Of a stretch of 64,000 nt of DNA, positions 1 to 64,000 are shown in pieces. The translations under genes were made by a program, and so were the position numbers. Source of the DNA: Bradymonadia bacterium. Lineage in GTDB: Bacteria > Myxococcota_A > Bradymonadia > UBA7976 > UBA1532. Within the stretch, counting starts at the first letter, position 1. Each line of letters starts with the position of its first letter. Location: positions 3,186 through 67,185 of the forward strand of contig JBILLN010000017.1 in the NCBI GenBank assembly GCA_044376085.1. The letters are read 5' to 3'. Below the pieces are notes generated by a model, which saw only the letters and a list, made by a program, of their open reading frames with translations, did not search any database and had not been told where the DNA came from.

Positions 1-197
1 TCGACCTCCACGGGCAGGTCGATGCAGCGACACAGGTCGGCGATGAACGGGAAGCTGCCGCGCAGCACGCCCACGAGCACGAGCTCGCCCCGACCGCGGT
101 AGTCCGCTGTAATCTGCGCACCGAGCTCGCGATTTCGCGCTTCGATCGTGGCCGCGTCGTAGAGGACCTCGAGGTGTTTCGGATCGTAGTAGGGCAC
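1..197 (-). CDS. hpt: Hypoxanthine-guanine phosphoribosyltransferase, N-terminal part only; the gene runs off the window start.
   Basis: The minus-frame translation is VPYYDPKHLEVLYDAATIEARNRELGAQITADYRGRGELVLVGVLRGSFPFIADLCRCIDLPVEVD. This matches the Hpt N-terminus, including the VLVGVLKGS...FMADL core. A GTG start has GAGG 5 nt upstream, directly downstream of upp. Confidence 0.55.
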   Translation of the reverse strand, partial: MPYYDPKHLEVLYDAATIEARNRELGAQITADYRGRGELVLVGVLRGSFPFIADLCRCIDLPVEV

Positions 198-205
198 GGT
201 GCCTC

Positions 206-1003
206 TCAAACCCAGCTGTTGTTCATCAGCTCGCCGAATCCACCGCCGCCGGGCACGATGTACTGGCGCTCGTCGAGTCCCGACTCCTCGTCCCATCGCT
301 CGCCGGGGCGGGTGGCCAGGACGTCGGGCGGGGACATGCCTCTGTCGAGGCGCAGCGCGTAGATGCAGACGTCGGGGATCTCTCGCTTCAGCCGCCGGAT
401 GAACTCCGGCGTGACGATCAGGTTCAGCGTGACGACCTTGCGCGGTTTACCGAGGCCGCCGTCGACGTAGCTGTGGATCGCGGTGCACAGGCTGCCCCCC
501 GTGGCCCCCATGGGGTCGGGGAACAGCACGATGCAGCCGTCTGCGGAGCCGCCGATCTTCGCGCCGGAGATGGCGGCTCCCGTGACCTGATGCGCCTGAT
601 TGGTCGTCCGCGCCATGATCAGGTGGTCCTGACGCACGACCGGCGGGTCGAGCAGGTGGTTCAGCGTGTCGAAACAGACCTGGCTTGGCAGGATGCCGGC
701 CCGGGCGATGTCGACGACGACGGTCGGCGTGCGGGTGTCGATGACCTCGCCGCGAAAGACGCCGTTGCGGTTCGTCGCGAGCATGCGGGTCGGGATCTCC
801 GCGGCCACCCGCGGGAACTCGACGTTGATGACCGCCCGGATCAGGCTCGTGTAGAGCTGAGCGATGAGGTCGTTGAAAGCGGGCTGCTGGGTCTGAGGCG
901 AGCACAATCGGGCGAGCTGCGTCGTCAGAAACGGATCGTTCAGGATGTGTACGCCATCGCCGTACCGGTGTTCGATCTCGCTGAGACGGTATGGGGGGCT
1001 CAT
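206..1003 (-). CDS. upp: Uracil phosphoribosyltransferase-family protein.
   Basis: It carries the PRPP-binding loop VLFPDPMGATGGS and the C-terminal YIVPGGGGFGE motif, equivalent to IIPGLGDAGD in Upp. It lies 4 nt downstream of tdk. Confidence 0.65.
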   Translation of the reverse strand: MSPPYRLSEIEHRYGDGVHILNDPFLTTQLARLCSPQTQQPAFNDLIAQLYTSLIRAVINVEFPRVAAEIPTRMLATNRNGVFRGEVIDTRTPTVVVDIARAGILPSQVCFDTLNHLLDPPVVRQDHLIMARTTNQAHQVTGAAISGAKIGGSADGCIVLFPDPMGATGGSLCTAIHSYVDGGLGKPRKVVTLNLIVTPEFIRRLKREIPDVCIYALRLDRGMSPPDVLATRPGERWDEESGLDERQYIVPGGGGFGELMNNSWV

Positions 1004-1006
1004 CGA

Positions 1007-1690
1007 TTACTCCCGAAAGGGCATCGGTAACTGTTCGGGGATGGCCGGACGCGGCGCCGGCTCGGTGGAAATGGGCAGTGACTGCTGTTCGGGCGCCGAG
1101 ATCGGGTGCGCCTGATGGCAGCGGCGGCATCGGGCCTCGTAGGTATCGTGCGCCCCGATGACGACTCGGCTCTCGCTGGCGGACAGACGCTGCGAGCGAT
1201 TGGCCGGCGCGCCGCAGACCATGCAGACGGCCAGCGTCTTGGTGATGACCTCGGCGATGGCGAGGAGCTGCGGCATGGGCTCGAACGGGCGCCCCTGATA
1301 GTCCTGGTCGAGACCGGCGCAGATGACGCGCACGCCCCGGTCGGCGAGCAGATTCACCACCTCGACGAGCTCGAGGTCGAAGAACTGGACCTCGTCGATG
1401 CCGACCACCGCGGTATCCGGCTCGACGCCTTCGAGGATGTCCTGTGCGGACTCGACGGGGATGCCATGGACCCGGAGGTCGCTGTGGCTGACCACGGCCT
1501 CCGCATCGTAGCGGTCGTCGATGCGGGGCTTGAAGACCTGGACCTTCTGGCGTGCGATCGCGGCTCGGCGGATGCGACGGATGAGCTCCTCGGTCTTACC
1601 CGAGAACATGCTGCCGCAGACGACCTCGACCCAGCCGGTGCCGGGTTGCAGGTGGCCGGGAAAGCCGGCGCCGGGGTGGGTTCCGAACAT
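1007..1690 (-). CDS. tdk: Thymidine kinase.
   Basis: It has the [15 protein letters not shown]-loop, the [10 protein letters not shown] motif, and the C-terminal zinc-ribbon cysteines (CMVCG...CRRCH). The start may lie about 20 codons inside the ORF. Confidence 0.85.
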
Positions 1691-1732
1691 CGGGCGCGGA
1701 ATCTACCCGAGGGGCGGCGGCCCCACAACGGC

Positions 1733-3916
1733 CTATTGGCGGGGCGTGACGGGGCGCACTTCGCGGGCCATCCACTGACGGAGCCGAGCGTTCAGACGAG
1801 CCCGGATCTCGGGCTCGGCCTCCGCGAGATCCCGCTTCTCGTCGGGGTCCTCCGCGAGGTTGAAGAGGGTGTACTCGTCGAACGTGATGCCCCATTGGTA
1901 CTTCCACGGCCAATCGACGATCGCCCGTCGGTCGGAGTGGTTGCTGTCGCGCACCATCTCGATGAAGACGGGCCCCCGATTCACGGTGCCTCGCGGGGTG
2001 CCGAAGGGGAGCAGGCTGACGCCGGGCAGGTCCGGTCCGCGCCGGAGACCGACGAGGTCGAGCACCGTCGGCACGATGTCGAGCAATGCGACGGGGGTCT
2101 CGACGACGCGCCCGGACAGCCCGGGGCCGGCGATGATGAGCGGCACCCGCACCTGGTCGTTGAACAGGTGCTGACCGTGGTAGCGATAGTCGTGCTCGCC
2201 GAAGCCTTCGCCGTGGTCGCCGTGCACGACGACGTAGGTGTTCCGGCCCCAGCCGCGCTCCTCGAGCGTATCGAGCAGGCGACCGAGGTGTTCGTCCATG
2301 AACCGGATCTCCTCGTCGTACCGGTCCGAGTCCGAATCTCCGAGGTCGGTGGGGAGATCGTGGCTCTGATAGTAGTGGTGCGGGTCGAAGTAGTGGATCC
2401 AGAGGTAGTAGGGCCCGCCGTCGGGCGCATGCCGCCCGAGCCACTCCAGCGTGAGGTCCGTGGTTGGCCCGCTCGTCGAGACGTTGACCATGCGGGGGCC
2501 GTACTTGTTCACCAGCGTCAGATCCCAGTCGATGAAGCCCTGATTCAGGCCGTACGACGGCAGGAAGAAGCGATGCGCCGGAAACCCGGCGGTGTGGTAC
2601 CCCGCGTCCCGGAGGCGCTCGGCGAGGGTGATGTTCTCCGGCCAGATGGTCGCCCACGAGTCCGGTGAGCGATCGACCTCGGAGAAATATCGGCCGGTGA
2701 AGACCGAGGGCATGGAGACTTTGGTCTGCGCGCCTTGAGCGAAGGCCCAGTGGAACCGCAGACCGCTCGCCGCGAGCGCGTCGAGCCGTGGCGAGGTGCC
2801 GCGGGGGTACCCCCACGCGCCCAGGCGGTCGGCGCGCAGGGTATCGATCGTGACGAGCACCACGTTCGGACGGTGGACGAGGGCAGGGCGGGGGGGACCA
2901 TCGGTGGGGTCGGCGGCCTCTGCGACGGCGGCCGGCTCGCTGCTGCCCGGCGCATCGCCGCCGTAACAGTCGTCGTCGACCCCGTTCAGGGGCAGCTCCG
3001 GGGCCCCCGGATGGACGTCGGCGTTGTCGTCGTCGCAGTCGCCGCCCCCCAGGAGTCCGGCGAAACCGTCGCGGTCCGCGTCGAAGAACGGCTGCGCCTG
3101 CATCACCAGGGGCTTGAAGAGGAGCGTCTGGTCGAGGAGCGCGGCCTTCACCGCGGGACGGGCCTCCATGAAGCGCACGAGATCTCCGGTGCCGACCAGG
3201 GCGAGGGCGGCGGCGACGACCGCGCTCCGCGCCCATGCGGGGTGTCTCAGGCCGGTGTGGGCCCGACGGTACAGCACCATCGTGGTGGCCGCGGCCACCA
3301 CCGGCCAGGAGAAGAGGACGACGGGCGGCCACGCGCCGAAGCTCTCCTGGAGGGCGTCGTTCTTCAGGAACGTCGCGATGCCCAGGGAGAGGACGAACGC
3401 CAGGACGCCGGCGCCCAACGCCCGACTCGGCGTGATCCGACCACCACCCCACCGTGCATCGAGCGCCCCGAGGAGACGTCGGAGCACGGACCAGAGGTAG
3501 AACGACGCGCCGAGCGCGAGGGGGGCGAAGAGCGCGAGCGCTGTGGCTCCGAGGCCGCGGTGATGGGTGCGCGTCGCCACCAGGAAGGCGGCGACGAAGC
3601 ACGTGGCGGCGAAAAAGACCAAGGCGACGAGCCCGGCCGGCCCGTCCGCCGTCGGCTCGTTCTCCGGGAGATCGGGCGCCGAACGCGGGCGGGCCCGGGT
3701 CCAGAGCGCGGTCAGGAAACCCGCCGTCGCCGCCGCCACCGCCCCGAACGCGACGAAGGGGGCCGAGGCGTAGAGCGCCGCCAAGAGACGCGTCGTGGCG
3801 CTGGCGTCCCCCGGACCGACGAGCAGGACGACCGCGTCGACGAGGGCGACGCCGGCCGAAGCGGACAGGAGGCCGAAAAAAGCGGCGCGGGCGAGGGAAC
3901 GCTGCACGGGGCGCAC
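1733..3916 (-). CDS. Polytopic membrane protein with a C-terminal alkaline-phosphatase-superfamily (sulfatase-like) domain. It is likely a phosphoglycerol/phosphoethanolamine-type transferase rather than a true sulfatase.
   Basis: The N-terminal half is hydrophobic with multiple TM helices. It contains the myxobacterial metal-binding motif DADRDGFAGLLGGGDCDDDNADVHPGAPELPLNGVDDDCYG. The sulfatase-fold region is NVVLVTIDTLRADRLG, with a degenerate active-site box SMPSVFTG that lacks the C/S-x-P-x-R arginine. Confidence 0.6.
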   Translation of the reverse strand: MRPVQRSLARAAFFGLLSASAGVALVDAVVLLVGPGDASATTRLLAALYASAPFVAFGAVAAATAGFLTALWTRARPRSAPDLPENEPTADGPAGLVALVFFAATCFVAAFLVATRTHHRGLGATALALFAPLALGASFYLWSVLRRLLGALDARWGGGRITPSRALGAGVLAFVLSLGIATFLKNDALQESFGAWPPVVLFSWPVVAAATTMVLYRRAHTGLRHPAWARSAVVAAALALVGTGDLVRFMEARPAVKAALLDQTLLFKPLVMQAQPFFDADRDGFAGLLGGGDCDDDNADVHPGAPELPLNGVDDDCYGGDAPGSSEPAAVAEAADPTDGPPRPALVHRPNVVLVTIDTLRADRLGAWGYPRGTSPRLDALAASGLRFHWAFAQGAQTKVSMPSVFTGRYFSEVDRSPDSWATIWPENITLAERLRDAGYHTAGFPAHRFFLPSYGLNQGFIDWDLTLVNKYGPRMVNVSTSGPTTDLTLEWLGRHAPDGGPYYLWIHYFDPHHYYQSHDLPTDLGDSDSDRYDEEIRFMDEHLGRLLDTLEERGWGRNTYVVVHGDHGEGFGEHDYRYHGQHLFNDQVRVPLIIAGPGLSGRVVETPVALLDIVPTVLDLVGLRRGPDLPGVSLLPFGTPRGTVNRGPVFIEMVRDSNHSDRRAIVDWPWKYQWGITFDEYTLFNLAEDPDEKRDLAEAEPEIRARLNARLRQWMAREVRPVTPRQ

Positions 3917-3957
3917 TATACCCCAGCGCGGCGTGGCGACTATACTCGCGCCCCCTG

Positions 3958-5601
3958 ATGCGCACCGAAGCCCGACCGACGCGAATTCTGGGGATGCTCG
4001 TCCTGGCGGCCTGCGCCGGGTATCTGGGTGTGTTTCTCTGGGTGGCCGCCCTGCGCCTCGTCTATCCGTTCGAAGTCGAGTGGATGGAAGGCGGCATGCT
4101 CACCCATGCCGCGCGCCTGCTCGACGGGCAGCCCATCTATGCCGCTCCGAGCGCGGACTTCGTCCCGTTCTTCTACACGCCGCTCTACCCGACGCTGCTC
4201 GCCGGCCTCTCCCACCTGACGGGTGGCTTGAGCTTCACCCTCGGGCGCGGCGTGTCGCTCTTCTTCACCCTCTACACGTTCGCGCTCCTGTTCTACATCG
4301 GCCGGCGAGAGGCCGGTCCGCGGGCCGGGCTCGTCGCCGCCGGACTCTACGCGGCGATGTTCCGGTTCACCGGCGCCTTCTACGACGTGGCGCGCCCGGA
4401 CGCGATGTTCGTCGCGCTGGTCCTGAGCGGGTGCGCCCTGGCCTACTACGATCGTTCGTGGCGGGGGGTGTGCCTCTCGGCCGTGCTCTTCGTGCTCGGA
4501 CACTTCACGAAACAGACGACGAGCGTGTTCGTGCCGATGGTCGGGTTGTGGCTTCTGTTCCGCAGTCCCCGGCAGGCGGTGGTGTTCGGGGCGCTGGTGG
4601 GTGTACTCGCCGTGCTCGGCACCGTTCTGTACGACCGAGCCACCGGGGGATGGTTCTGGACCTATATTTTCGAGGGTCACCAGGGCCATCTGTTCTACTG
4701 GAAGAATATCTTGATGGAGTACTGGCGGGATGTGCTGTTTCTCGCCCCGATTCTGCTGTTGATGCCCCTCTTGTGGTTCTCGTACCGGATCCCGGTGACG
4801 ATTCTGTCGCTCTTTCTGGTCGTACACTGGGCGTATGCGTTCTGGTTCCGCGCCACAACGCTCGACTACGTGCCCCATATGTACTATCAGGAACTCTGGT
4901 ACGAGACGCCTCGCTGGGCGATCCTCGTCCCCCCGTTGCTCATCGGTGGGCTCGTGGCACTGTACCGGTGGCGATATCGAGGGACACCGCCAGGGCCGCT
5001 CTCCGTCAACGTCTTCTTCCTGCTGTGTTACGTGGCCGGTACCGGCTCGAGCGGGCTCAACCACAGCACCCAGTGGGCCTACGCGAACTGTTTCATGCCG
5101 ATCGCGGTCTTCGGCGCCCTGTTCCTGGCGCTCGTGGCCGAAGATCTGAGCCGGACGCCCCTGGGCGGGGGCCTCGTACGGGGTGCGCTGCTCGTGCAGC
5201 TCGCCGCCTTCGTCTATCACCCGGGGCGGCAGGTCCCCGGGCGCGCCGACTACGAGGCGCTCACGGAGCTGCACGCGGCCCTCGAGGCGCACCCGGGGCG
5301 ATTGTTCGCGCCCGCCCATCCTTTCCTGGCCTGGTCCCGGGACGGCCGCGTTCACGTTCACCAGATGGGTATTCAGGATGTCGCCTTCATGGGCGGCGTC
5401 CGCGACCTGGAACGCCGGCTCGCCGCCCACGAGTGGGGGGTCGTCCTGCTCGAGGAGCAGAACCGCATCCCCGGCCTCGAGCGGCACTATCGTCAGGTCC
5501 GGCGCTTCCAGTGGGCCGACCCCGACGCATTGCGGGCGAAGACCGGGTTCCTCGTTCGGCCGCAGAGCCTGTGGGTGCCGAAGGTCGGCCCGGCGCGCTG
5601 A
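3958..5601 (+). CDS. GT-C fold membrane glycosyltransferase (GT39/GT83-like; PMT/ArnT family).
   Basis: The product has about 12 predicted TM helices rich in aromatic residues. The N-terminal loop YPFEVEWMEGGM resembles the acidic loop-1 motif of lipid-linked sugar transferases. The start was chosen at MRTEARPTRILGML, because the longer ORF overlaps the upstream minus-strand gene. Confidence 0.55.
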   Translation: MRTEARPTRILGMLVLAACAGYLGVFLWVAALRLVYPFEVEWMEGGMLTHAARLLDGQPIYAAPSADFVPFFYTPLYPTLLAGLSHLTGGLSFTLGRGVSLFFTLYTFALLFYIGRREAGPRAGLVAAGLYAAMFRFTGAFYDVARPDAMFVALVLSGCALAYYDRSWRGVCLSAVLFVLGHFTKQTTSVFVPMVGLWLLFRSPRQAVVFGALVGVLAVLGTVLYDRATGGWFWTYIFEGHQGHLFYWKNILMEYWRDVLFLAPILLLMPLLWFSYRIPVTILSLFLVVHWAYAFWFRATTLDYVPHMYYQELWYETPRWAILVPPLLIGGLVALYRWRYRGTPPGPLSVNVFFLLCYVAGTGSSGLNHSTQWAYANCFMPIAVFGALFLALVAEDLSRTPLGGGLVRGALLVQLAAFVYHPGRQVPGRADYEALTELHAALEAHPGRLFAPAHPFLAWSRDGRVHVHQMGIQDVAFMGGVRDLERRLAAHEWGVVLLEEQNRIPGLERHYRQVRRFQWADPDALRAKTGFLVRPQSLWVPKVGPAR

Positions 5602-5628
5602 GTGCGGCTCGAGCCACGGGCAAAGAAA

Positions 5629-5648
5629 AGGGCGCCCTGGGGCGCCCT
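5629..5648 (-). terminator. Rho-independent terminator for the lipoprotein gene; it may act bidirectionally for the convergent GT-C gene.
   Basis: A perfect 8-bp stem AGGGCGCC-CTGG-GGCGCCCT is followed on the minus strand by TTTTCTTTG (forward caaagaaaag at 5621-5629). Confidence 0.5.
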
Positions 5649-5680
5649 CCGTCACGGTCCCCGTCGGGGGCCGCTCGAAC

Positions 5681-6949
5681 TCACTGCGCCGCGGCGACGC
5701 CCGTGATGTTCACGCCTTCCATCTCGACCTGGAGGCAGACGCCGATGGCGTTGCAGTCCCCGGTCTGGGGGTTGCAGTCGCCGGGCGCGCCGGCGTCGTC
5801 GACCTTGGAGTCGAAGCCACCGAGGAAGCTGCTGATGAGGTCGATGCCGGCCTGGCAGTCCTCGGGGGTGCAGGACCCCGGAGGCAGGATGCTGTTCAGC
5901 GTGCTGCAGAAGCTCGGGGGCTCGGGGGCCGCGCAGGCGCCCTGGAGACCCGAGAGCAGGCCGACGATCGAGTCCTGCGTGAGGTAGCCGCCGATGAGGC
6001 CGTCCGTGAACTTGTACCCCACGCCGTTGGCGCCGATGCCGACGTAGCCGGCGACCTGGGAGGCCTCCAGCGCGAGGGAGATCGGCAGACCCTGGATCGG
6101 CAGGGTGAGCGCGAAGCGGGAGCTCGGCGTCCGGAGCGCGCCGTTCGCCCCAATGGTGGCGCCCGGGAAGTGGATCAGCGGGGTGGTGCCGTCCGCGGCG
6201 AAGCTGGCGGGGTCGATGAGCCATTCGCCCTCGGCCGCGCCGGAGTCACCCGTGTAGAGCTGAAGGTCGATGTCGCCGGTGGCCCCGAAGGCCTCACCGT
6301 CGTCGGCGCCCACGAGGCGGCTGAGCAGCTTGAGCTGGATCTCGCCGGTCTCGTCGGGCTGCACGAAGCTGCCGAGGCCCGAGTCGCCGCAGGCGGCGGG
6401 GTCGGCCGGGGGGGCATCCGGGTTGAGCAGCGGGAGCAGGCCGGCGAGCGCCGTGCCCTTGGAGGCGCCGTACAGGCGGCAACCGACGTCGATCGCGCAC
6501 TGCGGGCTGGCCGGGACGTTGATCCAGTTCACGCGGGCCGCGGGGCCGAAATCGCCGGGGGCGGCCCAGGTGCAGGGCTCGGTGTCGCAGGGGGTCTGGC
6601 TCGGGGGCCCGGCGCAGACGGCGTCGCCATCGACGCAGCCCTCGGGGGGCGGGGGGAGCTCACCGCCGGTCGCGCCGCCGGTGCTGCCACCGGTGCTGCC
6701 GCCCGTGGTACCACCCTCGGGCTCGGTGCCGCCGGTGGTGCCGCCCGTCGGCGTCCCGCCAACGGGGGTGCCGCCCGTGGGGGTGCCGCCCGTCGGCGTG
6801 CCGCCGGTGGTCCCACCGGTCGCCTCGCCGCCGCTGCCGGAGCCGGCATCCGACTTGTCGCCGCCCTCGGCGCTCGTCGAGTCCTCACCACACGCAACCA
6901 GGGCCGCCGTGGCCAGGGCTGCAACCAGAAGCTCGTTCAGCTTCACCAT
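5681..6949 (-). CDS. Secreted lipoprotein with a Gly/Thr/Pro-rich linker and a Cys-containing C-terminal domain.
   Basis: The signal peptide ends in the LVAC lipobox (MVKLNELLVAALATAALVACG), and GGAGG lies 7 nt upstream of the ATG. Residues about 40-95 are GGTTGGTPTGG repeats. The start was chosen inside the longer ORF. Confidence 0.6.
   Translation of the reverse strand: MVKLNELLVAALATAALVACGEDSTSAEGGDKSDAGSGSGGEATGGTTGGTPTGGTPTGGTPVGGTPTGGTTGGTEPEGGTTGGSTGGSTGGATGGELPPPPEGCVDGDAVCAGPPSQTPCDTEPCTWAAPGDFGPAARVNWINVPASPQCAIDVGCRLYGASKGTALAGLLPLLNPDAPPADPAACGDSGLGSFVQPDETGEIQLKLLSRLVGADDGEAFGATGDIDLQLYTGDSGAAEGEWLIDPASFAADGTTPLIHFPGATIGANGALRTPSSRFALTLPIQGLPISLALEASQVAGYVGIGANGVGYKFTDGLIGGYLTQDSIVGLLSGLQGACAAPEPPSFCSTLNSILPPGSCTPEDCQAGIDLISSFLGGFDSKVDDAGAPGDCNPQTGDCNAIGVCLQVEMEGVNITGVAAAQ
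6661..6840 (-). repeat. Imperfect tandem 15-nt repeats encoding the (GGTPT)n linker.
   Basis: Units such as ggtgccgcccgtcgg and ggtgccgccggtggt recur and encode GGTPTGGTPTGGTPVGGTPTGGTTGGT. Confidence 0.6.
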
Positions 6950-7081
6950 TGATTCCTCCGCGCGGGCCAGAAGTTCCCCGCTTCGACCGTGTTTCGACGC
7001 CGACTTGACGCGTCGGGTGCTTTTAGCAGAAGCGCGACGAACGGTGCAAAGGGACAGTGTGGGCAAACGCCACACCCGCAT

Positions 7082-8878
7082 TCATTCGCCGTCGGATTCG
7101 GGTTCGCCCCGGGTGATCGCCAAGTGGCGGAAGATCGTTCGGGGATCGACGCCGAGATCGCGGGCGGTCTTCGTCCGGTTGCCGCCATTGAGCGCGAGGA
7201 CCTCGTCGATGTAACGGCGCTGGAAGGCCTCCTTCGCCTCCGCGAGTGGCAGGACGCGGCCCGCAAGGACGTCGTCGGAGAGGTCGAGGTCCCTGGGCGA
7301 GAGCTGGAGGTCGTCGGCGAGGACGACCGCCTTCTTGATCCGGTTCTCGAGTTCCCGGATGTTGCCCGGCCAGGCGTGCTTCCGCAGGGCGATGATGGCT
7401 TCGCGGGTGAAGCCGTGAATGGGCCGGCCGAACTCCTTCGAGAACTTCTCGAGCAGGAAACGCGCGATGAGCACGACGTCTTCGTCCCGGGCTCGCAGGG
7501 GCGGGAGTTCGATGCTGACGACGTTGAGGCGGTAGTACAGGTCCTCGCGAAAACGGCCGAGCTTGATGGCCTCTTCGAGATTGACGTGCGTGGCGGCGAC
7601 GACCCGGATGTCCACCGGTGTGGGGCGCGTCTCGCCGACCGCAGTGACGACGCGCTCCTGGATCGCCCGTAGCAGTTTCACCTGCAGGTTGGGCGGCATC
7701 TCGCCGATCTCGTCGAGGAAGAGGGTTCCGCCGTGGGCCGCCTGGAAGCTGCCCATCTTGTTCTCCACCGCACCGGTGAACGCCCCCTTGCGATGCCCGA
7801 ACAGCTCGCTCTCCATCAGCGACTCGGGAATGGCGCTGCAGTTGATCGCCACGAAGGGCGCGTTCTTGCGTCGAGAACGCCGGTGGATCTCGCGGGCGAT
7901 GAGCTCCTTGCCCGTGCCGGTCTCGCCGAGGATGAGCACGCCGATGTCCGCGACCGCGATCTTCTCGACCCGACGGAAGACCTCGCGCATCACGTCGCAG
8001 GCCCCGATGATCTCGCCGAATTTCTGGCGCTCGAGGTCGAGGCGGAGCTCGGCGGTCTCGGCGCGCAACGCTTGCACCTGCATTGCGTGCTGAAGCAACA
8101 GGGCGGCCTGCGACGCGAAGACCGCGAGCAGCTCGAGCGAGCGCGGTTCGAAGAGGTTCACGACATTGTCGTTGCCCACGTAGATGACGCCCAACAGATT
8201 GCCCTGGAAGAGCAATGGAACGCACATCACGCTGCACAGACGCAGCTGCATGACCGAAATGCTGGCGTTGAACGCCGAATCGTTGAGGGCATCGCTGACG
8301 ATCAGCGGCTCGCGAGACTCCAGCACCCGATTGATGATGCTGTCGCTGACGTGGTCGAGGCTGGCCGCGATGCTCTCCTTGTTCAGATTCCGGGCCGTGC
8401 AGACCCGCGGCTCACCATCGCGCATGATGAGCAGGAACCCCTTGTCCGCGCCGGTCAAGGCCACGACCTCGTCGAGCAGCGCCTCGAGCAGCTCGTCGAC
8501 CCCCACACGGCGCGCAAGGTGATCCGAAAAGGCCGCCAGCCGGCGGTAGGCCTGGAGTTCGTCGACCGCGGGCCCCGCCTCTCGCTCCATGGTGGTGCGG
8601 TCGTCCCAGAGGTGGAACTTCAGCGCCGTCTGACCGAGGAGAATGGCGTCCCCGTGCTCGAGGATGTGTTTGCGGACCGCTTTGCCGTTGACGAGGACGG
8701 GATACGCCCGATGCTCGAGGGCCACGAGAACGAACCGGCCCTCTTCGAGGCGCACGTGCGCATGGGTGGCGGCCACGCCGGGGCCGTGGACGACGACGTC
8801 GTTCTCGGGATCCGCGCCCACGGACGAGAGTTTGCGCACCAGGGGCTGGGAGCGGCCCGCAAAGATCAGACTGGGCAT
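7082..8878 (-). CDS. Sigma-54-dependent transcriptional activator with N-terminal FHA and GAF domains.
   Basis: The FHA region is VGADPENDVVVHGPGVAATHAHV...NGKAV. The central AAA+ region has GETGTGKE, ESELFGHRKGAFTGA (the GAFTGA sigma-54 contact) and LFLDEIGEM. A C-terminal Fis-type HTH is present. The start was set at MPSLIF, because the upstream part of the ORF is occupied by a separate gene. Confidence 0.8.
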   Translation of the reverse strand: MPSLIFAGRSQPLVRKLSSVGADPENDVVVHGPGVAATHAHVRLEEGRFVLVALEHRAYPVLVNGKAVRKHILEHGDAILLGQTALKFHLWDDRTTMEREAGPAVDELQAYRRLAAFSDHLARRVGVDELLEALLDEVVALTGADKGFLLIMRDGEPRVCTARNLNKESIAASLDHVSDSIINRVLESREPLIVSDALNDSAFNASISVMQLRLCSVMCVPLLFQGNLLGVIYVGNDNVVNLFEPRSLELLAVFASQAALLLQHAMQVQALRAETAELRLDLERQKFGEIIGACDVMREVFRRVEKIAVADIGVLILGETGTGKELIAREIHRRSRRKNAPFVAINCSAIPESLMESELFGHRKGAFTGAVENKMGSFQAAHGGTLFLDEIGEMPPNLQVKLLRAIQERVVTAVGETRPTPVDIRVVAATHVNLEEAIKLGRFREDLYYRLNVVSIELPPLRARDEDVVLIARFLLEKFSKEFGRPIHGFTREAIIALRKHAWPGNIRELENRIKKAVVLADDLQLSPRDLDLSDDVLAGRVLPLAEAKEAFQRRYIDEVLALNGGNRTKTARDLGVDPRTIFRHLAITRGEPESDGE

Positions 8879-8910
8879 GGGACTTCCGGTGGCGCTGGGC
8901 CGGCAGGGGT

Positions 8911-9795
8911 TCAGGGACCGAAGAAGCGGAACAGGGCGCCGGTCGGTTCGACCGCCGGGGACGGACCGAGGTCCGGACGCGCGCCGGGCGCCGAAAATTC
9001 GCGGTTGATTTCGGTGTTCTCCCGGAACGTGAGCTGGGCGTGCAGGATGCCACCGAGCGCGACGAGCAGCGCACCGTATCCGAGCCCGAGCTGTGCGGCC
9101 TGATAGGCCTCGGCTCGCTCCGCATCGGACGGGGCGTAGCGCCCCGACGGCTGACGCAGGCTCTCGACGCCCTGGGCGAAGCCGATGGACAGGCCGGCGA
9201 GGACGAGCTGGGTGCCGAGGAGCAGTCCGCCCGTCACGTACTGCCCGTCCTGAAGCTGACCCGCACCGAGGGGCATCGCCGCGACGAAGCGACTGTTGCG
9301 CCGGAGCTCGACCTTCTCGACGACGGTATTGGCGCGGCGACGGCGCTCGTCCTCTTCGGCGAGCTGCTTCTCGAGCGCCGCCTTCTGGCGGGCGAGCTCC
9401 TCGGCCAGGGAAGCGCGGACGTCTTCGTAGAACTGAACCGCCGGCGGTGGCACGAGCAGCGGATCGAGGTGCTTCTCGGGTTCGAGCCGCACCAGGCGTT
9501 CGAAGTACTTGCGGGCCTCGGCTTCGCGCCGCTGGTAGAAACACGCGAGTCCGAGGAGCTCGTAGCTTCGGGCGAGGTCGACACGGTCGGCCAGGAGGCT
9601 CTTCGGCTCCACGAGCGGGGTGAGCTTGTCGATGACGCGGTCGAAGTCTCCGTAGGTGAACCACCCCTCCGCGTCGCGCAGATCGTCCGTCGGGCCGGCG
9701 AATGCGGGGCCGGCGGTCAGCAGGGCACAGAGCGCCGTGGCGAGCCGGAGCCGGTGACGCGCCGCTCGGCGAGGCGGGGTGGCACACGGGGACAT
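8911..9795 (-). CDS. Hypothetical secreted/membrane protein with a TPR-like N-terminus, a coiled coil and C-terminal TM helices.
   Basis: The signal peptide is RLRLATALCALLTAGPAFAG. An acidic coiled-coil stretch (ARQKAALEKQLAEEDERRRR) is present. Two hydrophobic segments follow. The gene lies between the kinase and activator genes with 14-nt and 32-nt gaps. Confidence 0.45.
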   Translation of the reverse strand: MSPCATPPRRAARHRLRLATALCALLTAGPAFAGPTDDLRDAEGWFTYGDFDRVIDKLTPLVEPKSLLADRVDLARSYELLGLACFYQRREAEARKYFERLVRLEPEKHLDPLLVPPPAVQFYEDVRASLAEELARQKAALEKQLAEEDERRRRANTVVEKVELRRNSRFVAAMPLGAGQLQDGQYVTGGLLLGTQLVLAGLSIGFAQGVESLRQPSGRYAPSDAERAEAYQAAQLGLGYGALLVALGGILHAQLTFRENTEINREFSAPGARPDLGPSPAVEPTGALFRFFGP

Positions 9796-9809
9796 CGGTC
9801 GTTCGGCGC

Positions 9810-11636
9810 TCAGAAATCCACGGTTTCGGTGGTGGTCTTGCCGGCCGCGAGGCTCACGTCGCGGGTCTGGAGGCTAACCCCGGGCTCCCCGATGGTCAAG
9901 CGGAGGGCCTGTCGGATCGCGGTCATCGGCACTTCGATCTCCGCGTTGGTCTGCCCGAGCAACTGGCCGTCGGATTTCCGTCGGACCGGGGCGTCTCTGT
10001 TCGAGGCGATGCGCAGCCGCGCGGGGAGGGGGCTGCACCGGGCGACGAGCGGGGGGACGCGTTCCTGACCCGGTTCGATCACGACCGGCAGGAGCAGTCG
10101 CTGGCAGGATTCGTGCCGGATGTCCACGACATGCTGGCCGGGGGCGAGGAGCAGGCCCTCGGCGCGCTTGACCTCGTACATGTAGCCGTGACGTGCGCCG
10201 TCGACGTAGACGTGGCTGCTCATCAGATCGGCGCGGACGTCGACCCGGACCGGACGGGCGGGCGGGGTGACGGACGGGGCGGTCGGGGCGGCGCTGCGAG
10301 GCCCCGGAGGCGGTCGACTCGGGCGCGCGGCGACGGAGGCGGGCGCCGACGGGGGCGCGGTGGTGGGGGGCGTCGTGCCGGGGACGGGCCCGCTCGGCGG
10401 CGGGGGGGCGCTCGGCCGAGTGGCCGGGGTGGAAGGGGGCGCAGCGGAACTCGCCGCCACGGGCGCGGGCTGCAGGTCCGGTGGCGGGTCCGGAGCGGGC
10501 GCCGGCCAGAAGGCGACGACCGTCGCGACCGCGGCGGTCGTCGCCACGCCCCCGAGCAGGCCGACGACGAAGCGGCGCCGGCGATGCCCGCGTTCGATGC
10601 GGGTCAGGAGCGCTCGTGCGGCGGGATGGGTCTCGTCGAGGGCGAGCACCCGGTCCAGGAAGTCGAGGGCGCGCGCCGTCTGCTTCGCCGCGAGCGCGCG
10701 CTCGGCGGCGGCGAGGTAGGGCGGGATGACGCGCTGCGGCAGGGCGTCTTCGTAGGCGACGGGGTGGTCGAAATAGGCGGCGAGCTCCTTGGGCAGGTCA
10801 CCGAGACCGGCCTCCGCGAGCTGTGCCCGGAGCGCGTCCGCCACCACCCGGGCCCGCTGCGGTCGGTCGGCGGGATCCCGCTGGAGGCACTGCTCGATCA
10901 GCCGTGCCAGGGGTTTGCCCGCCGTCGGGCGTCGCTGCAGGACCGGGTCGAAACGACACTCGAGAATGCGACGAAACAGCGCGGCGGGATTGGGGCCGGT
11001 GAAGGGAAGAACGCCGCACACGAGCCAGTAGAGCACCGTACCCGCGCTGAAGACGTCCGCGCGGGCCGTCACGTTCTGGCCGTCGACGACCTCGGGGGCC
11101 ATGTGGGCGGGCGAACCCAGAATCGTGCCCGTTTGCGTGAGCGTCTCCATGTCCACGAGCTGCGCGATGCCGAAGTCCATCAGAATCGGCAGACCGTTGC
11201 GCGCGATCATCACGTTCTCGGGTTTGACGTCCCGGTGAACGATGCCGGACTCGTGCGCGTGGTCGAGCGCGTCGAAGAGGGGAACGGCCAGCAGGGCGGC
11301 CACCTCGGTGCGGCGCAGCGGGTGCTCGTCGACGAACGCCCGCAGCGTGGGGCCGTCGATGAACTCCGAGACGATGTACGCGCGCTCGGAATCCGGCGGC
11401 GCGAAGTCGAAGACCTCCAGGATGCTGGGATGGTGCAACCGGGCCACCGCCTGCGCCTCGCGCTCGAACCGCTCGCGAGACTCGGCCCGGGCGGCGAGGT
11501 GGGGGTGAAGCACCTTCAACGCCACCGTCCGCCCCAGGGCGGGATCGCGGGCGCGGTAGACGACGGACATTCCGCCCCGCCCGATCTCGCGATCTATCTC
11601 GTAGCGGCCGAGCCGCTGTGGCGTTGACGTATCCAT
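9810..11636 (-). CDS. Hanks-type Ser/Thr protein kinase with one TM helix and a Pro/Ala-rich extracytoplasmic C-terminal region.
   Basis: Kinase motifs present: GRGGMSVVY, VALKVL, HRDVKPENV, DFGIA and APE. A TM segment (FVVGLLGGVATTAAVATVVAF) follows the kinase domain. The start was set at MDTSTPQRLGRYEI. Confidence 0.8.
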   Translation of the reverse strand: MDTSTPQRLGRYEIDREIGRGGMSVVYRARDPALGRTVALKVLHPHLAARAESRERFEREAQAVARLHHPSILEVFDFAPPDSERAYIVSEFIDGPTLRAFVDEHPLRRTEVAALLAVPLFDALDHAHESGIVHRDVKPENVMIARNGLPILMDFGIAQLVDMETLTQTGTILGSPAHMAPEVVDGQNVTARADVFSAGTVLYWLVCGVLPFTGPNPAALFRRILECRFDPVLQRRPTAGKPLARLIEQCLQRDPADRPQRARVVADALRAQLAEAGLGDLPKELAAYFDHPVAYEDALPQRVIPPYLAAAERALAAKQTARALDFLDRVLALDETHPAARALLTRIERGHRRRRFVVGLLGGVATTAAVATVVAFWPAPAPDPPPDLQPAPVAASSAAPPSTPATRPSAPPPPSGPVPGTTPPTTAPPSAPASVAARPSRPPPGPRSAAPTAPSVTPPARPVRVDVRADLMSSHVYVDGARHGYMYEVKRAEGLLLAPGQHVVDIRHESCQRLLLPVVIEPGQERVPPLVARCSPLPARLRIASNRDAPVRRKSDGQLLGQTNAEIEVPMTAIRQALRLTIGEPGVSLQTRDVSLAAGKTTTETVDF

Positions 11637-11800
11637 CCCGACCGTGACCCGTTGGGGCACCCGCGTCCGGGGAGAGTAAAGCCGGCGGTGTCGCGGCACC
11701 AGCAGGTCCTGAAGGTTCCTGCCCACTTGGCCCGCGCGCAGGGTTTACAAGGCGGCCGACCCGGTGGATAGTCCCTGGGAACGCTGGTCGACGGGTCCCC

Positions 11801-12202
11801 ATGGCGGATGAGAAAGAAAAGAAGAACATCCTCGTCATCGAGGACGAGGGCCACGTGCGAACGCTCGTCAGCCGACTCCTCGAGAAGAACGGGTACACCG
11901 TCCGGACGGCCGAGGACGGCCTCGACGGGTTGCGCGCGCTCGAGGTTTTCCGCCCGGACCTCATCATCGCGGACGTGATGATGCCCAACCTCGACGGCCT
12001 CACCTTCACCAAGGCCCTCAAGAACCGCCGCGAGACGAAGGCCATCCCGGTGATCTTCCTGACGGCCAAGACGGACCCGCTCTCGATGATCGAGGGCATC
12101 AACGTCGGTGCGAAGTTCTACATCACCAAACCGTTCCAGATCGAAGACGTGCTCGCGAAGGTCAAGAAGGTCCTGACCGAGCGCGGTCACCGCATCGACT
12201 GA
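11801..12202 (+). CDS. Single-domain response regulator (CheY-like receiver).
   Basis: It has acidic residues (EDE) near the N-terminus, the phospho-acceptor context DLIIADVMMPNLDG, and the conserved T (LTAKT) and K (ITKPF) residues. Confidence 0.85.
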   Translation: MADEKEKKNILVIEDEGHVRTLVSRLLEKNGYTVRTAEDGLDGLRALEVFRPDLIIADVMMPNLDGLTFTKALKNRRETKAIPVIFLTAKTDPLSMIEGINVGAKFYITKPFQIEDVLAKVKKVLTERGHRID

Positions 12203-13359
12203 GGTCGGCCGGCCTCGGTCGGGCCGGGCTCCGGCGGTCGTGCGGCGATGCGCTGCACGATGATCTCGATTCGGCGGTTTCGACTGCGTCCGTCCCGAGT
12301 GCCGTTGTCTGCAATCGGGTCCTCGCCACCTCGACCGACCACGGTGAGGCGGTGGGCGCCGATGCCGCGCTCCACCAGACGGTCCCGGATGGCCGTGGCG
12401 CGACCGGCGCTCGTCGCGAGGGCGGCCGCGACATCGGCTCGCGCGTCGGTGTGCCCCTCCACCCGGAGGGCGAGGGCCTCGGTGGTCGCCAGCAAGGCGG
12501 CGACCCGGTCGACGTAGGGCAGACGATGCGGCATCACGGCCTGGGAACCGTCGGCGAAGAGCTGGCGCATCGTCAGAACGAGGCCGCGTCCTTCGAGGCG
12601 GGCCTCGAGCTCGGGGACGCCGCTGGCCTGCGCCAGGAGTCCGCGGAGTTGCTCCTCGACCGCCTGGCGTCGCCCTTCCTCGGCAAATCGCGGCGTCACG
12701 TCGGACAGCAGACGCTGGGAATGCAGCGTGGCGCGGTCTACGGCCAGCTGTCGCTCCGCGGGTCCCGTGCGGCCGTCCTCGAGGGCGGCGAGCGCGCCTT
12801 GCAGGGCGTGCAGGGCCTGCAGATCGTCGGCCGGGGCGAGTCGGGCCGAAGCGCGTGCGTCTGCAAGGCGGAGCGCGGAGAGCGCTTCTGCGAGCCGCTG
12901 GCCATCGGGCGACGCGCGGCGACCGGCGAGACGGGTCTCCATCTCGGCGAAACGGGCGGCCCGCTCGACCCCTTCGATGGCCGTGCGTTCCCGTCGACGA
13001 GCGTCGGCGAGGCGTTCGTCCATCAGTCGTTGGCGGTTCAGCACCTCGGCCAGGCGCATCTGGTGGGTCTTGCGCTGGGCGTAGGCCTCCGCGGCCAGGA
13101 ACTGCCACCGCGCGAGACGGGCAAGGTGCGCGGCCTCCTCGAACCGTCCGGCATCGTCGGCGGCCTCGGCCTGCAGGAAGAGCGCATCGGCGGTCGCCGT
13201 GAGCTTCGGCAGCGTCCGGGCGACGTCGTCGCCGGCCGGCGACGCCCGGAGGCGTTTGTACTCCCGCAGATCGGAGATGCCTCGCGTGCCGCCGCAGGCC
13301 GCGAGCAGGGAAACCAGCACGGCGAGGGCCGCCGTGACGCCCGGTCCCGTAGGCCTCAC
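12187..13359 (-). CDS. OmpA/MotB-domain lipoprotein.
   Basis: The signal peptide ends in the LAACG lipobox. A long Ala/Arg-rich coiled-coil region is present. The C-terminal OmpA-like peptidoglycan-binding domain is LVLTMRQ...VEGHTD...NRRIEI. Confidence 0.7.
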   Translation of the reverse strand: MRPTGPGVTAALAVLVSLLAACGGTRGISDLREYKRLRASPAGDDVARTLPKLTATADALFLQAEAADDAGRFEEAAHLARLARWQFLAAEAYAQRKTHQMRLAEVLNRQRLMDERLADARRRERTAIEGVERAARFAEMETRLAGRRASPDGQRLAEALSALRLADARASARLAPADDLQALHALQGALAALEDGRTGPAERQLAVDRATLHSQRLLSDVTPRFAEEGRRQAVEEQLRGLLAQASGVPELEARLEGRGLVLTMRQLFADGSQAVMPHRLPYVDRVAALLATTEALALRVEGHTDARADVAAALATSAGRATAIRDRLVERGIGAHRLTVVGRGGEDPIADNGTRDGRSRNRRIEIIVQRIAARPPEPGPTEAGRPQSMR

Positions 13360-13826
13360 GGAGCGGCCGAGCCCGGGGCGGCGGTCCGCAGACGGTCCTC
13401 GGCGGCCCGGGCGCGGACCTCCGCTTCGGTCATGACGAGCGCCGTCTGGGCCAACTGCGCCTCGGCGCGGCCGAGCGCGACCTCGACTTCGACCTGCGAG
13501 AGCAGCGCGTCCACCATGTCCATCTGCGCGGAGACTTCCGCCCGGAGCTGATCGAACCGGCCGAGGTCGTTCCGCGCAAGCGCGAGGGAGGCCGCTTGCA
13601 GGTTCTTCTTCACGGCGACGAGGGGCGCGCCGATCCGGCCTCGGGCCGTGCCGAGTTCGGCGCCCCCGGCGTCGCCCCCCTCGAGCCGATGGATGCGGAG
13701 CAACTGCTCGACGAGGAAGGCCCGGCGCGACTCGACGACGACGGGCTCGGCGCCGTGGGCCGCCGGCGCCAGCACGGCGATCAGACCGGGGAGGGCCGCC
13801 GTCGCAATCCGGGACCGGGCCCGCAC
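13356..13826 (-). CDS. Hypothetical secreted coiled-coil protein.
   Basis: A signal peptide is present (ATAALPGLIAVLAPAAHGA). Its start lies 5 nt after the prkA stop, and its stop overlaps the next start (ATGA). Confidence 0.4.
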   Translation of the reverse strand: MRARSRIATAALPGLIAVLAPAAHGAEPVVVESRRAFLVEQLLRIHRLEGGDAGGAELGTARGRIGAPLVAVKKNLQAASLALARNDLGRFDQLRAEVSAQMDMVDALLSQVEVEVALGRAEAQLAQTALVMTEAEVRARAAEDRLRTAAPGSAAP

Positions 13827-13831
13827 GGTGG

Positions 13832-16066
13832 TCAGCTCGCCCGGTGGCGCTGTTTCAGGAGCGCGCCCACGACGTCCCGGGCGACCGCCGGGGCGTACCC
13901 GAAGTCGTCGTTCAGGCGGGCGAGGGTCGAGTCGACGACCGTCCGCTCCTCGTCGGTGAGGTGGGCACCGTCGTCGAGGAGCGCCGCCAGCAGGTTCTTC
14001 TTGATGCGGTCCGCCGCCTGCCGCTTCTCCTCGTAGAACGAGTCGGTGAGGCGGGCATGCTGATCACCGAAGATCTCGACGAGATCGAAGGTGGCGTCGG
14101 GGTGGTCCATGCGCCAGGCCCCGATGCGATGCAGCACGCCGCCGCGGACGTCCTGCGGGGAACCATCCTGGCCGAGCCGCCGCTCGACGTCGCGCATCAG
14201 GCCCTCGTCGGGGTCTTCGTAGCGGCCCGTCAGGGGGTTGAGGCGCTTCTCCTTCTTGACCCAGTGGGTGACGTGCTCGACGTAGCGCTTGAAGAGGTCG
14301 GCCGTGCGGTCGGCGTCGATGAGCCCCATCGCCTGATGCAGCTCTTCCTCCAGGAGAGCGTAGTACCACTCCCGGACGGCGTCGACGAAGACCTCGGGCT
14401 TCTGGTAGTCGCCGTCCGGTTCCACGCGCAACCAGTCGTAGATCTGGGCCTGCTTGCAGAGATCGGTCAGCTCGTCGAAGAGCGCCACGGGGGAGAGGCA
14501 CGCGTGACCTTCGCGCCGGGCGGCGCCGAGCAGCGCGGCCTTGATCTCCCGCGGGCTGGCGCCCAGGCGCCCTTCGTACGGTTTGCCGGGCTCCGATTCG
14601 CGATGCAGGACGGGAATGTACGTGCGCAGCTCGTTCACGACGTCCCGCGGCAGGCCCCCGGGCACTTTGCCGCGCGCGTAGAGTTCGGCCTTCTGCAGGG
14701 GCGTGAGGCGGGCGAGCGACTTGCGCAGGGGCGTCGGGGCGAGCTCGGCGACGGGGCGCCGCAAGCGCGTGAGCACGGCCCACAGCGCGGCGACCGTCTC
14801 CGTGTGGGGGGCGACCGCGCGCCGGATGACGGCCGGAGAGAGCTGCTGACGGTAGATCCGGGCCTCCTCCGTGTAGTCCGTCAGATACGGGACACGGACC
14901 AGCTCGATGCGGGCCTTGAAGCTGGCGAAATCGCCCATCTCCGTGAAGGCGTCGAGGTGGTTCGCATTGCTGCTCCCGATGAAGACCGCGTCGAGGTGCA
15001 GGGTCATCATGTCGAGGCTGGCCGTGCCCTTCTCGCACGTCGACAGGATGTACTTGAAGGCCTCGATCGGCCGCTTGAGCAGGTCGTTGAACTCCAGCAC
15101 GCCCCGGTTCGCGTCGACGAGATCACCCACCGCTTCGTAGAGATTCAGGTTCTGGAGCGAGGGGGGAAGCGCCGAAACGCTGCGGTCCGCCGTGATCTGG
15201 CGCGCCCCGGCGTCCACCCGCATCTGCGGATCGACCGTGACGGCGGCGGCCCGGTACCGGCGCGAGATGTGGAAGCGCTCGACCTGGACGTGGCGCAGCA
15301 CCTCGCCCAGATCGCCGCCCGAGGCCTTCAGGAGGGCGTCGAAGATCGCCCGGGAGCGGGGCGAGAGGTCGCCTTCCGCCAGGGCGTCCGGCAGGGGCGC
15401 ATCCGGACCGAGGAGGCCTCGGAGGAACTCGATCCTGGCCTCGCGGGGCAGCAGCAGGAGGGGGTGGTCCCGCAGCTCGCTGCGGATGCGGGCGTCGACG
15501 TCGGCGTCACCGAGGTGCGCGAACGTTTCCAGATTCTGAACGCCGCTCTGCGCCCCGAAGCCGATGCTGGAGCGTTCCAGCTTGCGGGTCGGGAAGACCC
15601 AATTGAACGTGTAGAGCGCGCCCTCGGGCTCGCGGCTGTAGTGCTCGAGGGCCCGCAGCACGCAGGCGATGAAACTGCTCTTCGCGCTGCCGTTCGGCCC
15701 GTGCAGCAGGATCAGCTTGTTGACCCGGCCCTCGCGCACGAAGTCCTGGACGAGGCCGAAGACCTGCTCCTGGACCGCTTCGTGCCCGATGAGGGGGTCG
15801 CGCCCGCCGTCGAACGGACAGTCGAAGAGTTTGAAGCGGGTCAGCTTGCCGTAGGGTCGCTCGAGCTTCTCCGTGCCGTAGTAGAGAAAGCAGTCGCGCA
15901 GATACGTGGCGGCGTCGCGGGCCTGGTGAGCGGGCGCCTGGCGGACCACCTCCAGGTAGTCGGCGAACGAGAGGAGGCTCTTCTCCGCCACGAACCGCTC
16001 CCGCGTCCGGGCGATGGTCGCGTCGAGGAACGCCCCGGAGCCGGGGACGGGTGCGGGATCGGGCAT
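13832..16066 (-). CDS. prkA: PrkA-family serine protein kinase (YeaG-like; AAA+ domain plus kinase domain).
   Basis: The P-loop LILLHGPNGSAKSS is present. The long PrkA-specific N-terminal segment is FDGGRDPLIGHEAVQEQ. The length and overall order match PrkA/YeaG. Confidence 0.8.
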   Translation of the reverse strand: MPDPAPVPGSGAFLDATIARTRERFVAEKSLLSFADYLEVVRQAPAHQARDAATYLRDCFLYYGTEKLERPYGKLTRFKLFDCPFDGGRDPLIGHEAVQEQVFGLVQDFVREGRVNKLILLHGPNGSAKSSFIACVLRALEHYSREPEGALYTFNWVFPTRKLERSSIGFGAQSGVQNLETFAHLGDADVDARIRSELRDHPLLLLPREARIEFLRGLLGPDAPLPDALAEGDLSPRSRAIFDALLKASGGDLGEVLRHVQVERFHISRRYRAAAVTVDPQMRVDAGARQITADRSVSALPPSLQNLNLYEAVGDLVDANRGVLEFNDLLKRPIEAFKYILSTCEKGTASLDMMTLHLDAVFIGSSNANHLDAFTEMGDFASFKARIELVRVPYLTDYTEEARIYRQQLSPAVIRRAVAPHTETVAALWAVLTRLRRPVAELAPTPLRKSLARLTPLQKAELYARGKVPGGLPRDVVNELRTYIPVLHRESEPGKPYEGRLGASPREIKAALLGAARREGHACLSPVALFDELTDLCKQAQIYDWLRVEPDGDYQKPEVFVDAVREWYYALLEEELHQAMGLIDADRTADLFKRYVEHVTHWVKKEKRLNPLTGRYEDPDEGLMRDVERRLGQDGSPQDVRGGVLHRIGAWRMDHPDATFDLVEIFGDQHARLTDSFYEEKRQAADRIKKNLLAALLDDGAHLTDEERTVVDSTLARLNDDFGYAPAVARDVVGALLKQRHRAS

Positions 16067-16075
16067 GGGAGTCCT

Positions 16076-16579
16076 TCAGGGTTTGACGTCGACGTCCCAG
16101 GAGAGCTTTTCGTCCCGGATGAGCTTGCACGTCGTGTCGTTGCAGACGGAAAAGTCGCCGAGACCCGCGAGCGTGGCCTTGCCGGCGGCGCCCGCGCTGA
16201 ACGCCACGCTGAACCGGAGGTGAGCCTCGGTGAGCTCGGCGTCGTCCTTGGTGAGATCGGGCTTGGTCACCGTCACGCCGGCCGGCGGCGTGACGCGCAG
16301 GCGCGCCGGGAACTCGAGGTTCATGTGGAAGCCCGGGGCCGGTCGGACTTCGATCACGCTCGTCGCCGGCTTGCCGGCCACGGCGGCGCCTGGGGCGATG
16401 TGCACCGTGTACGGGGCGGCGGCGGAAGGGGTGGCGGCGGCCGCGGAGGCGGCTGCGCTCGGCGCGGGCGTCGCCGCGGAGGGCGCGGCCGGAGCGACTG
16501 GTTTCGCCGCCTCCGGAGCGCCCTGACAGGCGAGCGTGGTGGCGAGGGTGCAGACCGCGACGAAAGAGATTCGAATCAT
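16076..16579 (-). CDS. Small lipoprotein.
   Basis: The signal peptide ends in the TLACQ lipobox, followed by an Ala/Pro-rich linker. The stop lies 9 nt upstream of the prkA start. Confidence 0.5.
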   Translation of the reverse strand: MIRISFVAVCTLATTLACQGAPEAAKPVAPAAPSAATPAPSAAASAAAATPSAAAPYTVHIAPGAAVAGKPATSVIEVRPAPGFHMNLEFPARLRVTPPAGVTVTKPDLTKDDAELTEAHLRFSVAFSAGAAGKATLAGLGDFSVCNDTTCKLIRDEKLSWDVDVKP

Positions 16580-16721
16580 GCGTTGACCCGGGGCCGACCG
16601 CGGCCCGTAGAAGCGCGGGGCGCTGGTGCGGCGGGATGCCGCGCACCGCCCACGACGCCGCGGGATCTAACACCCGGGCCGGTGGATTGCAACGGGACCT
16701 CCGCCGCGCTATCCGTAGCGG

Positions 16722-18038
16722 ATGCGAAGGCCGCGCTGGCTCGGACCGTACCGATTGCTGTACCGGATTGCCTCGGGCGGCATGGCGGAGATCTATCGCG
16801 GCGCGCGGACGCTGCCCGACGGGACGGTCTGCCCGGTCGCGGTGAAGTGCATCCTGCCGCTCTACACGAGCGATCCCGAGTTCGTCGGGATGCTCGAGGA
16901 CGAGGCCCGGACCTGCGGCCTGCTCGACCACCCCAACATCGCCCGGATCTACGAGCTCGCCAACGTCGACGAACAGTGTTTCCTGGCGATGGAGTTCGTC
17001 GACGGCATGGATCTGCGCTCCATCGTTCGCCGGGGTCGCGAACGCGATGCCGAACTCCTGCCCGCGTGGGCCGTCCACATCGTCGAGCGCGCCCTCCGCG
17101 GCCTGCAGGCCGCACACGCGCAGGGCGTCGTTCACCGTGACTTCACCCCGTCGAACATCCTGGTGAGTTACCAGGGCGAGGTGAAACTCATCGACTTCGG
17201 CATCGCGAAGGCGGCCCACAACCGCTCCCAGACCCGCAGCGGGGTGATCAAGGGCAAGGTTCGCTACATGAGCCCCGAGCAGACGATGGGGAAGCGCCTC
17301 GACGCGCGCTCGGACGTCTTTGCGGCGGGCGTGGTGCTGTACGAGGCGATCACCGGTCACGCGCCGTTCCACGCACCGGACGACGTCTCGCTGATGGAGG
17401 CCATCCGCAACCAGGAGCCCGATCCGCCGTCGCACCATCACGGAGGCCTGCCGCCCGCCCTCGACGCCGTGTTGGCCCGCGCCCTCGCGAAGGAGATCGA
17501 CGCCCGCTTCCCGACGGCCGCGATGTTCGCCGACGCGCTCGCACCCCTGCTCGGCGAAATGGCCCCGGGATTCGAACCGTCGGAGCTCGGCGCGTTCCTC
17601 TGCCGGATCTTCGCACGGGAGCGACGGGAGGCGGAGGAACAGCTCAGCGAGTTCGATCTCGACGTGAGCCCCGACGACCTCACGCCGACCGGCGCTCGCC
17701 AGGGATACACCCGGCTGGTCGGGATCGGTCCGTTCGCGGAGCAGCCGCCCGGCGAGGATCTGCGAGACGTGGTCGACGAGTGGCTCGCCGCGCGTCGGGC
17801 CGCCCGCGCGAGCGACGTTCCGGGCGCCGGCGCCCCCGTCGAGGCCACGCCGGCGGCGAACGGCGAAGAGAGTCCGTGGTCCGGCGACGTCCGCCCGGTC
17901 TGGGTCGAAGAGACGGGTCGGACGCTGGAACTCGAAGCCATTCACAGCGCCCTGCACGAGACCGGCGAAACCGAACGCCCGGATACCGGCGTCTTCGAAC
18001 GAGAGAACGAAACGACGACCCGGAACCCCACCGAATGA
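16722..18038 (+). CDS. Hanks-type Ser/Thr kinase homolog with a degenerate catalytic loop (HRDFTPSN).
   Basis: The VAVKCI lysine, the alpha-C glutamate, DFG and SPEQ are present. The glycine loop is SGGMAEIY (third Gly replaced by Ala). The catalytic loop is HRDFTPSN, lacking the Lys of HRDLKxxN. Confidence 0.75.
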   Translation: MRRPRWLGPYRLLYRIASGGMAEIYRGARTLPDGTVCPVAVKCILPLYTSDPEFVGMLEDEARTCGLLDHPNIARIYELANVDEQCFLAMEFVDGMDLRSIVRRGRERDAELLPAWAVHIVERALRGLQAAHAQGVVHRDFTPSNILVSYQGEVKLIDFGIAKAAHNRSQTRSGVIKGKVRYMSPEQTMGKRLDARSDVFAAGVVLYEAITGHAPFHAPDDVSLMEAIRNQEPDPPSHHHGGLPPALDAVLARALAKEIDARFPTAAMFADALAPLLGEMAPGFEPSELGAFLCRIFARERREAEEQLSEFDLDVSPDDLTPTGARQGYTRLVGIGPFAEQPPGEDLRDVVDEWLAARRAARASDVPGAGAPVEATPAANGEESPWSGDVRPVWVEETGRTLELEAIHSALHETGETERPDTGVFERENETTTRNPTE

Positions 18039-18787
18039 CGCCTTCGGCCACGCCTGCGAATCCCTTCGGCGAGGACGCACCCGATGCGTTCGACGCGGCC
18101 CTGCCCGTCCGGTTCGGCCCGGTTTTCGAGGGTCTGCGTCGCGTCTTCCGACACGAAGTCCGCGGGCTCGAGCACCTGCCGGCACGGGGACCGGCCCTGC
18201 TGGTGCTCCATCACGGACCGTTTCCGGTCGACGCCGTCCTGCTGTCCCACGTTCTGCGCGTCGAGCACGGACGCTGGCCACGGTTCCTCGGGGAGCGGCT
18301 GATCTTCGAGTCACCGTTTCTGGACGACCGTCTCTCGCGCTGGGGCGTCGTCGAGGGCAATCACTATCAGGCGCGGCGGCGGTTCGATGCCGGTGATCTG
18401 GTCGCCGTCTTTCCCGGGGGGGCGCGGGAGGCCTGGAAGCCCGTGGGCGAACGTCGGCGGCTCCGCTGGGAGGGCCGGTCGGGGTTCGTGCGCCTGGCGT
18501 TCAAGGCCGGGGTGCCCATCGTTCCCATCGCCTGTCCGCGGGCCGAGGACCTCTACCTCGTCCTGAACGACGGTCTCGCGTGGGGCCGCCGCGTCTTCGG
18601 AGAGGGGCGCAACTGGCCGTTGCCGCTCGTGATCGGGCTCGGTCTGCTTCCCTTCCCGTGGCGGCTCGTTCACCACGTCGGGCGGCCGATTCGCCCCGAT
18701 CGTCGGCCGGGTGAGACGGTCGAGCAGGCCATCGAGCGCATCCGGGCGGAGGCCGAAGCGTCGATGCTGGAGCTGCTCGGTCGCTGA
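18035..18787 (+). CDS. PlsC-family acyltransferase (lysophospholipid acyltransferase-like).
   Basis: The HX4D box is HHGPFPVDAV. FPGGARE is also present. The start ATG overlaps the kinase stop (ATGA). Confidence 0.65.
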   Translation: MTPSATPANPFGEDAPDAFDAALPVRFGPVFEGLRRVFRHEVRGLEHLPARGPALLVLHHGPFPVDAVLLSHVLRVEHGRWPRFLGERLIFESPFLDDRLSRWGVVEGNHYQARRRFDAGDLVAVFPGGAREAWKPVGERRRLRWEGRSGFVRLAFKAGVPIVPIACPRAEDLYLVLNDGLAWGRRVFGEGRNWPLPLVIGLGLLPFPWRLVHHVGRPIRPDRRPGETVEQAIERIRAEAEASMLELLGR

Positions 18788-18801
18788 CGGCCGGGCGCCC
18801 G

Positions 18802-20328
18802 TCAGCCGCCGGCACGTTCGCGGCAGGCAAAGTCGCACCGGCGCCGCTCCGGGCAGCCGTAGGCACAGCCTGCGGCCCCGGCGAAGGCCTCCAATCGTCG
18901 TTCGGCGTCCGGTCCGGGACCCGCGGCCCGCCGGACCGCTGCCGAGGCGGCCGCCAGGGCTGCGCCATCGGGCGCATACGGCGTTGCCAGGAAACCCAGG
19001 CGAAAGAGGATATCCCTCAGGTTGCGGTCCGGCAGCGCGGTGAAGGCCGCGAGGCCCTCCCTTCGGACAATCCCGGCGTCGTCCAGGGCGCGCAGCATCC
19101 AGAGGATTTCCAGACCGAGAAGGCCGCGCCCCAAGGCCTGGTCGAGTCGGTCGAAGACGCCCGCGGCGGTCGGTTCCCGATCGAGCGCCGCGGCGAGCTC
19201 CGGCAATTCGGCGAATCGGCGGGCCAGCAGGGACGTCCAGAGCAGTGCCTGCGCGTCGGCGGTGGTCGCGAGATCGTCGGGCGCGGAGCCGTCGTAGAGC
19301 GGGTCCAGAAGCCCCTCGAGCCCATCCCAGGCGGCCCGCGCGGCTTCGGGCGACAGTCTCAGGACGAGGGTCGACGCCACGGCGAGCCGAAAGAGGCAGC
19401 GCTCGGCGTCTTCGTTCCACGCCTCGGCGTCGAGTCCGAACAAGGCCGCGCCCGGGGCGGGGGCCGTCTCGGGGAGGGCGCGCGCCCAAGCGGTCAGCCG
19501 CTCGGTGGTGTCCGCGAGGACGGTGTCGGCGAAGACGCCCACCGTGGCGAACCGGGCCGTGGGGACCGGTCGGGCGTGCCCGAGCGGACTCGGCAGGCCG
19601 CCGTTCGGGCGGGGCGAGGTCGCACCGACGCGGCGGACGGGGGGGGCAGGGACGGCGAGTACCGCGGGCTCGGTCCGGGCGTCGGGCGCCTCCGCCGGAG
19701 CGGGCGGCGCCACCGGTTCGACGGCCGGCGAGGGCGCCGCGCCTGTATCGGGACCGGCGGGTTCCGGCTCGTCCCGGTCTTCGTCGAAGAACTCGTCGAG
19801 GTCGAAGGCCTCGGCCTGCGCGAGGAACTTCTCGCCGAGCTTGTCGAGACCTAGGCGGATGCCCACGGGCTTGAAGATCTCGAGCCCCTGGGCGAGCTGA
19901 ATCCAGGCGGTCACCTGAGGACCGGTCAGGCGTGCGCCGGGGTACGCGAACGAGTCCACGTACTTGAGAATCTCGTTGGGGGAGTGCACCCGCTCCTTGA
20001 CTTGTTCGATCACGCACTTGAACAGGACGGGATTCACCTGCCAGAGGCGTTCGGCGAGCAGCTTGCGGGCGGCGGCGTCGTCGGGGGCGGCGGCCAGGGA
20101 CAGCACCAGCGGGGAGGGGGGGACGACCTCCGTCTGCGGCAGCCGCAGAAAACGGTGGAGCGCGGGCGCGCGCTCGCGCGTGTACATCCCGTTGGCCTTG
20201 AGCCGGGCCCGGAGGTCCTTGAGCGGCTCTCCCTCTCGGGGGAACTTCCGGCAGAGCTGGATCAGCGCCTCGACGGCGGCTTTGAATTCGCCCTTGGGCA
20301 GAAGCGGGAATTCGGTGAACTGCGGCAT
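18802..20328 (-). CDS. Hypothetical protein with a structured about 200-aa N-terminal domain, a Pro/Ala-rich linker and a C-terminal Cys cluster.
   Basis: The amino-acid composition is non-repetitive in the N-terminal domain (MPQFTEFPLLPKGEF...). The C-terminus is CAYGCPERRRCDFAC, with C-x3-C-x5-C-x3-C spacing. The start was chosen at the first ATG inside the longer ORF. Confidence 0.5.
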   Translation of the reverse strand: MPQFTEFPLLPKGEFKAAVEALIQLCRKFPREGEPLKDLRARLKANGMYTRERAPALHRFLRLPQTEVVPPSPLVLSLAAAPDDAAARKLLAERLWQVNPVLFKCVIEQVKERVHSPNEILKYVDSFAYPGARLTGPQVTAWIQLAQGLEIFKPVGIRLGLDKLGEKFLAQAEAFDLDEFFDEDRDEPEPAGPDTGAAPSPAVEPVAPPAPAEAPDARTEPAVLAVPAPPVRRVGATSPRPNGGLPSPLGHARPVPTARFATVGVFADTVLADTTERLTAWARALPETAPAPGAALFGLDAEAWNEDAERCLFRLAVASTLVLRLSPEAARAAWDGLEGLLDPLYDGSAPDDLATTADAQALLWTSLLARRFAELPELAAALDREPTAAGVFDRLDQALGRGLLGLEILWMLRALDDAGIVRREGLAAFTALPDRNLRDILFRLGFLATPYAPDGAALAAASAAVRRAAGPGPDAERRLEAFAGAAGCAYGCPERRRCDFACRERAGG

Positions 20329-20425
20329 GGCGGCATATTGGGGCCGACGCCCCGGGCATTCAAGGTCCGCGCCGCGCCGCCGGCCGTTGCCCGACTCCGG
20401 CGAGTCGGCTATCGTCCCCGACCCC

Positions 20426-21070
20426 ATGCGCCTGCGCATCACCGAGGTCTTCCACAGCATTCAGGGCGAGAGCACGTTCGCCGGTCGGCCGAGCGTGTTC
20501 GTGCGGCTCACCGGTTGTGATCTGCGCTGCTCCTGGTGCGACTCGACCTATACCTTCTCCGGGGGCGAGTGGCATCCCGTGGAGGCGTTGGTCGACCGGG
20601 TGCTCGCGTATGGGACGCCGCTGGTCTGCGTGACGGGGGGAGAACCCCTGCTGCAGCCGGACGTGCACGGTCTCATCGACCGACTTCTCGAGGCCCGGTG
20701 TACGGTCACGCTCGAGACGGGGGGCCACCGCGACGTCTCGGTCGTCGATCCCCGGGTGCACCGCATCCTCGACTGGAAACCCCCCGCTTCCGGCGAGGTC
20801 GACCGGAACCGATGGGAGAACCTGCCGCTGCTCACGGGGCGCGACGAGATCAAGTGCGTCCTGGCCGACCGGGCCGACTACGAGTGGGCGCGCGAACAGG
20901 TTCGGATTCGCGACGTGGTTTCGAGGGTCGGTGCCGTCCACTTCAGCCCGGTCCACGGACGCCTCGCCCCGCTGGATCTCGCGACGTGGATTCTCGAGGA
21001 CCGCTTGCCGGTCCGCCTTCAACTTCAGTTGCATAAGTACTTATGGGGAGCCGATGCCCGTGGGGTCTGA
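20426..21070 (+). CDS. queE: 7-carboxy-7-deazaguanine synthase (radical SAM).
   Basis: The Cx3Cx2C cluster is [17 protein letters not shown] is present. The length of about 214 aa fits QueE. Confidence 0.85.
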
Positions 21071-21758
21071 GAAAACCGCGGTGGTTCTGCTGAGCGGGGG
21101 TCTCGACTCCGCGACCGTCCTGGCCATCGCGCGGGCCGAGGGGTGGTCGGTGCACGCGCTGTCGTTCCGCTACGGGCAGCGTCACGCCTTCGAACTCTCG
21201 GCGGCGGCCGAACTCGCGCGCCGCGGCGGAGCGGTCGAGCACCTCGTGTGCACGCTCTCGCTCGACCTCTTCGGCGGGTCTGCCCTGACGGATCCGGCCC
21301 TCGCGGTGCCCCACGGACGCTCCGAGTCCGAGATGTCGTCCGGCGTGCCGATCACCTACGTGCCCGCCCGCAACACCATCTTTCTGGCGCATGCGCTCGC
21401 GTTGGCCGAGGTCCGCGGGGCCAGCGCGATCTTCATCGGCGTGAACGCCATCGACTACTCCGGATATCCGGATTGCCGGCCGGCGTACATCGCCGCGTTC
21501 GAGACGCTGGCCCATCTGGCGACCCGGGCGGGGGTCGAAGGGGGCGCGTTGCGCATCCATGCGCCGCTCCAGCACATGAGCAAAGCGGACATCATCCGCC
21601 GTGGCCTCGAGCTCGGCGTCGACTACGGTCTGACCCACTCGTGTTACGACCCGGACCCGACCGGCGCGGCCTGCGGCGCGTGTGACGCGTGCCAGCTCCG
21701 CCTCCGGGGCTTCGCCGAGGTCGGTCGTCCCGATCCCGCGCGGTACGTCGGGCGCTGA
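21054..21758 (+). CDS. queC: 7-cyano-7-deazaguanine synthase.
   Basis: The PP-loop is [12 protein letters not shown]. The C-terminal zinc-binding cysteines are [17 protein letters not shown]. It overlaps the queE 3' end by 17 nt. Confidence 0.85.
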
Positions 21759-21759
21759 G

Positions 21760-22470
21760 GTGGCCCGCCGGTTCCTGGTCGGGGCTCTGGCGGCTGCGGC
21801 CGGCTGCAACGGCGCCGCGGACGCGGCGCTCGAGCCGCCGCCGGCCGGCTTGCCATGGGTCGGTGCGGCGTACGACGTGCGGATCGGCGTGGCGGCCACC
21901 ACCTGCGGAGCGACCGGCCTGCCGTGGTCCTCGACCTTCTCGACGGCGACGGTCGAGCAGTCCGGCGTCCGGATCCGCCTGACGATCCGCGCCGGTGGGG
22001 ACGACGCCATCCGGGACGTCGTCCTCGACGGGTGCGTGGTCGAGTCGGCGCCGGGCGTCTATGCCTTGCGGCTCTCCGGGACGACGCGCGCCGCCGCCCT
22101 GCAGGGGGAGGCCGCGTGTGCCGTGCGTCTCAGCCTGCCCGGGGGGCTCGGTCGCTCGATCGATGCAGCGGAAGCGGCGGCGGAACTCGACGGTGTGGCC
22201 GCGACGACGCTCGGCACGACCGAGGATGCGTGGCAGGCCGCGGGCTGCCCGGCGGCAGTCGGCACGGCCGATGACTATCCGGCGTTCGACCTGCCGCTCT
22301 GCGCGGACGGCGGGCTGCGCGGGACGGTGGAGGCGCAGCTCGCCTGGGCCGGCGCGGCGTGCCACGCGGGCGAGCCGTGCACGCTTCGCCTGGCGTTCGA
22401 CGGCGTGCTGGCCGCGCCGCATCCGGACGAGCCACCCGACGCGCTGCGGGGGGGGGAATGCCCGGACTGA
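21760..22470 (+). CDS. Hypothetical lipoprotein.
   Basis: A GTG start lies 1 nt after the queC stop. The signal peptide is VARRFLVGALAAAAGC (lipobox AAGC). Paired Cys residues recur through the body. Confidence 0.4.
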   Translation: MARRFLVGALAAAAGCNGAADAALEPPPAGLPWVGAAYDVRIGVAATTCGATGLPWSSTFSTATVEQSGVRIRLTIRAGGDDAIRDVVLDGCVVESAPGVYALRLSGTTRAAALQGEAACAVRLSLPGGLGRSIDAAEAAAELDGVAATTLGTTEDAWQAAGCPAAVGTADDYPAFDLPLCADGGLRGTVEAQLAWAGAACHAGEPCTLRLAFDGVLAAPHPDEPPDALRGGECPD

Positions 22471-22489
22471 GTCGCGACCGGCGCGTCGG

Positions 22490-22700
22490 TCAGCGGTAGA
22501 ACAGCACGATCGTCAGGCAGTGGAACTGTTGGTCCGACGATTGCTGAACGACCGTGTCGACGATCTCGACCTCGGGACGTGCCGACAGCCACTCGGAGAT
22601 CTGGTCTCCGAGACGCTCTCGCTCGGCCGCCTTCGTCGCGGTGAAGACCTTGACGGCGCGATACCCGTTGACGGCGTGCTCCGGTGCGCGGGCACCCACG
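22490..22700 (-). CDS. Small hypothetical protein (about 65 aa) downstream of rpsU.
   Basis: The frame ends ...GYRAVKVFTATKAAERERLGDQISEWLSARPEVEIVDTVVQQSSDQQFHCLTIVLFYR. Its composition is less biased than that of spurious high-GC ORFs. It is a C-terminal fragment of a longer ORF in the track, and the start is uncertain. Confidence 0.3.
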
Positions 22701-22704
22701 CGGC

Positions 22705-23007
22705 TTACTTCTTGGGCTTGCTCGTCGCGCGGAGCTGACGGCGGCGCTCCTTGCGGCGGCGGCGCTCGGCCTCGCGCTGCTTGCGCTTCGTCTTGACCGA
22801 CGGCTTCTCGTAGAAGCGGCGGCGCTTCAGCTCCTTGTAGATGCCCTCCTGCGCGACCTTGCGCTTGAGGGCCTTGATGGCACGCTCGACGTTGTCTCCC
22901 TCGACGATGACCTCGAGGGGCCGCAGCACCAACTCGTTCGAACTCAAGTTCACACCTCGGTGACCGCCGTTCTTGTTGGCGGCGGACGTTGGACGCTCTG
23001 ACGACAA
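22705..23007 (-). CDS. rpsU: 30S ribosomal protein S21.
   Basis: LEVIVEGDNVERAIKALKRKVAQEGIYKELKRRRFYEKPSVKTKRK matches the S21 core, including the FYEKPS and KRK box. A highly basic tail follows. The ORF start in the track is TTG, and a GTG at 22929 is an alternative, so the 5' end is uncertain. Confidence 0.7.
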   Translation of the reverse strand: MSSERPTSAANKNGGHRGVNLSSNELVLRPLEVIVEGDNVERAIKALKRKVAQEGIYKELKRRRFYEKPSVKTKRKQREAERRRRKERRRQLRATSKPKK

Positions 23008-23061
23008 TAGGGCCCCGTCGGACCCGTAAGGGCGGCGGGAGGGTAAGGAGCCTGTCCGCCC

Positions 23062-24081
23062 TTGTCAAGCGCCTCTCTCCGGGGTATTTCGAATCCCGTG
23101 TCGAAACGTGAATCCCTGCCCCTCCTGCCCCCCGATGCCCACCCAACGACCCCCTGCGGCGACGCACTTCCGGGGCACCCGTCCGGCGATCGTTTCGGGC
23201 GGGACCGCGCCGCCCTGCGCAAGCCCGACTTCCTGAAGCGCCCCGTCGGCAAGGGCGAGGCCGTCGCCGGCGTCAAGCGCCTCTTGCGAGGGGGCGGGCT
23301 CGTGACCGTCTGCGAGGAGGCGCGCTGCCCGAACCTGGGGGAGTGCTTCGAGCGGCGGACGGCGACCTTCATGATCCTCGGCAAGGACTGTACGCGCGCG
23401 TGCGGTTTCTGCGCCGTGGGGACGGCCCGTCCGGAGCCCCCGGCGCCGGACGAGCCGGAGCGCGTGGCGACGGCCGCGGCCCGCCTCGGTCTCTCGCACG
23501 TGGTCGTCACCAGCGTCAACCGGGACGACCTGCCCGACGGCGGTTCGGCGCACTTCGCCGCGGTGATGACGGCGCTGCGGGCGGCCCTGCCCTCGGCGAC
23601 GCTGGAGGTCCTGACGCCCGACTTTTGCGGTGATCTCGACGCCGTCCGCCGCGTGGCCGAGTCACCCATCGACGTCTACAATCACAACATCGAGACGGTT
23701 CCGCGGCTCTACGAGCGGGTGCGCCCCCGTGCGCGCTACCCCCGCAGCCTGGAGGTTCTGCGGACGGTGGCCGACGAATTCCCTGCGCTCGCGGTCAAGA
23801 GCGGGTTGATGGTCGGGCTCGGCGAGAGCCGCGCCGAAGTCTTCGACCTGATGGCCGATCTCCGGGCGAACGGCGTGCAGATCGTCACCATCGGTCAGTA
23901 CCTTCGGCCGAGTCTGGTGCAGGTGCCCGTCGCCGAATACCTCACGGAGGCGGCCTACGAGGCCTTCCGGGCGCATGGGCGCGCGTTGGGGTTCGACCAC
24001 GTCTTCGCGGGCCCGTTCGTCCGTTCCTCGTACAACGCCGCGGAGGCCCTGCACGAGGCCCGGCGGAGCACGGGCGCGTGA
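23062..24081 (+). CDS. lipA: Lipoyl synthase.
   Basis: The auxiliary cluster is CEEARCPNLGEC. The radical SAM cluster is CTRACGFCAV. ETVPRLY and RSSY are present. The TTG start has AAGGAG 11 nt upstream, and a GTG at 23098 is an alternative. Confidence 0.85.
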   Translation: MSSASLRGISNPVSKRESLPLLPPDAHPTTPCGDALPGHPSGDRFGRDRAALRKPDFLKRPVGKGEAVAGVKRLLRGGGLVTVCEEARCPNLGECFERRTATFMILGKDCTRACGFCAVGTARPEPPAPDEPERVATAAARLGLSHVVVTSVNRDDLPDGGSAHFAAVMTALRAALPSATLEVLTPDFCGDLDAVRRVAESPIDVYNHNIETVPRLYERVRPRARYPRSLEVLRTVADEFPALAVKSGLMVGLGESRAEVFDLMADLRANGVQIVTIGQYLRPSLVQVPVAEYLTEAAYEAFRAHGRALGFDHVFAGPFVRSSYNAAEALHEARRSTGA

Positions 24082-25202
24082 GCGCGGGTGACCGCGTCCT
24101 GATTTCCGAAGTCCACGCCCACGGGACGGACCTCGAGGCCGCGCGTGTCCGGCGCCGGGCGTCGCTGCTCGCGCGCACGGGCGGCGGCGTCCTCGTCTCG
24201 CCCGTCCTGGCGGGGGAGCGTGTCCTGTATCCGGGCTTGCGGCACCGGCCGATCCGGGTCGCGCCGGGCCTGTCGCCGGACGCCCTCGCGGCCGAAGTGG
24301 CAGAGCGCGTGGGCGACGTGCTCGATGACCTGCGGCCGCACCTGGTTCATGCGATGGGTGTGTCCTGCGCGATTCCGGCCCTGCTTCGGCGTCGAGGGGG
24401 CTGCCGGATCGTGATCGAACCCGGGCTCCTGCCCTCCCAGTGGCTTCGCGACCACGAGCCGAAGCTGCCGCCCGAGCGCCTGTCCGACATGGTCGCCCTC
24501 GAGGACCGCACGCTGGCCCGGGCGGACGCCGTGGTGGCCCGGTCGATGATCGAGGGCGCCACCCTCGTGCAGCGCGGGGTGTCGCACGAACGCATCCACA
24601 CGGCGCTCGACGGCGTGCCGCTCGGGGTGGACGCCGGCGACGCCCCGGACCTGCCCAACGTGATCTACATCGGCGACACGGCTCCCTGGAGCGGGCACCG
24701 GGTCCCGCTGGACGGGCTCGCCCGGGTGCACCGGCCGTGGCGACTCACCGTGGTCGTCCCGCCCGAGGCGCCCGCCGGGACGTTCGAAGCGCAGGCGCGC
24801 GCGCTCCGGGTCGCGGAGCGGCTGACGGTGAGCCGGGACGCGTCGTTCGAGAATCTGGTGTCCCGGCTGAGGGGCGCGGCGGTCGTCATCTGCCCGCTCC
24901 TCCACACGCGGGCGACGGAGGCCGGGGGCGTGCTGCCCGAGGCGGCGCTGTGGGCCCTGGCGGCCGGTCGACCCCTCGTGGCATCGGAACTGCCGATCGT
25001 GCGGACCTACGCAGGGGCGGCGGCGCGCTATTTCGAGCCGGGAGATGCCGAGCGCCTCGCCGAGCATCTGCGCGTGCTCCTGAGTGATCCCATGGCGCGG
25101 CACGCCTTGGCGGACGCGGCGGTGGCCGTCGCGGGGACCCTGGAGTGGGGTGCCACGGAACGTCCGGTCGCCGACCTCTGGGCCATGCTGCTCGAATCCT
25201 GA
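24078..25202 (+). CDS. GT-B fold glycosyltransferase-like protein.
   Basis: The C-terminal half has a GT4-like E-x6-E region TEAGGVLPEAALWALAAGRPLV. The GTG start overlaps the lipA stop (GTGA). Family assignment is tentative. Confidence 0.5.
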   Translation: MSAGDRVLISEVHAHGTDLEAARVRRRASLLARTGGGVLVSPVLAGERVLYPGLRHRPIRVAPGLSPDALAAEVAERVGDVLDDLRPHLVHAMGVSCAIPALLRRRGGCRIVIEPGLLPSQWLRDHEPKLPPERLSDMVALEDRTLARADAVVARSMIEGATLVQRGVSHERIHTALDGVPLGVDAGDAPDLPNVIYIGDTAPWSGHRVPLDGLARVHRPWRLTVVVPPEAPAGTFEAQARALRVAERLTVSRDASFENLVSRLRGAAVVICPLLHTRATEAGGVLPEAALWALAAGRPLVASELPIVRTYAGAAARYFEPGDAERLAEHLRVLLSDPMARHALADAAVAVAGTLEWGATERPVADLWAMLLES

Positions 25203-25249
25203 CCCGGCGCGTTGCGCCGGAGGACGGACCTCTCTAGGATGCCGCCGCC

Positions 25250-28200
25250 ATGCCGCGGCGCACAGACATCCGGAAGATCCTCATCATCGGCAGCGGCCCG
25301 ATCGTCATCGGGCAGGCCTGCGAATTCGACTACTCGGGCACTCAGGCCTGCAAGGCCTTGCGTCGCGAGGGCTTCGAGGTCGTGCTGATCAACAGCAACC
25401 CGGCCACGATCATGACCGATCCCGAGACGGCGGATCGCGTCTACATCGAGCCGATCACGCTGGAGTTCGTCCGTCGCGTGATCGAGAAGGAGCGGCCGGA
25501 CGCGGTTCTGCCCACGCTCGGCGGTCAGACGGCCTTGAACATGGCGCTTGCCCTGCACGACGCGGGCGTGCTCGCCGAGTTCGGCTGCGAGCTCATCGGG
25601 GCGAAGGTCGAGGCCATCCGCAAGGCCGAGGACCGCGAACTCTTCCGGCAGGCGATGCAGCGCATCGGACTCGACATGCCGCGCAGCGGCGTCGGGCGGA
25701 CGCTCGAGGAAATCCGGACGATCGTCGAGACCACCGGCTATCCGGTCATCCTGCGGCCGAGCTTCACGCTGGGCGGCACCGGGGGCAGCATCGCCCGCAC
25801 CCCGGCAGAGCTCGAGGAGTTCGGCCGCTGGGCGCTGGACATGTCGCCGACGCGAGAGGTGCTCGTCGACGAGTCGATCCTCGGCTGGAAAGAGTACGAA
25901 CTCGAGGTCATGCGCGACACGGCGGACAACGTCGTGATCATCTGCAGCATCGAGAATCTCGATCCCATGGGTGTCCACACCGGGGATTCGATCACCGTGG
26001 CCCCGGCCCAGACGCTCACGGATCGCGAGTACCAGTATCTCCGTGACGCCTCGCTGGCGGTCATTCGGGAGATCGGGGTCGACACGGGCGGCAGCAACGT
26101 CCAGTTCGGCGTCTGCCCGACGACGGGCCGCGTGGTCATCATCGAGATGAACCCGCGCGTCAGCCGCAGCTCCGCCCTGGCCTCGAAGGCCACGGGCTTC
26201 CCCATCGCCAAGATTGCCGCCCTCCTGGCCGTCGGGTACCACCTCGACGAGCTGAAGAACGACATCACGCGGGTGACTCCGGCCAGCTTCGAGCCGACGA
26301 TCGACTACGTCGTCACCAAGATCCCGCGGTTCACCTTCGAGAAGTTTCCGGGGACGGAGCCCGTTCTCGGGACGCAGATGAAGTCCGTCGGCGAGGCGAT
26401 GGCCATCGGCCGGACGTTTCAGGAGAGTCTGCAGAAGGCGCTGCGCAGCCTGGAGACCGGGACGTGGGGCCTCGTGCCGAGATACGTGGACGAGGCGGCC
26501 GCCCACGACCCCGAGGCGGACACCCCGGAGGCCGCGGAAATCCGGACCCTGCTGCGCGAGGCGCTGAAGGTGGCCCACCCCGAACGCCTCCTGCACGTCG
26601 CCGACGCGATGCGGGTCGGTCTGTCGGATGCCGAGATTTACGGCCTGTGCCACTTCGACCCGTGGTTCCTCCGCCAGATCCGGGGCATCGTCGAGCTCGA
26701 GAACACGCTCTGGGCCACTCGGGGCAGCCCCCTCTCGCCGGCCTTGCTGCGGCGCGCCAAACGGGCCGGGTTCGCCGACCGCCGCCTGGCGACGCTGCTC
26801 GGGCTCGACGAGGCCAGTGTCCGCGCCCTGCGTCGAACCCACGGCGTGCAGCCGGTGTACAAGGCCGTGGATACCTGCGCCGCGGAGTTCGAGGCGTTCA
26901 CCCCCTACCTGTACTCGACCTACGAGGTCTTCGACGAGGCGCCCCCGAGCGACCGCCGCAAGATCATGATCCTGGGGGGCGGCCCGAACCGAATCGGCCA
27001 GGGTATCGAGTTCGACTACTGCTGCGTCCACGCCGCGCTCTCGCTCCGCGAGGACGGGTACGAGACCATCATGGTCAACTGCAATCCCGAGACGGTCAGC
27101 ACGGACTACGACACCAGCGACCGCCTCTACTTCGAGCCCCTGACGCTCGAAGACGTGCTCGCCATCGTCGAACGCGAGCGACCCCTGGGGGTCATCGTTC
27201 AGTTCGGCGGGCAGACCCCCCTGAAACTCGCCGTGCCCCTGGAACGCCTGGGCGTGCCCATCCTGGGCACCTCGCCGGACGCCATCGACCGCGCCGAGGA
27301 CCGCGAGCGTTTCGCCGCGCTGCTCGACACGCTCGGCCTGAAGCAGCCGCCCAACGGCATCGCCCGCAGCCTCGACGAGGCCCTGCGAGTGATCGAGGGC
27401 ATCGGCTACCCGGTGGTCGTGCGACCCAGCTACGTCCTCGGCGGGCGCGCCATGGAGATCGTCGGCGACGAAGAGAACCTGCGCCGCTACATGCGCGACG
27501 CCGTGCAGGTCAGCCCGGAACACCCGGTTCTCATCGATCGGTACGTCGGCGGCGCCGTCGAACTCGACGTCGACTGCGTCTCGGACGGCGAGCACGTCGT
27601 CATCGGCGGCGTCATGGAGCACGTGGAGGAGGCCGGCATTCACAGCGGCGATTCTGCGTGCAGCCTGCCGCCGTACAGCGTGCCGGACCGCGTCGTGGAC
27701 GCGCTGCGGGTGCAGACGGCCGCGATGGCCCGGGCGCTCGGCGTCGTCGGTCTCATGAACGTCCAGTTCGCCGTCCGTTTCGGACCCGATCGCGAAGACG
27801 AGATCTTCGTGCTCGAGGTCAATCCCCGCGCAAGTCGCACCGTGCCGTTCGTGAGCAAGGCCATCGGACGCCCCCTCGCGAAGATCGCCGCCCGCGCGAT
27901 GGCCGGGCAGTCCCTCGCTTCGCAGGGATTCACGCGGGAGATCGTGCCGCGGTACACCTCGGTGAAGGAGTCGGTCTTCCCCTTCGTGAAGTTCCAGGGC
28001 GCGGACAGCGTGCTCGGACCCGAGATGAAGTCGACGGGGGAGGTCATGGGGGTCGACGTCGACTTCCCGTGCGCTTTCGCCAAGGCGCAGGCCGCGGCCT
28101 TCAACGCGCTGCCGACGCGCGGTCGGGTCCTCGTTTCGCTCGCGGACGAAGACAAGCAGGGCGCCGTCGAGCTCGCGCGTCCGCTCGTCGAGCTCGGCTT

Positions 28201-28528
28201 CACCGTGCTCGCGACGGCGGGCACGGCCTTGGTGCTCGAGGCGGCCGGCGTCGCCTGCGCGCGGATCGCCAAGGAGTACGAACCGGCTCCGAACACGATT
28301 ACGGCACTGTCCGAGCGCTCGATCCATCTGGTATTTACGACGGTGCGTCACAAGCAAGGCATCCGCCGGTCCCAAGGGCTGCGACGGGCGGCCCTGCGCA
28401 ACGGCGTGCCCTATTTCACGACGCTGGCGGGGGCGCGGGCCGCGGTGGCAGCCCTCGTTCGACTGGCGGGCACCGGCCCCCTCGAGGTCCGGTCGCTGCA
28501 AGCGCTCCACGGCGCCCCGTCGCCCTGA
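25250..28528 (+). CDS. carB: Carbamoyl-phosphate synthase large subunit.
   Basis: The N-terminus is [37 protein letters not shown]. Both ATP-grasp halves are duplicated. The C-terminal MGS-like domain is present. Length is 1092 aa. Confidence 0.95.
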
Positions 28529-28546
28529 AACCGAGACGAACCGACG

Positions 28547-29023
28547 ATGTCCGAACGCCTCCCCATGACCCGTGCCGGGTTCGAGACGCTGCGCGAGCGG
28601 CTCAACCGCCTCAAGACGACGGACCGCCGCGAGGTCGCGCGCGAAATCGAGATTGCTCGGGGCCACGGTGACCTGCGCGAGAACGCCGACTACGACGCGG
28701 CAAAGAACAAACAGGGCATGATCGAGGCCAACATCCGCGATCTGGAGGACAAACTCGCCCGCGCCGAGGTCATCGACGTTGCCACGTTGTCGGGTGAACG
28801 CGTGGTCTTCGGCGCGACGGTGACGATCTCGGATACGAAGGACGGCGCCGAGCAGACGGTGCAGATCGTCGGCGAGGTCGAAGCCGACACCAAGAACGGG
28901 CGCATCTCCGTGACGTCGCCGCTGGCGCGGGCGCTGGTCGGCAAGAGTGTCGGAGACACGGTCAAGGCGCAGACGCCCGGCGGCGTGCGCGAGCTCGAAA
29001 TCATCGACGTTGTCTTCCGGTGA
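28547..29023 (+). CDS. greA: Transcription elongation factor GreA.
   Basis: It has the N-terminal coiled coil with the REIEIARGHGDLRENADYDAAK acidic tip and the C-terminal FKBP-like domain. Length is 158 aa. Confidence 0.9.
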   Translation: MSERLPMTRAGFETLRERLNRLKTTDRREVAREIEIARGHGDLRENADYDAAKNKQGMIEANIRDLEDKLARAEVIDVATLSGERVVFGATVTISDTKDGAEQTVQIVGEVEADTKNGRISVTSPLARALVGKSVGDTVKAQTPGGVRELEIIDVVFR

Positions 29024-29111
29024 ACCGAGCCCGCGGCCGCGGGCGCTGAGCCCGGCCGCGCGGGAGGCGTTCGCGGCCCTCGCACGGGTCGCAGGCAAGC
29101 TCGGCGCGACC

Positions 29112-31646
29112 GTGCCCTCGGAGACGGCGCAGGCGCTCGTCGCGCCGTTGGGGGTGGTTGCGCAGGCGTTCGACGACACGCCCGAGGCGGCCATTCTGCG
29201 GCGGCTGCGGGTCGGTGCCGTCTCGATCCCGACGGCCCCTCCCGAGCGGCAGGCGGCGTACGCCCGGGCGCTGCGCGAGGTCGTGGGCGCCCTGCGGCCC
29301 GCCGTCGAGGCCCCCACCGCGCCGGCAACCGGGTCTTTTGTCGCCGCGCCCGCCCCGATCCCCCGGGGCCCGGCAGCCCCGGTCCGCCGCCGCACGGCGG
29401 ACGCCGTGAACGGCTCGACGGCCCCGGCGGCGGAGGCCGATCCCGTGCGCCCGGCGCCGCCCGCGCAGCGGCCCCGCCGGGCCGAAGCCCCTCCGCCGGC
29501 GCCCCCCCCGCCGCCGCGGGAGGACCATCAGCTTCCGCCGACACCCCAGGCGGCGGCCTTCGATCGCCTCTGCCCGACCCCCCTGACGTCGCTGCCGGGG
29601 GTCGGTCCCTCGGTGGCCGCCCGGCTCGAAGCGGCCGGCATCCGGGACATCGGCGACCTTCTGCTGCTGCGTCCTCGCAAGTACCAGGACCGGCGCGACG
29701 TCACCCCCATCGCGGCGCTGACGGCCGGTGAGTTCGCCGTCGTACACGGTCGCATCACGCGCGCCAGCGCGGGGTTCGGGGGCGGCGGTCGGCGTTTCAT
29801 GATGGACCTCACCGACGATACGGGCACCCTCGTGTGCACGTTCTTCCGGATCAACACGGGCTTCGCAGCCCGCCAGTGGACGGTCGGGCGCGAAGTGACG
29901 GTGGCGGGTCCCGTGACCCTGTACCGCGAACGCCTGCAAATGGCCCATCCGGCCGTCGATCTGGGGGACGCGGCGTCGTCGACGGGCGAACTGCGGCCGA
30001 TCTACCCCGAGATCGAGGGCCTCGGAGAACGGATCGTCCGCAAGCTCGTGCGCGCCGCGCTGGACGGACACGCCGGGGAGTTGCCCGAGTCGCTGCCCCC
30101 GGCCGTGCTCGAGCGGACGGGCCTGCCCGGCCTCGGGGACGCCCTCCGCCGGGTCCACGCCCCCCCGCCGGACGCCGATCCCGCCGCGTTCCTTCAGTTC
30201 CGGGACCCCGCGCTGAAGCGATTCATCTTCGACGAGCTGCTCGCCCTTCAGCTCGCGCTGGGTTTCCGTCGACGAACGGCGGAGACGCGGGCGCCGGCCC
30301 CCATCGCGCCCCCCGCGGATCTGGACGGGTGGCTGGGCCGCGTGCTGCCGTTCGCCCCCACCGGAGCGCAGCGCCGCGTCATCGGGCACATCCGGGACGA
30401 TTTGGCCGCCGGGCGTCCCATGAACCGGCTCCTCCAGGGGGACGTGGGCAGCGGCAAGACGGCGGTGGCATACGCGGCCGCGCGGTTGATGCAGACGGCC
30501 GGCTTCCAGACCGCTTTGATGGCGCCCACGGAGATCCTCGCCCAGCAGCACCTGCGAACCCTCGGGCCCCTTTTCGAGGCGGCCGGACTCCGGGCCGCCG
30601 TACTCACGAACGGCCTGCCGCGGCGTGAGCAACGTCTGATCCGCGAGCTGACGCTGGCGGGGGCGGTGCACTGCCTGATCGGGACGCACAGCCTGCTCTC
30701 CGAGGATCTCGGGTTCGCCCGCCTCGGGCTGGCGATCGTGGACGAGCAGCACCGCTTCGGGGTCCGGCAGCGGCTCGCCCTCCGACAGAAGGCGGTGGTC
30801 CCGCACCTGCTCGTCATGACCGCCACGCCGATTCCCCGGACGCTCGCGCTGACGGCCTATGGCGACCTCGAGGTTTCGGTGCTCGACGAGCTGCCCCCGG
30901 GGCGGCTGCCGGTCAAGACGACCCTTCACCGCCGCAGCATCCGCGACGAGGTCTTCACCCGGGTCCGCGGCCTCATCGCCGAGGGTCGACAGGCCTATGT
31001 GGTCTTCCCCCTCGTCGAAGAGTCGGAGGCCAGCGACCTCGCCGACGCGACCTCGTCCCACGAGGCTTTGAGTCAGGGCGCGTTCGCCGGCCTTCGGGTG
31101 GGGCTCATCCACGGTCGCATGGCCCCCGAGGCCAAGGACGCCGCGCTTCGCGCGTTCGCGGCGGGTGCGCTCGACGTGCTGGTCACCACCACGGTCATCG
31201 AGGTCGGGATCGATGTCCCGAACGCATCGGTGATGATCATCGAACACGCCGAACGGTTCGGGCTCAGCCAGCTGCACCAGCTCCGGGGGCGGGTCGGGCG
31301 CGGCGGACACGCGGGCTTCTGCCTGCTGCTGTGCGACGAGCACCCGACGGAAGAGGCTCTCGAACGCCTCCGGACGATGGTGCGGACGCAGGACGGCTTC
31401 GAAATCGCCCAGGCCGATCTCGAGCAACGCGGGCCGGGGGAGGTCCTCGGCACCCGCCAGGCCGGTGTCACGGATCTGCAGATCGCCGATCTGGTGCGCG
31501 ACGCCGCGCTCGTCGAGCTCGCCCGCGAGGTCGCCACCGAGCTCTTGACCCGCGATCCGCAGCTGCGCGCCGCTGAGCATGCCGTCCTGCGGCGGGTGGT
31601 CTGGTCGAAGTGGGGCGAACGCCTCGAGCTCGTCGAGGCCGGTTAG
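29112..31646 (+). CDS. recG: ATP-dependent DNA helicase RecG. The 5' end is uncertain because a Pro/Ala-rich region precedes the wedge domain.
   Basis: LTSLPGVGPSVAARLEAAGIRDIGDLLLLRPRKYQDR matches the RecG N-terminal signature. Walker A is GDVGSGKT. The DEQH box is present. The TRG motif is HQLRGRVGRG. The open frame extends back to 28947, overlapping greA. The first plausible start is a GTG at 29112, and others occur up to about 29530. Confidence 0.8.
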   Translation: MPSETAQALVAPLGVVAQAFDDTPEAAILRRLRVGAVSIPTAPPERQAAYARALREVVGALRPAVEAPTAPATGSFVAAPAPIPRGPAAPVRRRTADAVNGSTAPAAEADPVRPAPPAQRPRRAEAPPPAPPPPPREDHQLPPTPQAAAFDRLCPTPLTSLPGVGPSVAARLEAAGIRDIGDLLLLRPRKYQDRRDVTPIAALTAGEFAVVHGRITRASAGFGGGGRRFMMDLTDDTGTLVCTFFRINTGFAARQWTVGREVTVAGPVTLYRERLQMAHPAVDLGDAASSTGELRPIYPEIEGLGERIVRKLVRAALDGHAGELPESLPPAVLERTGLPGLGDALRRVHAPPPDADPAAFLQFRDPALKRFIFDELLALQLALGFRRRTAETRAPAPIAPPADLDGWLGRVLPFAPTGAQRRVIGHIRDDLAAGRPMNRLLQGDVGSGKTAVAYAAARLMQTAGFQTALMAPTEILAQQHLRTLGPLFEAAGLRAAVLTNGLPRREQRLIRELTLAGAVHCLIGTHSLLSEDLGFARLGLAIVDEQHRFGVRQRLALRQKAVVPHLLVMTATPIPRTLALTAYGDLEVSVLDELPPGRLPVKTTLHRRSIRDEVFTRVRGLIAEGRQAYVVFPLVEESEASDLADATSSHEALSQGAFAGLRVGLIHGRMAPEAKDAALRAFAAGALDVLVTTTVIEVGIDVPNASVMIIEHAERFGLSQLHQLRGRVGRGGHAGFCLLLCDEHPTEEALERLRTMVRTQDGFEIAQADLEQRGPGEVLGTRQAGVTDLQIADLVRDAALVELAREVATELLTRDPQLRAAEHAVLRRVVWSKWGERLELVEAG

Positions 31647-31677
31647 TCCCGGACGGTGCCCGAGCGGGGCGGAAGAC

Positions 31678-32982
31678 CTACCGGTCTCCGAGGCGCTCGA
31701 GGCGCTCCAGATTGCGACGCAGCACGTCGGATCCCGGCCGTTGCCGAAGCGCTTCCGTGAAGTGCCGACGCGCGCACGGCAGGTCGCCGGCCTCGGCGCA
31801 GGTCGCGCCGAGATTCTGGTGGGCCACGAAGCTGTCCGGATCCGCCTGAAGTTCGGCCGTCCAGAGCGTCGACTCCGTCTGCCAGTCTGCGGCGCGGAGC
31901 GGCGTGAGCGCCAGACCGAGCAGGGGCGGGAGGGCCAGACCGAGGCGGGCGGGCGGGCGCAGGCGGTCCCAGAGCGCCGCGACGACGAGGCCGAGGCCAA
32001 CCAGCGGCACGTACAGGTACCGCGGCGCGACGAGGGTGCTGATGGGCACCAGATGCAGCACGGGGAGGAGCGTCCCGAGCGCGAGGAGCGTCCCCCAACG
32101 AGCGACGCCTCGTCCGCGCCACACGAGAGCGGCGCCGCCCACGAGCAGGACGATGCCGACGATCGTGTCGAAACCGAAGTGCGGGAGGTCCGGCAGCGCG
32201 TAGACCGCCCGGAGATCGATCGGCAGGACCGCCAGAGCGGCGTAGAACGCCGTCAGGTTCGGCACGGCGACCGGACGGTCGGCCGGGTCCACCAGGCGAA
32301 GGGCGGGGCCCTCGACGTCCGCCAGCAGGCGGCCGGCGATCACGGCCACGGCGACGGCACCCAGGGCGAGTCCGACCGTGCGCCGGTGCCGACCCGGCGC
32401 CGCCAGCAGACAGAGCGCCGGCAGGGCACCGAGGGCGACCTCCTTCGAACCGAGCGCCAGGCAGAAGGCCAGGAGGGCACCCAGCGAACCCCATCGCGTC
32501 CCCGCGACGACCCCGTGGGCGGCCAACAGGCAGAAGAACGCCGCGAACAGGTCGGTCCGCCCGGAGATGAAGTCGACCGCCTCCGTCAGGGCCGGATGCA
32601 GACCGAACGTGGCCGCTCCCAGCGCGGCGGCCACGGTGGACAGGCCAAGGCGTCGCCCGAGCCCGAAAACGAGCGCCACGTTTGCCAGATGCACGAGCAG
32701 ATTGGTCAGGCGGAACGCGAGCGGCGCCCCTTCGGTCAGCTGCCAGGTGACGGCATTGACCAGCACGGGCAGCGGCCGGAGGTACCCTCCGCCGGGCGCC
32801 GAGAGGGTCGCGGGAAAGAAGTCCGAGAGCGCCTCGGGCAGCGCGGTGTCGACGCGGTGCGCCGTCGGGCGGTCCCGGAGAAGAATGAGGTCGTCCCAGA
32901 CGAAACCGCCCCCCAGCGAGGGGACGTGCACGAGGGCGCACACGAAGAGGAGGCCGAAGAGGAGGCGGTGGGCGAGGGTCAA
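31678..32982 (-). CDS. Polytopic membrane protein with C-terminal TPR repeats (GT-C/PMT-like membrane domain plus TPR; TMTC-like architecture).
   Basis: It has about 11 hydrophobic helices and the N-terminal loop GGGFVWDDLILLRD. The C-terminal TPR region is HQNLGATCAEAGDLPCARRHFTEALRQRPG. It lies immediately downstream (68 nt) of metalloprotease gene 1. Confidence 0.6.
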   Translation of the reverse strand: MTLAHRLLFGLLFVCALVHVPSLGGGFVWDDLILLRDRPTAHRVDTALPEALSDFFPATLSAPGGGYLRPLPVLVNAVTWQLTEGAPLAFRLTNLLVHLANVALVFGLGRRLGLSTVAAALGAATFGLHPALTEAVDFISGRTDLFAAFFCLLAAHGVVAGTRWGSLGALLAFCLALGSKEVALGALPALCLLAAPGRHRRTVGLALGAVAVAVIAGRLLADVEGPALRLVDPADRPVAVPNLTAFYAALAVLPIDLRAVYALPDLPHFGFDTIVGIVLLVGGAALVWRGRGVARWGTLLALGTLLPVLHLVPISTLVAPRYLYVPLVGLGLVVAALWDRLRPPARLGLALPPLLGLALTPLRAADWQTESTLWTAELQADPDSFVAHQNLGATCAEAGDLPCARRHFTEALRQRPGSDVLRRNLERLERLGDR

Positions 32983-33051
32983 GAGCGGGCCTGGGGCGGC
33001 CCGGGCCGCGGGTGAGGGGGAGCCGCGGGGGAGGGGGCGGGGCGCCGGCGG

Positions 33052-36000
33052 TCAGTCGTCGTAGGGTTCGCTGACGCGGCGGAACATGCGGAACTGGCTG
33101 ATGAGGTCGCTGAAGTGACCGAGCTGGGCCCGGCGCTGCTCGAGCTCGGTCAGCGCGGCGGGCTCCGTCGGGTTCTGCTCCTCGAGCGCCGCGAGGGCGG
33201 CGGCCTGCTCGTTGAAGTAGGTCAGCAGCGACACGCTGATGGACTCGCCGTCGACGACCTGGGGCGCCACGTACGTCACCCGGGTGATCGGGTCGAGGTA
33301 CTTGACGACGGGCGTGTCTTCGGGGAGCTCCCGCGCCTCACCGGACCCCTCTTCGAAGAGCATGATGTAGTCGCGGAAGTCGGTCTCGCCGTCGAAGGAC
33401 GAGGAGTTGTAGACGGCCGACAGACCGAGCGTGCGCCAGAGCAGGGCAGGGGGCACCTGAGCGTCGATGCGCAAGGGCATTTCGGTGGGCGACGCCGCCT
33501 CGGCGGGCGCGCCGGGGTCGGCCTCGAAGCCCCAGGTCTGCGGATCGACCAGGTTTTCGGCCGTGACCCGGCCCTCGTCGTCCACGACCAGGCCGGTGTG
33601 GCTCAGGGTGCCGATGCCGAGGTAGGAGAACAGCATGTCCTTGGCCATCTTCACGAGCTCGGGGCGGAACAGCCGGTAGTAGTTGATGGAGAACCGCCGG
33701 CTGTCACCGAAGTCCGTGACGTTGAAGAAGTTCGTCGAGTCGTCGAGCAGGAACTGGAGGAACGCCGACTTGTCGAAGAACGTCCCGATGTAGTCGATGT
33801 TGTAGAGGTACTGGTCGTCGTACCGGAGGAACTGGTCACGCCCGAGGCCCTCGGGCACGTCCACGTACTGCTCACAGGTCTGTCCGGTCTCCGGCAGGAA
33901 GACCCCGCGGGTCGCGTCGAGGCAGTGCCGACCGGGGACCGGCGTGCCCATCACGCGCGAGATGAAGTTCAGGGACTCGAGCGCGGCCTTCAGGTAGTCG
34001 CGGCCGATCGCGGAGGTCTGGTTGCCGTAGACGTAGTACCGGACAGCGTAGGTCAGGTCGTCGATGAGGCCGGCCTGCCGCCCCATGAACCCGTTGACGA
34101 ACCCGCTCTCCATCCGCCCGCGCCGGAAGTTGTTGAAGAAGTAGTAGTTCCAGTAGCGGCTGATCGAGTTGTGGACGACCTCGTGGTTGCTCGAGCCCTG
34201 GTCGAACATCTTGCAGCGGGACCGGAAGAGATACGCGTGCTCGCAGTACGCATAGGGCACCTCCCGGGCAGTATGGAAGGTGACGTCCGGATCGCTGATC
34301 GAGTCGATGATCGCGGCTGTATTGGCCTGGATGCCGGCCGAACGCTCGCGGACGACCTCGTGCACGTCGGCGTCCTTGCGGGCCTTGAGGGCGTCGAGGT
34401 CGTCGTTGAGGAGCGACGGCACGGCGTCGGCGCCGTAGACGTAGGCGACGTAGAGGCCGAAGCCCGGGATGACCGGGAGCTTCACGCTGTCCTCGAAGAC
34501 CTCGATCTTGCGCGCATAGGCAGCCTTCATGGCGGCGTGGTCGTACTTGCCGAGGCCCTTGGTGTCGCTGTTGAAGCGCCCGTGGTAGTCCATGATGGTC
34601 GAGTAGGTGTACTCGGGGACGCGAGCCTCCGCGCGGTCGTCGATACCGTTGTCGTCGTTGTCCCCCGGGGCGATCTCGGCGACCTTCTTCCAGTACTCGT
34701 CCTGGTAGTTCAGCGCGTCGACGGAGCCCTCGAAGTTGTGCGTGAGGCCCATCGTGTGGCCGATCTCGTGCAGCGTCACCCCGCGGTAGATCTCGCGGCG
34801 GAGAATCTGGAAGAGCTCCTCGGGATCCCGGTCCTTGAGCTCGAGGGCCAGGCCGATCACCGCGTCGTCCATCATCTCGAAGGTGTCGATGCGGTGGTTG
34901 CCGAGCCAGGCATTGCGCTTTTCCATGCGCTCCGCGTAGGCACGCAGATCGGTCGCTGCCTCGGTGGCGGCCTGCTTCAGGGCCGGGCTGGGGCGATCGG
35001 CGGGCTCGCCGGCGTTGAAGACCGGGGCCAGGAGCTGCTGGAGCTCGTTCGGCACCATCATCGCCGCGAAGTCCGGATCCTCCATGGCCCGGGCGAGGCG
35101 GGCCTGACCTTCGCTCTGGACGGCCCGCTCGAGGGTGGCCGGTTTCGCCAGGGCGCGGACCGCCTTGAACTCGTCGCCCATCGCGCGCGGATCGACGCGT
35201 TTGCCGGGCTGCACCGCCGAGGGGACGAGCCCCATCTGGTTGCGGGCCTTCTGGCGGCGGGCCTCCGCTTTGGCGACGGTCGCAGCGGACAGGCCCTGAG
35301 TGGCCGTCTCCGTCCCGCGGCTGCGCTCCAGCCAATCGGAGACGTTCTTGCCCTGGAGGAGGTCGGCGAGGGCCAGGTCGCCGTTGATGGCGCGGACGGT
35401 ATCGACGGCGTTGCGGGCGTAGTTGTCGAGGGCGGCGCCGTAAATGTTCGCGTTGGCGCTGATGATGCGGCCGTTCTCACCATCCGTGCCCGAGGGACCG
35501 TACCCGAGGGGGCCGTCGGGCTGCTGCTCGTTGACCCAGTTCAAGAAGCTGAACCGGACGTCCCCGACCTTCTGGTACTGGAAGTAGTCGGCCTCGCCGG
35601 CGTCGAGGGTGGCGCGCTTGAGGGCCGCGCAGACGCGGTGCAGGTTGCCGGGGACGAGGACCTTCCGGAGGCGGGCGACCGCCGTGGCGTCGAAGTCCGT
35701 CGGTTCGTCGCCGGACAGGATGTGGGTCTGCGGCTTCGTTTCGTCGGCGACGAGGGCCGCCTCGACGTGGGGGTAGAACGCGGGGTGCTCGGTGAGGTAG
35801 TCGACCACGCCCCGGACGCCGCAGGTGTTCTCCCGAATCTGGTACATCCCCCGATGCTGGAGTTCGTCGCCTTCGATGAAGTAGTGGCGGCCGGGCTGGG
35901 CCTTGCTGTAGGCCTCGATCTCCGAGCGGAGGGCGGCATCGTCCCGACCGGTCCCGGCCCGGACGGCGTCCATCATGGCCGCGTCCCAATCCTGCGCGAT

Positions 36001-37578
36001 GCGGACCGTCTCGGCCTTGAGGTCTTCGGGGAAGTCGATGTTCAGGTAGTAGACGATGGGCCGCGGCTTCCGGTCGGCCATCGGGATGGCCTTGGGCTGA
36101 CCGTCGGTGCCGGCGACGCGGACGGGCTTCCCCTCGGCGTCGAGCACGATGGTGGGCTGGCCGTCTTCGCCGGGCTCGGTCTCGAACTCGTAGGCCGTCT
36201 GCCAGATGGGGTGGATGTTGACGAAGTACTGGCGCTGCTCGTCGCGACCCGCGCCGGTCTGGCGGTCGTATCCGGGGCGCTCCGTGCGGAAGAAGCCATG
36301 GCGCTCGAACTGCTGGAAGCTCGAGTCGTCGCAGTCGCGCTCGGTGTAGTACCCGGGGGCGAAGTAGTTATCGAGCGCCGTGAAGAGGTCCGGATTGCAG
36401 GCCACCTCGGCGAAGGGCACGGAGCACTCGCCGGGGCGCCCGGCCTGCGCGTCGTCGAACGTGCGGATGCAGGCTTCGTTCTCGGTGCACTCCGAGTCGG
36501 CGAGGCAGTTCGGCTGGCAGAGACCATCGCGGCAGGCGTTGCCGAAGCTGCACGCCGTCGAATCCGTGCAGCCGCGGCACAGGCCCTCGACGCACGTCAG
36601 CCCGTCCGAGCAGTTGGCGTCCGACGCGCACTGGCAGTTGGCGTCGACGCAGACGCAGAGGCCCTCCTGACACTCGAGGCCGTCCGGGCAGGCCGTCCGC
36701 TCGTCGCAGCTCCGGGACGGATCGTTGCTGCCGAACCGCTTGAGCGGGACGGGCAGGAACATCGTCTTCAGCGGCTTGCCATCGTCGTCGGTGTGCAGCA
36801 GCAGGTCGTCGTACTGGGTCGGCTCGAAGCGGGCCGACTCGACGTGGTCGATCTGCCAGAACGAGTGGCGAAGCCGAACGTCGGAGGAGGCGCAGCCCCA
36901 CTCGCCGTAGAGATAGCCGCACGTGAAGTCGTCGCCGACGATCCGCCGTGTGGTCATTTCGATGTAGCCGGGCTCGATGACCGGCTGGTGGGGCGAGAAG
37001 CGGTACTCGGTGTCGAGGTCCAGGCGAACGACACCGCCGACGACGGAGTTCACGAAGTTCAGGAACTCCCCGAAGTCCGCGGCACCGCCGACCGCGGTGT
37101 CGACCCTGATCCGGAAGTACTCGCGCTCGTCCCAGGGACGGTCCGAACTGTTCTCGCCGATGACGTTCGACTGCTCGCCGGTCGCCGAGTTGTAGCTGCG
37201 CTTGATGTCGAAGTGGCTGACGACGTCGAACATCGCAACGGGGTCGCCCTTGTAGTCGGACCCGGGCAGCGTGCGGTCTTCGTCGATGCCTGGCACGCCT
37301 TCGTGCGTGCGGTAGGCGATGAGTTTGTCCTCGCGGATCTCCCAGCGAATCTTCTCGATGTCCGCCTCGAGGCCGACGAACGCGCCCGAGAGGCCGGTGC
37401 CCGGATCGGACTCGACGATGGTCTGCCGGTAGTACCACTCCTTCTCGAAGAGGGACTTGGACAGATAGCCGGGCTGAACGGTGTTGATGTCCCCGACGGG
37501 CTCCGCACAGGCGGCCGCCAGGAAGCTCACGGCGAGGGCGGCGAGGCCGCGGGTCGTGCGATTGAGATGAGCGATCAT
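33052..37578 (-). CDS. Giant metzincin-type zinc-metalloprotease lipoprotein (about 1508 aa) with an inserted myxobacterial cysteine-rich repeat module.
   Basis: The signal peptide with lipobox is MIAHLNRTTRGLAALAVSFLAAAC, with GAGGGAG upstream. The zinc site is HEIGHTMGLTHNF (HExxHxxGxxH), and the Met-turn is STIMDY. The Cys-rich insert is CDERTACPDGLECQEGLCVCVDANCQCASDANC... The start was set inside the 1701-aa ORF. Confidence 0.7.
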   Translation of the reverse strand: MIAHLNRTTRGLAALAVSFLAAACAEPVGDINTVQPGYLSKSLFEKEWYYRQTIVESDPGTGLSGAFVGLEADIEKIRWEIREDKLIAYRTHEGVPGIDEDRTLPGSDYKGDPVAMFDVVSHFDIKRSYNSATGEQSNVIGENSSDRPWDEREYFRIRVDTAVGGAADFGEFLNFVNSVVGGVVRLDLDTEYRFSPHQPVIEPGYIEMTTRRIVGDDFTCGYLYGEWGCASSDVRLRHSFWQIDHVESARFEPTQYDDLLLHTDDDGKPLKTMFLPVPLKRFGSNDPSRSCDERTACPDGLECQEGLCVCVDANCQCASDANCSDGLTCVEGLCRGCTDSTACSFGNACRDGLCQPNCLADSECTENEACIRTFDDAQAGRPGECSVPFAEVACNPDLFTALDNYFAPGYYTERDCDDSSFQQFERHGFFRTERPGYDRQTGAGRDEQRQYFVNIHPIWQTAYEFETEPGEDGQPTIVLDAEGKPVRVAGTDGQPKAIPMADRKPRPIVYYLNIDFPEDLKAETVRIAQDWDAAMMDAVRAGTGRDDAALRSEIEAYSKAQPGRHYFIEGDELQHRGMYQIRENTCGVRGVVDYLTEHPAFYPHVEAALVADETKPQTHILSGDEPTDFDATAVARLRKVLVPGNLHRVCAALKRATLDAGEADYFQYQKVGDVRFSFLNWVNEQQPDGPLGYGPSGTDGENGRIISANANIYGAALDNYARNAVDTVRAINGDLALADLLQGKNVSDWLERSRGTETATQGLSAATVAKAEARRQKARNQMGLVPSAVQPGKRVDPRAMGDEFKAVRALAKPATLERAVQSEGQARLARAMEDPDFAAMMVPNELQQLLAPVFNAGEPADRPSPALKQAATEAATDLRAYAERMEKRNAWLGNHRIDTFEMMDDAVIGLALELKDRDPEELFQILRREIYRGVTLHEIGHTMGLTHNFEGSVDALNYQDEYWKKVAEIAPGDNDDNGIDDRAEARVPEYTYSTIMDYHGRFNSDTKGLGKYDHAAMKAAYARKIEVFEDSVKLPVIPGFGLYVAYVYGADAVPSLLNDDLDALKARKDADVHEVVRERSAGIQANTAAIIDSISDPDVTFHTAREVPYAYCEHAYLFRSRCKMFDQGSSNHEVVHNSISRYWNYYFFNNFRRGRMESGFVNGFMGRQAGLIDDLTYAVRYYVYGNQTSAIGRDYLKAALESLNFISRVMGTPVPGRHCLDATRGVFLPETGQTCEQYVDVPEGLGRDQFLRYDDQYLYNIDYIGTFFDKSAFLQFLLDDSTNFFNVTDFGDSRRFSINYYRLFRPELVKMAKDMLFSYLGIGTLSHTGLVVDDEGRVTAENLVDPQTWGFEADPGAPAEAASPTEMPLRIDAQVPPALLWRTLGLSAVYNSSSFDGETDFRDYIMLFEEGSGEARELPEDTPVVKYLDPITRVTYVAPQVVDGESISVSLLTYFNEQAAALAALEEQNPTEPAALTELEQRRAQLGHFSDLISQFRMFRRVSEPYDD

Positions 37579-37592
37579 TGGTCGGGTCTCCC

Positions 37593-40500
37593 TCACTTCC
37601 CGAGGTCCATGACGGAGCGCAGGAGGCGCATGTCGTCGATGGTGCTGAGGTAGAACTCGAGGGTCTGGTCGGCGTTCTCGAGGTCGTTCTCGCGTTGCGG
37701 ATTCTCCGGATCGGCGTCGAAGGCGCGCTTGGCGGCGTTCCAGTCTTCGGCGGCCTGCTTGGCGACGCGGAGGAGTCGGTAGGCGACGGAGAGCCCGTCG
37801 CGGGTCTGCGGGGCCTGGAAGATCTGGCCGGTCTTGGGGTTCTCGAACGTCGCGACCAGCGCCCCGTCCGCGATGGCCCGATCGTCGCCCGAGCCCTTCT
37901 CCTGCACGGCGATGTACTCGTAGAAGTCGAGCTTGGTATCCCCGGGGCGCGAGTTGAGCTGGGTCCCGGCGAACAGCCAGTACCGCATGAGGTCGAAGGG
38001 CGTGTTCGTCCAGATCTGCACGGGCTCGATCTCGTCGCCGTTCTCGTCGACCGGCGCCTCGGAGTGGCCGGGCAGGCGGCCGTCGACGGTGGAGAAGTCG
38101 AACATCGTGGGGAAGGTGTGCACCGCCTCGCCCTTCTCGTTCTTCGTCGTCGACCACTGGAACGCCCGGTGTCCGAAGTTGCCGAGGCCGGCGTCGAGGA
38201 GGTCGAGCGTCAGGTCGAGCAGGCGGTCCTTGAAGACGTCGTAGAACCCGAAGCGGAGGTCGATCTCGCCCGCGGCGTTGACCGGCGGGCGGATGAAGAC
38301 GTTGCCGGCGTTCAGGAGCGGGATGATGAAGTTCTGCTTCTCGAAGAACGAGCCCATGTACTCGTACTTGGTCTGATAGTCGTCCGAGAGGTCGATGTAC
38401 ATGTCGCGGCCGACGCCCAGGGGGAGTTCCATCCGGTCACAGGCCTCGCTGCGGAAGTAGTCCGGGTTGAACCCGAAGGCCCAGTACGGGACGTAAGTGA
38501 TCTGCTCCTTGAGGGAGTTGCCCGTATTGGCCTTGCAGTACCAGCCCGGCTCGGGCGCGCCGACGACCTGCATCGTGAAGTCGGTGGCGATCATGGCGGC
38601 GCGCAGGAGGTCCTCGGTCAGGTCCATCGGGGTGCCGTCGCGATTCACGTACTGCTGGAAGAACGAGTAGTGCTTGTAGGGGTAGTTCAGGTAGGGCAGC
38701 AGGCGGCCCATGCGGCTGAAGAACCCGAGATAGAACTGGTACTCGTCCCGACCGCGGCGCCAGGAGTTGAAGAAGTAGTAGTTCCAGTAGCGCTGGATGG
38801 CCGAGCGGACGGCTTCTTCGTGGGTGGGGCCCTCGTCCCAGGTGCGGCACTTGGGGTCGCGACCGTTGAAGTAGTCGAAGCAGTAGAAGTACGGCACCGT
38901 CCGGTCGCGCCAGTAGCCCTCCGCGCCGGCGTCCGGGCTCTCCGCGAAGCGCTTGCCGTTCTCGCGGATGCCTTCGCGCGCCTCGGCGATGACCTCGTCG
39001 ACGAGACGGTCCTCGCGGCGGGTCAGGTTTGCGGTGCTGCCGCCGAGAAGCTGCGGGATCTTGGTGTAGTGGTCGTACTCGAGGTGGAGATCCAGCCGGC
39101 TGGGGACCTCCACGCTCTCGTCGAAGGCCTCGATGAGCCCCGTGTACGCGAACTTGATGGCGGCCTGGTCGTACTTGCCGAGGCCGTGGAAGTCCGAGTT
39201 GAAGCGGGCGCCGTAGTCCATGATCGAGGTGTAGCGGTACTCGGGCTGAAGGTGCTCGTCGCGCTCCTCGTCCGTGTCGTAGCGCTCCTCGAGGTCCCAG
39301 AACGTGTCGAAGTAGTTCAGCGCGTCGTGCGAGGCCCGGAAGTTGTGGGTCATGCCCAGCGTGTGGCCGATCTCGTGGAGCATCACGCCGCGGAAGATCT
39401 CCTTGCGGAGGTCCTCGTAGACCTCGACCGGGTCCCGCCCCTTGAGGCTGAGCGCCCGGCCGATGACCGCGTCGTCGTAGAACTCGGGCAGGGTGATGTT
39501 GCGCTCGATGTAGAAGTCGGCGCGCTTCTGCATGTGTTCCGAGATGGCGGCGGGGTTGGCGGCGACCTCGATGGTGGCCTCGAGGAGGTCCTCCGGCATG
39601 TCCTCGCCCTCGTGGGCGTTGGGGTCCCACTGGAACAGGCGGTAGAGCATCGACATCACGGGGCGGGGGAGCATGCGGGTGCGGAGCTCCGGGTTGTCCC
39701 GCAGGCGCTGCTTCATGAGGTCCATCGGATCGGGTCCGGCGGCCTGGGCGAACATGGGGTCGTCCGCCCGCTTCAACTCCGACCGCGTGACCATGTCGTG
39801 GGACATGCGGCTCAGGTCGACCTTGCCGTCGGCCGAGCGGAAGCTCTCGGGGTTGGCGGCCTGGAACGTCGAGAAACGCTGCTTCAACGCGGCGCGCTGG
39901 GCCTCCGTGACGGTGAGGGGCTGGTCGGCCACGCTCTTGTTCCGAAGGTCGAGCCAGTCGGTGATCGTCTTGCCCGAGGCGATGTCCTCGAAGGCGTCGT
40001 CGATGTCACCATTGAGGAAGCGGACGAGGTCCATCGAGTCCCGGGCGTAGCCGTCGACCGCCGCGCCGTACACGTAGGCGTTGCCGCTGATGATGCGGCC
40101 CGTCTCGGCGTCGGGGCCGGAGGGGCCGAAGCCGAGGGGACCGGAGGGCTGGTCTTCGTTGACCCAGTAGACGAAGTTCCAGCGAACGTCACCGACCTGC
40201 TGGTAGGTGAACTTCTCGAGGCCGCGGGCGCGGCTCTCGGCCGTCAGCGCGGAGCAGACGGGCTCGAGGTTGCCGGCGAGGATGTTGTTGGGGTTGCCGG
40301 CATCCACCGCGTCGCTGTCGAGGTCGTCGGCGTGCGTCACCGAACGGACGACGTCGACGAGTTCGGGGACGCGCTCGAGATAGGCGTCGATGACCTCGCG
40401 GCGGCAGTCGTTGTCGTCGATGCGGTAGGCCGCGCCGTGACCGGTCTGCTTCTTCAGCTCGGCGCGCAGGGCCTCGGGCGACTTGCCCTGAGCCGAGGCG

Positions 40501-41792
40501 ATGGCATTGACGAAGAGGCGGTCCCAGTCGGCGGCGATCTCCTGGGCGGTGCCCTTGAGGTCCTCGGGGAAGTTCACGTTCAGGTGGTAGACGATGGGCC
40601 GCACCTTGCGGTCCTTGACCGGGATGACCACCGGATTCCCGTCGGCATCCCGCTTCAGTTTGGGCTTGCCGGCCTCGTCACGGGCAATGACCGGCGCGCC
40701 CGTCTCGTCCTCGGTCATCTCCCACGCGTAGACCTGTTCCCAGATCTTGTGGTGGTTGGCGTAGAAGTTGCGCAGCTCGTCGTGCCCGTTGGGGAGCCGG
40801 CGGTTGGCGTCGTAGCGCTCCGTGCGGAAGAACCCGAAACGACCCATCTGGTTGTGGGTCAGCGGCTTGCAGTCCTCTCGGCGGTACTTGCCGCGGAGCT
40901 GCTCGAGCACGTCGTCGGTGCACTCGACGTCGACGTAGTCGACCCCGCCGTCCGGCTTGGGGACCGAGACGGTCAGCGAGTACATGATGGCCCCGTTCTC
41001 GTCGCGGACGAACTCGCGGTCGAGGTAGGAGCGCGGCTCGAACTGCGCGGCGTCCTCGGGGTCGATGCGCACGAAGCTGTGGCGCACCTTGACCTCGCCG
41101 AGACCGCAGGAGTTCCGGGTGTTCGTGGACGTCCGGTAGAAACCGTACTCGATGAAGCAGGTGTAGCCGCCGTCGGTGACGGTGTACGACGTCGTGAACG
41201 AGATCGTCCCGTCCTCCAGATCCGCCTGGAAGTGGTCCGGATTGGCGATCTCCGTCTCACGGGCCCAGTAGGTGCCCGTCGAGAACGTCGCGAACAGCTT
41301 GGCGAAGTCCTGACCGACCGCCGCCGCCGACGACCAGTCCGCCCGGAAGAAGTCGCGCTCGAACCAGGGACGCAGCGAGCTGTCCTCGTTCAGGACGTTG
41401 CTCTGGGTGCCGTTGGCGCTGTTGTAGTCGCGCACGATGTCGAAGTGTTCGACGCCGCTGACGCGCAGGATGGTGTCGCCCTCGAACGTGGCGCCGGGCC
41501 GCGTCTCGTCCTCGTCGAGGCCGCGGATGCCCTCGTGCGTCCGGCGGGCGTGCAGCGCATCGCCGTAGAACTCGAACTTGACCTTCTCGACCTTGCCCTC
41601 GAGGCCGACGAAGCCGATGCCGACGTCCGGCGGGACGTCGACGATCGTCTGGCGGTAGTACCACTCGCCATCGAGCATCGCCTTCTTGAAGTAGTGCGGT
41701 TGGACCCGGTTGACGTCCTTCACCTCTTCCGCACACGACGGCAGAAGAGAGATGAGCGCGGGTACGACGGCGGCCTGCCAGAAACGTCGCAT
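37593..41792 (-). CDS. Giant metzincin-type zinc-metalloprotease lipoprotein (1399 aa), a paralog of the downstream gene.
   Basis: The signal peptide is MRRFWQAAVVPALISLLPSC (lipobox). The zinc site is HEIGHTLGMTHNF, and the Met-turn is TSIMDY. It is colinear with gene 1 over most of its length (EWYYRQTIV, QSNV, FFRTER, LGFGPSGPD, RYWNYYFFN). Confidence 0.7.
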   Translation of the reverse strand: MRRFWQAAVVPALISLLPSCAEEVKDVNRVQPHYFKKAMLDGEWYYRQTIVDVPPDVGIGFVGLEGKVEKVKFEFYGDALHARRTHEGIRGLDEDETRPGATFEGDTILRVSGVEHFDIVRDYNSANGTQSNVLNEDSSLRPWFERDFFRADWSSAAAVGQDFAKLFATFSTGTYWARETEIANPDHFQADLEDGTISFTTSYTVTDGGYTCFIEYGFYRTSTNTRNSCGLGEVKVRHSFVRIDPEDAAQFEPRSYLDREFVRDENGAIMYSLTVSVPKPDGGVDYVDVECTDDVLEQLRGKYRREDCKPLTHNQMGRFGFFRTERYDANRRLPNGHDELRNFYANHHKIWEQVYAWEMTEDETGAPVIARDEAGKPKLKRDADGNPVVIPVKDRKVRPIVYHLNVNFPEDLKGTAQEIAADWDRLFVNAIASAQGKSPEALRAELKKQTGHGAAYRIDDNDCRREVIDAYLERVPELVDVVRSVTHADDLDSDAVDAGNPNNILAGNLEPVCSALTAESRARGLEKFTYQQVGDVRWNFVYWVNEDQPSGPLGFGPSGPDAETGRIISGNAYVYGAAVDGYARDSMDLVRFLNGDIDDAFEDIASGKTITDWLDLRNKSVADQPLTVTEAQRAALKQRFSTFQAANPESFRSADGKVDLSRMSHDMVTRSELKRADDPMFAQAAGPDPMDLMKQRLRDNPELRTRMLPRPVMSMLYRLFQWDPNAHEGEDMPEDLLEATIEVAANPAAISEHMQKRADFYIERNITLPEFYDDAVIGRALSLKGRDPVEVYEDLRKEIFRGVMLHEIGHTLGMTHNFRASHDALNYFDTFWDLEERYDTDEERDEHLQPEYRYTSIMDYGARFNSDFHGLGKYDQAAIKFAYTGLIEAFDESVEVPSRLDLHLEYDHYTKIPQLLGGSTANLTRREDRLVDEVIAEAREGIRENGKRFAESPDAGAEGYWRDRTVPYFYCFDYFNGRDPKCRTWDEGPTHEEAVRSAIQRYWNYYFFNSWRRGRDEYQFYLGFFSRMGRLLPYLNYPYKHYSFFQQYVNRDGTPMDLTEDLLRAAMIATDFTMQVVGAPEPGWYCKANTGNSLKEQITYVPYWAFGFNPDYFRSEACDRMELPLGVGRDMYIDLSDDYQTKYEYMGSFFEKQNFIIPLLNAGNVFIRPPVNAAGEIDLRFGFYDVFKDRLLDLTLDLLDAGLGNFGHRAFQWSTTKNEKGEAVHTFPTMFDFSTVDGRLPGHSEAPVDENGDEIEPVQIWTNTPFDLMRYWLFAGTQLNSRPGDTKLDFYEYIAVQEKGSGDDRAIADGALVATFENPKTGQIFQAPQTRDGLSVAYRLLRVAKQAAEDWNAAKRAFDADPENPQRENDLENADQTLEFYLSTIDDMRLLRSVMDLGK

Positions 41793-41907
41793 TCTTCACA
41801 CCTCGTGGGTTGGCATTCGAGCGGCCCCCCGTTTGGGACCCGCGCCACCCCCCCTGCATGCCGAAGCGTGCATGGATTGACGCGAATCAAGGGCCGGGGG
41901 CGACGTA

Positions 41908-41924
41908 GGCAACTCCCGTGCCGC
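41908..41924 (-). promoter_or_regulatory. Sigma-54 (-24/-12) promoter upstream of metalloprotease gene 2.
   Basis: The minus-strand sequence is GCGGCACGGGAGTTGCC, i.e. GGCACG-N4-TTGC with canonical GG/GC spacing. It lies about 115 nt upstream of the ATG at 41792. An A-tract is immediately upstream and two G8 tracts lie further upstream. Confidence 0.5.
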
Positions 41925-42014
41925 TTTTTTGGCAAGCGAAAACGCGCGGTCGGGGGGGGCGGTCCGGTCGGAGCGGCGCCGGGGGGGGCGAACGTGAAGA
42001 AACGAACGGCGGGT

Positions 42015-43028
42015 TCAGGTCTCGGGGACGGGGTCGGCAGCGGGTCCGCCGCTGAGGGCGGGATCGGGATCGCGGCTGGGGGCGCGGCGACCGTTCGGGC
42101 GGTGGCGGGCGAAGTACCAGGCCGCCGAGCAGGCGGTCTTGACCGTGTCGGCCACGCCCATGCCCTCCAGGTTGGGCCAGAACAGATTGCACTCGCCGCA
42201 GGGTTCGATCTCCTTGCGGCGACCCGTGCGGTGGTACTCGCGGTACTTCGAGGCGGTATTGCCCCGGTACACCTCGAGCACGGACTGCTCGCGCACGTTG
42301 CCCCAGGTGTACTCGCCCTCGTGGTCCTGGCAGCAGAGCGTGACCTTGCCGTCGCTCAGGATGTCGAGGCGGGTGATGTGTTCGCAGCCGTAACTCGGGA
42401 CGGGGAACGCGGAAGGGATGTCGCCCTTGTAGTTGAACTGCCCGACGATGAAGGGCTGCACCCCCATGCTTTCGCAGTAGTCCGAGAAGGCGTCCTGCTC
42501 TTCCAGCGTGGTGTCTTCCATCCGGACCATGCGGAACTGGATCTTGGGGGCGACCTTGCTGCGCCGGACGGGGTCGACCAGGTACTTCATGTTGTCGAGC
42601 GTGCGCTCGAGCTTGAAGCCCATGATGTTCTTGTACCGGACGGGATCGAGGGTGTTCAGGCTGATGGTCAGGCGGTCGACGCCCCCGATGGAGACGAGCT
42701 CGTCGATGCGCTTCGGCACGAGGCCGTAGCCGTTCGAATACAGGCCGAGGCGGGTCTTCGGCAGGCGACTGCGGATGTGCTGGAGCCGACCGATGATGCG
42801 GGGGTCGACGAAGGGCTCGCCGTTGAGGAACGGTTCGATCTCTTCGAGCGGGAAGGCCCGGCAGTCCTCGACGATCTTCTCGAAGAGGTCCTGGTCCATG
42901 TGGAACTTGTCGCGAGCCTTGAAGTTGTACGGGCAGAACGGGCAGGCGGCGTTGCAGCGGCTGGTCGTCTCGATGGAGACCATGCGCGGGTACTCACCGC
43001 CATCCATGACGCGTTGACGGAAGATCAT
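42015..43028 (-). CDS. Radical SAM enzyme with a SPASM/twitch-like C-terminal Cys-rich region.
   Basis: The radical SAM box is SIETTSRCNAACPFCPY (Cx3Cx2C). The C-terminal Cys residues are LCCQDHEG ... CGECNLFWPN. The composition (rich in K, N, Y, F) is atypical for this window. The start is at MIFRQRVMDGG, with GAGGA 7 nt upstream. Confidence 0.75.
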   Translation of the reverse strand: MIFRQRVMDGGEYPRMVSIETTSRCNAACPFCPYNFKARDKFHMDQDLFEKIVEDCRAFPLEEIEPFLNGEPFVDPRIIGRLQHIRSRLPKTRLGLYSNGYGLVPKRIDELVSIGGVDRLTISLNTLDPVRYKNIMGFKLERTLDNMKYLVDPVRRSKVAPKIQFRMVRMEDTTLEEQDAFSDYCESMGVQPFIVGQFNYKGDIPSAFPVPSYGCEHITRLDILSDGKVTLCCQDHEGEYTWGNVREQSVLEVYRGNTASKYREYHRTGRRKEIEPCGECNLFWPNLEGMGVADTVKTACSAAWYFARHRPNGRRAPSRDPDPALSGGPAADPVPET

Positions 43029-43071
43029 GTGGACGTCCTCGCGGAGAGTGAGATGAATCGAGGGCCGTCGA

Positions 43072-43086
43072 GCAAGATGCGTGCCC
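43072..43086 (-). promoter_or_regulatory. Sigma-54 (-24/-12) promoter upstream of the radical SAM gene.
   Basis: The minus-strand sequence is GGGCACGCATCTTGCT, i.e. GGCACG-N4-TTGC. It lies about 45 nt upstream of the ATG at 43028, within the 157-nt gap after the GT4 gene. Confidence 0.5.
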
Positions 43087-43185
43087 GGGACCCGAGGTTG
43101 CGGGTCGTCGTTTCCGGAGTACGCCTGCTCCAGATCGACCTCCCCCTGGCGCACGGATACCGCAGGTCGACGCGGGTATGCGAGG

Positions 43186-44361
43186 TCAACGCCGCGCGGC
43201 CAGCCGCTCCTCGTAGAAGGCCCGCAGGCGCTCGCCCCGCGCGTCCCAGGTCAGCGAGGCCGCCAGCGTCCGGGCGCCCCGGGCGAGACGTGCCCGGAGG
43301 TCCGGGGCCTCGAGCAGGCCGCGCAGGGCGCTCACCAGAGCGGGGACGTCGTCGGGGTTCACGAGGCGCGCGTTCTCGCCGTCGCGCAGAAGCTCCGTCG
43401 TATCGGGCAGGTCCCCGGCCAGCACGGCGCGGCCGGCCGCCAGATAGGTGAAGAGCTTCAGGGGCATGACCGTCGTCCCCTCCTCGGTGAGGGGGCGGCG
43501 GCTGGGCGGAACGAGCAGCACGTCGGCCGCCAGGTGGGCCTGCTCGAGGCGCTCACCCGTGAGAAATCCGAGGAAACGCACGTTCTCGAGGCCCTGGGCA
43601 GCGGCTTTCATCTCGCGCGCGTCGTCGGTCCCGTCGTGGCCGACGAAAACGAAGCGGACGTCCGGCATCCGGCGGGCGGCGTCGATGAAGAGGTCGCAGG
43701 CTTTGGCGCGCCCGAGCCGGCCCGCGTACACGGCGGTGGGCCCCTCGGAAAGTCCGAGGGCGGCGCGCGCCGAGGCGGGGTCGCGGTCCGTCGCGAGGAG
43801 TCGGGCATCGAACCCGTTGTACAGCGTGACGACCTTCTCCGGGGGCACGCCGTCTCGAACGAACTGCTCCCGGACGAGTCGGGAGTGGACGATCAGCCCG
43901 GCGAAGGCGCGCAGCGGCGTCAGGTGGCGAAAGACCGGGCGCACGGCGGGGAACTGGGCCGTCAGCGGGCGATAGGTCTCGAAGAAGAGCGGTCGTCGCG
44001 CGCCCAGCATCGCCAGGGACGGCAGGAGCGTGCGGGTGTGGACGAGGTCGTAGGGGCGTCGCAACGCCGAGCCCGTGGCCAGCGCGCCGCCGGCGAGCTT
44101 CGTCAGCAGGCGCGGGCCGCTCAGCGCGCCCGGAACGGGGCAGAGTCGAAACTCGCAGCCCGTGGCGTAGTGGGCCCTCAGGGCGTCGTGGAGCGCCGCC
44201 CGGGCGGAGGCGTCCCGGACCGCCGCGGCGTTCGGCGCAACGGGGAAGTACAGGTCGACGGCCACGCCCGTGCGGCCGAGCGCCGACAGGGCGTTGACGA
44301 ACTGAATCGTGTCCGCCCCGTGGCCGGGCAGGACTTCGTCGGTCAGAAAGGCGATGCGCAT
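43186..44361 (-). CDS. GT4-family glycosyltransferase (GT-B fold).
   Basis: The N-terminal domain is MRIAFLTDEVLPGHGADT. The C-terminal nucleotide-sugar domain is EEGTTVMPLKLFTYLAAGRAVLAGDLPD (an EX7E-like region). The start was set at MRIAFL inside the longer ORF. Confidence 0.7.
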   Translation of the reverse strand: MRIAFLTDEVLPGHGADTIQFVNALSALGRTGVAVDLYFPVAPNAAAVRDASARAALHDALRAHYATGCEFRLCPVPGALSGPRLLTKLAGGALATGSALRRPYDLVHTRTLLPSLAMLGARRPLFFETYRPLTAQFPAVRPVFRHLTPLRAFAGLIVHSRLVREQFVRDGVPPEKVVTLYNGFDARLLATDRDPASARAALGLSEGPTAVYAGRLGRAKACDLFIDAARRMPDVRFVFVGHDGTDDAREMKAAAQGLENVRFLGFLTGERLEQAHLAADVLLVPPSRRPLTEEGTTVMPLKLFTYLAAGRAVLAGDLPDTTELLRDGENARLVNPDDVPALVSALRGLLEAPDLRARLARGARTLAASLTWDARGERLRAFYEERLAARR

Positions 44362-44396
44362 GGCGCGGCGCGCATGCGACGATCGTGCCAGCGACG

Positions 44397-45374
44397 TCAG
44401 GGGATGTCGGACGCCAGCCACGCCGCGAGGGGCGCGAAAACCGCCCGCTCGGCGGGCTCGCTGATGAAGAGGTCCGCGTGAGCCATCGGCGTCGCGGCGT
44501 CGCCGGCGACGACCACGCGCCGGGCGTGCGCCGGTGCACCGATGGTCTCGTCCCCCGTGCGAACGACCGCCTCGGGAACGATGCCGTCGGCGTTGGCGAC
44601 GATCGTGAGGAGGGGGTGCGCGACCCGGGCGAGATCGGTGGTCAGGTTTCGCCGATCGAGCACGAGGTCCCGCTGGCGGATCCAGCGGGCGATCTCGAAG
44701 TTGATGCGCGCGACGGGGTCGTCGACGGTGTTCACCAGGCTTTCGGGTCGGCTGAGGTCACAGATGCGCGGGTTCAGGTAGAGGTCGAGCGCGCCGGGCA
44801 CGCGGGCGATGGCGGGCAATGCCAGCCGCGCCAGGGTGCGGGTGCCGCGCATGGCGGGCAACCCGAGGGGAAGCTGTGCCAGCGCCCGCACCAGCGGATG
44901 CGCCGTCGTCCAGGAGAGGGGGCCGCCCAGATTCACGAGGCGGCGGAGGGGCGCGTCGGGACGCCACGCCGCCTGCATGAAGACGTAGGTCGCGCCGAGG
45001 CTGCATCCGATGGCGTCCACCGGGCCGGGCGGCAGCGCGCTGTGGCGGGGGACCGCGTCGAGGACCGCCCCCAGATCCACGACGCCCACGTCCGCGAGGC
45101 CGAACCCCCTGCGCCGGCCGCGACCGGGGATGGGGTGTGCGTGACCCTGCCCGCGCAATTCGACGCAAAAGACCTCGAACCCGCGGTCTGCCAGGTATGC
45201 GGCCAAGGGTCGACCCGTGGGGTGGTACCCCAGGATGTACGCGTTCATGGCGAAGCCCGGCACGATGACCACGGGGCGGCGGTGCAGGTCGAGGCGCTGC
45301 GGATCGCGATAGCGGTGCAGGGCGAGGCGCCAGCCAGCCCCGTTCTCGGTGAAGTAGGTCCGTCGTTCGAGCAT
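44397..45374 (-). CDS. Alpha/beta-hydrolase fold protein (esterase/lipase/thioesterase-like).
   Basis: An HG-type oxyanion region is VVIVPGFAMN. The nucleophile elbow is GCSLGA (GxSxG). C-terminal Asp/His candidates are present. The start was set at MLERRTYF inside the 763-aa ORF. Confidence 0.65.
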   Translation of the reverse strand: MLERRTYFTENGAGWRLALHRYRDPQRLDLHRRPVVIVPGFAMNAYILGYHPTGRPLAAYLADRGFEVFCVELRGQGHAHPIPGRGRRRGFGLADVGVVDLGAVLDAVPRHSALPPGPVDAIGCSLGATYVFMQAAWRPDAPLRRLVNLGGPLSWTTAHPLVRALAQLPLGLPAMRGTRTLARLALPAIARVPGALDLYLNPRICDLSRPESLVNTVDDPVARINFEIARWIRQRDLVLDRRNLTTDLARVAHPLLTIVANADGIVPEAVVRTGDETIGAPAHARRVVVAGDAATPMAHADLFISEPAERAVFAPLAAWLASDIP

Positions 45375-45527
45375 GGACCGCAGTCTGACGAACCGGGGTC
45401 GTCGTGTCACGGCTCGCGCGCGGCCGGCGCCTGCGGTGGCCACCCGAAGGCCACCCGGGGCGCCAGTTCGAGGCGTCCGGACCCACCCGCGCCCTCGCTT
45501 TCGGCGAGCGAAGGGCCCCGGACGCCC

Positions 45528-45542
45528 GGCCCGAGGTTTGCA
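45528..45542 (+). promoter_or_regulatory. Candidate sigma-54 promoter upstream of the ACP gene (one mismatch in the -24 box).
   Basis: CGGCCCGAGGTTTGCAA is GGCCCG-N4-TTGCA. The GG-to-GC spacing is correct and TTGCA is a perfect -12 box. GGAGG is 5 nt before the ATG at 45573. Confidence 0.25.
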
Positions 45543-45572
45543 ACCCGGGTGAGCGACGCCCCGGAGGCGGAC

Positions 45573-45866
45573 ATGGACGACCTGATGCGCGTGCCGATCT
45601 TCCAGCGCCTGAAGCACATCCTGGTGACCGACTTCGCCAAGGACGAGGCCCTCGTGACGCCGTCCGCGACGTTGCGCGGGACGCTGATGATGGACAGCCT
45701 CGACCTCGTCGATCTCGTGTTCTTCCTCCAGCGGGAGTTCCACCTCGAGGCCCGGCTCGAGGACCTTCGCGACGTGAAGTCGCTCGACGCGCTCGTGACC
45801 TACATCGCCCGCAGCGCCGGCTCGGCGACGAGCCCGGCGACGACGCCGGCAGCCGCCGCGGGCTGA
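45573..45866 (+). CDS. Acyl/peptidyl carrier protein.
   Basis: It is a 97-aa acidic protein with the phosphopantetheine attachment motif LMMDSLDLVDLVFFLQ (DSL). GGAGG is 5 nt upstream of the ATG. Confidence 0.7.
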   Translation: MDDLMRVPIFQRLKHILVTDFAKDEALVTPSATLRGTLMMDSLDLVDLVFFLQREFHLEARLEDLRDVKSLDALVTYIARSAGSATSPATTPAAAAG

Positions 45867-46001
45867 GGCGGACCCGGCGCCGGGGCCAAGGAGCCGCGTC
45901 GGCCGTTGCCCGTCGGGCTGGCTCCGGCGTACCATGCTCCCCGACGCCGGGGCGGACCCGGCCAGGCTTCTCTCCACGGACCCCGGACGGTTCCCCAAGG
46001 C

Positions 46002-49000
46002 ATGCAGCCAGGCCAGGTCGTCGGCGACCGCTACCGCATCGAGCAACTCATCGGCGAGGGCGGCATCGGCCAGGTCTTCCGCGCCCGCGACCTCATGACC
46101 CGCGAGCTCGTGGCCCTGAAGGCGCTCCGCCCCGAGTTCGCGCGAGACGCCCGCATCAAGCGACGTTTCATGCGCGAGGCCCGGGCCGTCGCGCGCCTGC
46201 AGCATCCCCACATCGTACGGCTCTTCGCGTGCGGGGACAGCGACGACGCCCCGTACATCGCCATGGAGCTCATCGAGGGTCAGGCCCTCTCCGAGCACCG
46301 GGACCAGGGCCTGCATCTCGATACGCTGCTCCAGGTCATCGACCAGACGCTCGCAGCGCTCGCGTTCGCTCACGCCCGGGGCGTCGTCCATCGCGACGTC
46401 AAACCCGAGAACATCCTGGTCTCGTGGGTCGACCGCGGTCGGCGTCCGTTCGTCAAGTTGCTCGACTTCGGGTTCGCGCGCGTGGAGGGCGACCAGGACA
46501 TCAAGCTCACTCAGGTTCAGGGCGATGCCTTCGGAACGCCGCTGTACATGGCGCCCGAGCAGGCCTCGGCCAAGGGCAACGTCGGGCCCGAGACGGACCT
46601 CTACGCCATCGGCGTGATTCTGTTCGAGTTTCTGTCCGGCCAGCCGCCGTTCACGGGGGCACACGGGATGGCCGTCGCCCTCAAACACGTCATGGAGCCC
46701 GTCCCCGATCTGCGCGCGCGGGCGGGGCTGGCCATGCCCTTCGGACTCGAGGACGTCGTCCGCCGCGCCCTCGAAAAGGAGCCCCGCAGCCGGTGGCGAA
46801 CCGCTGCGGACCTGCGTCGGGCACTCGCACAGTTTTCCCAGGGCACGGAGTCGGCCCCGCCCGAGGACGACGCCGACGACCAGACCATGGCCGGTCCCGC
46901 CGGCCCGCCACCGCCCGTTTCACCCTTGGCCGGCGCGGCGCCGGCGATGCCCTTCGACGACGGGCCGCGCAGCGACCCCACCCTCGTCACGGGGCTCGGT
47001 CGGGGCCCGACGACCGGCGCGCATCCCGTCCCCCTGTTTCGCGCGCTCGAGCCGGAGCCCTCGGGCGCCGGTGTCGAGGAAGCCCTGGTGGCCGATCCGG
47101 ACACGCAGGCCCTCGTCGGTCGAGAAGCCGAACTCATGTGGCTGTGGGAGCGGGCCCGGGAGGTCTGCGACCGGGGGGAGGCGCGCATCGTCCTGCTGGG
47201 CGGCACGCCGGGCATGGGCAAACGTCGGCTCCTGAGCTGGCTCGAGGACCAGGTCGCGGAGGGAGCGTGGATGCTCCACGTCAGCGGGAGCCGACCGACC
47301 GCGCCCGACGCCGGCCCTCGGACGGACCTGCGAGCCCTCCTGGCCGCGGTTTTCGGCAGCCTGCCGGCCGAGCGCCGGCCCGCGGAGCAGATCATCCTGC
47401 AGATGCTCGAGCGGTGGGCGGGCATGCCCAGCGGGTTGCCCCGGCCCGAGCCGGCCATGCTGGGCGTCCTGGCGACGACGATGGCAGCCTGGCTGTGCCC
47501 GGCGCCCGGCGCGCTGGCCACGGACGAGATGGGAGAACTGCGCGGCGAAGCGCTGTACGCCCGCGCCCTGGAACTGCTGCAGATCGCCGCCCGCGAGCGG
47601 CCGGTGCTGCTGACCGTCGAGTCCATCGAGGACGCCGGCCACGAGACGTGCGGTTTCCTGGCCTGGGCGAGTCGATGGTTGCGGCGGGTCGAACTGCCCC
47701 TGCTCGTGGTGGCCGGGTACACCGTCGACGATGGCGGAGCAGCCCGGCACCCGATGGCCGGCGCCTTTGTCGGCTCGCTGTCCGCCGTCGGCGGCCCCGA
47801 GGTGCAGTCCCTCCTGCTCAGGCCCCTGGACGCGGCCACGGTCGCCGACCTCCTGGCCAGCATCGCACCGATCGACGCGACCGTCGCCGAAGCCATCGCG
47901 CGGCGGACCCATGGCAACCCGTACTTTGCCCGGGAACTGCTGCTGTGGGCCTCGCAGGCCGGGGAACTCGTCACGGAGCGCGGCCGGCTGGTGCTGTCGC
48001 GCAGCGCGCGGCCCCAGGCGTGGCCCACCTCGCTGCCGGAGACGCTGCTCCTGCGGACGGACGAGACGCTGGGGCGCAAGCCGGGGGGAGACGCCGCGCG
48101 CCGCGTTTTGGAGTGCTCGGCCTTGCTCGGCGAGCACTTCGAGTACGAGCTGCTCGTGGCGTTCATGGTGCCGTTGGTGGGCGACCGCGCCACGGTGGAG
48201 CGCGGCATCGAGCTTCTGCTGCACTGCAACATCTACGGGGAGTCGGGCACGCTGGAGGGCGATCGGCTCTTTCTGCGGCACGACGTGATGCTCGGTCCCC
48301 TGCGGGAGCGCCTCGCCGCCGGCGGGCAGCTCCCCCGACTCCATCGGCTGGCGGCCGATACGATGCTGCGGATCTACACCCGCAACCCCACCCCCTTCGC
48401 CGAGCCGATCGGCGCACATCTCGAGGCTGCGGGTGCGACGACGGAGGCGGCGCAGCAGTTCCAGCTCGCCGCGGCCGCGCGCCGCGAACACGGACAGCTC
48501 GCCGCCGCGGCGGATCTCCTCGAACGCGCGGACGCGCTGCTGGCGCAGTCGACGGAGGTCGGCGCAGACCTGAAACGTGCCGCGGGCTGGCTCGACCTGG
48601 GGGAGCTCGAGCTGCGGCGCGGGCAACAGCCTCGGGCACGAACCCTGGCGGGCCGGGTCTACACCTGGGCGCGGCAGAACGGTCAGGCGGGTCTCGAGGG
48701 CCGGGCGCTGCTGCTCGTCTCGGATCTCTTTCGTCGCCAGAACCAGCTCGGCGAGGCCGGGCGCGGGTACGCGCAGGCCCGGGCGGTTTTCGAACGGGCC
48801 CAGGATCGCGCCGGATACGCTCGATCGCTGCTGGGGGCGGCCATGGTGGAGCGGAGCCTCGGACGGGTGGAGTCGGCGGTCGAACTGTTCGAACTCGCCC
48901 GTCAGGCGATGGAGGCGGCCGGCGACCATCACGGCCTGGCCCGGGCCTGGCGGGGGCAGGGGGAGATTGCGCTGCGGATGGGGGAACTCCTGGCGGCGCG

Positions 49001-49715
49001 GGACCGCCTCGAGCTCGCACGGCAGGCCTACGGAACCGCCGGTGATACGCACGGCGTCACTTTTTGTCACTGGCTCCTGGGGGAGACGTTCCGGTTGCTC
49101 GGGCAGCCGGATCTGGCGGTCTCCTATTTCGAGGCGTCGCGTCGCGGGCACGAAGTGCTGCGGGACGACCTCGGGCGCGGGCGGGCCCACCTCTCGCTGG
49201 CGCGGCTCTTCCGGGACCGCGGTCTCTGGGCGGATGCCGAGTCGCACTTCGAGGGCGCGGTGCTGGCGTACGACGCGGCCGGCGATGCGGCCCGTGCGGC
49301 CGCTGCGCGCGCCGAACTCGGTCTCGGGGCGCTCCTCCAGCGCCGGTTCGACGCCGCGCGCGACCACCTCGGAACGGCGCTGGCGCATGTGCTGCAGTCG
49401 GGAGACGCCGACCGGGCGGTCGTGCTGCGGACCTCGCTGGCCTGGGTGTACGCCGAGCAGGGCGACGAAGCGCTCGCCGAACCGGAACTCCGGGCGGCCC
49501 TCGCCGCGGACGCCGCCCGACCGGTCGTGGATCCGGACTTCGCGCGAGCCCTCGAGGGCATCGCCGAGGTGGACCTCTACCTCGGCCGTCGACACCGGGC
49601 GGGCGCGCTGCTGCAGCGGGCCGCGGACGTCGCGGCCGCACTCGGTCAGCCGGCGGAGGCCGACCGCCTGCTGCGCAAACTGACGCTGCTCGGCCCACGG
49701 GGAGGACGGGGATGA
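46002..49715 (+). CDS. Ser/Thr protein kinase fused to a STAND-type NTPase and TPR repeats (PknK/AfsR-like architecture).
   Basis: The kinase motifs are GEGGIGQVF, VALKAL, HRDVKPENIL, DFGFAR and APEQ. The P-loop NTPase is LLGGTPGMGKRRLL. The C-terminal half is long TPR/alpha-solenoid. Confidence 0.8.
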   Translation: MQPGQVVGDRYRIEQLIGEGGIGQVFRARDLMTRELVALKALRPEFARDARIKRRFMREARAVARLQHPHIVRLFACGDSDDAPYIAMELIEGQALSEHRDQGLHLDTLLQVIDQTLAALAFAHARGVVHRDVKPENILVSWVDRGRRPFVKLLDFGFARVEGDQDIKLTQVQGDAFGTPLYMAPEQASAKGNVGPETDLYAIGVILFEFLSGQPPFTGAHGMAVALKHVMEPVPDLRARAGLAMPFGLEDVVRRALEKEPRSRWRTAADLRRALAQFSQGTESAPPEDDADDQTMAGPAGPPPPVSPLAGAAPAMPFDDGPRSDPTLVTGLGRGPTTGAHPVPLFRALEPEPSGAGVEEALVADPDTQALVGREAELMWLWERAREVCDRGEARIVLLGGTPGMGKRRLLSWLEDQVAEGAWMLHVSGSRPTAPDAGPRTDLRALLAAVFGSLPAERRPAEQIILQMLERWAGMPSGLPRPEPAMLGVLATTMAAWLCPAPGALATDEMGELRGEALYARALELLQIAARERPVLLTVESIEDAGHETCGFLAWASRWLRRVELPLLVVAGYTVDDGGAARHPMAGAFVGSLSAVGGPEVQSLLLRPLDAATVADLLASIAPIDATVAEAIARRTHGNPYFARELLLWASQAGELVTERGRLVLSRSARPQAWPTSLPETLLLRTDETLGRKPGGDAARRVLECSALLGEHFEYELLVAFMVPLVGDRATVERGIELLLHCNIYGESGTLEGDRLFLRHDVMLGPLRERLAAGGQLPRLHRLAADTMLRIYTRNPTPFAEPIGAHLEAAGATTEAAQQFQLAAAARREHGQLAAAADLLERADALLAQSTEVGADLKRAAGWLDLGELELRRGQQPRARTLAGRVYTWARQNGQAGLEGRALLLVSDLFRRQNQLGEAGRGYAQARAVFERAQDRAGYARSLLGAAMVERSLGRVESAVELFELARQAMEAAGDHHGLARAWRGQGEIALRMGELLAARDRLELARQAYGTAGDTHGVTFCHWLLGETFRLLGQPDLAVSYFEASRRGHEVLRDDLGRGRAHLSLARLFRDRGLWADAESHFEGAVLAYDAAGDAARAAAARAELGLGALLQRRFDAARDHLGTALAHVLQSGDADRAVVLRTSLAWVYAEQGDEALAEPELRAALAADAARPVVDPDFARALEGIAEVDLYLGRRHRAGALLQRAADVAAALGQPAEADRLLRKLTLLGPRGGRG

Positions 49716-52700
49716 GCGGCGGGGGCGAGCCGGGCGGGCTCGAGGCCGGCACGTTGCTGGGCGGGCGCTATCGGCTCGCCGAGATTCTCGGCCACGGCGG
49801 CACCGGCACGGTCTGGTCCGGGCTGGACCTCGGCGTCCATCGAGAAGTGGCCATCAAAGTGCTCCGCCCGGAGCTGACCCGCGACGCCCGCCTGCGCCGT
49901 CGCCTGCGCCGGGAGGCGCGGGCCGTCGCCCGGCTGGAACACCCCAACATCGTGCGCCTCTTCGGCATCGGCGACCTGCCCGACGGCAGCCCGTACCTGG
50001 CGATGGAGCGCGTCCACGGCGTGCCGCTGCACCACCTCCTGGCCCGCGGCCTCCCGTTGTCGCGGAGCGTGGCCGTCTTCGAACAGGTGCTGGCGGCGCT
50101 CGCGTTCGCACACGCCCGAGGCGTCGTTCACCGCGACCTCAAACCGCAGAACGTCCACGTCATGCGGGGGCCCGGGGGCGAGGACGTCGTCAAGCTCCTC
50201 GACTTCGGCTTCGCCCGGGTGGAGAACGACAGCGACGATGGGTTGACCGCCGCGGTGAAAGACGTTTTCGGCACGCCGACCTACATGAGCCCCGAGCAGG
50301 CCACGGGGGACCACGAGGTCGGTCCGCCGGCGGACCTGTACGCGGTGGGCGTCATGCTGTGGGAAGCCGTGTGCGGGGCGCCGCCGTTCACCGGGGCCAC
50401 CGGAACGGCCGTGGTCGTTCAGCACGTGACGGCGCCGCTGCCACCGTTCCTCCCGCGGGCCGACCTGCTCCCCCCGCACGGACTGGAAGCGGTCGTCCGG
50501 CAGGCTCTCGAGAAAGAACCCGTGCGCCGCCATGCCAGCGCCGCGGCGTTCCGGCGGGCGTTGCTCGCGGCATTCGAGGACGGGGACGCCGACGACGAGT
50601 CGTTCACGACGGTCAATGCCGTGACCTCGGTGACGTCCGTCATGACCAGCAGCCAGCCGCCCGCGTTCGAACGCACGAACACGGAGCCGGGCCTGACCAC
50701 CCTGGCAGAGGCGCGGGTGATCGACGCGCCGCGGGCGCCGGCGACGCCCGTGGGGGCGGGGGACCTGGGGCCGAGCCGGGACGATCTGCCCCTCGTCGGT
50801 CGCGAGTCGCTGCAGCGGTGGCTCTGGGAGCGGGCGGTCGATACGTGTCAGACGGGGCAGCCCCACTTCGTGCTCCTCGACGGCCCCGTCGGCATCGGGA
50901 AGAGCCGCCTGTGCGCCTGGCTTCATCAGACCATGGCCGAGGGCGGCTGGATGTGGCCATTGAAGGGCCGCCACCGGATCGGGAGCGGCGACGGTGGTCT
51001 GCGCGATGTCGTGCGGGCAGCGCTCGGTCTCCCGAGGCAGCCCGGCACGTTGGGTCGCGACGCGGTCCCGCAGGCGCTGGCGGAGCTCGATCCCGAAGGG
51101 GCGCTCGATCCGCAGCTCCTGACCCGCTGGCTCTGGCCGGTGCCCGAACGTCCGTGTCCACCCGGCTCGGCCGTGCGCCTGGTCGAGCAGCTCGCGCGGC
51201 GGCTGAGTCGGCGCCGACCGCTCTATCTCTGGCTGGACGACGTCCACCACGCCGACGCCGAGGCGTTCGTCATCTTCGATCACCTGGCGTCGAACCTGAC
51301 CGCGCGACCCGCTCCCGTGTTCGTCGTGGCGACGCGCCGGACGGACGCACCGGCGTCCGGGACGCCGGCCCTCGACGCGATGGCGGCCTTTCTGAAACGT
51401 CACCATGAGCGCATCGAGCTGCGCGAGGTGCCGCGCCTCGACGAGCGGGCCATTCAGGCGCTGGCCGCGCACGCGGCACCGCTCGATGCGAATGCCGTGG
51501 CGTTCGTCTCCGGTGCGGCCCGGGGCAACCCGCTGCATGCGCTCGAGCTCGTCCGCTATCTCCAGGACACCGGCACGCTCACGCCCGCCGGCATCCTCGC
51601 GCCGCAGGGTCGAGGCGCCGTGCCGCGCAGCCCGGTGGAGCTCGTCCGGGCGCGGCTCCAGGGCGCGCTGCACGGGCGCGATCCCGAGCTCGGCGCGCTG
51701 GCGGAGCGCCTCTCGCTCCTCGGCGGCGCCTTCCCGTTCGCCGCGGCCGAGACGGTCGCCCGGCGCATCGGACTCGACGCGGTGCGGCTCGATACCGGGC
51801 TCGAGGCGCTGGTGCGGATGGGCGTTCTGGCGGACGACGCGGCGGAGACCTACGCCTTCCGGCACGAGCTGGTCCGCGAGGCGCTCGCCGAGGAACTGGC
51901 CGACCGACCGGACGCGGCCACGGCGCACCTCGCGGTGGCCGAAGCGCTCCTGGCCGTCCACGGCGAGCGGTCGGGGGAGGTCGCGCTGGCGGTCGCGCGC
52001 CACTTCCGGATGGCCGGAGACGTCGCGCGGGCGGTCGAACGCCAGTTGGCGGGGGCGCGATACGCCCGGAGCGTCGGGCAGGGGACGGCGGCGGTCGCCG
52101 CCCACCAGGAAGCGGAGCGCTGGCTTTCGGAGGTCGAACCGACGCCCGCCCTTCAGGCCATGCTCGCCGACTGCTGGCGCGGCCTGGCCGAACTCGCCCT
52201 CGACCAGAACGATACGGACCGCGCGCTGCGCCTGGCCGAACGGTTGGAGACGTGGGCGCGCATGGTCCGCGATCACGGGCGCGCCGCCGCCGCGCTGCGG
52301 TTGCGGGGCGAGGCGCAGCTCGCGTCGGGCCGCTGGCTCGAGGCCGAGAAGCTGCTGGCCGACGCCCGCGCGCGCTTCGAGACCATGGGCGACGATCGCG
52401 TGGTCGCCCAGATCGATCTCTCCCTGGGGCGAGCGGCCCTCCAGTCGAGCCGCGTCGAGGTCGCCCAGGCCTGTTTCGCCCGGGCAGCGGGGCGGTTCGC
52501 GGCGGCCGGCGACGGCGCGGGGGAGGCGGCCTGTCGGCGCGCGCTGGGAGAACTGGCCGTGCGCGCGGGCGACCGACCGACGGCCACCCGCCTGTTGACC
52601 GAAGCGGCCGCCATGGGGGAAGCCGCCCTGGATCACCGGCTGGTCGGTCAGGCCGCGTGGCGCCTCGGGGAGCTCCTGCGACAGGGGGGACAGGCCGAAG

Positions 52701-53269
52701 CGGCGGTCGGCCGGTATCAGCAGGCCGTGGAGAACTGCGAGGCCGTGGGCGACCTGGCCGGGCTCGGGCGCGCCCTTCGCGGGCTCGGAGATACCGAGCG
52801 GATGCTGGAGCGGGTGACGGCCGAGAGCAGCTACCGCCGGGCCGTCGAGGTCTTCGAGTCCGTCGGCGACCAGTTCCAGCTCGCGATCTGCCACACCCAG
52901 CTCGGTCGCATGGCCGCCGAACGCGATGACCTCATCACCGCGGAGGCCGCCTTCGAACGGGCATTGCGCACGCTCGAGAGCTTCGACGATCCCGTCCGGG
53001 TGGGCGTGTTGCACGCCTATCTGGCGCGCATCGCCGACCGGCGTGGGGACCGTGTCGCGCGGGACCACCGCCTCCAGGTGGCCCTGCGCTTCGACGCCCA
53101 CCGTCCGCTCGTGGTCCGTGAATGGCCGATGATCCTCGAGGACGTCGCGGCGCATCTGGTCGCGGAAGGGGAGCCGCACCGGGCTCGGGCGCTCCGGGAG
53201 CGGGCGGCTCAGATCTGGACGGCGCTCGGCCGGCCGGACGACGCGGCGCGCTGTCTCGCGGGAGGGTGA
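49712..53269 (+). CDS. Ser/Thr protein kinase fused to a STAND-type NTPase and TPR repeats, a paralog of the upstream gene.
   Basis: The kinase motifs are GHGGTGTVW, VAIKVL, HRDLKPQNV, DFGFARV and SPEQ. The P-loop is LLDGPVGIGKSRL, followed by TPR. The ATG overlaps the upstream stop (ATGA), with GGAGGA upstream. Confidence 0.8.
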   Translation: MSGGGEPGGLEAGTLLGGRYRLAEILGHGGTGTVWSGLDLGVHREVAIKVLRPELTRDARLRRRLRREARAVARLEHPNIVRLFGIGDLPDGSPYLAMERVHGVPLHHLLARGLPLSRSVAVFEQVLAALAFAHARGVVHRDLKPQNVHVMRGPGGEDVVKLLDFGFARVENDSDDGLTAAVKDVFGTPTYMSPEQATGDHEVGPPADLYAVGVMLWEAVCGAPPFTGATGTAVVVQHVTAPLPPFLPRADLLPPHGLEAVVRQALEKEPVRRHASAAAFRRALLAAFEDGDADDESFTTVNAVTSVTSVMTSSQPPAFERTNTEPGLTTLAEARVIDAPRAPATPVGAGDLGPSRDDLPLVGRESLQRWLWERAVDTCQTGQPHFVLLDGPVGIGKSRLCAWLHQTMAEGGWMWPLKGRHRIGSGDGGLRDVVRAALGLPRQPGTLGRDAVPQALAELDPEGALDPQLLTRWLWPVPERPCPPGSAVRLVEQLARRLSRRRPLYLWLDDVHHADAEAFVIFDHLASNLTARPAPVFVVATRRTDAPASGTPALDAMAAFLKRHHERIELREVPRLDERAIQALAAHAAPLDANAVAFVSGAARGNPLHALELVRYLQDTGTLTPAGILAPQGRGAVPRSPVELVRARLQGALHGRDPELGALAERLSLLGGAFPFAAAETVARRIGLDAVRLDTGLEALVRMGVLADDAAETYAFRHELVREALAEELADRPDAATAHLAVAEALLAVHGERSGEVALAVARHFRMAGDVARAVERQLAGARYARSVGQGTAAVAAHQEAERWLSEVEPTPALQAMLADCWRGLAELALDQNDTDRALRLAERLETWARMVRDHGRAAAALRLRGEAQLASGRWLEAEKLLADARARFETMGDDRVVAQIDLSLGRAALQSSRVEVAQACFARAAGRFAAAGDGAGEAACRRALGELAVRAGDRPTATRLLTEAAAMGEAALDHRLVGQAAWRLGELLRQGGQAEAAVGRYQQAVENCEAVGDLAGLGRALRGLGDTERMLERVTAESSYRRAVEVFESVGDQFQLAICHTQLGRMAAERDDLITAEAAFERALRTLESFDDPVRVGVLHAYLARIADRRGDRVARDHRLQVALRFDAHRPLVVREWPMILEDVAAHLVAEGEPHRARALRERAAQIWTALGRPDDAARCLAGG

Positions 53270-53281
53270 GCCGCGCGGCTC
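53268..53281. terminator. Hairpin between the convergent kinase and OMP genes; a possible bidirectional terminator, although it lacks a U-tract.
   Basis: It is the perfect inverted repeat GAGCCG-CG-CGGCTC. Confidence 0.3.
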
Positions 53282-53287
53282 GGCGCC

Positions 53288-53956
53288 TCAGAACGAGCTG
53301 CGCAGACCCAGGCTGACCGGCACGGTATTGAGGTTCAGCGTGGCATCGTCGCCATAGGTCGTGGTCGTGTAGTAGCCCACGGCCGTGAAGGCGGCGACGC
53401 TGTCGTTGAACTTCCAGCCCGCGCCGAAGTTGAACCGCAGGCTCCAGCCGAAGCGCGTGTCGCGCGTCGGGTCGCCCTTCACCGCTTTGTCGTTGCCCAC
53501 CCAGATCGTCGGCCCCAGACCGAGCAGGCCGTCGAACGAGAGCCCCTGCCAGATGGGGAACGTCATGCGGGCCCGCAGGTGGGGGCTCATGATGAGGCTG
53601 CGTTCGTCGGGCGCGCCCTTCTCGTCGGAGCCGGCCCAGACGAACATGTACTCGCCGCCGATGCCGAAGTTCCGGCCGAGCATCTTGTCGAAGCCGGGGA
53701 CGATGCCGAGCGTGGCCTTGCCGTCGGACTCGACGACGTCACCCCCGTCGGGCTCGGCCTCGAACGTCGACCCGAGGCCGAGCAGGAACTCGAGGGACGC
53801 GGCCAGTTTCGGTGCGGCCTCGGCGGATTCGCTCTTGGGCTCGTCGGCCTCCCCCTTGCCCTTGGCAAGGGCGGACTGCGGGGCGGCGAGCGCCGTCCAC
53901 GCGGCGAACGAGAGAGCGAAGACGGCGGGGGATTTTCGGGCAGTGATCGGGCTCAT
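53288..53956 (-). CDS. Outer-membrane beta-barrel protein (OmpA-like/porin-like small barrel).
   Basis: The signal peptide is MSPITARKSPAVFALSFAAWTALAAPQSALA. Alternating hydrophobic beta-strands end in a terminal LGLRSSF (C-terminal Phe). AGGAG is 6 nt upstream of the chosen ATG. Confidence 0.55.
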   Translation of the reverse strand: MSPITARKSPAVFALSFAAWTALAAPQSALAKGKGEADEPKSESAEAAPKLAASLEFLLGLGSTFEAEPDGGDVVESDGKATLGIVPGFDKMLGRNFGIGGEYMFVWAGSDEKGAPDERSLIMSPHLRARMTFPIWQGLSFDGLLGLGPTIWVGNDKAVKGDPTRDTRFGWSLRFNFGAGWKFNDSVAAFTAVGYYTTTTYGDDATLNLNTVPVSLGLRSSF

Positions 53957-54065
53957 GAAGACTCCTGGCATGCGGCGCGCGTTTTAACAGCCCGGGGGTG
54001 GCGCGTGCAATCGCCGGGGCCGTGCTTACCTTGCCCTCGTCCACCCAACGACGAGAGAGTCGCCG

Positions 54066-56678
54066 ATGAATCCGAACAAGATGACGAATGCCGTGCGCGA
54101 GGCCCTCGCCTTCGCCGTCGACGAGGCCCGCCGGGACGGCGCGCCGGAGCTCGTGACCGAGCACGTGCTGCGGGCGCTCCTCGGCCAAACCGAGGGCGTG
54201 ACGCGCTCCCTGCTCCGCGAGATCGGGGTCGAGCCCGCGGCGCTGCTCCGGGCCGTCCAGGAGAACCTCGCCCGCAAGCCCAAGGTCAAGGGAGACAGCC
54301 GGCTCAGCGAGAGTCCGGGTCTGGTCCGGGCGCTCGAACGCGCCGACGACGAGGCCCGCAAGATGGGGGACGAGTACGTCTCCGTCGAGCACGTCCTGCT
54401 GGCGCTCGCCGACGAACGCGAGGGCGCGGGCGAGGTGCTGCGCAAGCACGGCGTGACTCGGGATGCGCTGATGTCCGCATTGCAGGCCGTCCGGGGCAAT
54501 ACCCGGGTCACGGATCCCGAGCCCGAGGGCAAGTACGACGTGCTCCGCAAGTACACCCGGGACCTGACCGAGATGGCCACCCGCGGCAAGCTCGACCCCG
54601 TGATCGGCCGCGACGAAGAGGTGCGCCGCGTCATGCAGGTGCTGCAGCGCCGCACGAAGAACAATCCGGTGCTCATCGGCGAGCCCGGCGTCGGCAAGAC
54701 GGCCATCGTCGAGGGGATCGCCCAGCGGATCGCCGCCAACGACGTGCCCGAAGGCCTGCGCGACCGGCGACTGCACAGTCTCGATCTCGGCGCGCTCATC
54801 GCCGGGGCCAAGTACCGCGGGGAGTTCGAAGAGCGCTTGAAGGCGGTCCTGAAGGAGGTCGCGGCCGCCGAGGGCCAGGTCATTCTCTTCATCGACGAAC
54901 TGCACACCCTCGTCGGCGCCGGCGCGAGCGAAGGCGCGATGGACGCCTCGAACATGCTCAAACCCGCGCTGGCTCGCGGCGAGCTGCGCTGCATCGGCGC
55001 GACCACGCTGGACGAGTACCGCAAGCACATCGAGAAGGACGGGGCCCTCGAACGTCGGTTCCAGCCCGTGTTCGTGGGCGAGCCCAGCATCGAGGACACC
55101 ATCTCGATCCTCCGCGGCCTGAAGGAGAAGTACGAGATTCACCACGGCATCCGCATCCAGGACGGTGCGCTCGTGGCCGCTACGAAACTCTCGCAGCGGT
55201 ACCTGCCGGACCGACAGCTTCCCGACAAGGCCATCGACCTGATGGACGAGGCCGCGAGCCGCATCCGCATGCAGCTCGACAGCCGGCCCGCGGCCATCGA
55301 CGATGTGGAGCGGCGCATCACGGGCCTGGAGATCGAGGCCGTCAGCCTCCGACAGGAGAAGGACGACGCGTCGAAGCAGCGCCTCGCCGCCCTGGAGCGC
55401 GAACTGGCGGACCTTCGGGAGAAGAGTGGCGCCGTGAATGCGCGCTGGTCTGCCGAGAAGGGCGCGCTGCAGCGGACCAACGGGCTGCGCGAACAGCTCG
55501 AGCAGCTCGGCTCGGAGGAGGACCGGCTGCGCCAGATGCTGCCCACCGTCGTCGAGTACCAGGCGCGCGAGCGCATGTACCAGCGTGCGGGTGAACTCCA
55601 GGCGCGCAAGCTCGGGTTGCAGCGAGAGCTCGCAGAGGCGGAAGGTCGGCTCGAGGCCATCCAGCGGGAGGGCAGCTTCCTGCGCCAGGAGGTCACCCCG
55701 GACGACATCGCGGCGGTCGTCGCCCGCTGGACGGGCATCCCGGTCGAGAAGATGCTGGAGGGTGAGCTCGAGCGGCTCACCCAGATGGAGGGGCGCCTGC
55801 ACCGCCGCGTCGTGGGACAGAACGAAGCGGTCACCGCGGTGGCGAACGCCGTCCGACGCGCCCGGGCGGGGTTGTCCGATCCCAACCGCCCCATCGGCAG
55901 TTTCCTGTTCCTGGGGCCCACGGGCGTCGGCAAGACCGAGCTCGCGCGCAGCCTCGCGGACTTCCTGTTCGACGACGAGCGGGCCACGGTGCGCATCGAC
56001 ATGTCCGAGTACATGGAGAAGCACAGCGTCTCGAGGCTCATCGGCGCGCCGCCCGGCTACGTGGGCTACGACGAGGGCGGCCAGCTCACCGAAGCGGTCC
56101 GACGCCGGCCCTACGCGGTGCTGCTGCTCGACGAGGTCGAGAAGGCCCACCCGGACGTGTTCAACGTGCTGCTCCAGCTCCTCGACGACGGTCGATTGAC
56201 CGACGGACAGGGGCGCACGGTGGACTTCCGCAACGTCGTCGTCATCATGACGAGCAACCTCGGAAGTGATGTCATTCAAGCCTACGACGACGGGCACAAG
56301 CCGGACATGGACGCGCAGGTCCTCGCCGTCGTGCGGGCGCACTTTCGGCCCGAGTTCCTCAACCGGGTCGACGATATCGTGGTCTTCGAGCGCCTCGGCC
56401 GGCAGCACATCGACGCCATCGTCGATCTGCAGCTCGAGCGGTTCCGCAAACGCCTCGCCGAGCGGCAGCTCACGCTCACGCTCAGCGAGGACGCCCGTCG
56501 CCTGCTCGCCGACGAAGGCTACGATCCGGCCTACGGCGCCCGGCCGCTGAAGCGGGCCATCCAGCGCCTGCTCGAGAACCCGCTGGCCATGCGTCTGCTC
56601 GCCGGTGACTTCCCGGAACGCACGGACATCTTGGCGGAGCGGGATGGGAGCCGTCTCGTGTTCCGGGCCGCGCGCTGA
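54066..56678 (+). CDS. clpB: Chaperone ClpB (Hsp100 disaggregase).
   Basis: The N-domain is present. NBD1 has GEPGVGKT. The long coiled-coil M-domain is present. NBD2 has GPTGVGKTE, the sensor-2 GAR and the RPLKRAIQ motif. Length is 870 aa. Confidence 0.95.
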
Positions 56679-56754
56679 CCCCGTGTCGATCGGACGTGCC
56701 CCGCCGGTGCGCCTGAGCGCCCTCTGCCGCGGCGCCCGGTCCGAAGCGCTCGCG

Positions 56755-57012
56755 ATGGCCCGCGACGCGCTCGGCGACGCCGGCCTTTTCGTCACGGACG
56801 TGCAGCTGTACAGCGATCTCGCGGCCTGCCTGACGTTCGAGGGCGAGGCGCCCGGGCTCGCGCGGCTCGCAGCGCGCTTCGAACTCGATGCCGAGAGCCT
56901 TGCCGGCCTCGAACAGGGCCCGTCGACCGGGGAGGTGGTCGGCACCCTGGCCTTGACGTTCGCGCAGGGCCAAGGGGATCTGCGGCACGAAAAGCCGGCG
57001 GTGCCGGGGTAA
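56755..57012 (+). CDS. Possible small hypothetical protein; it may be non-coding.
   Basis: An open frame starts at MARDALGDAGLFVTDVQLYSDLAAC, downstream of clpB. No motifs are recognisable. The longer form in the track overlaps the clpB 3' end. Confidence 0.2.
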   Translation: MARDALGDAGLFVTDVQLYSDLAACLTFEGEAPGLARLAARFELDAESLAGLEQGPSTGEVVGTLALTFAQGQGDLRHEKPAVPG

Positions 57013-57023
57013 GCGGCGTCGCG

Positions 57024-57914
57024 TCAGCGGGCGATGACGCGGAAGTCGGCGGCCTGATCGAAGAAGCCGCCCTGGGTCGTCGCCGTCGGCGCGGCGGCGG
57101 ACTGCTCTTCGGCCGAGAGGCCGAGGGGCTGGGCCAGCAGGGCGCGGAACCAGGTGCGGACGTCCCAGGTGACCACGAGGACCTGGGCATCGGGCGCGAC
57201 CTCGACCTGCCCCGCGAAGAACTCGTAGGCGCGGGTGGAACGCACGTAGATGCGCTCGGCGGCGGCTTCGGCCGCACCGGACTCGGCCTTGCCGCGCGCA
57301 GGCGTGGGGGTCGGCTCGGCGGGCGTCGGTGTGGGTTCGGCGGGCGTCGGCGTGGGTTCGGCCGGAGTCGGCGTCGGCTCACCGGGAGCGTCGCCCGGGT
57401 TCGCCGGGGTCGGCGTGGGTTCGGCAGGCGTCGGCGTCGGCTCCGCGGGCGTCGGCGTCGGCTCGTCGTCGGCCTTGCCCCGTGCCAGCGAACCGACGTA
57501 TCCGCCCGTGACCTCGACGGAGGTGCCGTCGGCGTCGGGTCGCACCCGCACGAGCAGGCGATACCGCCCGGGCTCGGCCAGTGTCAGGGCGCCGTCCGGC
57601 ACGACGGTCGACGGAATGCCATCGACGAGGTCGAACGCGATGCCGACGGCGTCGCCCACCGCGTCGTCGTCGCCCTCAGGGAGGAGGTAGAGGTCCGCCT
57701 CGAAGTGGACGTCCGTGACGAGCAGGTCGTCGTACACGTCGGCGAGGCCCACGAGTTCGACCCGAGGGGCCAGCGTCAGGGGGGCCTCGTCACCGGTGGG
57801 GGCGGGCCCCGCCGCCTCGGCCGGCGTGCCCGAAACCGGTGCACGCGCCTCGTCGGTGCCACAGGCCGACAGGGCCAGGGCCATCAGCAGGGACGTGCCG
57901 AGCATGCGGTTCAT
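57024..57914 (-). CDS. Lipoprotein with an (EPTPTPA)n repeat linker.
   Basis: The signal peptide ends in the LSAC lipobox. About seven EPTPTPA heptads are central. The start overlaps the stop of the upstream sigma-54 activator gene by 4 nt. Confidence 0.6.
   Translation of the reverse strand: MNRMLGTSLLMALALSACGTDEARAPVSGTPAEAAGPAPTGDEAPLTLAPRVELVGLADVYDDLLVTDVHFEADLYLLPEGDDDAVGDAVGIAFDLVDGIPSTVVPDGALTLAEPGRYRLLVRVRPDADGTSVEVTGGYVGSLARGKADDEPTPTPAEPTPTPAEPTPTPANPGDAPGEPTPTPAEPTPTPAEPTPTPAEPTPTPARGKAESGAAEAAAERIYVRSTRAYEFFAGQVEVAPDAQVLVVTWDVRTWFRALLAQPLGLSAEEQSAAAPTATTQGGFFDQAADFRVIAR
57296..57475 (-). repeat. Tandem 21-nt repeats encoding the (PTPTPAE)n linker.
   Basis: Units such as ggcgtcggcgtgggttcggcg and ggcgtcggcgtcggctccgcg recur at 21-nt period. 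They also generate spurious plus-strand ORFs (57250-57690). Confidence 0.6.
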
Positions 57915-60900
57915 GAGTCGCCGACCTCGCGTTTCAGGTCACCCAATGCTGGGATCGCATGGATTATCTGCGAAAGTCGAGGTCTTTTCATCCCCAAACG
58001 CTCGGCGGCGCGGGTGATGTTGCCGCCGGAAGCGCGCAGGGCTCGTGCGATCGCCTCGAACTCGATGCGCTTCTTGAGCTCGAAGAGGCCGCCTTCCGAG
58101 GCGACGGCGCGATCGAGCCAGTCCGAATCGAAGACGCTGCCGGCGCCCTCCGGGACGGGCATGGGGGTGGCGAGGCGGGCGAGGGTCGCCGAGTAGTCGT
58201 CGTCGTCGTCCGAGCGCGGGCCGACCCGCGGGGGGACGACTTCGGCCGCGTCGCTCCTCGTCTCTTCGGGGTCCGGTTCGGCTGGATGCGCAGAGGGTGG
58301 TGCCGGGTCGGGGGGGCCGTCGGCGGGCGCCGGCGGCAGACCCCGGTGTTCGAGAAGCTCGGCGGCGGAGAGGACCGCCTGTTCGTCCGGCGGGCGGAAG
58401 AAGTCCCCGAGCTCGCGCAGTTCGCTCAGGCCGATGGTACCGCCGTCGGCGAACAACGCCGCGCTTCGGACCACGTTCTCGAGCTCCCGGACGTTGCCCG
58501 GCCAGTCGTGCTGCATGAGGCTGGCCAGGGCCTCGGGTGAGACCCGGATCGCCGGTGCGGCCGCGCCACCCGCCTCGGGGGCGGCCTGTGACCGCCGCGC
58601 CAGGAAGTGCTCGACGAGCAGGGGAATGTCCGTTCGGCGGTCCCGCAGAGACGGCAGCTCGATGATGACGCCGCGGAGACGGTAGTAGAGGTCGGCCCGG
58701 AACTCGCCGCGGCGGACCATTTCCTCCAGCGTGCGGTGCGTGGCGCACAGGACCCGGACGTCCACCGACAGCGTCTCCGAGCCGCCGACGCGCTCGAACG
58801 TCCCCTCCTGGAGAACCCGGAGCAGCGCGACCTGCGTATTCGGGGAGATGTCACCGATCTCGTCCAGGAAGAGCGTGCCGGTATCGGCGAGCTCGAACCG
58901 GCCCTTCTTGCGCGCCACGGCACCGGTGAAGGCGCCCTTCTCGTGACCGAAAAGCTCGCTGAGGAGCAGGGTCTCGACGAATGCCGAGCAGTTGACCTTG
59001 ACGAAAGGCCCCTCGGCCCGCGGGCTGTTGGCGTGGAGCGCGGCGGCGACGAGCTCCTTGCCCGTGCCGCTCTCTCCGCGGATCAGGACGATCGCATCGC
59101 TGCCCGCGACCCGGTCCAGTGCGTTGAAGACCGTGAAGAGGGCCGGGGCCCGGCCGAGAATCTGCGGATACCGCTCACCCCAGTGAGGCTGGTACCGCGG
59201 CGCGCGGAGGGCGCGGCCGTCGCCGGCGGGCGCGGGCGGGGCGAGCAGAGGGTGGTGGGGTCCGATGCCTGCCCGGACGCGTCGGAGCGCCGCCCCGATC
59301 TGACGGCGATCGGGGGCCTCCAGGTAGCTGGTGCGCAGCCCTTCGGGCAGGCGCCGGGCGACGCGCTCGATCAGTTCGGCGGCTTCCCCGAGGGCCTGGA
59401 GGGCTGCCGCGCGATCCCGGGCCTCCCACGCGAGCCGGGCCTCGAGGAAGAGGGCGCGCCACCGGGTCTCCTGGTCCCCGGCCGTCTGGGCTGCGGCCTG
59501 GGCGGCCGCGGCTTCCGCCCTCGCCGTGGCGGCATCCCCGCGTTTCCGGGCCAGCGAGGCCCGGCTCAGAAGGAGCGCCGCGGCCCGCATCGGATCGGGG
59601 GTCGAGGCCGGGCCCTCGGTCGCGCGGGCGAGCGTGGCCTCGGCATCGTCGAGCGCGTCGGCCTCGATCTGGAGATCGGCCAGGCCGATGAGCAGGGAGA
59701 GCCGGCTCAGCGCCTGCGCCGGCTCCGTCGCGGCCAGCGCCGCCCGGTAGTGCTGCTCGGCCCGCGCGCGGTCGCCGGCCGCCGCGGCCAGTTGCGCGTC
59801 CAGCAGGGCGCATTGCGCCTCGAGCGAGCGCAATCGGGCCCGCCGGATCTGGCTGCGGCTGATCTCGGTGAGGCGCCGTGCGCGCTCGGCGTCTCCCATC
59901 ACGAGGTACAGCTCCGCCAGGTTCAGGGCGGTGTGGGCGAGGTGATGCCCCTGGCCGAGCTTGCGGAACGCCTGCGTCGAGTGGTGGTACATCGCCAGCG
60001 CCGCGCCGAAGTCCTGCCGCCGGTGGAAGAGGACGGCCAGGTTGTCCAGGGAGATGGCCAGATTTCGGAGATCCCCGGCGTCTGCGGCCAGGCGTCGGGC
60101 CTCGGCGTAGCGTTCGGCGGCGACCTCGGCTTCTCCGCTCTGCAGCGAAACGATGCCGAGGTTGATGAGCGAGCGGATCTGCGGCGTGATGGCCCGCAGA
60201 CGTCGCGCCGACTCCAGGTTGTGCGTGAAGAGGGCCCGGGCGGTCTCGAGCCGCTCCCGGGCCAGGTGGACCTTGCCCAACGTATTGCGCAGCGACAGCG
60301 TCTCGGCGTCTTCGAGGTCGCCGGCGGCGGCGAGGCCCGCCTCTGCCCGGCTCTCGGCGCGCCCCGGGTCCCCCGCCTGCCACGCGATCTCCGCCGCCAG
60401 CGCCCCGGCCGCGTGCCGGAGGGCATCGGGCAGGGGACCGCTCTCGGCGGCCGCCACCGCGGCGGTGGCGCGGTCGACCCAGCCGGCGGTGAGGCAGAGG
60501 CGTGCGAGGCGCAAGTGGACCGTGGCGCGGTCCGCTTCGTCTCCGGCGAGGGCCGCGCGCTGCTCCAGGGCCTCCTCGGCAGCCCGGAACTCGCCCGTGC
60601 GCGCGTACAGTTCGGAAAGCCGGTCGAAGATGTCCCGACGGAGCGGACCGTCGGTCGACGTGACGATCTGCGTCAGCAGCTCGGCGGCACGGGCATGTGC
60701 GAACGCGGCCTCGAGGCGGTCCGCGGCGGCGAGCGCGAACGGGACGGCTTCGGCGGCCGCGGCGCCGGCGAGGTAGTGCGTCGCGACCTCCTCGGCCTCG
60801 ACACCGCGTCCCGCGAGCGGGACGAGGCGTTCGGCGATGTGGCGATGAAGGGCGGCCCGCTCCACGGGGTCGAGGGCCTCGTACCAGCACTCCCGCGCCG

Positions 60901-61984
60901 CGGCGGGCGCGAAGTGGAACCGCACTTCGCCGCGGTCCAGCACGCGGCCGACGAGTCCGCGTTCCTGCAGGGCCTGCAGCGCGACGAGGGGGGCGGAGCC
61001 GGCGGGCAGCACGTCCCGCAGTTGGTCGAGGGACACCGGCCGCCCCAGAACGGCGAGGGCGTCGAGGATCGGACGGTGCTCCGGCGCGACCTCGGCGAAC
61101 CGGCGGGCCCAGAGCGTGTCCGGGGAGTCTCCCAGGCCGGAGAGGAGCTGCCCGAGGGCCGCCGGATTCCCGCCGGAGGCCCGGAGCATGCGCTCGACGA
61201 CGGCGTCGGACTGGAGATAGGCCCTCAGCGCGTCGCGATCGAGGGGGCCCAGCACGAGCGCTTCGATCGCCGAGGAGGCCCGACCGAGCTCCAGCAGGGG
61301 CCGGGTGGTCTCCACCTCCCGAAACGACAGGACGAGCAGACCCCGGAACGCGCGCGACTCCTCGCCCCCCTCCGGCGCCCAGTCGAAGGCCGGATCCGCC
61401 ATGAGGTTCTCGATCAGGTAGCGGATCAGGGCCAGCGTCGCGACGTCCGCGCGGTGCAGATCGTGGAGGTGAAGCACCGGCGGGCGCGCCCCCATGAGCT
61501 CGACCACGGCGCGACGCACGACCTCGAAGAAGTGCAGCCGCAGGTCGTCCGCCCGGGCCGCCTGAGGCAGGTCTCCCGGACCCGGGAGACCCGCGATGAG
61601 GGACAGGGCGCGCTCCGTGGCCGGCGCCGGTCGACCGAGATCCGCGAGGGCGCCGGCCGCCTGCCCCAGGAGTTCCACGAGGGAGCCGTAGGGGCGATGA
61701 TCCGTCTGCCGACACCGGCCTTCGAAGACGACCTCGCCGGCGGCCCGCATCGAGCGCTTGAAGGCGTCGAGCAGGTGCGACTTGCCGATGCCCGCCGGAC
61801 CCACGACCAGCGCGCATCGACCCCGGCCCACTGCCCGGGCCTCGTCGAACAGACTCCGGAGGCGCGTGAGTTCGCGGGTCCGGCCGAACGGCGCCGCGTC
61901 CTCGCCGCGAGGGGGCGTCGGCGCACCCGCGGGGGCGGCCATCGCGGTGGCGGGCGAGCGGTCTCCTCGATCCTGGGGGCTCAC
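57911..61984 (-). CDS. Sigma-54-dependent transcriptional activator with an N-terminal STAND-type NTPase plus TPR sensor module (1357 aa).
   Basis: The N-terminal P-loop is ALVVGPAGIGKSHLL with a Walker B-like LHLHDLHRAD. A roughly 600-aa TPR region follows. The central sigma-54 AAA+ domain has GESGTGKE, EKGAFTGAV and LFLDEIGD. A C-terminal Fis-type HTH is present (NITRAAERLGMKRPRLSQ). The start is GTG at 61984 or the ATG at 61942. Confidence 0.75.
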   Translation of the reverse strand: MSPQDRGDRSPATAMAAPAGAPTPPRGEDAAPFGRTRELTRLRSLFDEARAVGRGRCALVVGPAGIGKSHLLDAFKRSMRAAGEVVFEGRCRQTDHRPYGSLVELLGQAAGALADLGRPAPATERALSLIAGLPGPGDLPQAARADDLRLHFFEVVRRAVVELMGARPPVLHLHDLHRADVATLALIRYLIENLMADPAFDWAPEGGEESRAFRGLLVLSFREVETTRPLLELGRASSAIEALVLGPLDRDALRAYLQSDAVVERMLRASGGNPAALGQLLSGLGDSPDTLWARRFAEVAPEHRPILDALAVLGRPVSLDQLRDVLPAGSAPLVALQALQERGLVGRVLDRGEVRFHFAPAAARECWYEALDPVERAALHRHIAERLVPLAGRGVEAEEVATHYLAGAAAAEAVPFALAAADRLEAAFAHARAAELLTQIVTSTDGPLRRDIFDRLSELYARTGEFRAAEEALEQRAALAGDEADRATVHLRLARLCLTAGWVDRATAAVAAAESGPLPDALRHAAGALAAEIAWQAGDPGRAESRAEAGLAAAGDLEDAETLSLRNTLGKVHLARERLETARALFTHNLESARRLRAITPQIRSLINLGIVSLQSGEAEVAAERYAEARRLAADAGDLRNLAISLDNLAVLFHRRQDFGAALAMYHHSTQAFRKLGQGHHLAHTALNLAELYLVMGDAERARRLTEISRSQIRRARLRSLEAQCALLDAQLAAAAGDRARAEQHYRAALAATEPAQALSRLSLLIGLADLQIEADALDDAEATLARATEGPASTPDPMRAAALLLSRASLARKRGDAATARAEAAAAQAAAQTAGDQETRWRALFLEARLAWEARDRAAALQALGEAAELIERVARRLPEGLRTSYLEAPDRRQIGAALRRVRAGIGPHHPLLAPPAPAGDGRALRAPRYQPHWGERYPQILGRAPALFTVFNALDRVAGSDAIVLIRGESGTGKELVAAALHANSPRAEGPFVKVNCSAFVETLLLSELFGHEKGAFTGAVARKKGRFELADTGTLFLDEIGDISPNTQVALLRVLQEGTFERVGGSETLSVDVRVLCATHRTLEEMVRRGEFRADLYYRLRGVIIELPSLRDRRTDIPLLVEHFLARRSQAAPEAGGAAAPAIRVSPEALASLMQHDWPGNVRELENVVRSAALFADGGTIGLSELRELGDFFRPPDEQAVLSAAELLEHRGLPPAPADGPPDPAPPSAHPAEPDPEETRSDAAEVVPPRVGPRSDDDDDYSATLARLATPMPVPEGAGSVFDSDWLDRAVASEGGLFELKKRIEFEAIARALRASGGNITRAAERLGMKRPRLSQIIHAIPALGDLKREVGDS

Positions 61985-62059
61985 GTCGGGCTCGCGGGCT
62001 TCTCGCGGTTCTCGCGGTCAGGGGGGCAGTGATGGTATGGGTGGGGTGGACGGGATGCA

Positions 62060-62899
62060 ATGCTCTGGCTCTGGCTCATACTGGTCTGCCTCGTGGCGAT
62101 GGTCGTCGTGCCGCCGGTGGTCGCGATCTGGGAGGCCTGGTCCACCCGCGCGACGACCGCAGACGTCGGCTTCTGGACGCTCGCCCGCTCGGTCGCCGGC
62201 TCCTGCCACGTCCCGTGGGGCCGCCGGGGCTGGCCCATCGTCCGGTTTCCCCTCCGCTTCGGTGAGGGGCGGCTGAAGGTCCTGCGGACGCCCGGACGGG
62301 CGGGGCGGACCCTCGAAGTGCGGGCGTACCAGCAACGGCCGTTCGGGTTCTCGGCCCGCATCTGCTCGCCCCCGGCCGCCCCCGCCCGCTGGCACGCGCC
62401 GGGGCTCGCGCCGGTTCTGCTCGAGGCCGCGGGCGGTCTCGAACTCGGCTTCTGTTCGCTCGAGGCGACGGACGAGCGCCTTTTGCGGTGGCTGTTGCGA
62501 CACCCCGAGACCCGGCGCACGGTCGATCGGCTCCAGCTCGCCAGCAACGCCGACGCCGTCGAGATCGTGCTCGCCGGTCGGGTCATCCTCGTGCGGGCCG
62601 CGACGACGGCCCCGGGACCCCCGGGGGCACTGGCGGAGACGATGGCGCCGGAACTCATTGAGGCCCTGCGCCTTTTGTCGGATGATCTGCACGATCTGGC
62701 GTGCGCACTCGAAGACGCGGGAGAGCCGATGACCTTGAGCATCTTGTGCCGCGGCTGCGGTGCCCGCCTGGGTGAGGACCCCTGGCATTGTCCGAAGTGC
62801 GGCCACGCGTTGCACCGCGGCTGCCGGGAGATGACGGGCGGCTGCGCGAATGCGGCCTGCGAGGCCGCGCCGGACGCGTTGCCGGCGGTGGTCGCGTGA
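62060..62899 (+). CDS. Hypothetical membrane-anchored protein with a C-terminal zinc-ribbon.
   Basis: The N-terminal TM helix is MLWLWLILVCLVAMVVVPPVVAIW. The C-terminal cysteines are CRGCGARLGEDPWHCPKCGHALHRGCREMTGGCANAAC. It is divergent from the activator gene. Confidence 0.45.
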   Translation: MLWLWLILVCLVAMVVVPPVVAIWEAWSTRATTADVGFWTLARSVAGSCHVPWGRRGWPIVRFPLRFGEGRLKVLRTPGRAGRTLEVRAYQQRPFGFSARICSPPAAPARWHAPGLAPVLLEAAGGLELGFCSLEATDERLLRWLLRHPETRRTVDRLQLASNADAVEIVLAGRVILVRAATTAPGPPGALAETMAPELIEALRLLSDDLHDLACALEDAGEPMTLSILCRGCGARLGEDPWHCPKCGHALHRGCREMTGGCANAACEAAPDALPAVVA

Positions 62900-63534
62900 C
62901 GCGCGCCCGGTCGAGCGCCATTGCGCTGTCGGCCCTGTCGCTCGGCCTGTCCGGTTGCGCGCTGCCCGGCGACACGCTCGGCGTGGACGATGCCACGATC
63001 ATCACCGTCAAGACGGAGATCCCGCTGACGGCCGAGCTGCCGCCGCTGGCGGTGGCGCCGACGGACCGCGAGATCTCCTATGCGTTCACGGTCGCGGTGC
63101 CCGTCGATGTCGTGGCCGAGCTCGAGAAGCGCGGCAAGAAGAAAACGGCGAAGCGCCTGCGCGAGAACGAAGACAAGCTCATGGCGGTCTCCCTCGACAC
63201 GCTGGAGTACGCCATCGAGGCGCCCAACGCGTTGCCGGTGCAGATCGACCCCGTGACCGTCTACATCGCCCCCGAGGACGCCTTGCTGCCCGATGCCCGC
63301 GCTCGCGAACTCGGGCGGACGGAGGTCATCGGCCCGCACGAGGTCGTGGCCTCGCGCCCCCTGGTCGTCACGAGCACGGGCCTTCCGGACGCCTCCGACG
63401 GCCTCACGAGCCTGCACTTCGCGCTGCTCTTCGACGCGGCGCTCCGGGTACCGCGGGCCCAGGCGGTGCCGGCCAATGCGCTGCGCGCCAAGATCCGGCT
63501 CCGGCTCACCGCGCGGGTGGACCTGGCGGAGTAG
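62896..63534 (+). CDS. Hypothetical lipoprotein.
   Basis: The GTG start overlaps the upstream stop (GTGA). The signal peptide is ALSALSLGLSGC (lipobox). Confidence 0.45.
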   Translation: MTRARSSAIALSALSLGLSGCALPGDTLGVDDATIITVKTEIPLTAELPPLAVAPTDREISYAFTVAVPVDVVAELEKRGKKKTAKRLRENEDKLMAVSLDTLEYAIEAPNALPVQIDPVTVYIAPEDALLPDARARELGRTEVIGPHEVVASRPLVVTSTGLPDASDGLTSLHFALLFDAALRVPRAQAVPANALRAKIRLRLTARVDLAE

Positions 63535-63548
63535 GGGACGAGGCGGCC

Positions 63549-64000
63549 ATGCGGATGCGTGTTCTCCTGTTCGGTGTCGGCGTGGGTCTGACCGCCTGCG
63601 CGCAGGAGCAGGGGTCCGGTGCCCTGACCGGGTTCCTGTCCGTTCCCGGGTGCGTGACGCCGCCCGCCGGCGTCGAGTCCTGCAGCGGTGCGCCCGAAGA
63701 TCCGCCCGCCGTCTGCGAGCACTTCGATCTGCACCCGAACTTCTTCACGTTGGAGACGGCGGCCGACGATGCCGTGCTGCGGATGCAGTACGGGGGCGAA
63801 GACTTCGCCCGGGAGGATGGCCTTCAACTGCACGTCCGGGATGTCCGCGGCCTTCCGGGGCGCCTCGGCGAGCCCCTCGCGGTCGGTCCGGAGGAGCCGG
63901 TGCGAGCCGCCCTCGACCTCTTCGAACGGTGCCCGGAGGTCACGGAGAGCCTCGAATTGCGAGGCACGGTGACCTTCGATTCCTTCGGACTGCACAAGGG
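63549..64000 (+). CDS. Hypothetical lipoprotein, truncated by the window end.
   Basis: ATG at 63549, followed by MRMRVLLFGVGVGLTACA (lipobox LTAC). There is no stop within the window. Confidence 0.4.
   Translation, partial: MRMRVLLFGVGVGLTACAQEQGSGALTGFLSVPGCVTPPAGVESCSGAPEDPPAVCEHFDLHPNFFTLETAADDAVLRMQYGGEDFAREDGLQLHVRDVRGLPGRLGEPLAVGPEEPVRAALDLFERCPEVTESLELRGTVTFDSFGLHK

Follow-up and report, generated by a model that had tools for sequence, protein, structure and literature searches.

The window analysed here, a stretch of 64,000 nucleotides, contains a gene for a radical SAM enzyme whose C-terminal domain resembles the twitch domain of BtrN. On balance we favour a reading in which this native, BtrN-type enzyme works with a GT4 glycosyltransferase and acts on the head group, a sugar or cyclitol, of a glycolipid or glycan of the cell envelope, and not on a peptide. 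The reading is built on the fold, the cluster ligands, the conservation of the family, the linkage to GT4 and the lack of a precursor peptide, all of which were observed; what the enzyme acts on, and which reaction it carries out, are inferred. The gene is native and well conserved in uncultured myxobacteria, and its product, though uncharacterised, is a rather ordinary representative of an established enzyme class, best filed as an uncharacterised twitch-domain radical SAM enzyme acting on carbohydrates or cyclitols. The gene and its upstream neighbours are:

42015–43028, minus strand: 337-aa radical SAM enzyme whose auxiliary-cluster domain is of the twitch type (open reading frame, Pfam and alignment).
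43186–44421, minus strand: GT4 glycosyltransferase directly upstream, likely true start 44361, the probable functional partner (Pfam Glyco_trans_1_4, Glycos_transf_1 and Glyco_transf_4).
44397–45374, minus strand: alpha/beta hydrolase, 325 aa, upstream of the GT4 gene (Pfam Abhydrolase_1; NCBIfam matches weak).
45573–45866, plus strand: acyl carrier protein (ACP)-like gene, 97 aa, with a DSLD motif, divergently transcribed (Pfam PP-binding).

The reading frame, its CX3CX2C motif, the cysteine-containing strings LCCQDHEG and CGECNLFWPN and the lengths of the two flanking gaps, 222 nt (41793–42014) and 157 nt (43029–43185), were all recorded in a preliminary description made from the letters of the window, and each was confirmed. 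The start codon is backed by an alignment of 26 homologs that opens at the same methionine. The CX3CX2C motif is present as CNAACPFC at residues 25–32, and its cysteines (C25, C29 and C32) are invariant in 27 sequences; together with a Pfam Radical_SAM match (PF04055) of 58 bits against a gathering cut-off of 29.5 and with the fold matches given below, this places the protein in the radical SAM superfamily. The Pfam SPASM model also matches, with 43 bits against a gathering cut-off of 21.5. Among the 25 best of 28 NCBIfam matches, every model stays below its cut-off; the top one is a tungsten-cofactor maturase (92 bits, cut-off 380) that covers the N-terminal half only.

The invariant cysteines of the 27-sequence alignment are C25, C29, C32, C56, C215, C232, C233, C277 and C280. 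When the alignment is taken down to 25–30% identity, C232/C233, which lie in LCC(M/Q)D, C277 and C280 are still invariant and C215 is nearly so; C56 is an extra cysteine, invariant among the 27 close Myxococcota homologs and not across the wider clade. C215, C232, C277 and C280 correspond one-to-one to BtrN cysteines 169, 187, 232 and 235 (chain 4m7s_A), the matching being made through a fused homolog that was itself aligned to the window protein, and their spacing of 17/45/2 compares with 18/45/2 in BtrN. BtrN has a single auxiliary cluster ligated by four cysteines and carries out the two-electron oxidation of an aminocyclitol (PMC9012708). A full SPASM domain holds two auxiliary clusters and is recognised by the seven-cysteine pattern CX9-15GX4C ... 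CX2CX5CX3C ... C. The window protein has the first half of this pattern as CX11GX4C, followed only by CX2C; family alignments show no conserved CX5CX3C and no terminal cysteine, even though the Pfam model matches. Lacking CX2CX5CX3C, the C-terminal domain is predicted to be a one-cluster twitch domain of the BtrN type, and the enzyme not to be a SPASM enzyme with two auxiliary clusters. The second Fe-S site suggested in the preliminary description stands on four conserved cysteines, and of the SPASM/twitch domain named with it the twitch form is kept, with a single auxiliary motif ending in CX2C.

Structural comparison leads to the same relative. In searches with the family profile, BtrN is well ahead of every other solved match (E 2.8e-21), with both the core and the C-terminal domain aligned, and the second-best PDB sequence match is the peptide epimerase YydG/EpeE (E 5e-9). 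The 27-sequence alignment also gave a confident AlphaFold model (pLDDT 86.4, pTM 0.84), whose top Foldseek match in the PDB is again BtrN, with E 4e-13, a TM-score of 0.78 normalised to BtrN and an rmsd of 3.9 Å; SuiB, MoaA, BlsE and DesII follow. Identity to BtrN is only about 18%, and the reaction type is therefore not confidently transferable. An ortholog of BtrN would have 2-deoxy-scyllo-inosamine activity and would be clustered with 2-deoxy-scyllo-inosose synthase and its aminotransferase. No 2-deoxystreptamine genes occur among the recurrent neighbours of the family, and on this ground and that of the low identity, orthology with BtrN is rejected.

More than 200 homologs with 55–96% identity are present in Myxococcota metagenome-assembled genomes (MAGs); almost all are unnamed or automatically named “MoaA” or “radical SAM”, and no curated family claims them. 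A search of a species-representative genome collection returned 326 relatives, of which the best 80 all come from MAGs: Myxococcota (Polyangiaceae, “Myxococcales” and “Deltaproteobacteria”) at 49–96% identity, Haliangiales and Kofleriaceae at 37–39%, Acidobacteriota at 30–39% (Bryobacterales at 30–33%), and Omnitrophota and a Woesearchaeote at 31–33%. Several MAGs carry two paralogs. An exhaustive profile search gave 660 clusters at 50% identity (E <= 1e-30), among which the orthologous group of the window has a single representative and many others have N-terminal extensions or are large fusion proteins. The family is under strong purifying selection. The closest relative, in Myxococcota MAG.78 (locus L005, 96% identity), lies in what is essentially the same locus as in the window.

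The preliminary description had set the gene apart by its composition and called it possibly horizontally acquired. Its GC content is indeed lower, at 0.653 where the window averages 0.707 (z = -1.8, the 4.6th percentile of same-length windows), and this would be the signal of a recently acquired foreign gene. The lowest-GC stretch of the window (0.635) lies elsewhere, however, and GC by codon position is 0.61, 0.43 and 0.92 in the radical SAM gene, 0.64, 0.40 and 0.95 in a neighbouring metalloprotease gene, with a third-position value of 0.90 in the neighbouring GT4 gene. Third positions are thus as GC-rich as those of the neighbours and the deficit falls in positions 1 and 2, so the low GC reflects the encoded amino acids. 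The protein is rich in K, N, Y, F, I and D, as had been noticed (fraction 0.288, third of 42 window proteins; mean 0.188, sd 0.057), but it is not depleted of arginine (9.2%) or proline (7.4%), and its contrast with its surroundings does not extend to the two adjacent metalloproteases (0.315 and 0.281), which share its composition and its GC profile. Orthologs at 55–96% identity occur throughout the Myxococcota, and synteny is kept in L005 and in a second close relative, L006. With native third positions and a lineage-wide distribution, recent acquisition is highly improbable, and the idea is abandoned here.

Peptides and adjacent proteins had also been considered in the preliminary description. 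Were the enzyme a peptide or protein maturase of the SPASM type, its substrate could be a ribosomally synthesised (RiPP) precursor encoded elsewhere or the giant metalloproteases whose genes lie directly downstream of the radical SAM gene. The passing Pfam SPASM score fits such a role, as do the many RiPP maturases among SPASM enzymes (PMC9012708). Clustering of short open reading frames from about 75 loci, however, revealed no conserved frame of 18–110 aa within 700 bp of the gene, bearing out the earlier statement that no precursor peptide is visible; the recurrent short-frame clusters are only Arg/Ser/Ala-rich off-frame or antisense translations of neighbouring genes. RiPP-maturase models of NCBIfam score 16–24 bits against cut-offs of 300–650, and the protein has a single auxiliary-cluster motif in place of the seven-cysteine SPASM pattern. 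The arrangement of the ACP gene, the hydrolase, GT4 and radical SAM genes and two metalloprotease genes was found by tblastn to be conserved only in L005 and L006, the two closest genomes. As neighbours confined to this lineage, the metalloproteases are unlikely to be substrates, contrary to the earlier suggestion, and they were rejected as conserved partners. Glycan and lipid genes prevail in the neighbourhoods of the wider family, and a role as a peptide or protein maturase is improbable, even with the one opposing observation from fused relatives that is given below.

Genes in all loci were called with a caller based on GC at the three codon positions and clustered, and cluster representatives were annotated. 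GT4 is the dominant neighbour of the radical SAM gene: by Pfam it accounts for 18 of 117 immediate neighbours, and its share of genes falls from 14% at offset 1 to about 2% from offset 3 onwards. Of 73 loci, 22 have a GT4 gene next to the radical SAM gene or fused with it, and 43 have, no more than three genes away, a gene recognisable as one for envelope glycans or lipids. Since about 40% of loci have no recognisable gene of this kind within that distance, the linkage is frequent and not obligate. In Bryobacterales, a distant homolog forms the C-terminal domain of a single open reading frame of about 1050 aa with the order GT4-GT4-radical SAM/twitch, and a database search found more than 60 clusters at 90% identity with the full architecture, including Lewinella sp. 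JB7 (Bacteroidota) and Chitinivibrionales. BtrN is the only PDB match of the fused radical SAM domain (E 1.7e-22). These fusions link the clade to GT4 chemistry independently. We found no description in the literature of the family or of the GT4-radical SAM fusions.

The operon of the fused relatives also encodes a second twitch paralog, a GT9 glycosyltransferase, a 200-aa protein and a B12 radical SAM protein that matches TIGR03975, “RiPP maturation radical SAM C-methyltransferase”, with 649 bits against a cut-off of 282. This protein of a RiPP C-methyltransferase class counts against our preferred reading and for peptide maturation, and a glycosylated-peptide product is possible for the distant fused clade.

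The radical SAM gene also recurs in cassettes of the following kinds:

GFO/IDH/MocA oxidoreductase, radical SAM enzyme, GT4, LPG_synthase_TM, PMT_2 (GT-C) and a TM-sulfatase-type protein.
MMPL, radical SAM enzyme, PMT_2, phosphodiesterase, LPG_synthase_TM, DXD glycosyltransferase and GT4.
GT4, Polysacc_deac_1, radical SAM enzyme, CrtC-like lipocalin, CDP-alcohol phosphatidyltransferase and LPG_synthase_TM.
SIS, GHMP kinase and NTP transferase, as in GDP-heptose synthesis, with GT4 and PMT_2.

In NCBIfam, the flippase-like membrane protein (LPG_synthase_TM) is closest to HpnL and the MMPL protein to HpnN (194 bits), and the CDP-alcohol transferases best match PIP, archaetidylinositol-phosphate and DIPP synthases; all of these partner-family matches (HpnL, HpnN, PIP synthase and MshA) fall below the curated cut-offs. 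A myo-inositol-1-phosphate synthase (332 bits) lies within 1–5 kb in four loci (L017, L059, L061 and L062), and 15 loci have this synthase, an inositol-type CDP-alcohol transferase or both. Of the substrates considered in the preliminary description, the enrichment of GT4, the fusions and the cassettes favour a glycan or lipid built by the neighbouring GT4.

Sulfatase-domain proteins in some of these cassettes, the automatic annotation of homologs as “MoaA” and weak pVip matches in PADLOC might together suggest a housekeeping or otherwise known enzyme, whether MoaA, an anaerobic sulfatase-maturating enzyme (anSME), PqqE or a viperin-like defence enzyme. Such an assignment is hardly credible. 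NCBIfam scores are 54 bits against 231 and 45 against 284 for MoaA, 30 against 381 for PqqE and 18 against 180 for viperin. MoaA (GTP 3',8-cyclase) was rejected on these equivalog cut-offs and on the four aligned cysteine ligands of the window protein, as against the three-cysteine cluster with an open Fe site in MoaA; membership of such a housekeeping family, which had been named in advance as evidence against a distinctive role, was thus not borne out. A sulfatase-maturase function, also raised earlier, fails on the single auxiliary motif, on the absence of any anSME model from the 25 best of 28 NCBIfam matches and on the lack of the (C/S)xPxR formylglycine motif in the neighbouring sulfatase-domain proteins. 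A defence system was set aside, as PADLOC gave only weak, generic viperin-core matches.

Within the window, only the GT4, hydrolase and ACP genes accompany the radical SAM gene, and no inositol or flippase genes were found in the 64 kb. The hydrolase gene overlaps or abuts the start of the GT4 gene and so is probably in the same operon; it stands beside GT4 only in L005 and L006. The ACP-like gene is conserved in the same two loci, and its product scores 44 bits with NCBIfam ACP models, below the cut-off. The combination of GT4, hydrolase and ACP hints at an acylated glycoconjugate.

The data presented above have led us to propose a model whereby a [4Fe-4S] cluster on the N-terminal CX3CX2C motif would cleave SAM to yield the 5'-deoxyadenosyl radical, while a second [4Fe-4S] cluster would be fully ligated by C215, C232, C277 and C280. 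The enzyme would work with the GT4 encoded just upstream, and its substrate would be the sugar or cyclitol head group that this partner installs on an envelope glycolipid or glycan. By analogy with BtrN, the most likely chemistry would be abstraction of a hydrogen atom from a hydroxyl-bearing ring carbon, after which one electron would pass to the auxiliary cluster to leave a keto-sugar or inosose, a net two-electron oxidation.

It is possible, with a distinctly smaller probability, that the same scaffold acts on a glycoconjugate with different chemistry, as a radical epimerase or as a ring-contracting or rearranging enzyme in the manner of HpnJ or calditol synthase, following a glycosyltransferase and a deacetylase. 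NeoN and AviX12 are radical epimerases and serve as models for the first form. The hydrogen atom could be donated by a cysteine that is not a cluster ligand, either the second of the CC pair or, in the close family, C56, and donors of this kind would point to epimerase chemistry; the rank of YydG/EpeE as the second-best PDB sequence match fits with this. For ring remodelling, the set of glycosyltransferase, deacetylase, radical SAM enzyme, HpnL-like and HpnN-like proteins mirrors the hopanoid HpnI/K/J/L/N module, and contraction of a lipid-linked hexose ring after glycosylation has been proposed for HpnJ and Cds (PMC13459092). Against both forms, the closest homolog by sequence and by fold, BtrN, is a dehydrogenase, and a fully cysteine-ligated auxiliary cluster is a feature tied to two-electron oxidation in that enzyme (PMC9012708). 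HpnJ (TIGR03471) is not among the 25 best of the 28 NCBIfam matches of the window protein, and no hopanoid or tetraether genes were seen.

A more far-reaching and rather unlikely reading would make the family the radical SAM step of an undescribed bacterial pathway in Myxococcota for glycosyl-inositol envelope lipids of the GPI, PIM or mycothiol kind. On this view, GlcN-inositol would be assembled on a phospholipid by a GT4 of the PIG-A/MshA kind together with a de-N-acetylase, and its cyclitol or aminosugar ring would next be oxidised or rearranged by the BtrN-like enzyme. Flipping by the HpnL-like protein, extension by the GT-C transferase and export by MMPL would follow. The GT4-GT4-radical SAM fusions of Acidobacteriota and Bacteroidota would be a condensed form of the same chemistry.

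The preliminary description had also credited the gene with a sigma-54 promoter of its own. Two elements bear on this claim:

43072–43085, minus strand: sigma-54-type -24/-12 core GGCACGCATCTTGC, whose end lies 43 nt before the start codon (ATG) of the radical SAM gene.
41909–41922, minus strand: the other sigma-54-type core, GGCACGGGAGTTGC, within the 222-nt gap that follows the radical SAM gene.

The pattern GGCAC-N5-TTGC has exactly two matches in the 64 kb against 0.47 expected, a number reached in 8 of 100 shuffles, and both copies are on the minus strand, one upstream of the radical SAM gene and the other upstream of the next gene. The intergenic spacers of the window are poorly conserved even against L005 and L006, promoter-like elements excepted. 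The 14-mer at 43072–43085 is identical in L005, the 96% relative, amid a diverged spacer; the element is absent from L006, where the gap between the GT4 and radical SAM genes is shorter. In this genome a putative sigma-54 promoter of its own is plausible for the radical SAM gene, which may also be co-transcribed with GT4. All three loci (the window, L005 and L006) keep the 41909–41922 element in front of the metalloprotease gene. This copy is probably used by that gene, which would then form a transcription unit of its own. A search of the flanks with Rfam for riboswitches or other RNAs gave nothing at E <= 0.1.

About 165,000 genes encode SPASM/twitch radical SAM enzymes, and for most of these no substrate is known (PMC9012708). 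The present analysis moves a tightly conserved Myxococcota family out of the default annotation of “peptide maturase or MoaA” and into the small group of twitch enzymes that modify sugars or cyclitols, with concrete partner candidates: the adjacent or fused GT4, the deacetylase and the inositol-lipid genes. Unassigned SPASM/twitch proteins are very common, yet the GT4 fusion and the association with inositol-lipid genes provide a testable lead, and if the link holds, myxobacteria and acidobacteria would be expected to use radical chemistry on the head groups of their envelope glycolipids. For the window itself, the outcome is a corrected annotation from which horizontal transfer and metalloprotease substrates have been removed.

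Comparison with known systems places the enzyme more closely. The SPASM maturases of RiPPs and sulfatases (SuiB, PqqE, AlbA and anSMEcpe) share with the window protein the radical SAM core and CX11GX4C, but in the window protein the CX2CX5CX3C motif is cut to CX2C, and the window locus has no RiPP recognition element, precursor peptide or nearby sulfatase of the formylglycine type. The HpnJ and calditol synthase (Cds) pathways have a logic in common with the loci described here, in which a glycosyltransferase places a hexose on a lipid, a deacetylase possibly acts and the ring is finally reshaped by a radical SAM enzyme, and HpnL-like and HpnN-like genes occur in the neighbourhoods of the window family as they do with HpnJ. 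HpnJ, however, is of the type with a B12-binding domain, whereas the window protein has no N-terminal extension.

Several cassettes resemble the PIG-A/PIG-L, MshA/MshB and PimA-type pathways in combining myo-inositol-1-phosphate synthase, CDP-alcohol transferases like PIP or DIPP synthase, GT4 and a polysaccharide deacetylase, to which a flippase-like protein, a GT-C transferase and a TM-sulfatase-type transferase are added; the resemblance is limited by matches that all lie below family cut-offs and by the absence of these genes from the window. No pathway of these three types is known to involve a radical SAM enzyme. Inositol-lipid gene sets like those of the cassettes have been described (PMC9246714).

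The nearest known enzyme is BtrN, the 2-deoxy-scyllo-inosamine dehydrogenase of the butirosin pathway (PDB 4M7S/4M7T), with which the window protein has in common the radical SAM core, the twitch domain and the four aligned cysteines (C-17/18-C-45-C-2-C). Besides the low identity, the window protein differs in being about 70 residues longer, through a C-terminal helix and a basic tail, and its family, unlike BtrN, has an invariant CC-x-D signature and, among close members, the conserved C56. BtrN belongs to an aminoglycoside cluster, whereas the window family sits in envelope glycolipid and glycan loci of Myxococcota; BtrN acts on a hydroxylated six-membered ring, a class of substrate in keeping with the glycosyl and inositol setting of these loci.

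Several further features lie in the window:

33052-41792 (-): tandem pair of paralogous Met-zincin (DUF4953) genes, downstream of the radical SAM gene; products of about 1400-1500 aa each
41909-41922 (-): sigma-54-type promoter-like core preceding the second Met-zincin gene
45906-53269 (+): two tandem genes for Ser/Thr kinase-AAA_16-TPR proteins of about 1200 aa, directly past the acyl carrier protein-like gene
1736-3916 (-): gene for a TM plus sulfatase-domain protein

Ser/Thr kinase-AAA_16-TPR genes also adjoin the locus in L005, one of two homologous loci in other genomes that share the window's arrangement. The sigma-54-type core before the second Met-zincin gene is kept in the window and in both of these loci (L005 and L006). 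Both Met-zincin paralogs have lipoprotein-like N-termini.

Homologs of the radical SAM gene at other loci lie within distinct gene sets:

L060:4261-6634, L058:11479-13854, L032:3440-5781, L081:1446-3148: genes for a SIS isomerase, a GHMP kinase and a nucleotidyltransferase, adjoining the GT4/radical SAM pair
L078:176-7062, L080:5949-13523, L082:3337-10861, L084:7068-14279: conserved Bryobacterales operon with a GT4-GT4-radical SAM fusion
L062:1-20400 (also L059, L061, L017): dense inositol-lipid-like cluster around the radical SAM gene

The first corresponds to the genes of GDP-heptose synthesis and is seen at four loci, with just the kinase and nucleotidyltransferase identified at L081. The L062-type cluster includes myo-inositol-1-phosphate synthase and a pair of CDP-alcohol phosphatidyltransferases, of which one is DIPP-synthase-like, together with a PLD-type transferase, NTP_transf_3 and a PfkB kinase. 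GT4, Polysacc_deac_1, a CrtC-like lipocalin and a pair of LPG_synthase_TM proteins also belong to it. Besides the fusion, the Bryobacterales operon encodes GT9, a second twitch radical SAM protein, an uncharacterised 200-aa protein and a B12 radical SAM protein belonging firmly to TIGR03975 ("RiPP C-methyltransferase"); glycosyltransferases are mixed here with a nominal RiPP enzyme. Several MAGs each carry two radical SAM paralogs in separate cassettes (L023/L050, L024/L048, L064/L068, L018/L060, L052/L056), one copy usually beside MMPL/PMT_2/GT4 and the other without recognisable glycan neighbours.

The sulfatase-domain protein of the window shares 34% identity with sulfatase-type proteins within radical SAM cassettes at other Myxococcota loci. 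Because the (C/S)xPxR formylglycine motif is present in none of these proteins, they look like LtaS/EptA-type transferases rather than sulfatases.

Follow-up and report, generated by a model that had tools for sequence, protein, structure and literature searches.

The window analysed here, a stretch of 64,000 nucleotides with about 70% GC that among public contigs comes closest to 'Myxococcota bacterium MAG.78' and to 'uncultured Myxococcales' MAGs, carries a row of co-directional genes on its minus strand. This row comprises an alpha/beta hydrolase gene (45374-44397), a GT4 glycosyltransferase gene assigned by Pfam (43186..44361), a BtrN-like radical SAM/SPASM gene (42015..43028, 337 aa) and two lipoprotein met-zincin genes in tandem (33052..41792), MP1 (41792-37593, 1399 aa) and MP2 (37578-33052, 1508 aa), both with a HEIGHT motif and both assigned to Pfam DUF4953 Met-zincin. 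A small acyl carrier protein gene (45573-45866) lies on the plus strand, and two Ser/Thr-kinase/AAA/TPR genes also run opposite to the minus-strand row. The stop codon of the glycosyltransferase gene is located 157 nt before the radical-SAM ATG, and the spacer between these two genes contains the sigma-54-type element S2 that is the subject of this analysis; three further elements resembling it, S1, S3 and S4, are found in other spacers of the locus.

The radical-SAM protein exceeds the Pfam cut-offs for PF04055 (Radical_SAM) and PF13186 (SPASM), and the CxxxCxxC cysteines C25, C29 and C32 are invariant in 20 homologs together with C215, C232, C233, C277 and C280. It reaches no NCBIfam equivalog cut-off, its best score being 92 bits against a cut-off of 380, and the named equivalogs considered (MoaA, PqqE, W-cofactor maturase and peptide maturases) were all rejected as falling below their NCBIfam cut-offs. 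Homologs number 213 in Myxococcota MAGs. In other genomes its orthologs form a pair with a GT4 glycosyltransferase, and in many cases the two genes overlap in the order rSAM->GT; this overlap, seen in relatives with 65-70% identity, is the reverse of the order in the window. Orthologs also occur next to flippases, epimerases, CDP-alcohol phosphatidyltransferases and inositol-phosphate enzymes, in clusters for polysaccharides or glycolipids. L079, L080, L081 and the gene contexts of P0012 and P0078 were among those examined for this pairing, and in L081 a Ser/Thr-kinase/AAA gene like those of the window comes after the rSAM-GT pair, with an FHA-domain enhancer-binding protein 6 kb upstream. Because of its kinship with BtrN, its pairing with GT4 enzymes and its neighbours in polysaccharide and glycolipid clusters, a carbohydrate or glycolipid role of the radical-SAM protein is likely.

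Two putative activators of sigma-54 polymerase are encoded in the same window. A STAND-type enhancer-binding protein (57911..62017, minus strand, 1368 aa) bears the GAFTGA motif and matches AAA_16, TPR, Sigma54_activat and HTH_8; it is unusually large, an N-terminal STAND-like AAA_16 ATPase and TPR being fused to Sigma54_activat and HTH_8. The second is an open reading frame (7082..9787, minus strand) with GETGTGKE, ESELFGH and GAFTGA, called as an enhancer-binding protein from its motifs alone. The rpoN gene was not found within the 64-kb window. Sigma-54 is expected in the host from its phylum-level distribution (PMC12316311), and the two GAFTGA proteins of the window likewise point to a sigma-54 capacity.

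The element S2 (43071..43086, minus strand) reads GGGCACGCATCTTGCT. On this strand, the GG of the -24 element occupies 43085-43084 and the GC of the -12 element 43073-43072, with a gap of exactly 10 nt. TGGCACG-N4-TTGC(T/A) is the consensus applied to Myxococcus xanthus promoters with experimental validation (PMC7910581); of the 12 positions that TGGCACG-N4-TTGCW specifies, S2 agrees at 11, and the sole mismatch is a G for T at the first one. It is situated in non-coding DNA and faces the start of the radical-SAM gene (ATG at 43028-43026), from which its -12 C is separated by 43 nt, and a GAGGA Shine-Dalgarno sequence at 43040-43036 lies in between, 7 nt before the ATG. The original prediction, which had proposed a sigma-54 promoter about 45 nt before this ATG with a GAGGA Shine-Dalgarno sequence between the two, had placed the motif on the minus strand (43086-43071 here) correctly to within 1 nt. 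From the canonical 12-nt spacing, transcription is predicted to start near 43060, which would leave the radical-SAM mRNA a CT-rich 5' leader of about 32 nt (43029..43060, minus strand) including GAGGA.

All close orthologs begin with MIFRQRV and a 100%-identical database protein has 337 aa, which marks ATG 43028 as the true start. Two candidate readings that would place S2 in coding DNA were rejected: an extension of the radical-SAM gene from GTG 43154, in view of the MIFRQRV N-termini of the orthologs and of frames that are not conserved, and a 54-codon ORF spanning 43189-43025 from the glycosyltransferase stop to the radical-SAM ATG, whose frame is not conserved either. Indeed, indels of 12, 23, 28, 1 and 3 nt in the spacers of relatives shift the frames of both spacer ORFs, and in L072 the 54-codon ORF ends elsewhere than at the ATGA overlap.

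The core motif GGCACG-N4-TTGC is rare. The window holds two exact copies of it, at 43072-43085 and 41909-41922 on the minus strand, against an expectation of 0.25 from shuffled sequences and 0.28 from composition, and only 3 of 100 shuffles gave two exact matches. The assertion that two such matches are unlikely to be chance is borne out by these figures, and the background scan proposed along with it, run on 1.14 Mb of related DNA, returned about 12 occurrences per Mb, a count in which genuine promoters are included. A position weight matrix (PWM) was also built from 152 aligned and curated deltaproteobacterial sigma-54 sites (S2 Table of PMC12316311); these training sites come from Desulfovibrionales, not from Myxococcota, and many of them are RegPrecise predictions. 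With this Desulfovibrionales-trained matrix S2 scores 14.2 bits, which ranks second among 127,964 window positions and corresponds to the 35th percentile of the 152 training sites, within the range of genuine sites. S3 ranks third (12.8 bits) and S4 fifth (11.7 bits), so that three of the five top matches of the window lie in gene-facing spacers of the S2 locus, against a baseline of 7%. The top match itself, GTTGGTCCGACGATTGCTG at 22528-22546 on the plus strand (14.7 bits), is located just past a plus-strand stop codon, within an apparent minus-strand ORF and with no gene start ahead, and is probably a chance or non-canonical site.

Positional bias was assessed by scoring GG-N10-GC sites and counting as promoter-positioned those in intergenic DNA that have a gene start no more than 250 nt ahead of them; this test was limited to 23 high-GC loci (408 kb), as genes were called from GC3, a method that fails below about 67% GC. 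In these loci, 7% of all positions and 6-8% of sites scoring 8 or less are promoter-positioned. The share reaches 12% among sites with a score of 9, 10 of 18 among those scoring 10 and 4 of 4 among those scoring 11, several of the top-scoring sites being homologous copies; counted as independent families outside the tested locus, it amounts to 3 of 11. The bias toward gene starts that the original prediction had called for is thus seen in related DNA as an enrichment that grows with score. All of the in silico checks put forward with that prediction favour it. The match at S2 is not due to chance.

A relative of the radical-SAM protein is encoded at 71 genomic loci, among which only the closest share the gene order of the window. 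Eight further syntenic sequences from uncultured Myxococcota (L001, L072, L083, L084, L085, L082, L002 and L086) were assembled from metagenome contigs and from members of a 90%-identity protein cluster, and six of them have a sigma-54-type site in the spacer between the glycosyltransferase and radical-SAM genes. The S2 16-mer is identical (16/16) in L001, whose radical-SAM protein is 96-98% identical to that of the window, and again in L085, with 90-92% identity. L072 (96-98%) has GGGCATGCATCTTGCT, which keeps 15 of 16 positions and differs by a C to T that is a common natural variant at that place, and L082 (90-92%) has CGGCATGCATCTTGCG, which keeps 13 of 16. Neutral divergence between the window and these lineages is near saturation (GC3 near 0.93): identity at fourfold-degenerate sites ranges from 0.57 to 0.69 over the compared lineages, and spacer identity from 0.46 to 0.67. 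The 16/16 match of L085 contrasts with an identity of 0.51 over the remaining spacer (P = 2e-5), and the 13/16 kept in L082 corresponds to P = 0.004. The positions that are invariant in all site-bearing lineages are GGC, G7, AT, TTGC and the 10-nt spacing between GG and GC, whereas the six variable positions of S2 carry less matrix information (0.56 versus 1.10 bits, P = 0.06). By comparison, the stretch from the -12 element to the ATG measures 33-95 nt across lineages, accepts indels, is free to vary in sequence and is barely alignable; such variable DNA after a conserved S2 is what one would expect where a promoter precedes a leader that is under no constraint. What the analysis shows for S2 is its selective conservation as well as its sequence match, its rarity and its position; of these, the conservation seen on comparing lineages is decisive.

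In L083 and L084, whose radical-SAM proteins are also 96-98% identical to that of the window, the ancestral position is now a decayed GG-N11-GC, while 26 nt downstream there is a new site, TGGCGCGAATTTTGCT (L083:7990-8020 and L084:3330-3360, homologous to window positions of about 43090-43040). This new site scores 14.5 bits and is located 38 nt from the ATG, compared with 43 nt for S2 in the window. Judging by this apparent turnover, selection acts on having a sigma-54 site and not on a particular string. The ATGGCGCGAATTTTGCTC of the new site has been miscalled as a start codon, which gives protein P0122 a 'MARILLS...' extension. L002 and L086, with 88% identity, have no S2-type site; their spacer is reduced to 70 nt, against 145-171 nt in the other lineages, and S2 is accordingly dispensable in this lineage.

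Outside the syntenic group, sigma-54 sites are not enriched upstream of about 65 distant radical-SAM orthologs, whose median best score is equal to that of the control, and family-wide sigma-54 control of this radical-SAM family was rejected on that ground. Over 75 orthologs, upstream regions are no better than random windows, except for the S2 clade and two cases. Only isolated non-syntenic candidates are seen, namely L003 (13.6 bits, with GA at -12) and L029 (12.4 bits). Near-perfect or perfect sigma-54 sites, TGGCACGGTTGTTGCT (L054:2354, L056:12135 and L057:12151) and GGCACGGCGGTTGC (L019:12637 and L063:4231), recur in some non-syntenic loci 1-2.6 kb downstream of the radical-SAM start.

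Besides S2, the spacer holds a GCRACC box, GCAACC in the window (43096..43101, minus strand), 9-14 nt upstream of the -24 element. Its GC.ACC (alignment columns G95, C96, A98, C99 and C100) is invariant in all six S2-bearing sequences, in the midst of barely alignable spacer. Further upstream, a block from about -48 to -105 (43165-43108) is conserved throughout the 96-97% clade and contains the imperfect dyad TCTGGAG-N8-CTCCGGA (43113..43134, minus strand). Sites of enhancer-binding proteins are usually found 80-150 bp upstream; the centre of this dyad is about 60 nt upstream of the predicted S2 start, and the dyad is not recognisable in the alignment of the L082/L085 lineage. We regard it, with low confidence, as a candidate enhancer-binding-protein site. 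The window has no second copy of it, S1, S3 and S4 lack it, and a common enhancer motif upstream of the four elements was rejected on this account. TGCKCCAG was likewise discarded as a shared enhancer: it occurs 14 times against 5.7 expected, but its copies are spread over the window, apparently in coding sequence. A 7-nt inverted repeat (43135-41/43164-70) was set aside as window-specific and not conserved.

The S2 spacer contains no sigma-70 consensus, no intrinsic terminator and no Rfam family at E <= 1. No fold of the leader is common to the lineages (z-scores of -0.4, +0.4 and +0.4), the only strong one lying within an insertion specific to L072, and no conserved fold that would sequester the radical-SAM Shine-Dalgarno sequence was found. 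The CT-rich character of the leader (43043-43056, minus strand) recurs in the homologous leaders of L001 and L072, with no conservation of sequence and in a 70% GC genome; CT-rich tracts at sigma-54 promoters are reported to be linked to translational insulation (bioRxiv 10.1101/086108).

S3 (41908..41923, minus strand, CGGCACGGGAGTTGCC) is located 116 nt upstream of the metalloprotease ATG at 41792 and is found in all eight syntenic sequences with scores of 12.1-12.8 bits (P ~2e-4). It is the first promoter of the original prediction, placed there before the metalloprotease genes, and its conservation in every syntenic relative speaks for that proposal. Its leader of about 105 nt (41800-41900, minus strand) holds blocks kept in all relatives, GCCCCCGGCCCTTGA and, before the ATG, CCCACGAGGT, as well as a hairpin-like GCACGC-loop-GCGTGC block that is kept in all of them too; these blocks suggest a regulated 5' UTR. 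S4 (45527..45542, plus strand, CGGCCCGAGGTTTGCA) sits 30 nt before the acyl carrier protein ATG at 45573, in the spacer between this gene and the oppositely oriented hydrolase gene, and is present in every syntenic sequence that reaches this region (P ~0.002). The acyl carrier protein gene has a GGAGG Shine-Dalgarno sequence. A conserved tandem repeat, two copies of GGCCACCCG at 45443-45468, precedes the -24 element of S4 by about 60-85 nt and looks like a candidate site for an enhancer-binding protein.

S1 (44375..44390, minus strand, TGGCACGATCGTCGCA), between the hydrolase stop at 44397 and the glycosyltransferase ATG at 44361, is a weak sigma-54-like sequence. It scores only 9.6 bits, has TCGC in place of TTGC and is kept in 5 of the 8 syntenic sequences, and as a sigma-54 element it is doubtful. 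Transcription from it is predicted to begin about 3 nt ahead of the ATG of the glycosyltransferase gene, which has no Shine-Dalgarno sequence, and a nearly leaderless mRNA from S1 is conceivable. A conserved site that points toward the hydrolase from within the acyl carrier protein gene (GATGGAACTCGCGCTGCAG in L002, L083 and L084; AATGGAACTCGCGTTGCAG in L082) was rejected because the encoded LQREFH constrains it, and in the window it is degraded.

With good though not complete confidence, we interpret S2 as a genuine sigma-54-dependent promoter restricted to one clade of uncultured Myxococcota. It belongs to a well-known promoter class and is not a new kind of element. At characterised sigma-54 promoters, the holoenzyme stays closed on GG and GC until an enhancer-binding ATPase opens it. 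By analogy, sigma-54 RNA polymerase would bind the GG at 43085-84 and the GC at 43073-72 of S2 as a closed complex, to be remodelled by an enhancer-binding ATPase that is bound upstream; the transcript would begin near 43060 and have the leader of about 32 nt with its GAGGA ribosome-binding site. The binding of sigma-54, the position of the start, the activator with its binding site and the length of the transcript are matters of inference. Since S2 sits inside a co-directional row (hydrolase, GT4, BtrN-like radical SAM and two met-zincins), it would be an internal, separately gated promoter, and because no terminator is predicted between the genes it may be an internal promoter in a longer transcript. 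As originally proposed, the radical-SAM and metalloprotease genes may be separately driven units. S2, S3 and S4 make three well-supported predicted sigma-54 promoters in the locus.

It is quite improbable that the S2 16-mer is the site of another factor, or a promoter of another type such as one for an ECF sigma factor, with a coincidental likeness to sigma-54 sites. Myxobacteria do encode many alternative sigma factors, the GCRACC box is a further conserved piece of the spacer, and a CCGGAAC resembling an ECF -35 element is present in the 96-97% clade. However, the positions that remain invariant are exactly those relevant to sigma-54 (GG, GC, TTGC and the 10-nt spacing) while others vary, the putative ECF -10 region is not conserved, and the spacer offers no sigma-70 consensus. 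Furthermore, L083 and L084 replaced their decayed site with a different sequence that fits sigma-54 at 14.5 bits, and a coincidence would not recur. Weaker still is the case for a functionless chance match that persists through common descent because the lineages have diverged little. A stretch of 64 kb could contain one or two such matches, as the 3 shuffles in 100 with two matches indicate, and neither the L002/L086 lineage nor most radical-SAM orthologs have a site. Yet the motif is kept at 16/16, 15/16, 16/16 and 13/16 where neutral sites are near saturation and where the adjoining leader, with its indels, can hardly be aligned, and gene-facing spacers of this one locus hold three of the five best PWM matches of the window against 7% expected by position; we hold this explanation to be highly unlikely.

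Sigma-54 could also bind S2 mainly in a non-productive or regulatory manner, as a roadblock or an insulator, the radical-SAM gene being expressed by read-through from the glycosyltransferase gene. There is indeed no terminator between these two genes, and in L002/L086 as well as in the rSAM->GT pairs elsewhere they are tightly linked and presumably co-transcribed. Widespread non-canonical binding of sigma-54 in E. coli and Salmonella is cited in PMC7910581, and the CT-rich leader of three lineages recalls the insulation link at sigma-54 promoters reported in bioRxiv 10.1101/086108. Against this stand the position and orientation of S2 and its distance to a good Shine-Dalgarno sequence, which are those of a standard promoter, the similar distance to the ATG that the turnover site keeps (38 versus 43 nt), and the missing conserved fold over the Shine-Dalgarno sequence. 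We consider this possibility very improbable and retain S2 as a productive sigma-54 promoter.

The most interesting aspect of S2 is evolutionary, in that the site is intact, relocated or deleted in close relatives. A broader reading, which we put forward tentatively and judge somewhat less likely than its contrary, is that the envelope-remodelling genes of this locus form three blocks (the acyl carrier protein; the hydrolase, GT4 and BtrN-like radical SAM; the two giant lipoprotein met-zincins), that almost every gene block has its own sigma-54 promoter, possibly under different enhancer-binding proteins, and that the lineages form a natural series in promoter evolution: some close relatives retain the radical-SAM promoter intact, one has it shifted by 26 nt, and a third has lost it by deletion. 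The lineage series of intact, relocated and deleted sites is a small and clean example of sigma-54 promoter turnover, and if the natural-series reading holds it would provide a direct test of the gain, movement and loss of individually gated internal sigma-54 promoters in an operon-like cluster. If S2 is a sigma-54 promoter, the expression of a BtrN-like radical-SAM enzyme would be tied to signal-dependent control by sigma-54 and enhancer-binding proteins in uncultured Myxococcota, and the neighbouring glycosyltransferase and secreted or lipoprotein metalloproteases would likewise come under such control, which agrees with the proposal that sigma-54 controls the cell exterior. It would also suggest a promoter to replace, or an activator to supply, for heterologous expression of the locus.

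Among known systems, S2 resembles the Nla28- and Nla6-dependent promoters of M. xanthus (PMC7910581), with which it has in common the consensus, the invariant GG and GC, the fixed spacing and the phylum. M. xanthus has many enhancer-binding proteins, and internal promoters in co-directional gene rows are reported to be common there (PMC7910581); S2 is likewise internal. While most of the described M. xanthus sigma-54 promoters are intragenic (PMC7910581), S2 is intergenic, and no pair of Nla28-type half-sites (CT[C/G]CG[C/G]AG) is evident at S2, unlike at the M. xanthus Nla28 promoters. The latter are experimentally validated, whereas S2 comes from an uncultured lineage and is a predicted promoter.

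The closest solved relative of the radical-SAM protein is BtrN (PDB 4m7t; E = 9e-21 over the core), a radical-SAM 2-deoxy-scyllo-inosamine dehydrogenase that acts on an aminocyclitol substrate. Both proteins have an N-terminal CxxxCxxC core and a C-terminal SPASM/twitch auxiliary-cluster domain, but only about the first 120 residues align well. Carbohydrate-pathway neighbours are a further point of likeness. At the level of the locus, sigma-54 has been predicted to be a 'controller of the bacterial exterior' (PMC3162934), and predicted sigma-54 sites are enriched at GT group-1 genes (COG0438) in Myxococcia (PMC12316311). Both studies are genome-wide predictions, and the gene family and the locus of S2 are not known to be described in them. 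With its GT4 glycosyltransferase, sugar-type radical SAM, acyl carrier protein, hydrolase and lipoprotein metalloproteases, the S2 locus resembles such envelope control by sigma-54, and each of its envelope or exterior gene blocks is preceded by a sigma-54-type site, which matches the predictions of exterior control.

Follow-up and report, generated by a model that had tools for sequence, protein, structure and literature searches.

A contig of an uncultured Bradymonadia bacterium (a MAG of the Myxococcota) was found to carry a sigma-54 activator and two STAND-type Ser/Thr kinases, all within the 64-kb stretch of DNA analysed here, referred to as the window. The three proteins, together with their characteristic motifs, had been described in an earlier note on this DNA and were recovered in the translations. 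The genes of the region are as follows.

45573..45866, + strand: ACP-like (PP-binding) small gene, first of the K1-K2 transcription unit (gene call, Pfam)
46002..49715, + strand: K1, a Hanks kinase with a degenerate STAND NOD and TPR, 1237 aa (Pfam, orthologue motifs)
49712..53269, + strand: K2, a Hanks kinase with a canonical STAND NOD and TPR, 1185 aa (Pfam, orthologue motifs)
53288..53971, − strand: OMP beta-barrel gene, member of the conserved block (Pfam OMP_b-brl, synteny)
54066..56678, + strand: clpB, member of the conserved block (Pfam)
57024..57914, − strand: lipoprotein gene with lipobox LALSAC and EPTPTPA repeats (sequence, synteny)
57911..61984, − strand: the activator, a sigma-54 bEBP of 1357 aa counted from a GTG (Pfam)

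The K2 ATG at 49712 and the stop codon of K1 share the letters ATGA, and the same four letters join the lipoprotein ATG to the activator TGA. The PP-binding match of the ACP-like gene was weak, and a Pfam search of the lipoprotein gene returned no match. The activator may instead start at an ATG at 61942, giving 1343 aa, because a 100%-identical database copy (P0001) has this length. Its position downstream of the kinases, given in the earlier note as 5 kb, was refined to 4.6 kb past the K2 end and on the opposite strand, with the OMP gene, clpB and the lipoprotein gene in between. Four Hanks kinases and one PrkA are encoded in the window, from which rpoN is absent.

The gene order ACP-K1-K2-OMP-ClpB-lipoprotein-activator was conserved as a block in the related loci L001-L003, L081, L137, L138 and L140, with identities as low as 47-50%. 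The ACP-like gene was also found in L137-L140, and the lipoprotein gene downstream of the activator was kept in the orthologous loci. In L141, K1-K2 occurred with no activator nearby, and distant members of the activator family had different gene neighbours.

Both kinases matched Pkinase, AAA_16 and TPR_12 in Pfam (4.6e-46, 7.3e-09 and 1.1e-19 for K1; 2.3e-42, 2.2e-16 and 2.1e-21 for K2), with Pkinase bit scores of 157.8 and 145.6, respectively. The K1 kinase domain spans residues 11-265 and its AAA_16 match residues 371-570, the latter scoring 36.8 bits against a cut-off of 32.6. The catalytic motifs were intact in both translations (VALK, HRDVKPEN, DFG and APE in K1; VAIK, HRDLKPQN, DFG and SPE in K2). 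Motif states were read across 30 K1-type and 16 K2-type orthologues. The K2 NOD showed canonical motifs (GIGKS, LDDVHHAD, GNP and FRHE), including the WHD histidine. The K1 P-loop, GMGKRR, has no Ser/Thr after the Lys and its Walker B, TVESIE, lacks the Asp-Asp; GNP and RHD are retained, so the WHD histidine is present. Degenerate Walker A and B motifs were a trait of the whole K1 clade. The two proteins align at 34.7% identity over 1252 aa (E 3e-111), and by this alignment are full-length tandem paralogues. As read from these sequences, K1-K2 is an old, co-transcribed pair of Hanks kinases in which the nucleotide switch is canonical in K2 and degenerate in K1. M. tuberculosis PknK is an example of a Pkinase-AAA_16-TPR kinase, and K1 and K2 have exactly this STAND-type Ser/Thr kinase architecture, with more than 1100 relatives at E <= 1e-40. 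Such kinases form one main class of bacterial STAND proteins (PMC6468293), and no description of a conserved tandem pairing of kinases with canonical and motif-degenerate NODs was found in the literature searched.

The activator comprises a MalT-like NOD, an arm and TPR region, a flexible linker, a sigma-54 AAA+ domain, a long linker and a Fis-type HTH, in that order.

60905..61891, − strand: NOD (NBD, HD and winged-helix domain), residues 32-360
59273..60904, − strand: arm and TPR superhelix, the presumed sensor, residues 361-904
58412..59158, − strand: sigma-54 interaction AAA+ domain with lid and GAFTGA, residues 943-1191 (Pfam)
57980..58069, − strand: HTH_8 (Fis-type), DNA-binding, residues 1306-1335 (Pfam 1.9e-07)

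Pfam matches of the regulatory module were AAA_16 (1.3e-26, residues 32-193) and TPR_12 (4.2e-10), a TPR_MalT match falling below the cut-off; a disordered linker of ~35 residues follows the TPR superhelix. The effector matched Sigma54_activat (8.5e-68, residues 943-1108, 227.7 bits against a cut-off of 20.2), AAA_lid_14 (1.5e-20) and HTH_8 (31.1 bits against a cut-off of 22), and GAFTGA, Walker A GESGTGKE and Walker B FLDEIG were all present in the translation. The domain searches suggested in the earlier note thus yielded Pkinase, AAA_16 and TPR in both kinases and AAA_16, TPR, Sigma54_activat and HTH_8 in the activator. An AlphaFold model of the activator module (pLDDT 90) showed NBD-HD-WHD followed by the TPR region. 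Its best structural matches were MalT, PH0952 and Apaf-1, with PH0952 (PDB 6MFV) as the top Foldseek match (E 1.4e-12). With repeats as the presumed sensor behind the NOD and the effector at its C-terminal end, the protein has a STAND layout. Membership in the MalT/LAL family was rejected for lack of a GerE match in Pfam, and membership in the large SARPs of AfsR type for lack of a Trans_reg_C or BTAD match.

Over the C-terminal two thirds of its layout, the activator is built like the classical bEBPs (NtrC, NifA, XylR/DmpR, PspF and NorR), with Sigma54_activat including GAFTGA, lid and HTH_8. Their regulatory domain is a receiver, GAF, PAS, V4R or FHA domain of 120-250 residues, whereas that of the activator consists of ~900 residues of NOD and TPR and is itself a putative P-loop oligomerisation domain. 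As a general principle, the N-terminal domain of a bEBP controls hexamer assembly or ATPase activity (e.g. PMC2941729). The activator module resembles the NOD-arm-sensor STAND protein MalT, activator of the E. coli maltose regulon, in fold, with a sequence similarity too low for phmmer against PDB sequences. In MalT, sigma-70 RNA polymerase is recruited by a C-terminal LuxR/GerE effector HTH; in the activator, the effector consists of the sigma-54 AAA+ domain, as a second ATPase, and a Fis-type HTH. AfsR of Streptomyces (SARP-NOD-TPR) also fuses an AAA_16-type NOD and TPR to a transcription-activating effector, and, apart from other sigma-54 activators, the sequences nearest to the activator are SARP-AAA_16-TPR proteins. 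AfsR has its effector at the N-terminus, working with sigma-70-type (HrdB) RNA polymerase, while that of the activator is C-terminal and of sigma-54 type. The AfsR NOD-TPR inhibits the effector domain, ATP relieves this inhibition, and the protein is under the control of the Hanks kinase AfsK (PMC10936776). PH0952 of Pyrococcus horikoshii provides a solved closed, ADP-bound NOD-arm-TPR resting state, but it is archaeal and has an N-terminal ArsR-type HTH effector.

The switch residues of the activator differ from those of these proteins. Its NBD carries Walker A GPAGIGKS and Walker B VLHLHDLHRAD, and the GxP motif of the HD is G272-N-P274. The Walker A sequence was present in 13 of 15 close family members, and GxxGxGK[ST] and GxP were invariant in the activator and its orthologues to ~46% identity. 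Walker B reads hhhhHDLHRAD throughout the activator clade versus hhhhDDLHWAD in other AAA_16 proteins, leaving one acidic residue, and the WHD column holds F-A-P, F-S-P or F-A-R in place of F-x-H. A check of this alignment column found no WHD (MHD-like) histidine in the clade. Both features set the activator apart from MalT. PH0952 keeps the histidine, and its H382 touches the ADP beta-phosphate (PMC6468293); AfsR likewise retains the F/Y-H-D switch motif, whose mutation renders it autoactive (bioRxiv 10.64898/2026.09.02.748808). With His in the position of the first Walker B Asp and no histidine in the WHD, it is doubtful that the activator has a canonical ADP/ATP switch. Its NOD probably binds nucleotide without cycling like a canonical STAND protein. 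Across the three proteins, the P-loop is canonical in K2, kept in the activator and degenerate in K1.

Control by a partner protein has precedents among bEBPs in the anti-activators PspA, acting on PspF, and NifL, acting on NifA. The activator NOD could be a pseudo-NTPase scaffold with no nucleotide switch, its TPR serving only as a large platform for such a partner. Besides the clade-wide loss of the two switch residues, GxxGxGK was missing from 28 of 81 full-length family representatives when searched by regular expression, about a third of these more distant members. The absence is also visible in the alignment, so that nucleotide binding may be dispensable, with a scaffold role left for the module. 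The strict retention of Walker A and GxP in the activator and its orthologues, in contrast, points to selection still acting on nucleotide binding there, and for this protein we regard the scaffold as rather unlikely.

Homology searches assigned the activator to a group of its own. A search with its module gave 110 matches with E <= 1e-30, and 90 of the best 150 representatives (50% identity) carried a sigma-54 AAA+ domain at the C-terminus. Almost all of these relatives, which make up at least 90 clusters (50% identity), come from metagenomes. The closest relatives of the module were other sigma-54 activators, not kinases; the nearest non-activator relatives were SARP, kinase, cyclase and LuxR fusions. 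A close-pattern scan of 185,579 species representatives found three full-length relatives, and no description of a NOD-TPR sigma-54 activator was found in the literature searched, which bears out the earlier suspicion that this architecture is uncommon. By domain content and predicted fold, the activator is a member of an uncharacterised bEBP family in which a MalT-like NOD-arm-TPR replaces the receiver, GAF or PAS domain. The common ancestry of the three modules, for which the earlier note suggested an alignment as a test, held for the NODs: in hhalign, the activator-family NOD profile matched K2 with 97% probability (E 9e-11, 362 columns) and K1 with 92% probability (E 6e-7). With BLAST, the similarity between activator and kinase modules (E ~3e-4) was confined to the NOD, and the TPR parts gave no significant alignment. 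The idea of one module on three outputs thus survives in that all three proteins have an AAA_16-type NOD followed by TPR, but by these comparisons the activator version is a distant homologue of the K1 and K2 modules, with deep homology only. Since the activator has sigma-54 activator relatives of its own, it is unlikely that the three proteins share a ligand or that domains were shuffled recently. The locus holds three separate MalT/AfsR-type (Pfam AAA_16) STAND proteins, not one sensor used thrice.

A link between activator and kinases was suggested by the DNA upstream of the ACP-like gene. The sigma-54-type sites and the palindrome of the window are listed below.

45527..45542, + strand: sigma-54-type promoter candidate CGGCCCGAGGTTTGCA with GG-N10-GC spacing, 30 nt upstream of the ACP start
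45435..45455, no strand assigned: palindrome GGTGGCCACC, a candidate enhancer (UAS), ~75-90 nt upstream of the promoter candidate
43071..43086, − strand: sigma-54-type promoter candidate GGGCACGCATCTTGCT, 42 nt upstream of a radical-SAM/SPASM gene (called start 43028)
41908..41923, − strand: sigma-54-type promoter candidate CGGCACGGGAGTTGCC, 115 nt upstream of a second Met-zincin-like gene

A sigma-54-type site equivalent to the first of these stands before the ACP start codon, at a distance of 24-46 nt, in each of the five orthologous loci compared, with diverged flanks. The site score was reached in 0, 2, 24, 6 and 4 of 2000 shuffles at the five loci, a chance of 0-1.2% per locus. The palindrome, followed by a second half-site GGCCACC, occurs once in the window, and similar palindromes stand at equal relative position in L137, L139 and L140 (four of five loci overall), although the motif is short and GC-rich and looser versions are frequent in this GC-rich DNA. 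Neither a terminator nor a sigma-70 site was found between ACP and K1, and an upstream alignment showed no sigma-54-type site before clpB. Sigma-54-like sites were not enriched across the window as a whole. Those noted earlier at 41.9 and 43.1 kb were genuine matches; the latter is the top-scoring site of the window and has a counterpart, GGGCACGTACCTTGCT, 90 nt upstream of a Met-zincin operon in L138.

For the conserved promoter candidate before ACP-K1-K2, with its upstream palindrome, the syntenic activator is the obvious candidate driver. The two might nevertheless be neighbours through chromosome collinearity, with the activator acting elsewhere and another activator serving the ACP promoter. 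Possible targets in that case are the co-transcribed lipoprotein gene or distant genes. Synteny spans the whole readable region, and extends to clpB, a housekeeping gene, as well as to the RING-like and Met-zincin genes on the flanks, as expected from plain collinearity; L139 retains the promoter and kinases with no activator within 6.5 kb; and given the number of kinases in the window, one near any gene is unsurprising. However, the block persists where many proteins are only 27-50% identical, and conservation extends to a sigma-54 promoter and the palindrome before it, ~12 kb away from a sigma-54 activator gene. We consider a lack of functional connection possible but not probable.

A further connection would be phosphorylation of the activator NOD by K1 and K2, tuning its activity by analogy with AfsK-AfsR, where phosphorylation of AfsR alters ATPase activity and oligomerisation (PMC10936776). 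The kinase and activator genes are conserved neighbours and both kinases retain VA(L/I)K, HRD, DFG and (A/S)PE, but Pfam revealed no FHA or other phospho-binding domain in the activator, and the proposal draws on analogy only, with no phosphosite inferable from the sequence. It appears quite improbable, and would be compatible with the cascade as a feedback loop. Least probable of all is the multi-output sensory node of the earlier note, in which one ligand-gated STAND switch type would drive two kinases and sigma-54 activation in parallel from the same input: shared AAA_16 and TPR domains, homologous NODs and synteny of the three genes to ~47% identity speak for it, but the NOD-confined similarity, the activator's separate family, switch residues that differ in each of the three proteins, and the split into transcription units of opposite orientation, clpB and the OMP gene lying in between, make it very unlikely, and the conserved promoter before the kinase operon leans to a transcriptional hierarchy instead.

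As a whole, the locus is best explained, with confidence only a little better than even, by three separate STAND proteins, one of them from a family of NOD-TPR-gated activators, whose link to the kinases is transcriptional. A transcriptional link is the most likely one between activator and kinases, and a cascade is the best reading of the locus, preferred over a shared sensor. Myxococcota genomes hold many sigma-54 activators, and the activator is therefore paired with the ACP promoter by proximity alone; STAND assemblies are usually not hexamers, and it cannot be taken for granted that one would template a hexameric AAA+ ring. The analysis shows the domain content and fold of the proteins, the state of their motifs, the size of the family, the synteny and the conservation of the promoter; that gating works through oligomerisation, what kind of ligand is sensed and which activator serves which promoter are what we infer for this system. 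Autoinhibition and activation are established for STAND proteins (PMC6468293, PMC4381067). In the proposed cascade, the signal would be a ligand of the TPR sensor, probably a protein or peptide, whose binding would release autoinhibition and/or drive NOD-mediated self-association. The NOD-TPR module would thereby control the assembly of the C-terminal sigma-54 AAA+ domains, whose motifs are intact, into an active hexamer, whose ATP hydrolysis would then open sigma-54 promoters, and the STAND-type activator would drive the ACP-K1-K2 operon from its sigma-54 promoter.

The two tandem kinases and the sigma-54 activator described in the earlier note were all present, with translations identical to those quoted there, and Pfam searches agreed with its domain assignments, placing AAA_16 and TPR domains in all three proteins and Sigma54_activat and HTH_8 in the activator.

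Kinase and activator genes with their Pfam domains
46002-49715, K1, Hanks-type kinase of 1237 aa: Pkinase, AAA_16, TPR_12
49712-53269, K2, Hanks-type kinase of 1185 aa: Pkinase, AAA_16, TPR_12
57911-61984, minus strand, activator, N-terminal module: AAA_16 at residues 32-193 (E 1.3e-26), TPR_12, TPR_MalT
57911-61984, minus strand, activator, C-terminal part: Sigma54_activat at residues 943-1108 (E 8.5e-68), AAA_lid_14, HTH_8

The G+C content of the window was ~70%, and its sequence matched a JGI metagenome contig (3300044911) of 226,740 bp. The stop codon of K1 overlapped the ATG of K2 in the sequence ATGA, and K2 was separated from the activator by a minus-strand OMP beta-barrel gene, plus-strand clpB and a lipoprotein gene whose ATG overlapped the activator stop codon. 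K1, K2 and the activator are not a single transcription unit. The lipoprotein gene (57024-57914, minus strand), translationally coupled to the activator, encoded tandem EPTPTPA repeats without a Pfam match and was kept downstream of the activator in relatives at 41-86% identity; in P0014, a distant member of the activator family, a small gene with a similar overlap came next. Divergent from the activator, a gene at 62060-62899 (plus strand) encoded a membrane-anchored protein with a weak match to prokaryotic RING fingers, and this RING-like gene was kept beside the activator at 35-91% identity. The lipoprotein gene and clpB were 345 bp apart, and a possible short ORF in this gap (56700-57012, plus strand) received no coding flag in a GC3 screen. 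Three more kinase genes, two of Hanks type and one of PrkA type, lay at 9810-11744 (minus strand), 16719-18038 (plus strand) and 13832-16075 (minus strand).

The earlier note had interpreted the locus as a node in which one STAND-TPR module drives three outputs. K1 and K2 were paralogues from end to end (34.7% identity over 1252 residues, E 3e-111). The N-terminal 935 residues of the activator matched the post-kinase parts of K1 and K2 only weakly by BLAST, with an E value of about 3e-4 confined to the nucleotide-binding part (NOD), and the TPR parts gave no significant BLAST alignment. In hhalign, the NOD profile of the activator family detected both K2 (97% probability, E 9e-11, 362 columns) and K1 (92% probability, E 6e-7). 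The three modules therefore do share ancestry, but a remote one that goes back to the AAA_16 family. The proposed architecture and its rarity stood, whereas the single shared module was wrong, the activator module being remote from the kinases and closest to those of other activators.

The distribution of such activators was surveyed in protein and genome collections. In a search of 5.8 billion proteins, P0001-P0014 and P0016 all carried AAA_16, TPR, Sigma54_activat and HTH_8, and the next relatives of the module, at 20-30% identity, were SARP, kinase, cyclase and LuxR fusions. An exhaustive HMMER search of 1.84 billion representatives returned 110 matches at E <= 1e-30; among the best 150 matches, 90 had a sigma-54 AAA+ domain at the C-terminal end, usually containing GAFTGA, and only 9 had a kinase domain. 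Family members were nearly all metagenomic singletons, and among 185,579 species-representative genomes a close-pattern scan picked out three full-length relatives. The taxonomic range rests on a few named relatives, the nearest labelled Myxococcota, Myxococcales and Bradymonadia MAGs. A protein homologue search with a 15-sequence NOD profile returned short, generic AAA_16 proteins and none from the family, and the matches listed by a metagenome-contig scan with a closer family alignment were all generic AAA_16 proteins at 25-34% identity. The STAND-sigma-54 activators therefore form a genuine, diverse, rare and uncharacterised family, not a recent local domain swap. A literature search that covered few subscription-journal papers found no sigma-54 activator described as having an N-terminal STAND, AAA_16 or TPR domain. 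One relative, P0082 (1487 aa), combined AAA_16, TPR, GAF, Sigma54_activat and HTH_8; its first residues resembled the tail of a kinase domain truncated at the contig edge, in which case the whole protein would be a kinase-STAND-GAF-sigma-54 fusion.

STAND proteins are recognised by an NBD-HD unit fused to a STAND-specific winged-helix domain (WHD), followed by an arm and a repeat sensor, with the effector at one end (PMC6468293). The AlphaFold2 model of activator residues 1-935 (pLDDT 90.3, pTM 0.86) showed the same domain order.

Elements of the AlphaFold2 model of the activator
residues 56-61, 86-90, 170-174, 216-221 and 240-244: strands of the P-loop NBD
residues 250-297: helical domain
residues 301-358: three helices and a beta-hairpin
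up to residue 904: all-helical arm and TPR region
between the TPR region and the sigma-54 domain: disordered linker

A phmmer comparison of the N-terminal module with PDB sequences gave weak TPR matches only. The activator clade kept GxxGxGK[ST] and the GxP motif. Its Walker B read hhhhHDLHRAD, in contrast to hhhhDDLHWAD in 55 other AAA_16 proteins, and the WHD histidine was absent (F-A-P instead of F-x-H). In PH0952 the equivalent histidine contacts the beta-phosphate of ADP (PMC6468293), and its clade-specific loss matters because mutation of the equivalent histidine motif renders AfsR (bioRxiv 10.64898/2026.09.02.748808) and plant NLRs autoactive. By its modelled fold and these motif states, the activator module is STAND-derived with a MalT-like fold, and its nucleotide switch is probably not canonical. 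A doubtful alternative is that the activator NOD would act as a pseudo-NTPase scaffold; among full-length family representatives, a regular-expression count found an intact GxxGxGK[ST] in 45/81 and no GxxGxGK in 28/81. A subclade of relatives (P0099, P0106, P0112, P0130 and P0153) lacked the P-loop lysine and Ser/Thr, as in HGPRGVWTD and HTPWGGGAD, and retained the remaining NOD scaffold and the sigma-54 domain.

A K1-seeded search separated the kinases into two orthologous groups that occurred as tandem pairs on the same contigs. The Hanks catalytic residues were kept in K1 and K2. K2-type proteins kept GK[ST], hhhhDD, GNP and F-x-H-E, and K1-type proteins carried GMGK[RS]R or GMGRRR together with hhhhE[SG]xE, with GNP and the histidine mostly kept. 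Pkinase-STAND-TPR proteins are a known class (PMC6468293), and a literature search found no description of a conserved pair with one canonical and one degenerate NOD. The pairing recalls sensor/helper NLR pairs.

Comparison with related loci in other contigs showed that the order RING-like gene, activator, lipoprotein gene, clpB, OMP gene, K2 and K1 was kept in L001, L002, L003 and L081, with activator identities of 82%, 75% and 58% in the first three. In L081 the identities were 50% for the activator, 68% for ClpB, 37% for K2 and 35% for the RING-like protein. L137, L138 and L140, reached from K1 orthologues of 47-54% identity, had the order Met-zincins, abhydrolase, ACP, K1, K2, OMP, ClpB, hypothetical protein and activator; L139 kept only ACP-K1-K2-OMP and L141 only K1-K2. 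Activator-family members at about 30% identity lay in other gene contexts. The association of activator and kinases is therefore conserved in one clade and is not obligatory. It is possible, though we consider it improbable, that the two have no functional link: since the conserved block includes the housekeeping gene clpB, plain collinearity could explain the order, and with four Pkinase genes in 64 kb, a kinase beside any other gene carries less significance.

Genes upstream of the kinase unit
33052-41792, minus strand, tandem pair of very large genes, for products of about 1500 and 1399 aa, whose sole match is a short one to Met-zincins (DUF4953/astacin-like)
about 44397-45374, minus strand, alpha/beta hydrolase, called on the source contig

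Sigma-54-like sites were not enriched in the window as a whole (4 against 2.6 expected; 12 against 20 in shuffles), so they carry weight only through position and conservation. A candidate site, CGGCCCGAGGTTTGCA (45527-45542), lay 30 nt upstream of the ACP-like gene heading the K1-K2 unit, and equivalents were found in L137 (CGGCAAAACGCTTGCA), L138 (CGGCCCGAGGCTTGCA), L139 (CGGCAAGAGAATTGCA) and L140 (CGGCAAGCGTCTTGCA), ending 24-46 nt before the ACP start codon in unalignable flanks. In dinucleotide shuffles of each 100-nt upstream region the score was reached in 0, 2, 24, 6 and 4 of 2000, and 0.5% of the 100-nt stretches of the window held such a site. No terminator or sigma-70-type promoter was found between the ACP gene and K1. 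GGTGGCC/GGCCACC palindromes stood about 60-90 nt upstream of the promoter candidate in four of the five loci (for example GGTGGCCACC in the window, the 18-bp CCGGTGGCCGGCCACCGG in L140 and GGGTGGCCATTGGCCACCC in L139). The palindromes are no more than suggestive, since so GC-rich a motif often occurs in looser form. The previously proposed 43.1 kb site, GGGCACGCATCTTGCT, preceded the called rSAM start codon by 42 nt, and a near-identical counterpart preceded the Met-zincin operon of L138 by 90 nt; a search for the GGTGGCC-type palindrome ahead of the rSAM and Met-zincin promoter candidates found none. These conserved candidate sites make sigma-54 dependence likely for the kinase operon and for the rSAM/zincin operon beside it.

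From the RING-like gene to K2, no conserved sigma-54 site was found within the block in five loci. As a target of the activator clpB was rejected, its upstream region having no GG-N10-GC site; an invariant GTGCTTA heptamer, not a sigma-54 site, preceded clpB by about 45-70 nt in each of five loci (window 53972-54065, L001, L002, L003 and L081), with CGTGCAATCGCC ahead of the heptamer in three of them. A third sigma-54-like site, TGGCACGATCGTCGCA (44375-44390, minus strand), stood 13 nt before the called glycosyltransferase start codon, closer than a normal leader allows, and the region upstream of the L140 GT gene yielded no counterpart. The large Met-zincin genes adjoined the ACP-K1-K2 block in L137, L138 and L140, with sigma-54-like sites upstream of them. 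The cluster at 42015-45866 comprised a radical-SAM/SPASM enzyme, a GT4-type glycosyltransferase, an alpha/beta hydrolase and the ACP-like gene, and its rSAM and GT genes were missing from some orthologous loci. Possibly this cluster is a small cassette, controlled by sigma-54, for modification or for a natural product.

In MalT, PH0952 and AfsR, the NOD-arm-TPR unit holds the effector inactive until the sensor binds ligand and the NOD changes state (PMC4381067, PMC6468293, PMC10936776). By analogy, the activator module would keep its effector off until a ligand reaches the sensor and the NOD switches, and would thereby control whether the intact sigma-54 AAA+ domain can assemble or act as an ATPase. 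The activator is then a candidate driver of the predicted sigma-54 promoter of the STAND kinase pair, and synteny and promoter conservation fit such a cascade better than the shared-sensor node. That the kinases instead phosphorylate the activator, in the manner of AfsK and AfsR, seems unlikely. Tentatively, the activators could form a distinct class of enhancer-binding proteins in which a MalT-like oligomerisation module without the canonical ADP clamp licenses the sigma-54 AAA+ hexamer, the activator directly switching on the sigma-54-dependent operon of a heteromeric kinase pair with one canonical and one pseudo-NTPase STAND. If true, the cascade would have three tiers consisting wholly of NLR-like proteins, and the kinases might in turn feed back on the activator. 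For testing, the conserved promoter with its palindrome offers a concrete target.

The roles proposed here are predicted from sequence in an uncultured host, and each of the two building blocks is well known by itself. Enhancer-binding proteins are a textbook case of transcription control through regulated assembly of an AAA+ ring, and the inputs known for them are, to our knowledge, small sensor domains. With at least 90 clusters and a 900-residue NLR-like NOD-TPR input, the present family would add a new input logic, and it makes one ask how a single polypeptide couples two different ATPase modules that both oligomerise. Sigma-54 activation would also join the effectors of MalT/AfsR-type bacterial relatives of NLRs, previously LuxR, SARP, kinase and cyclase.
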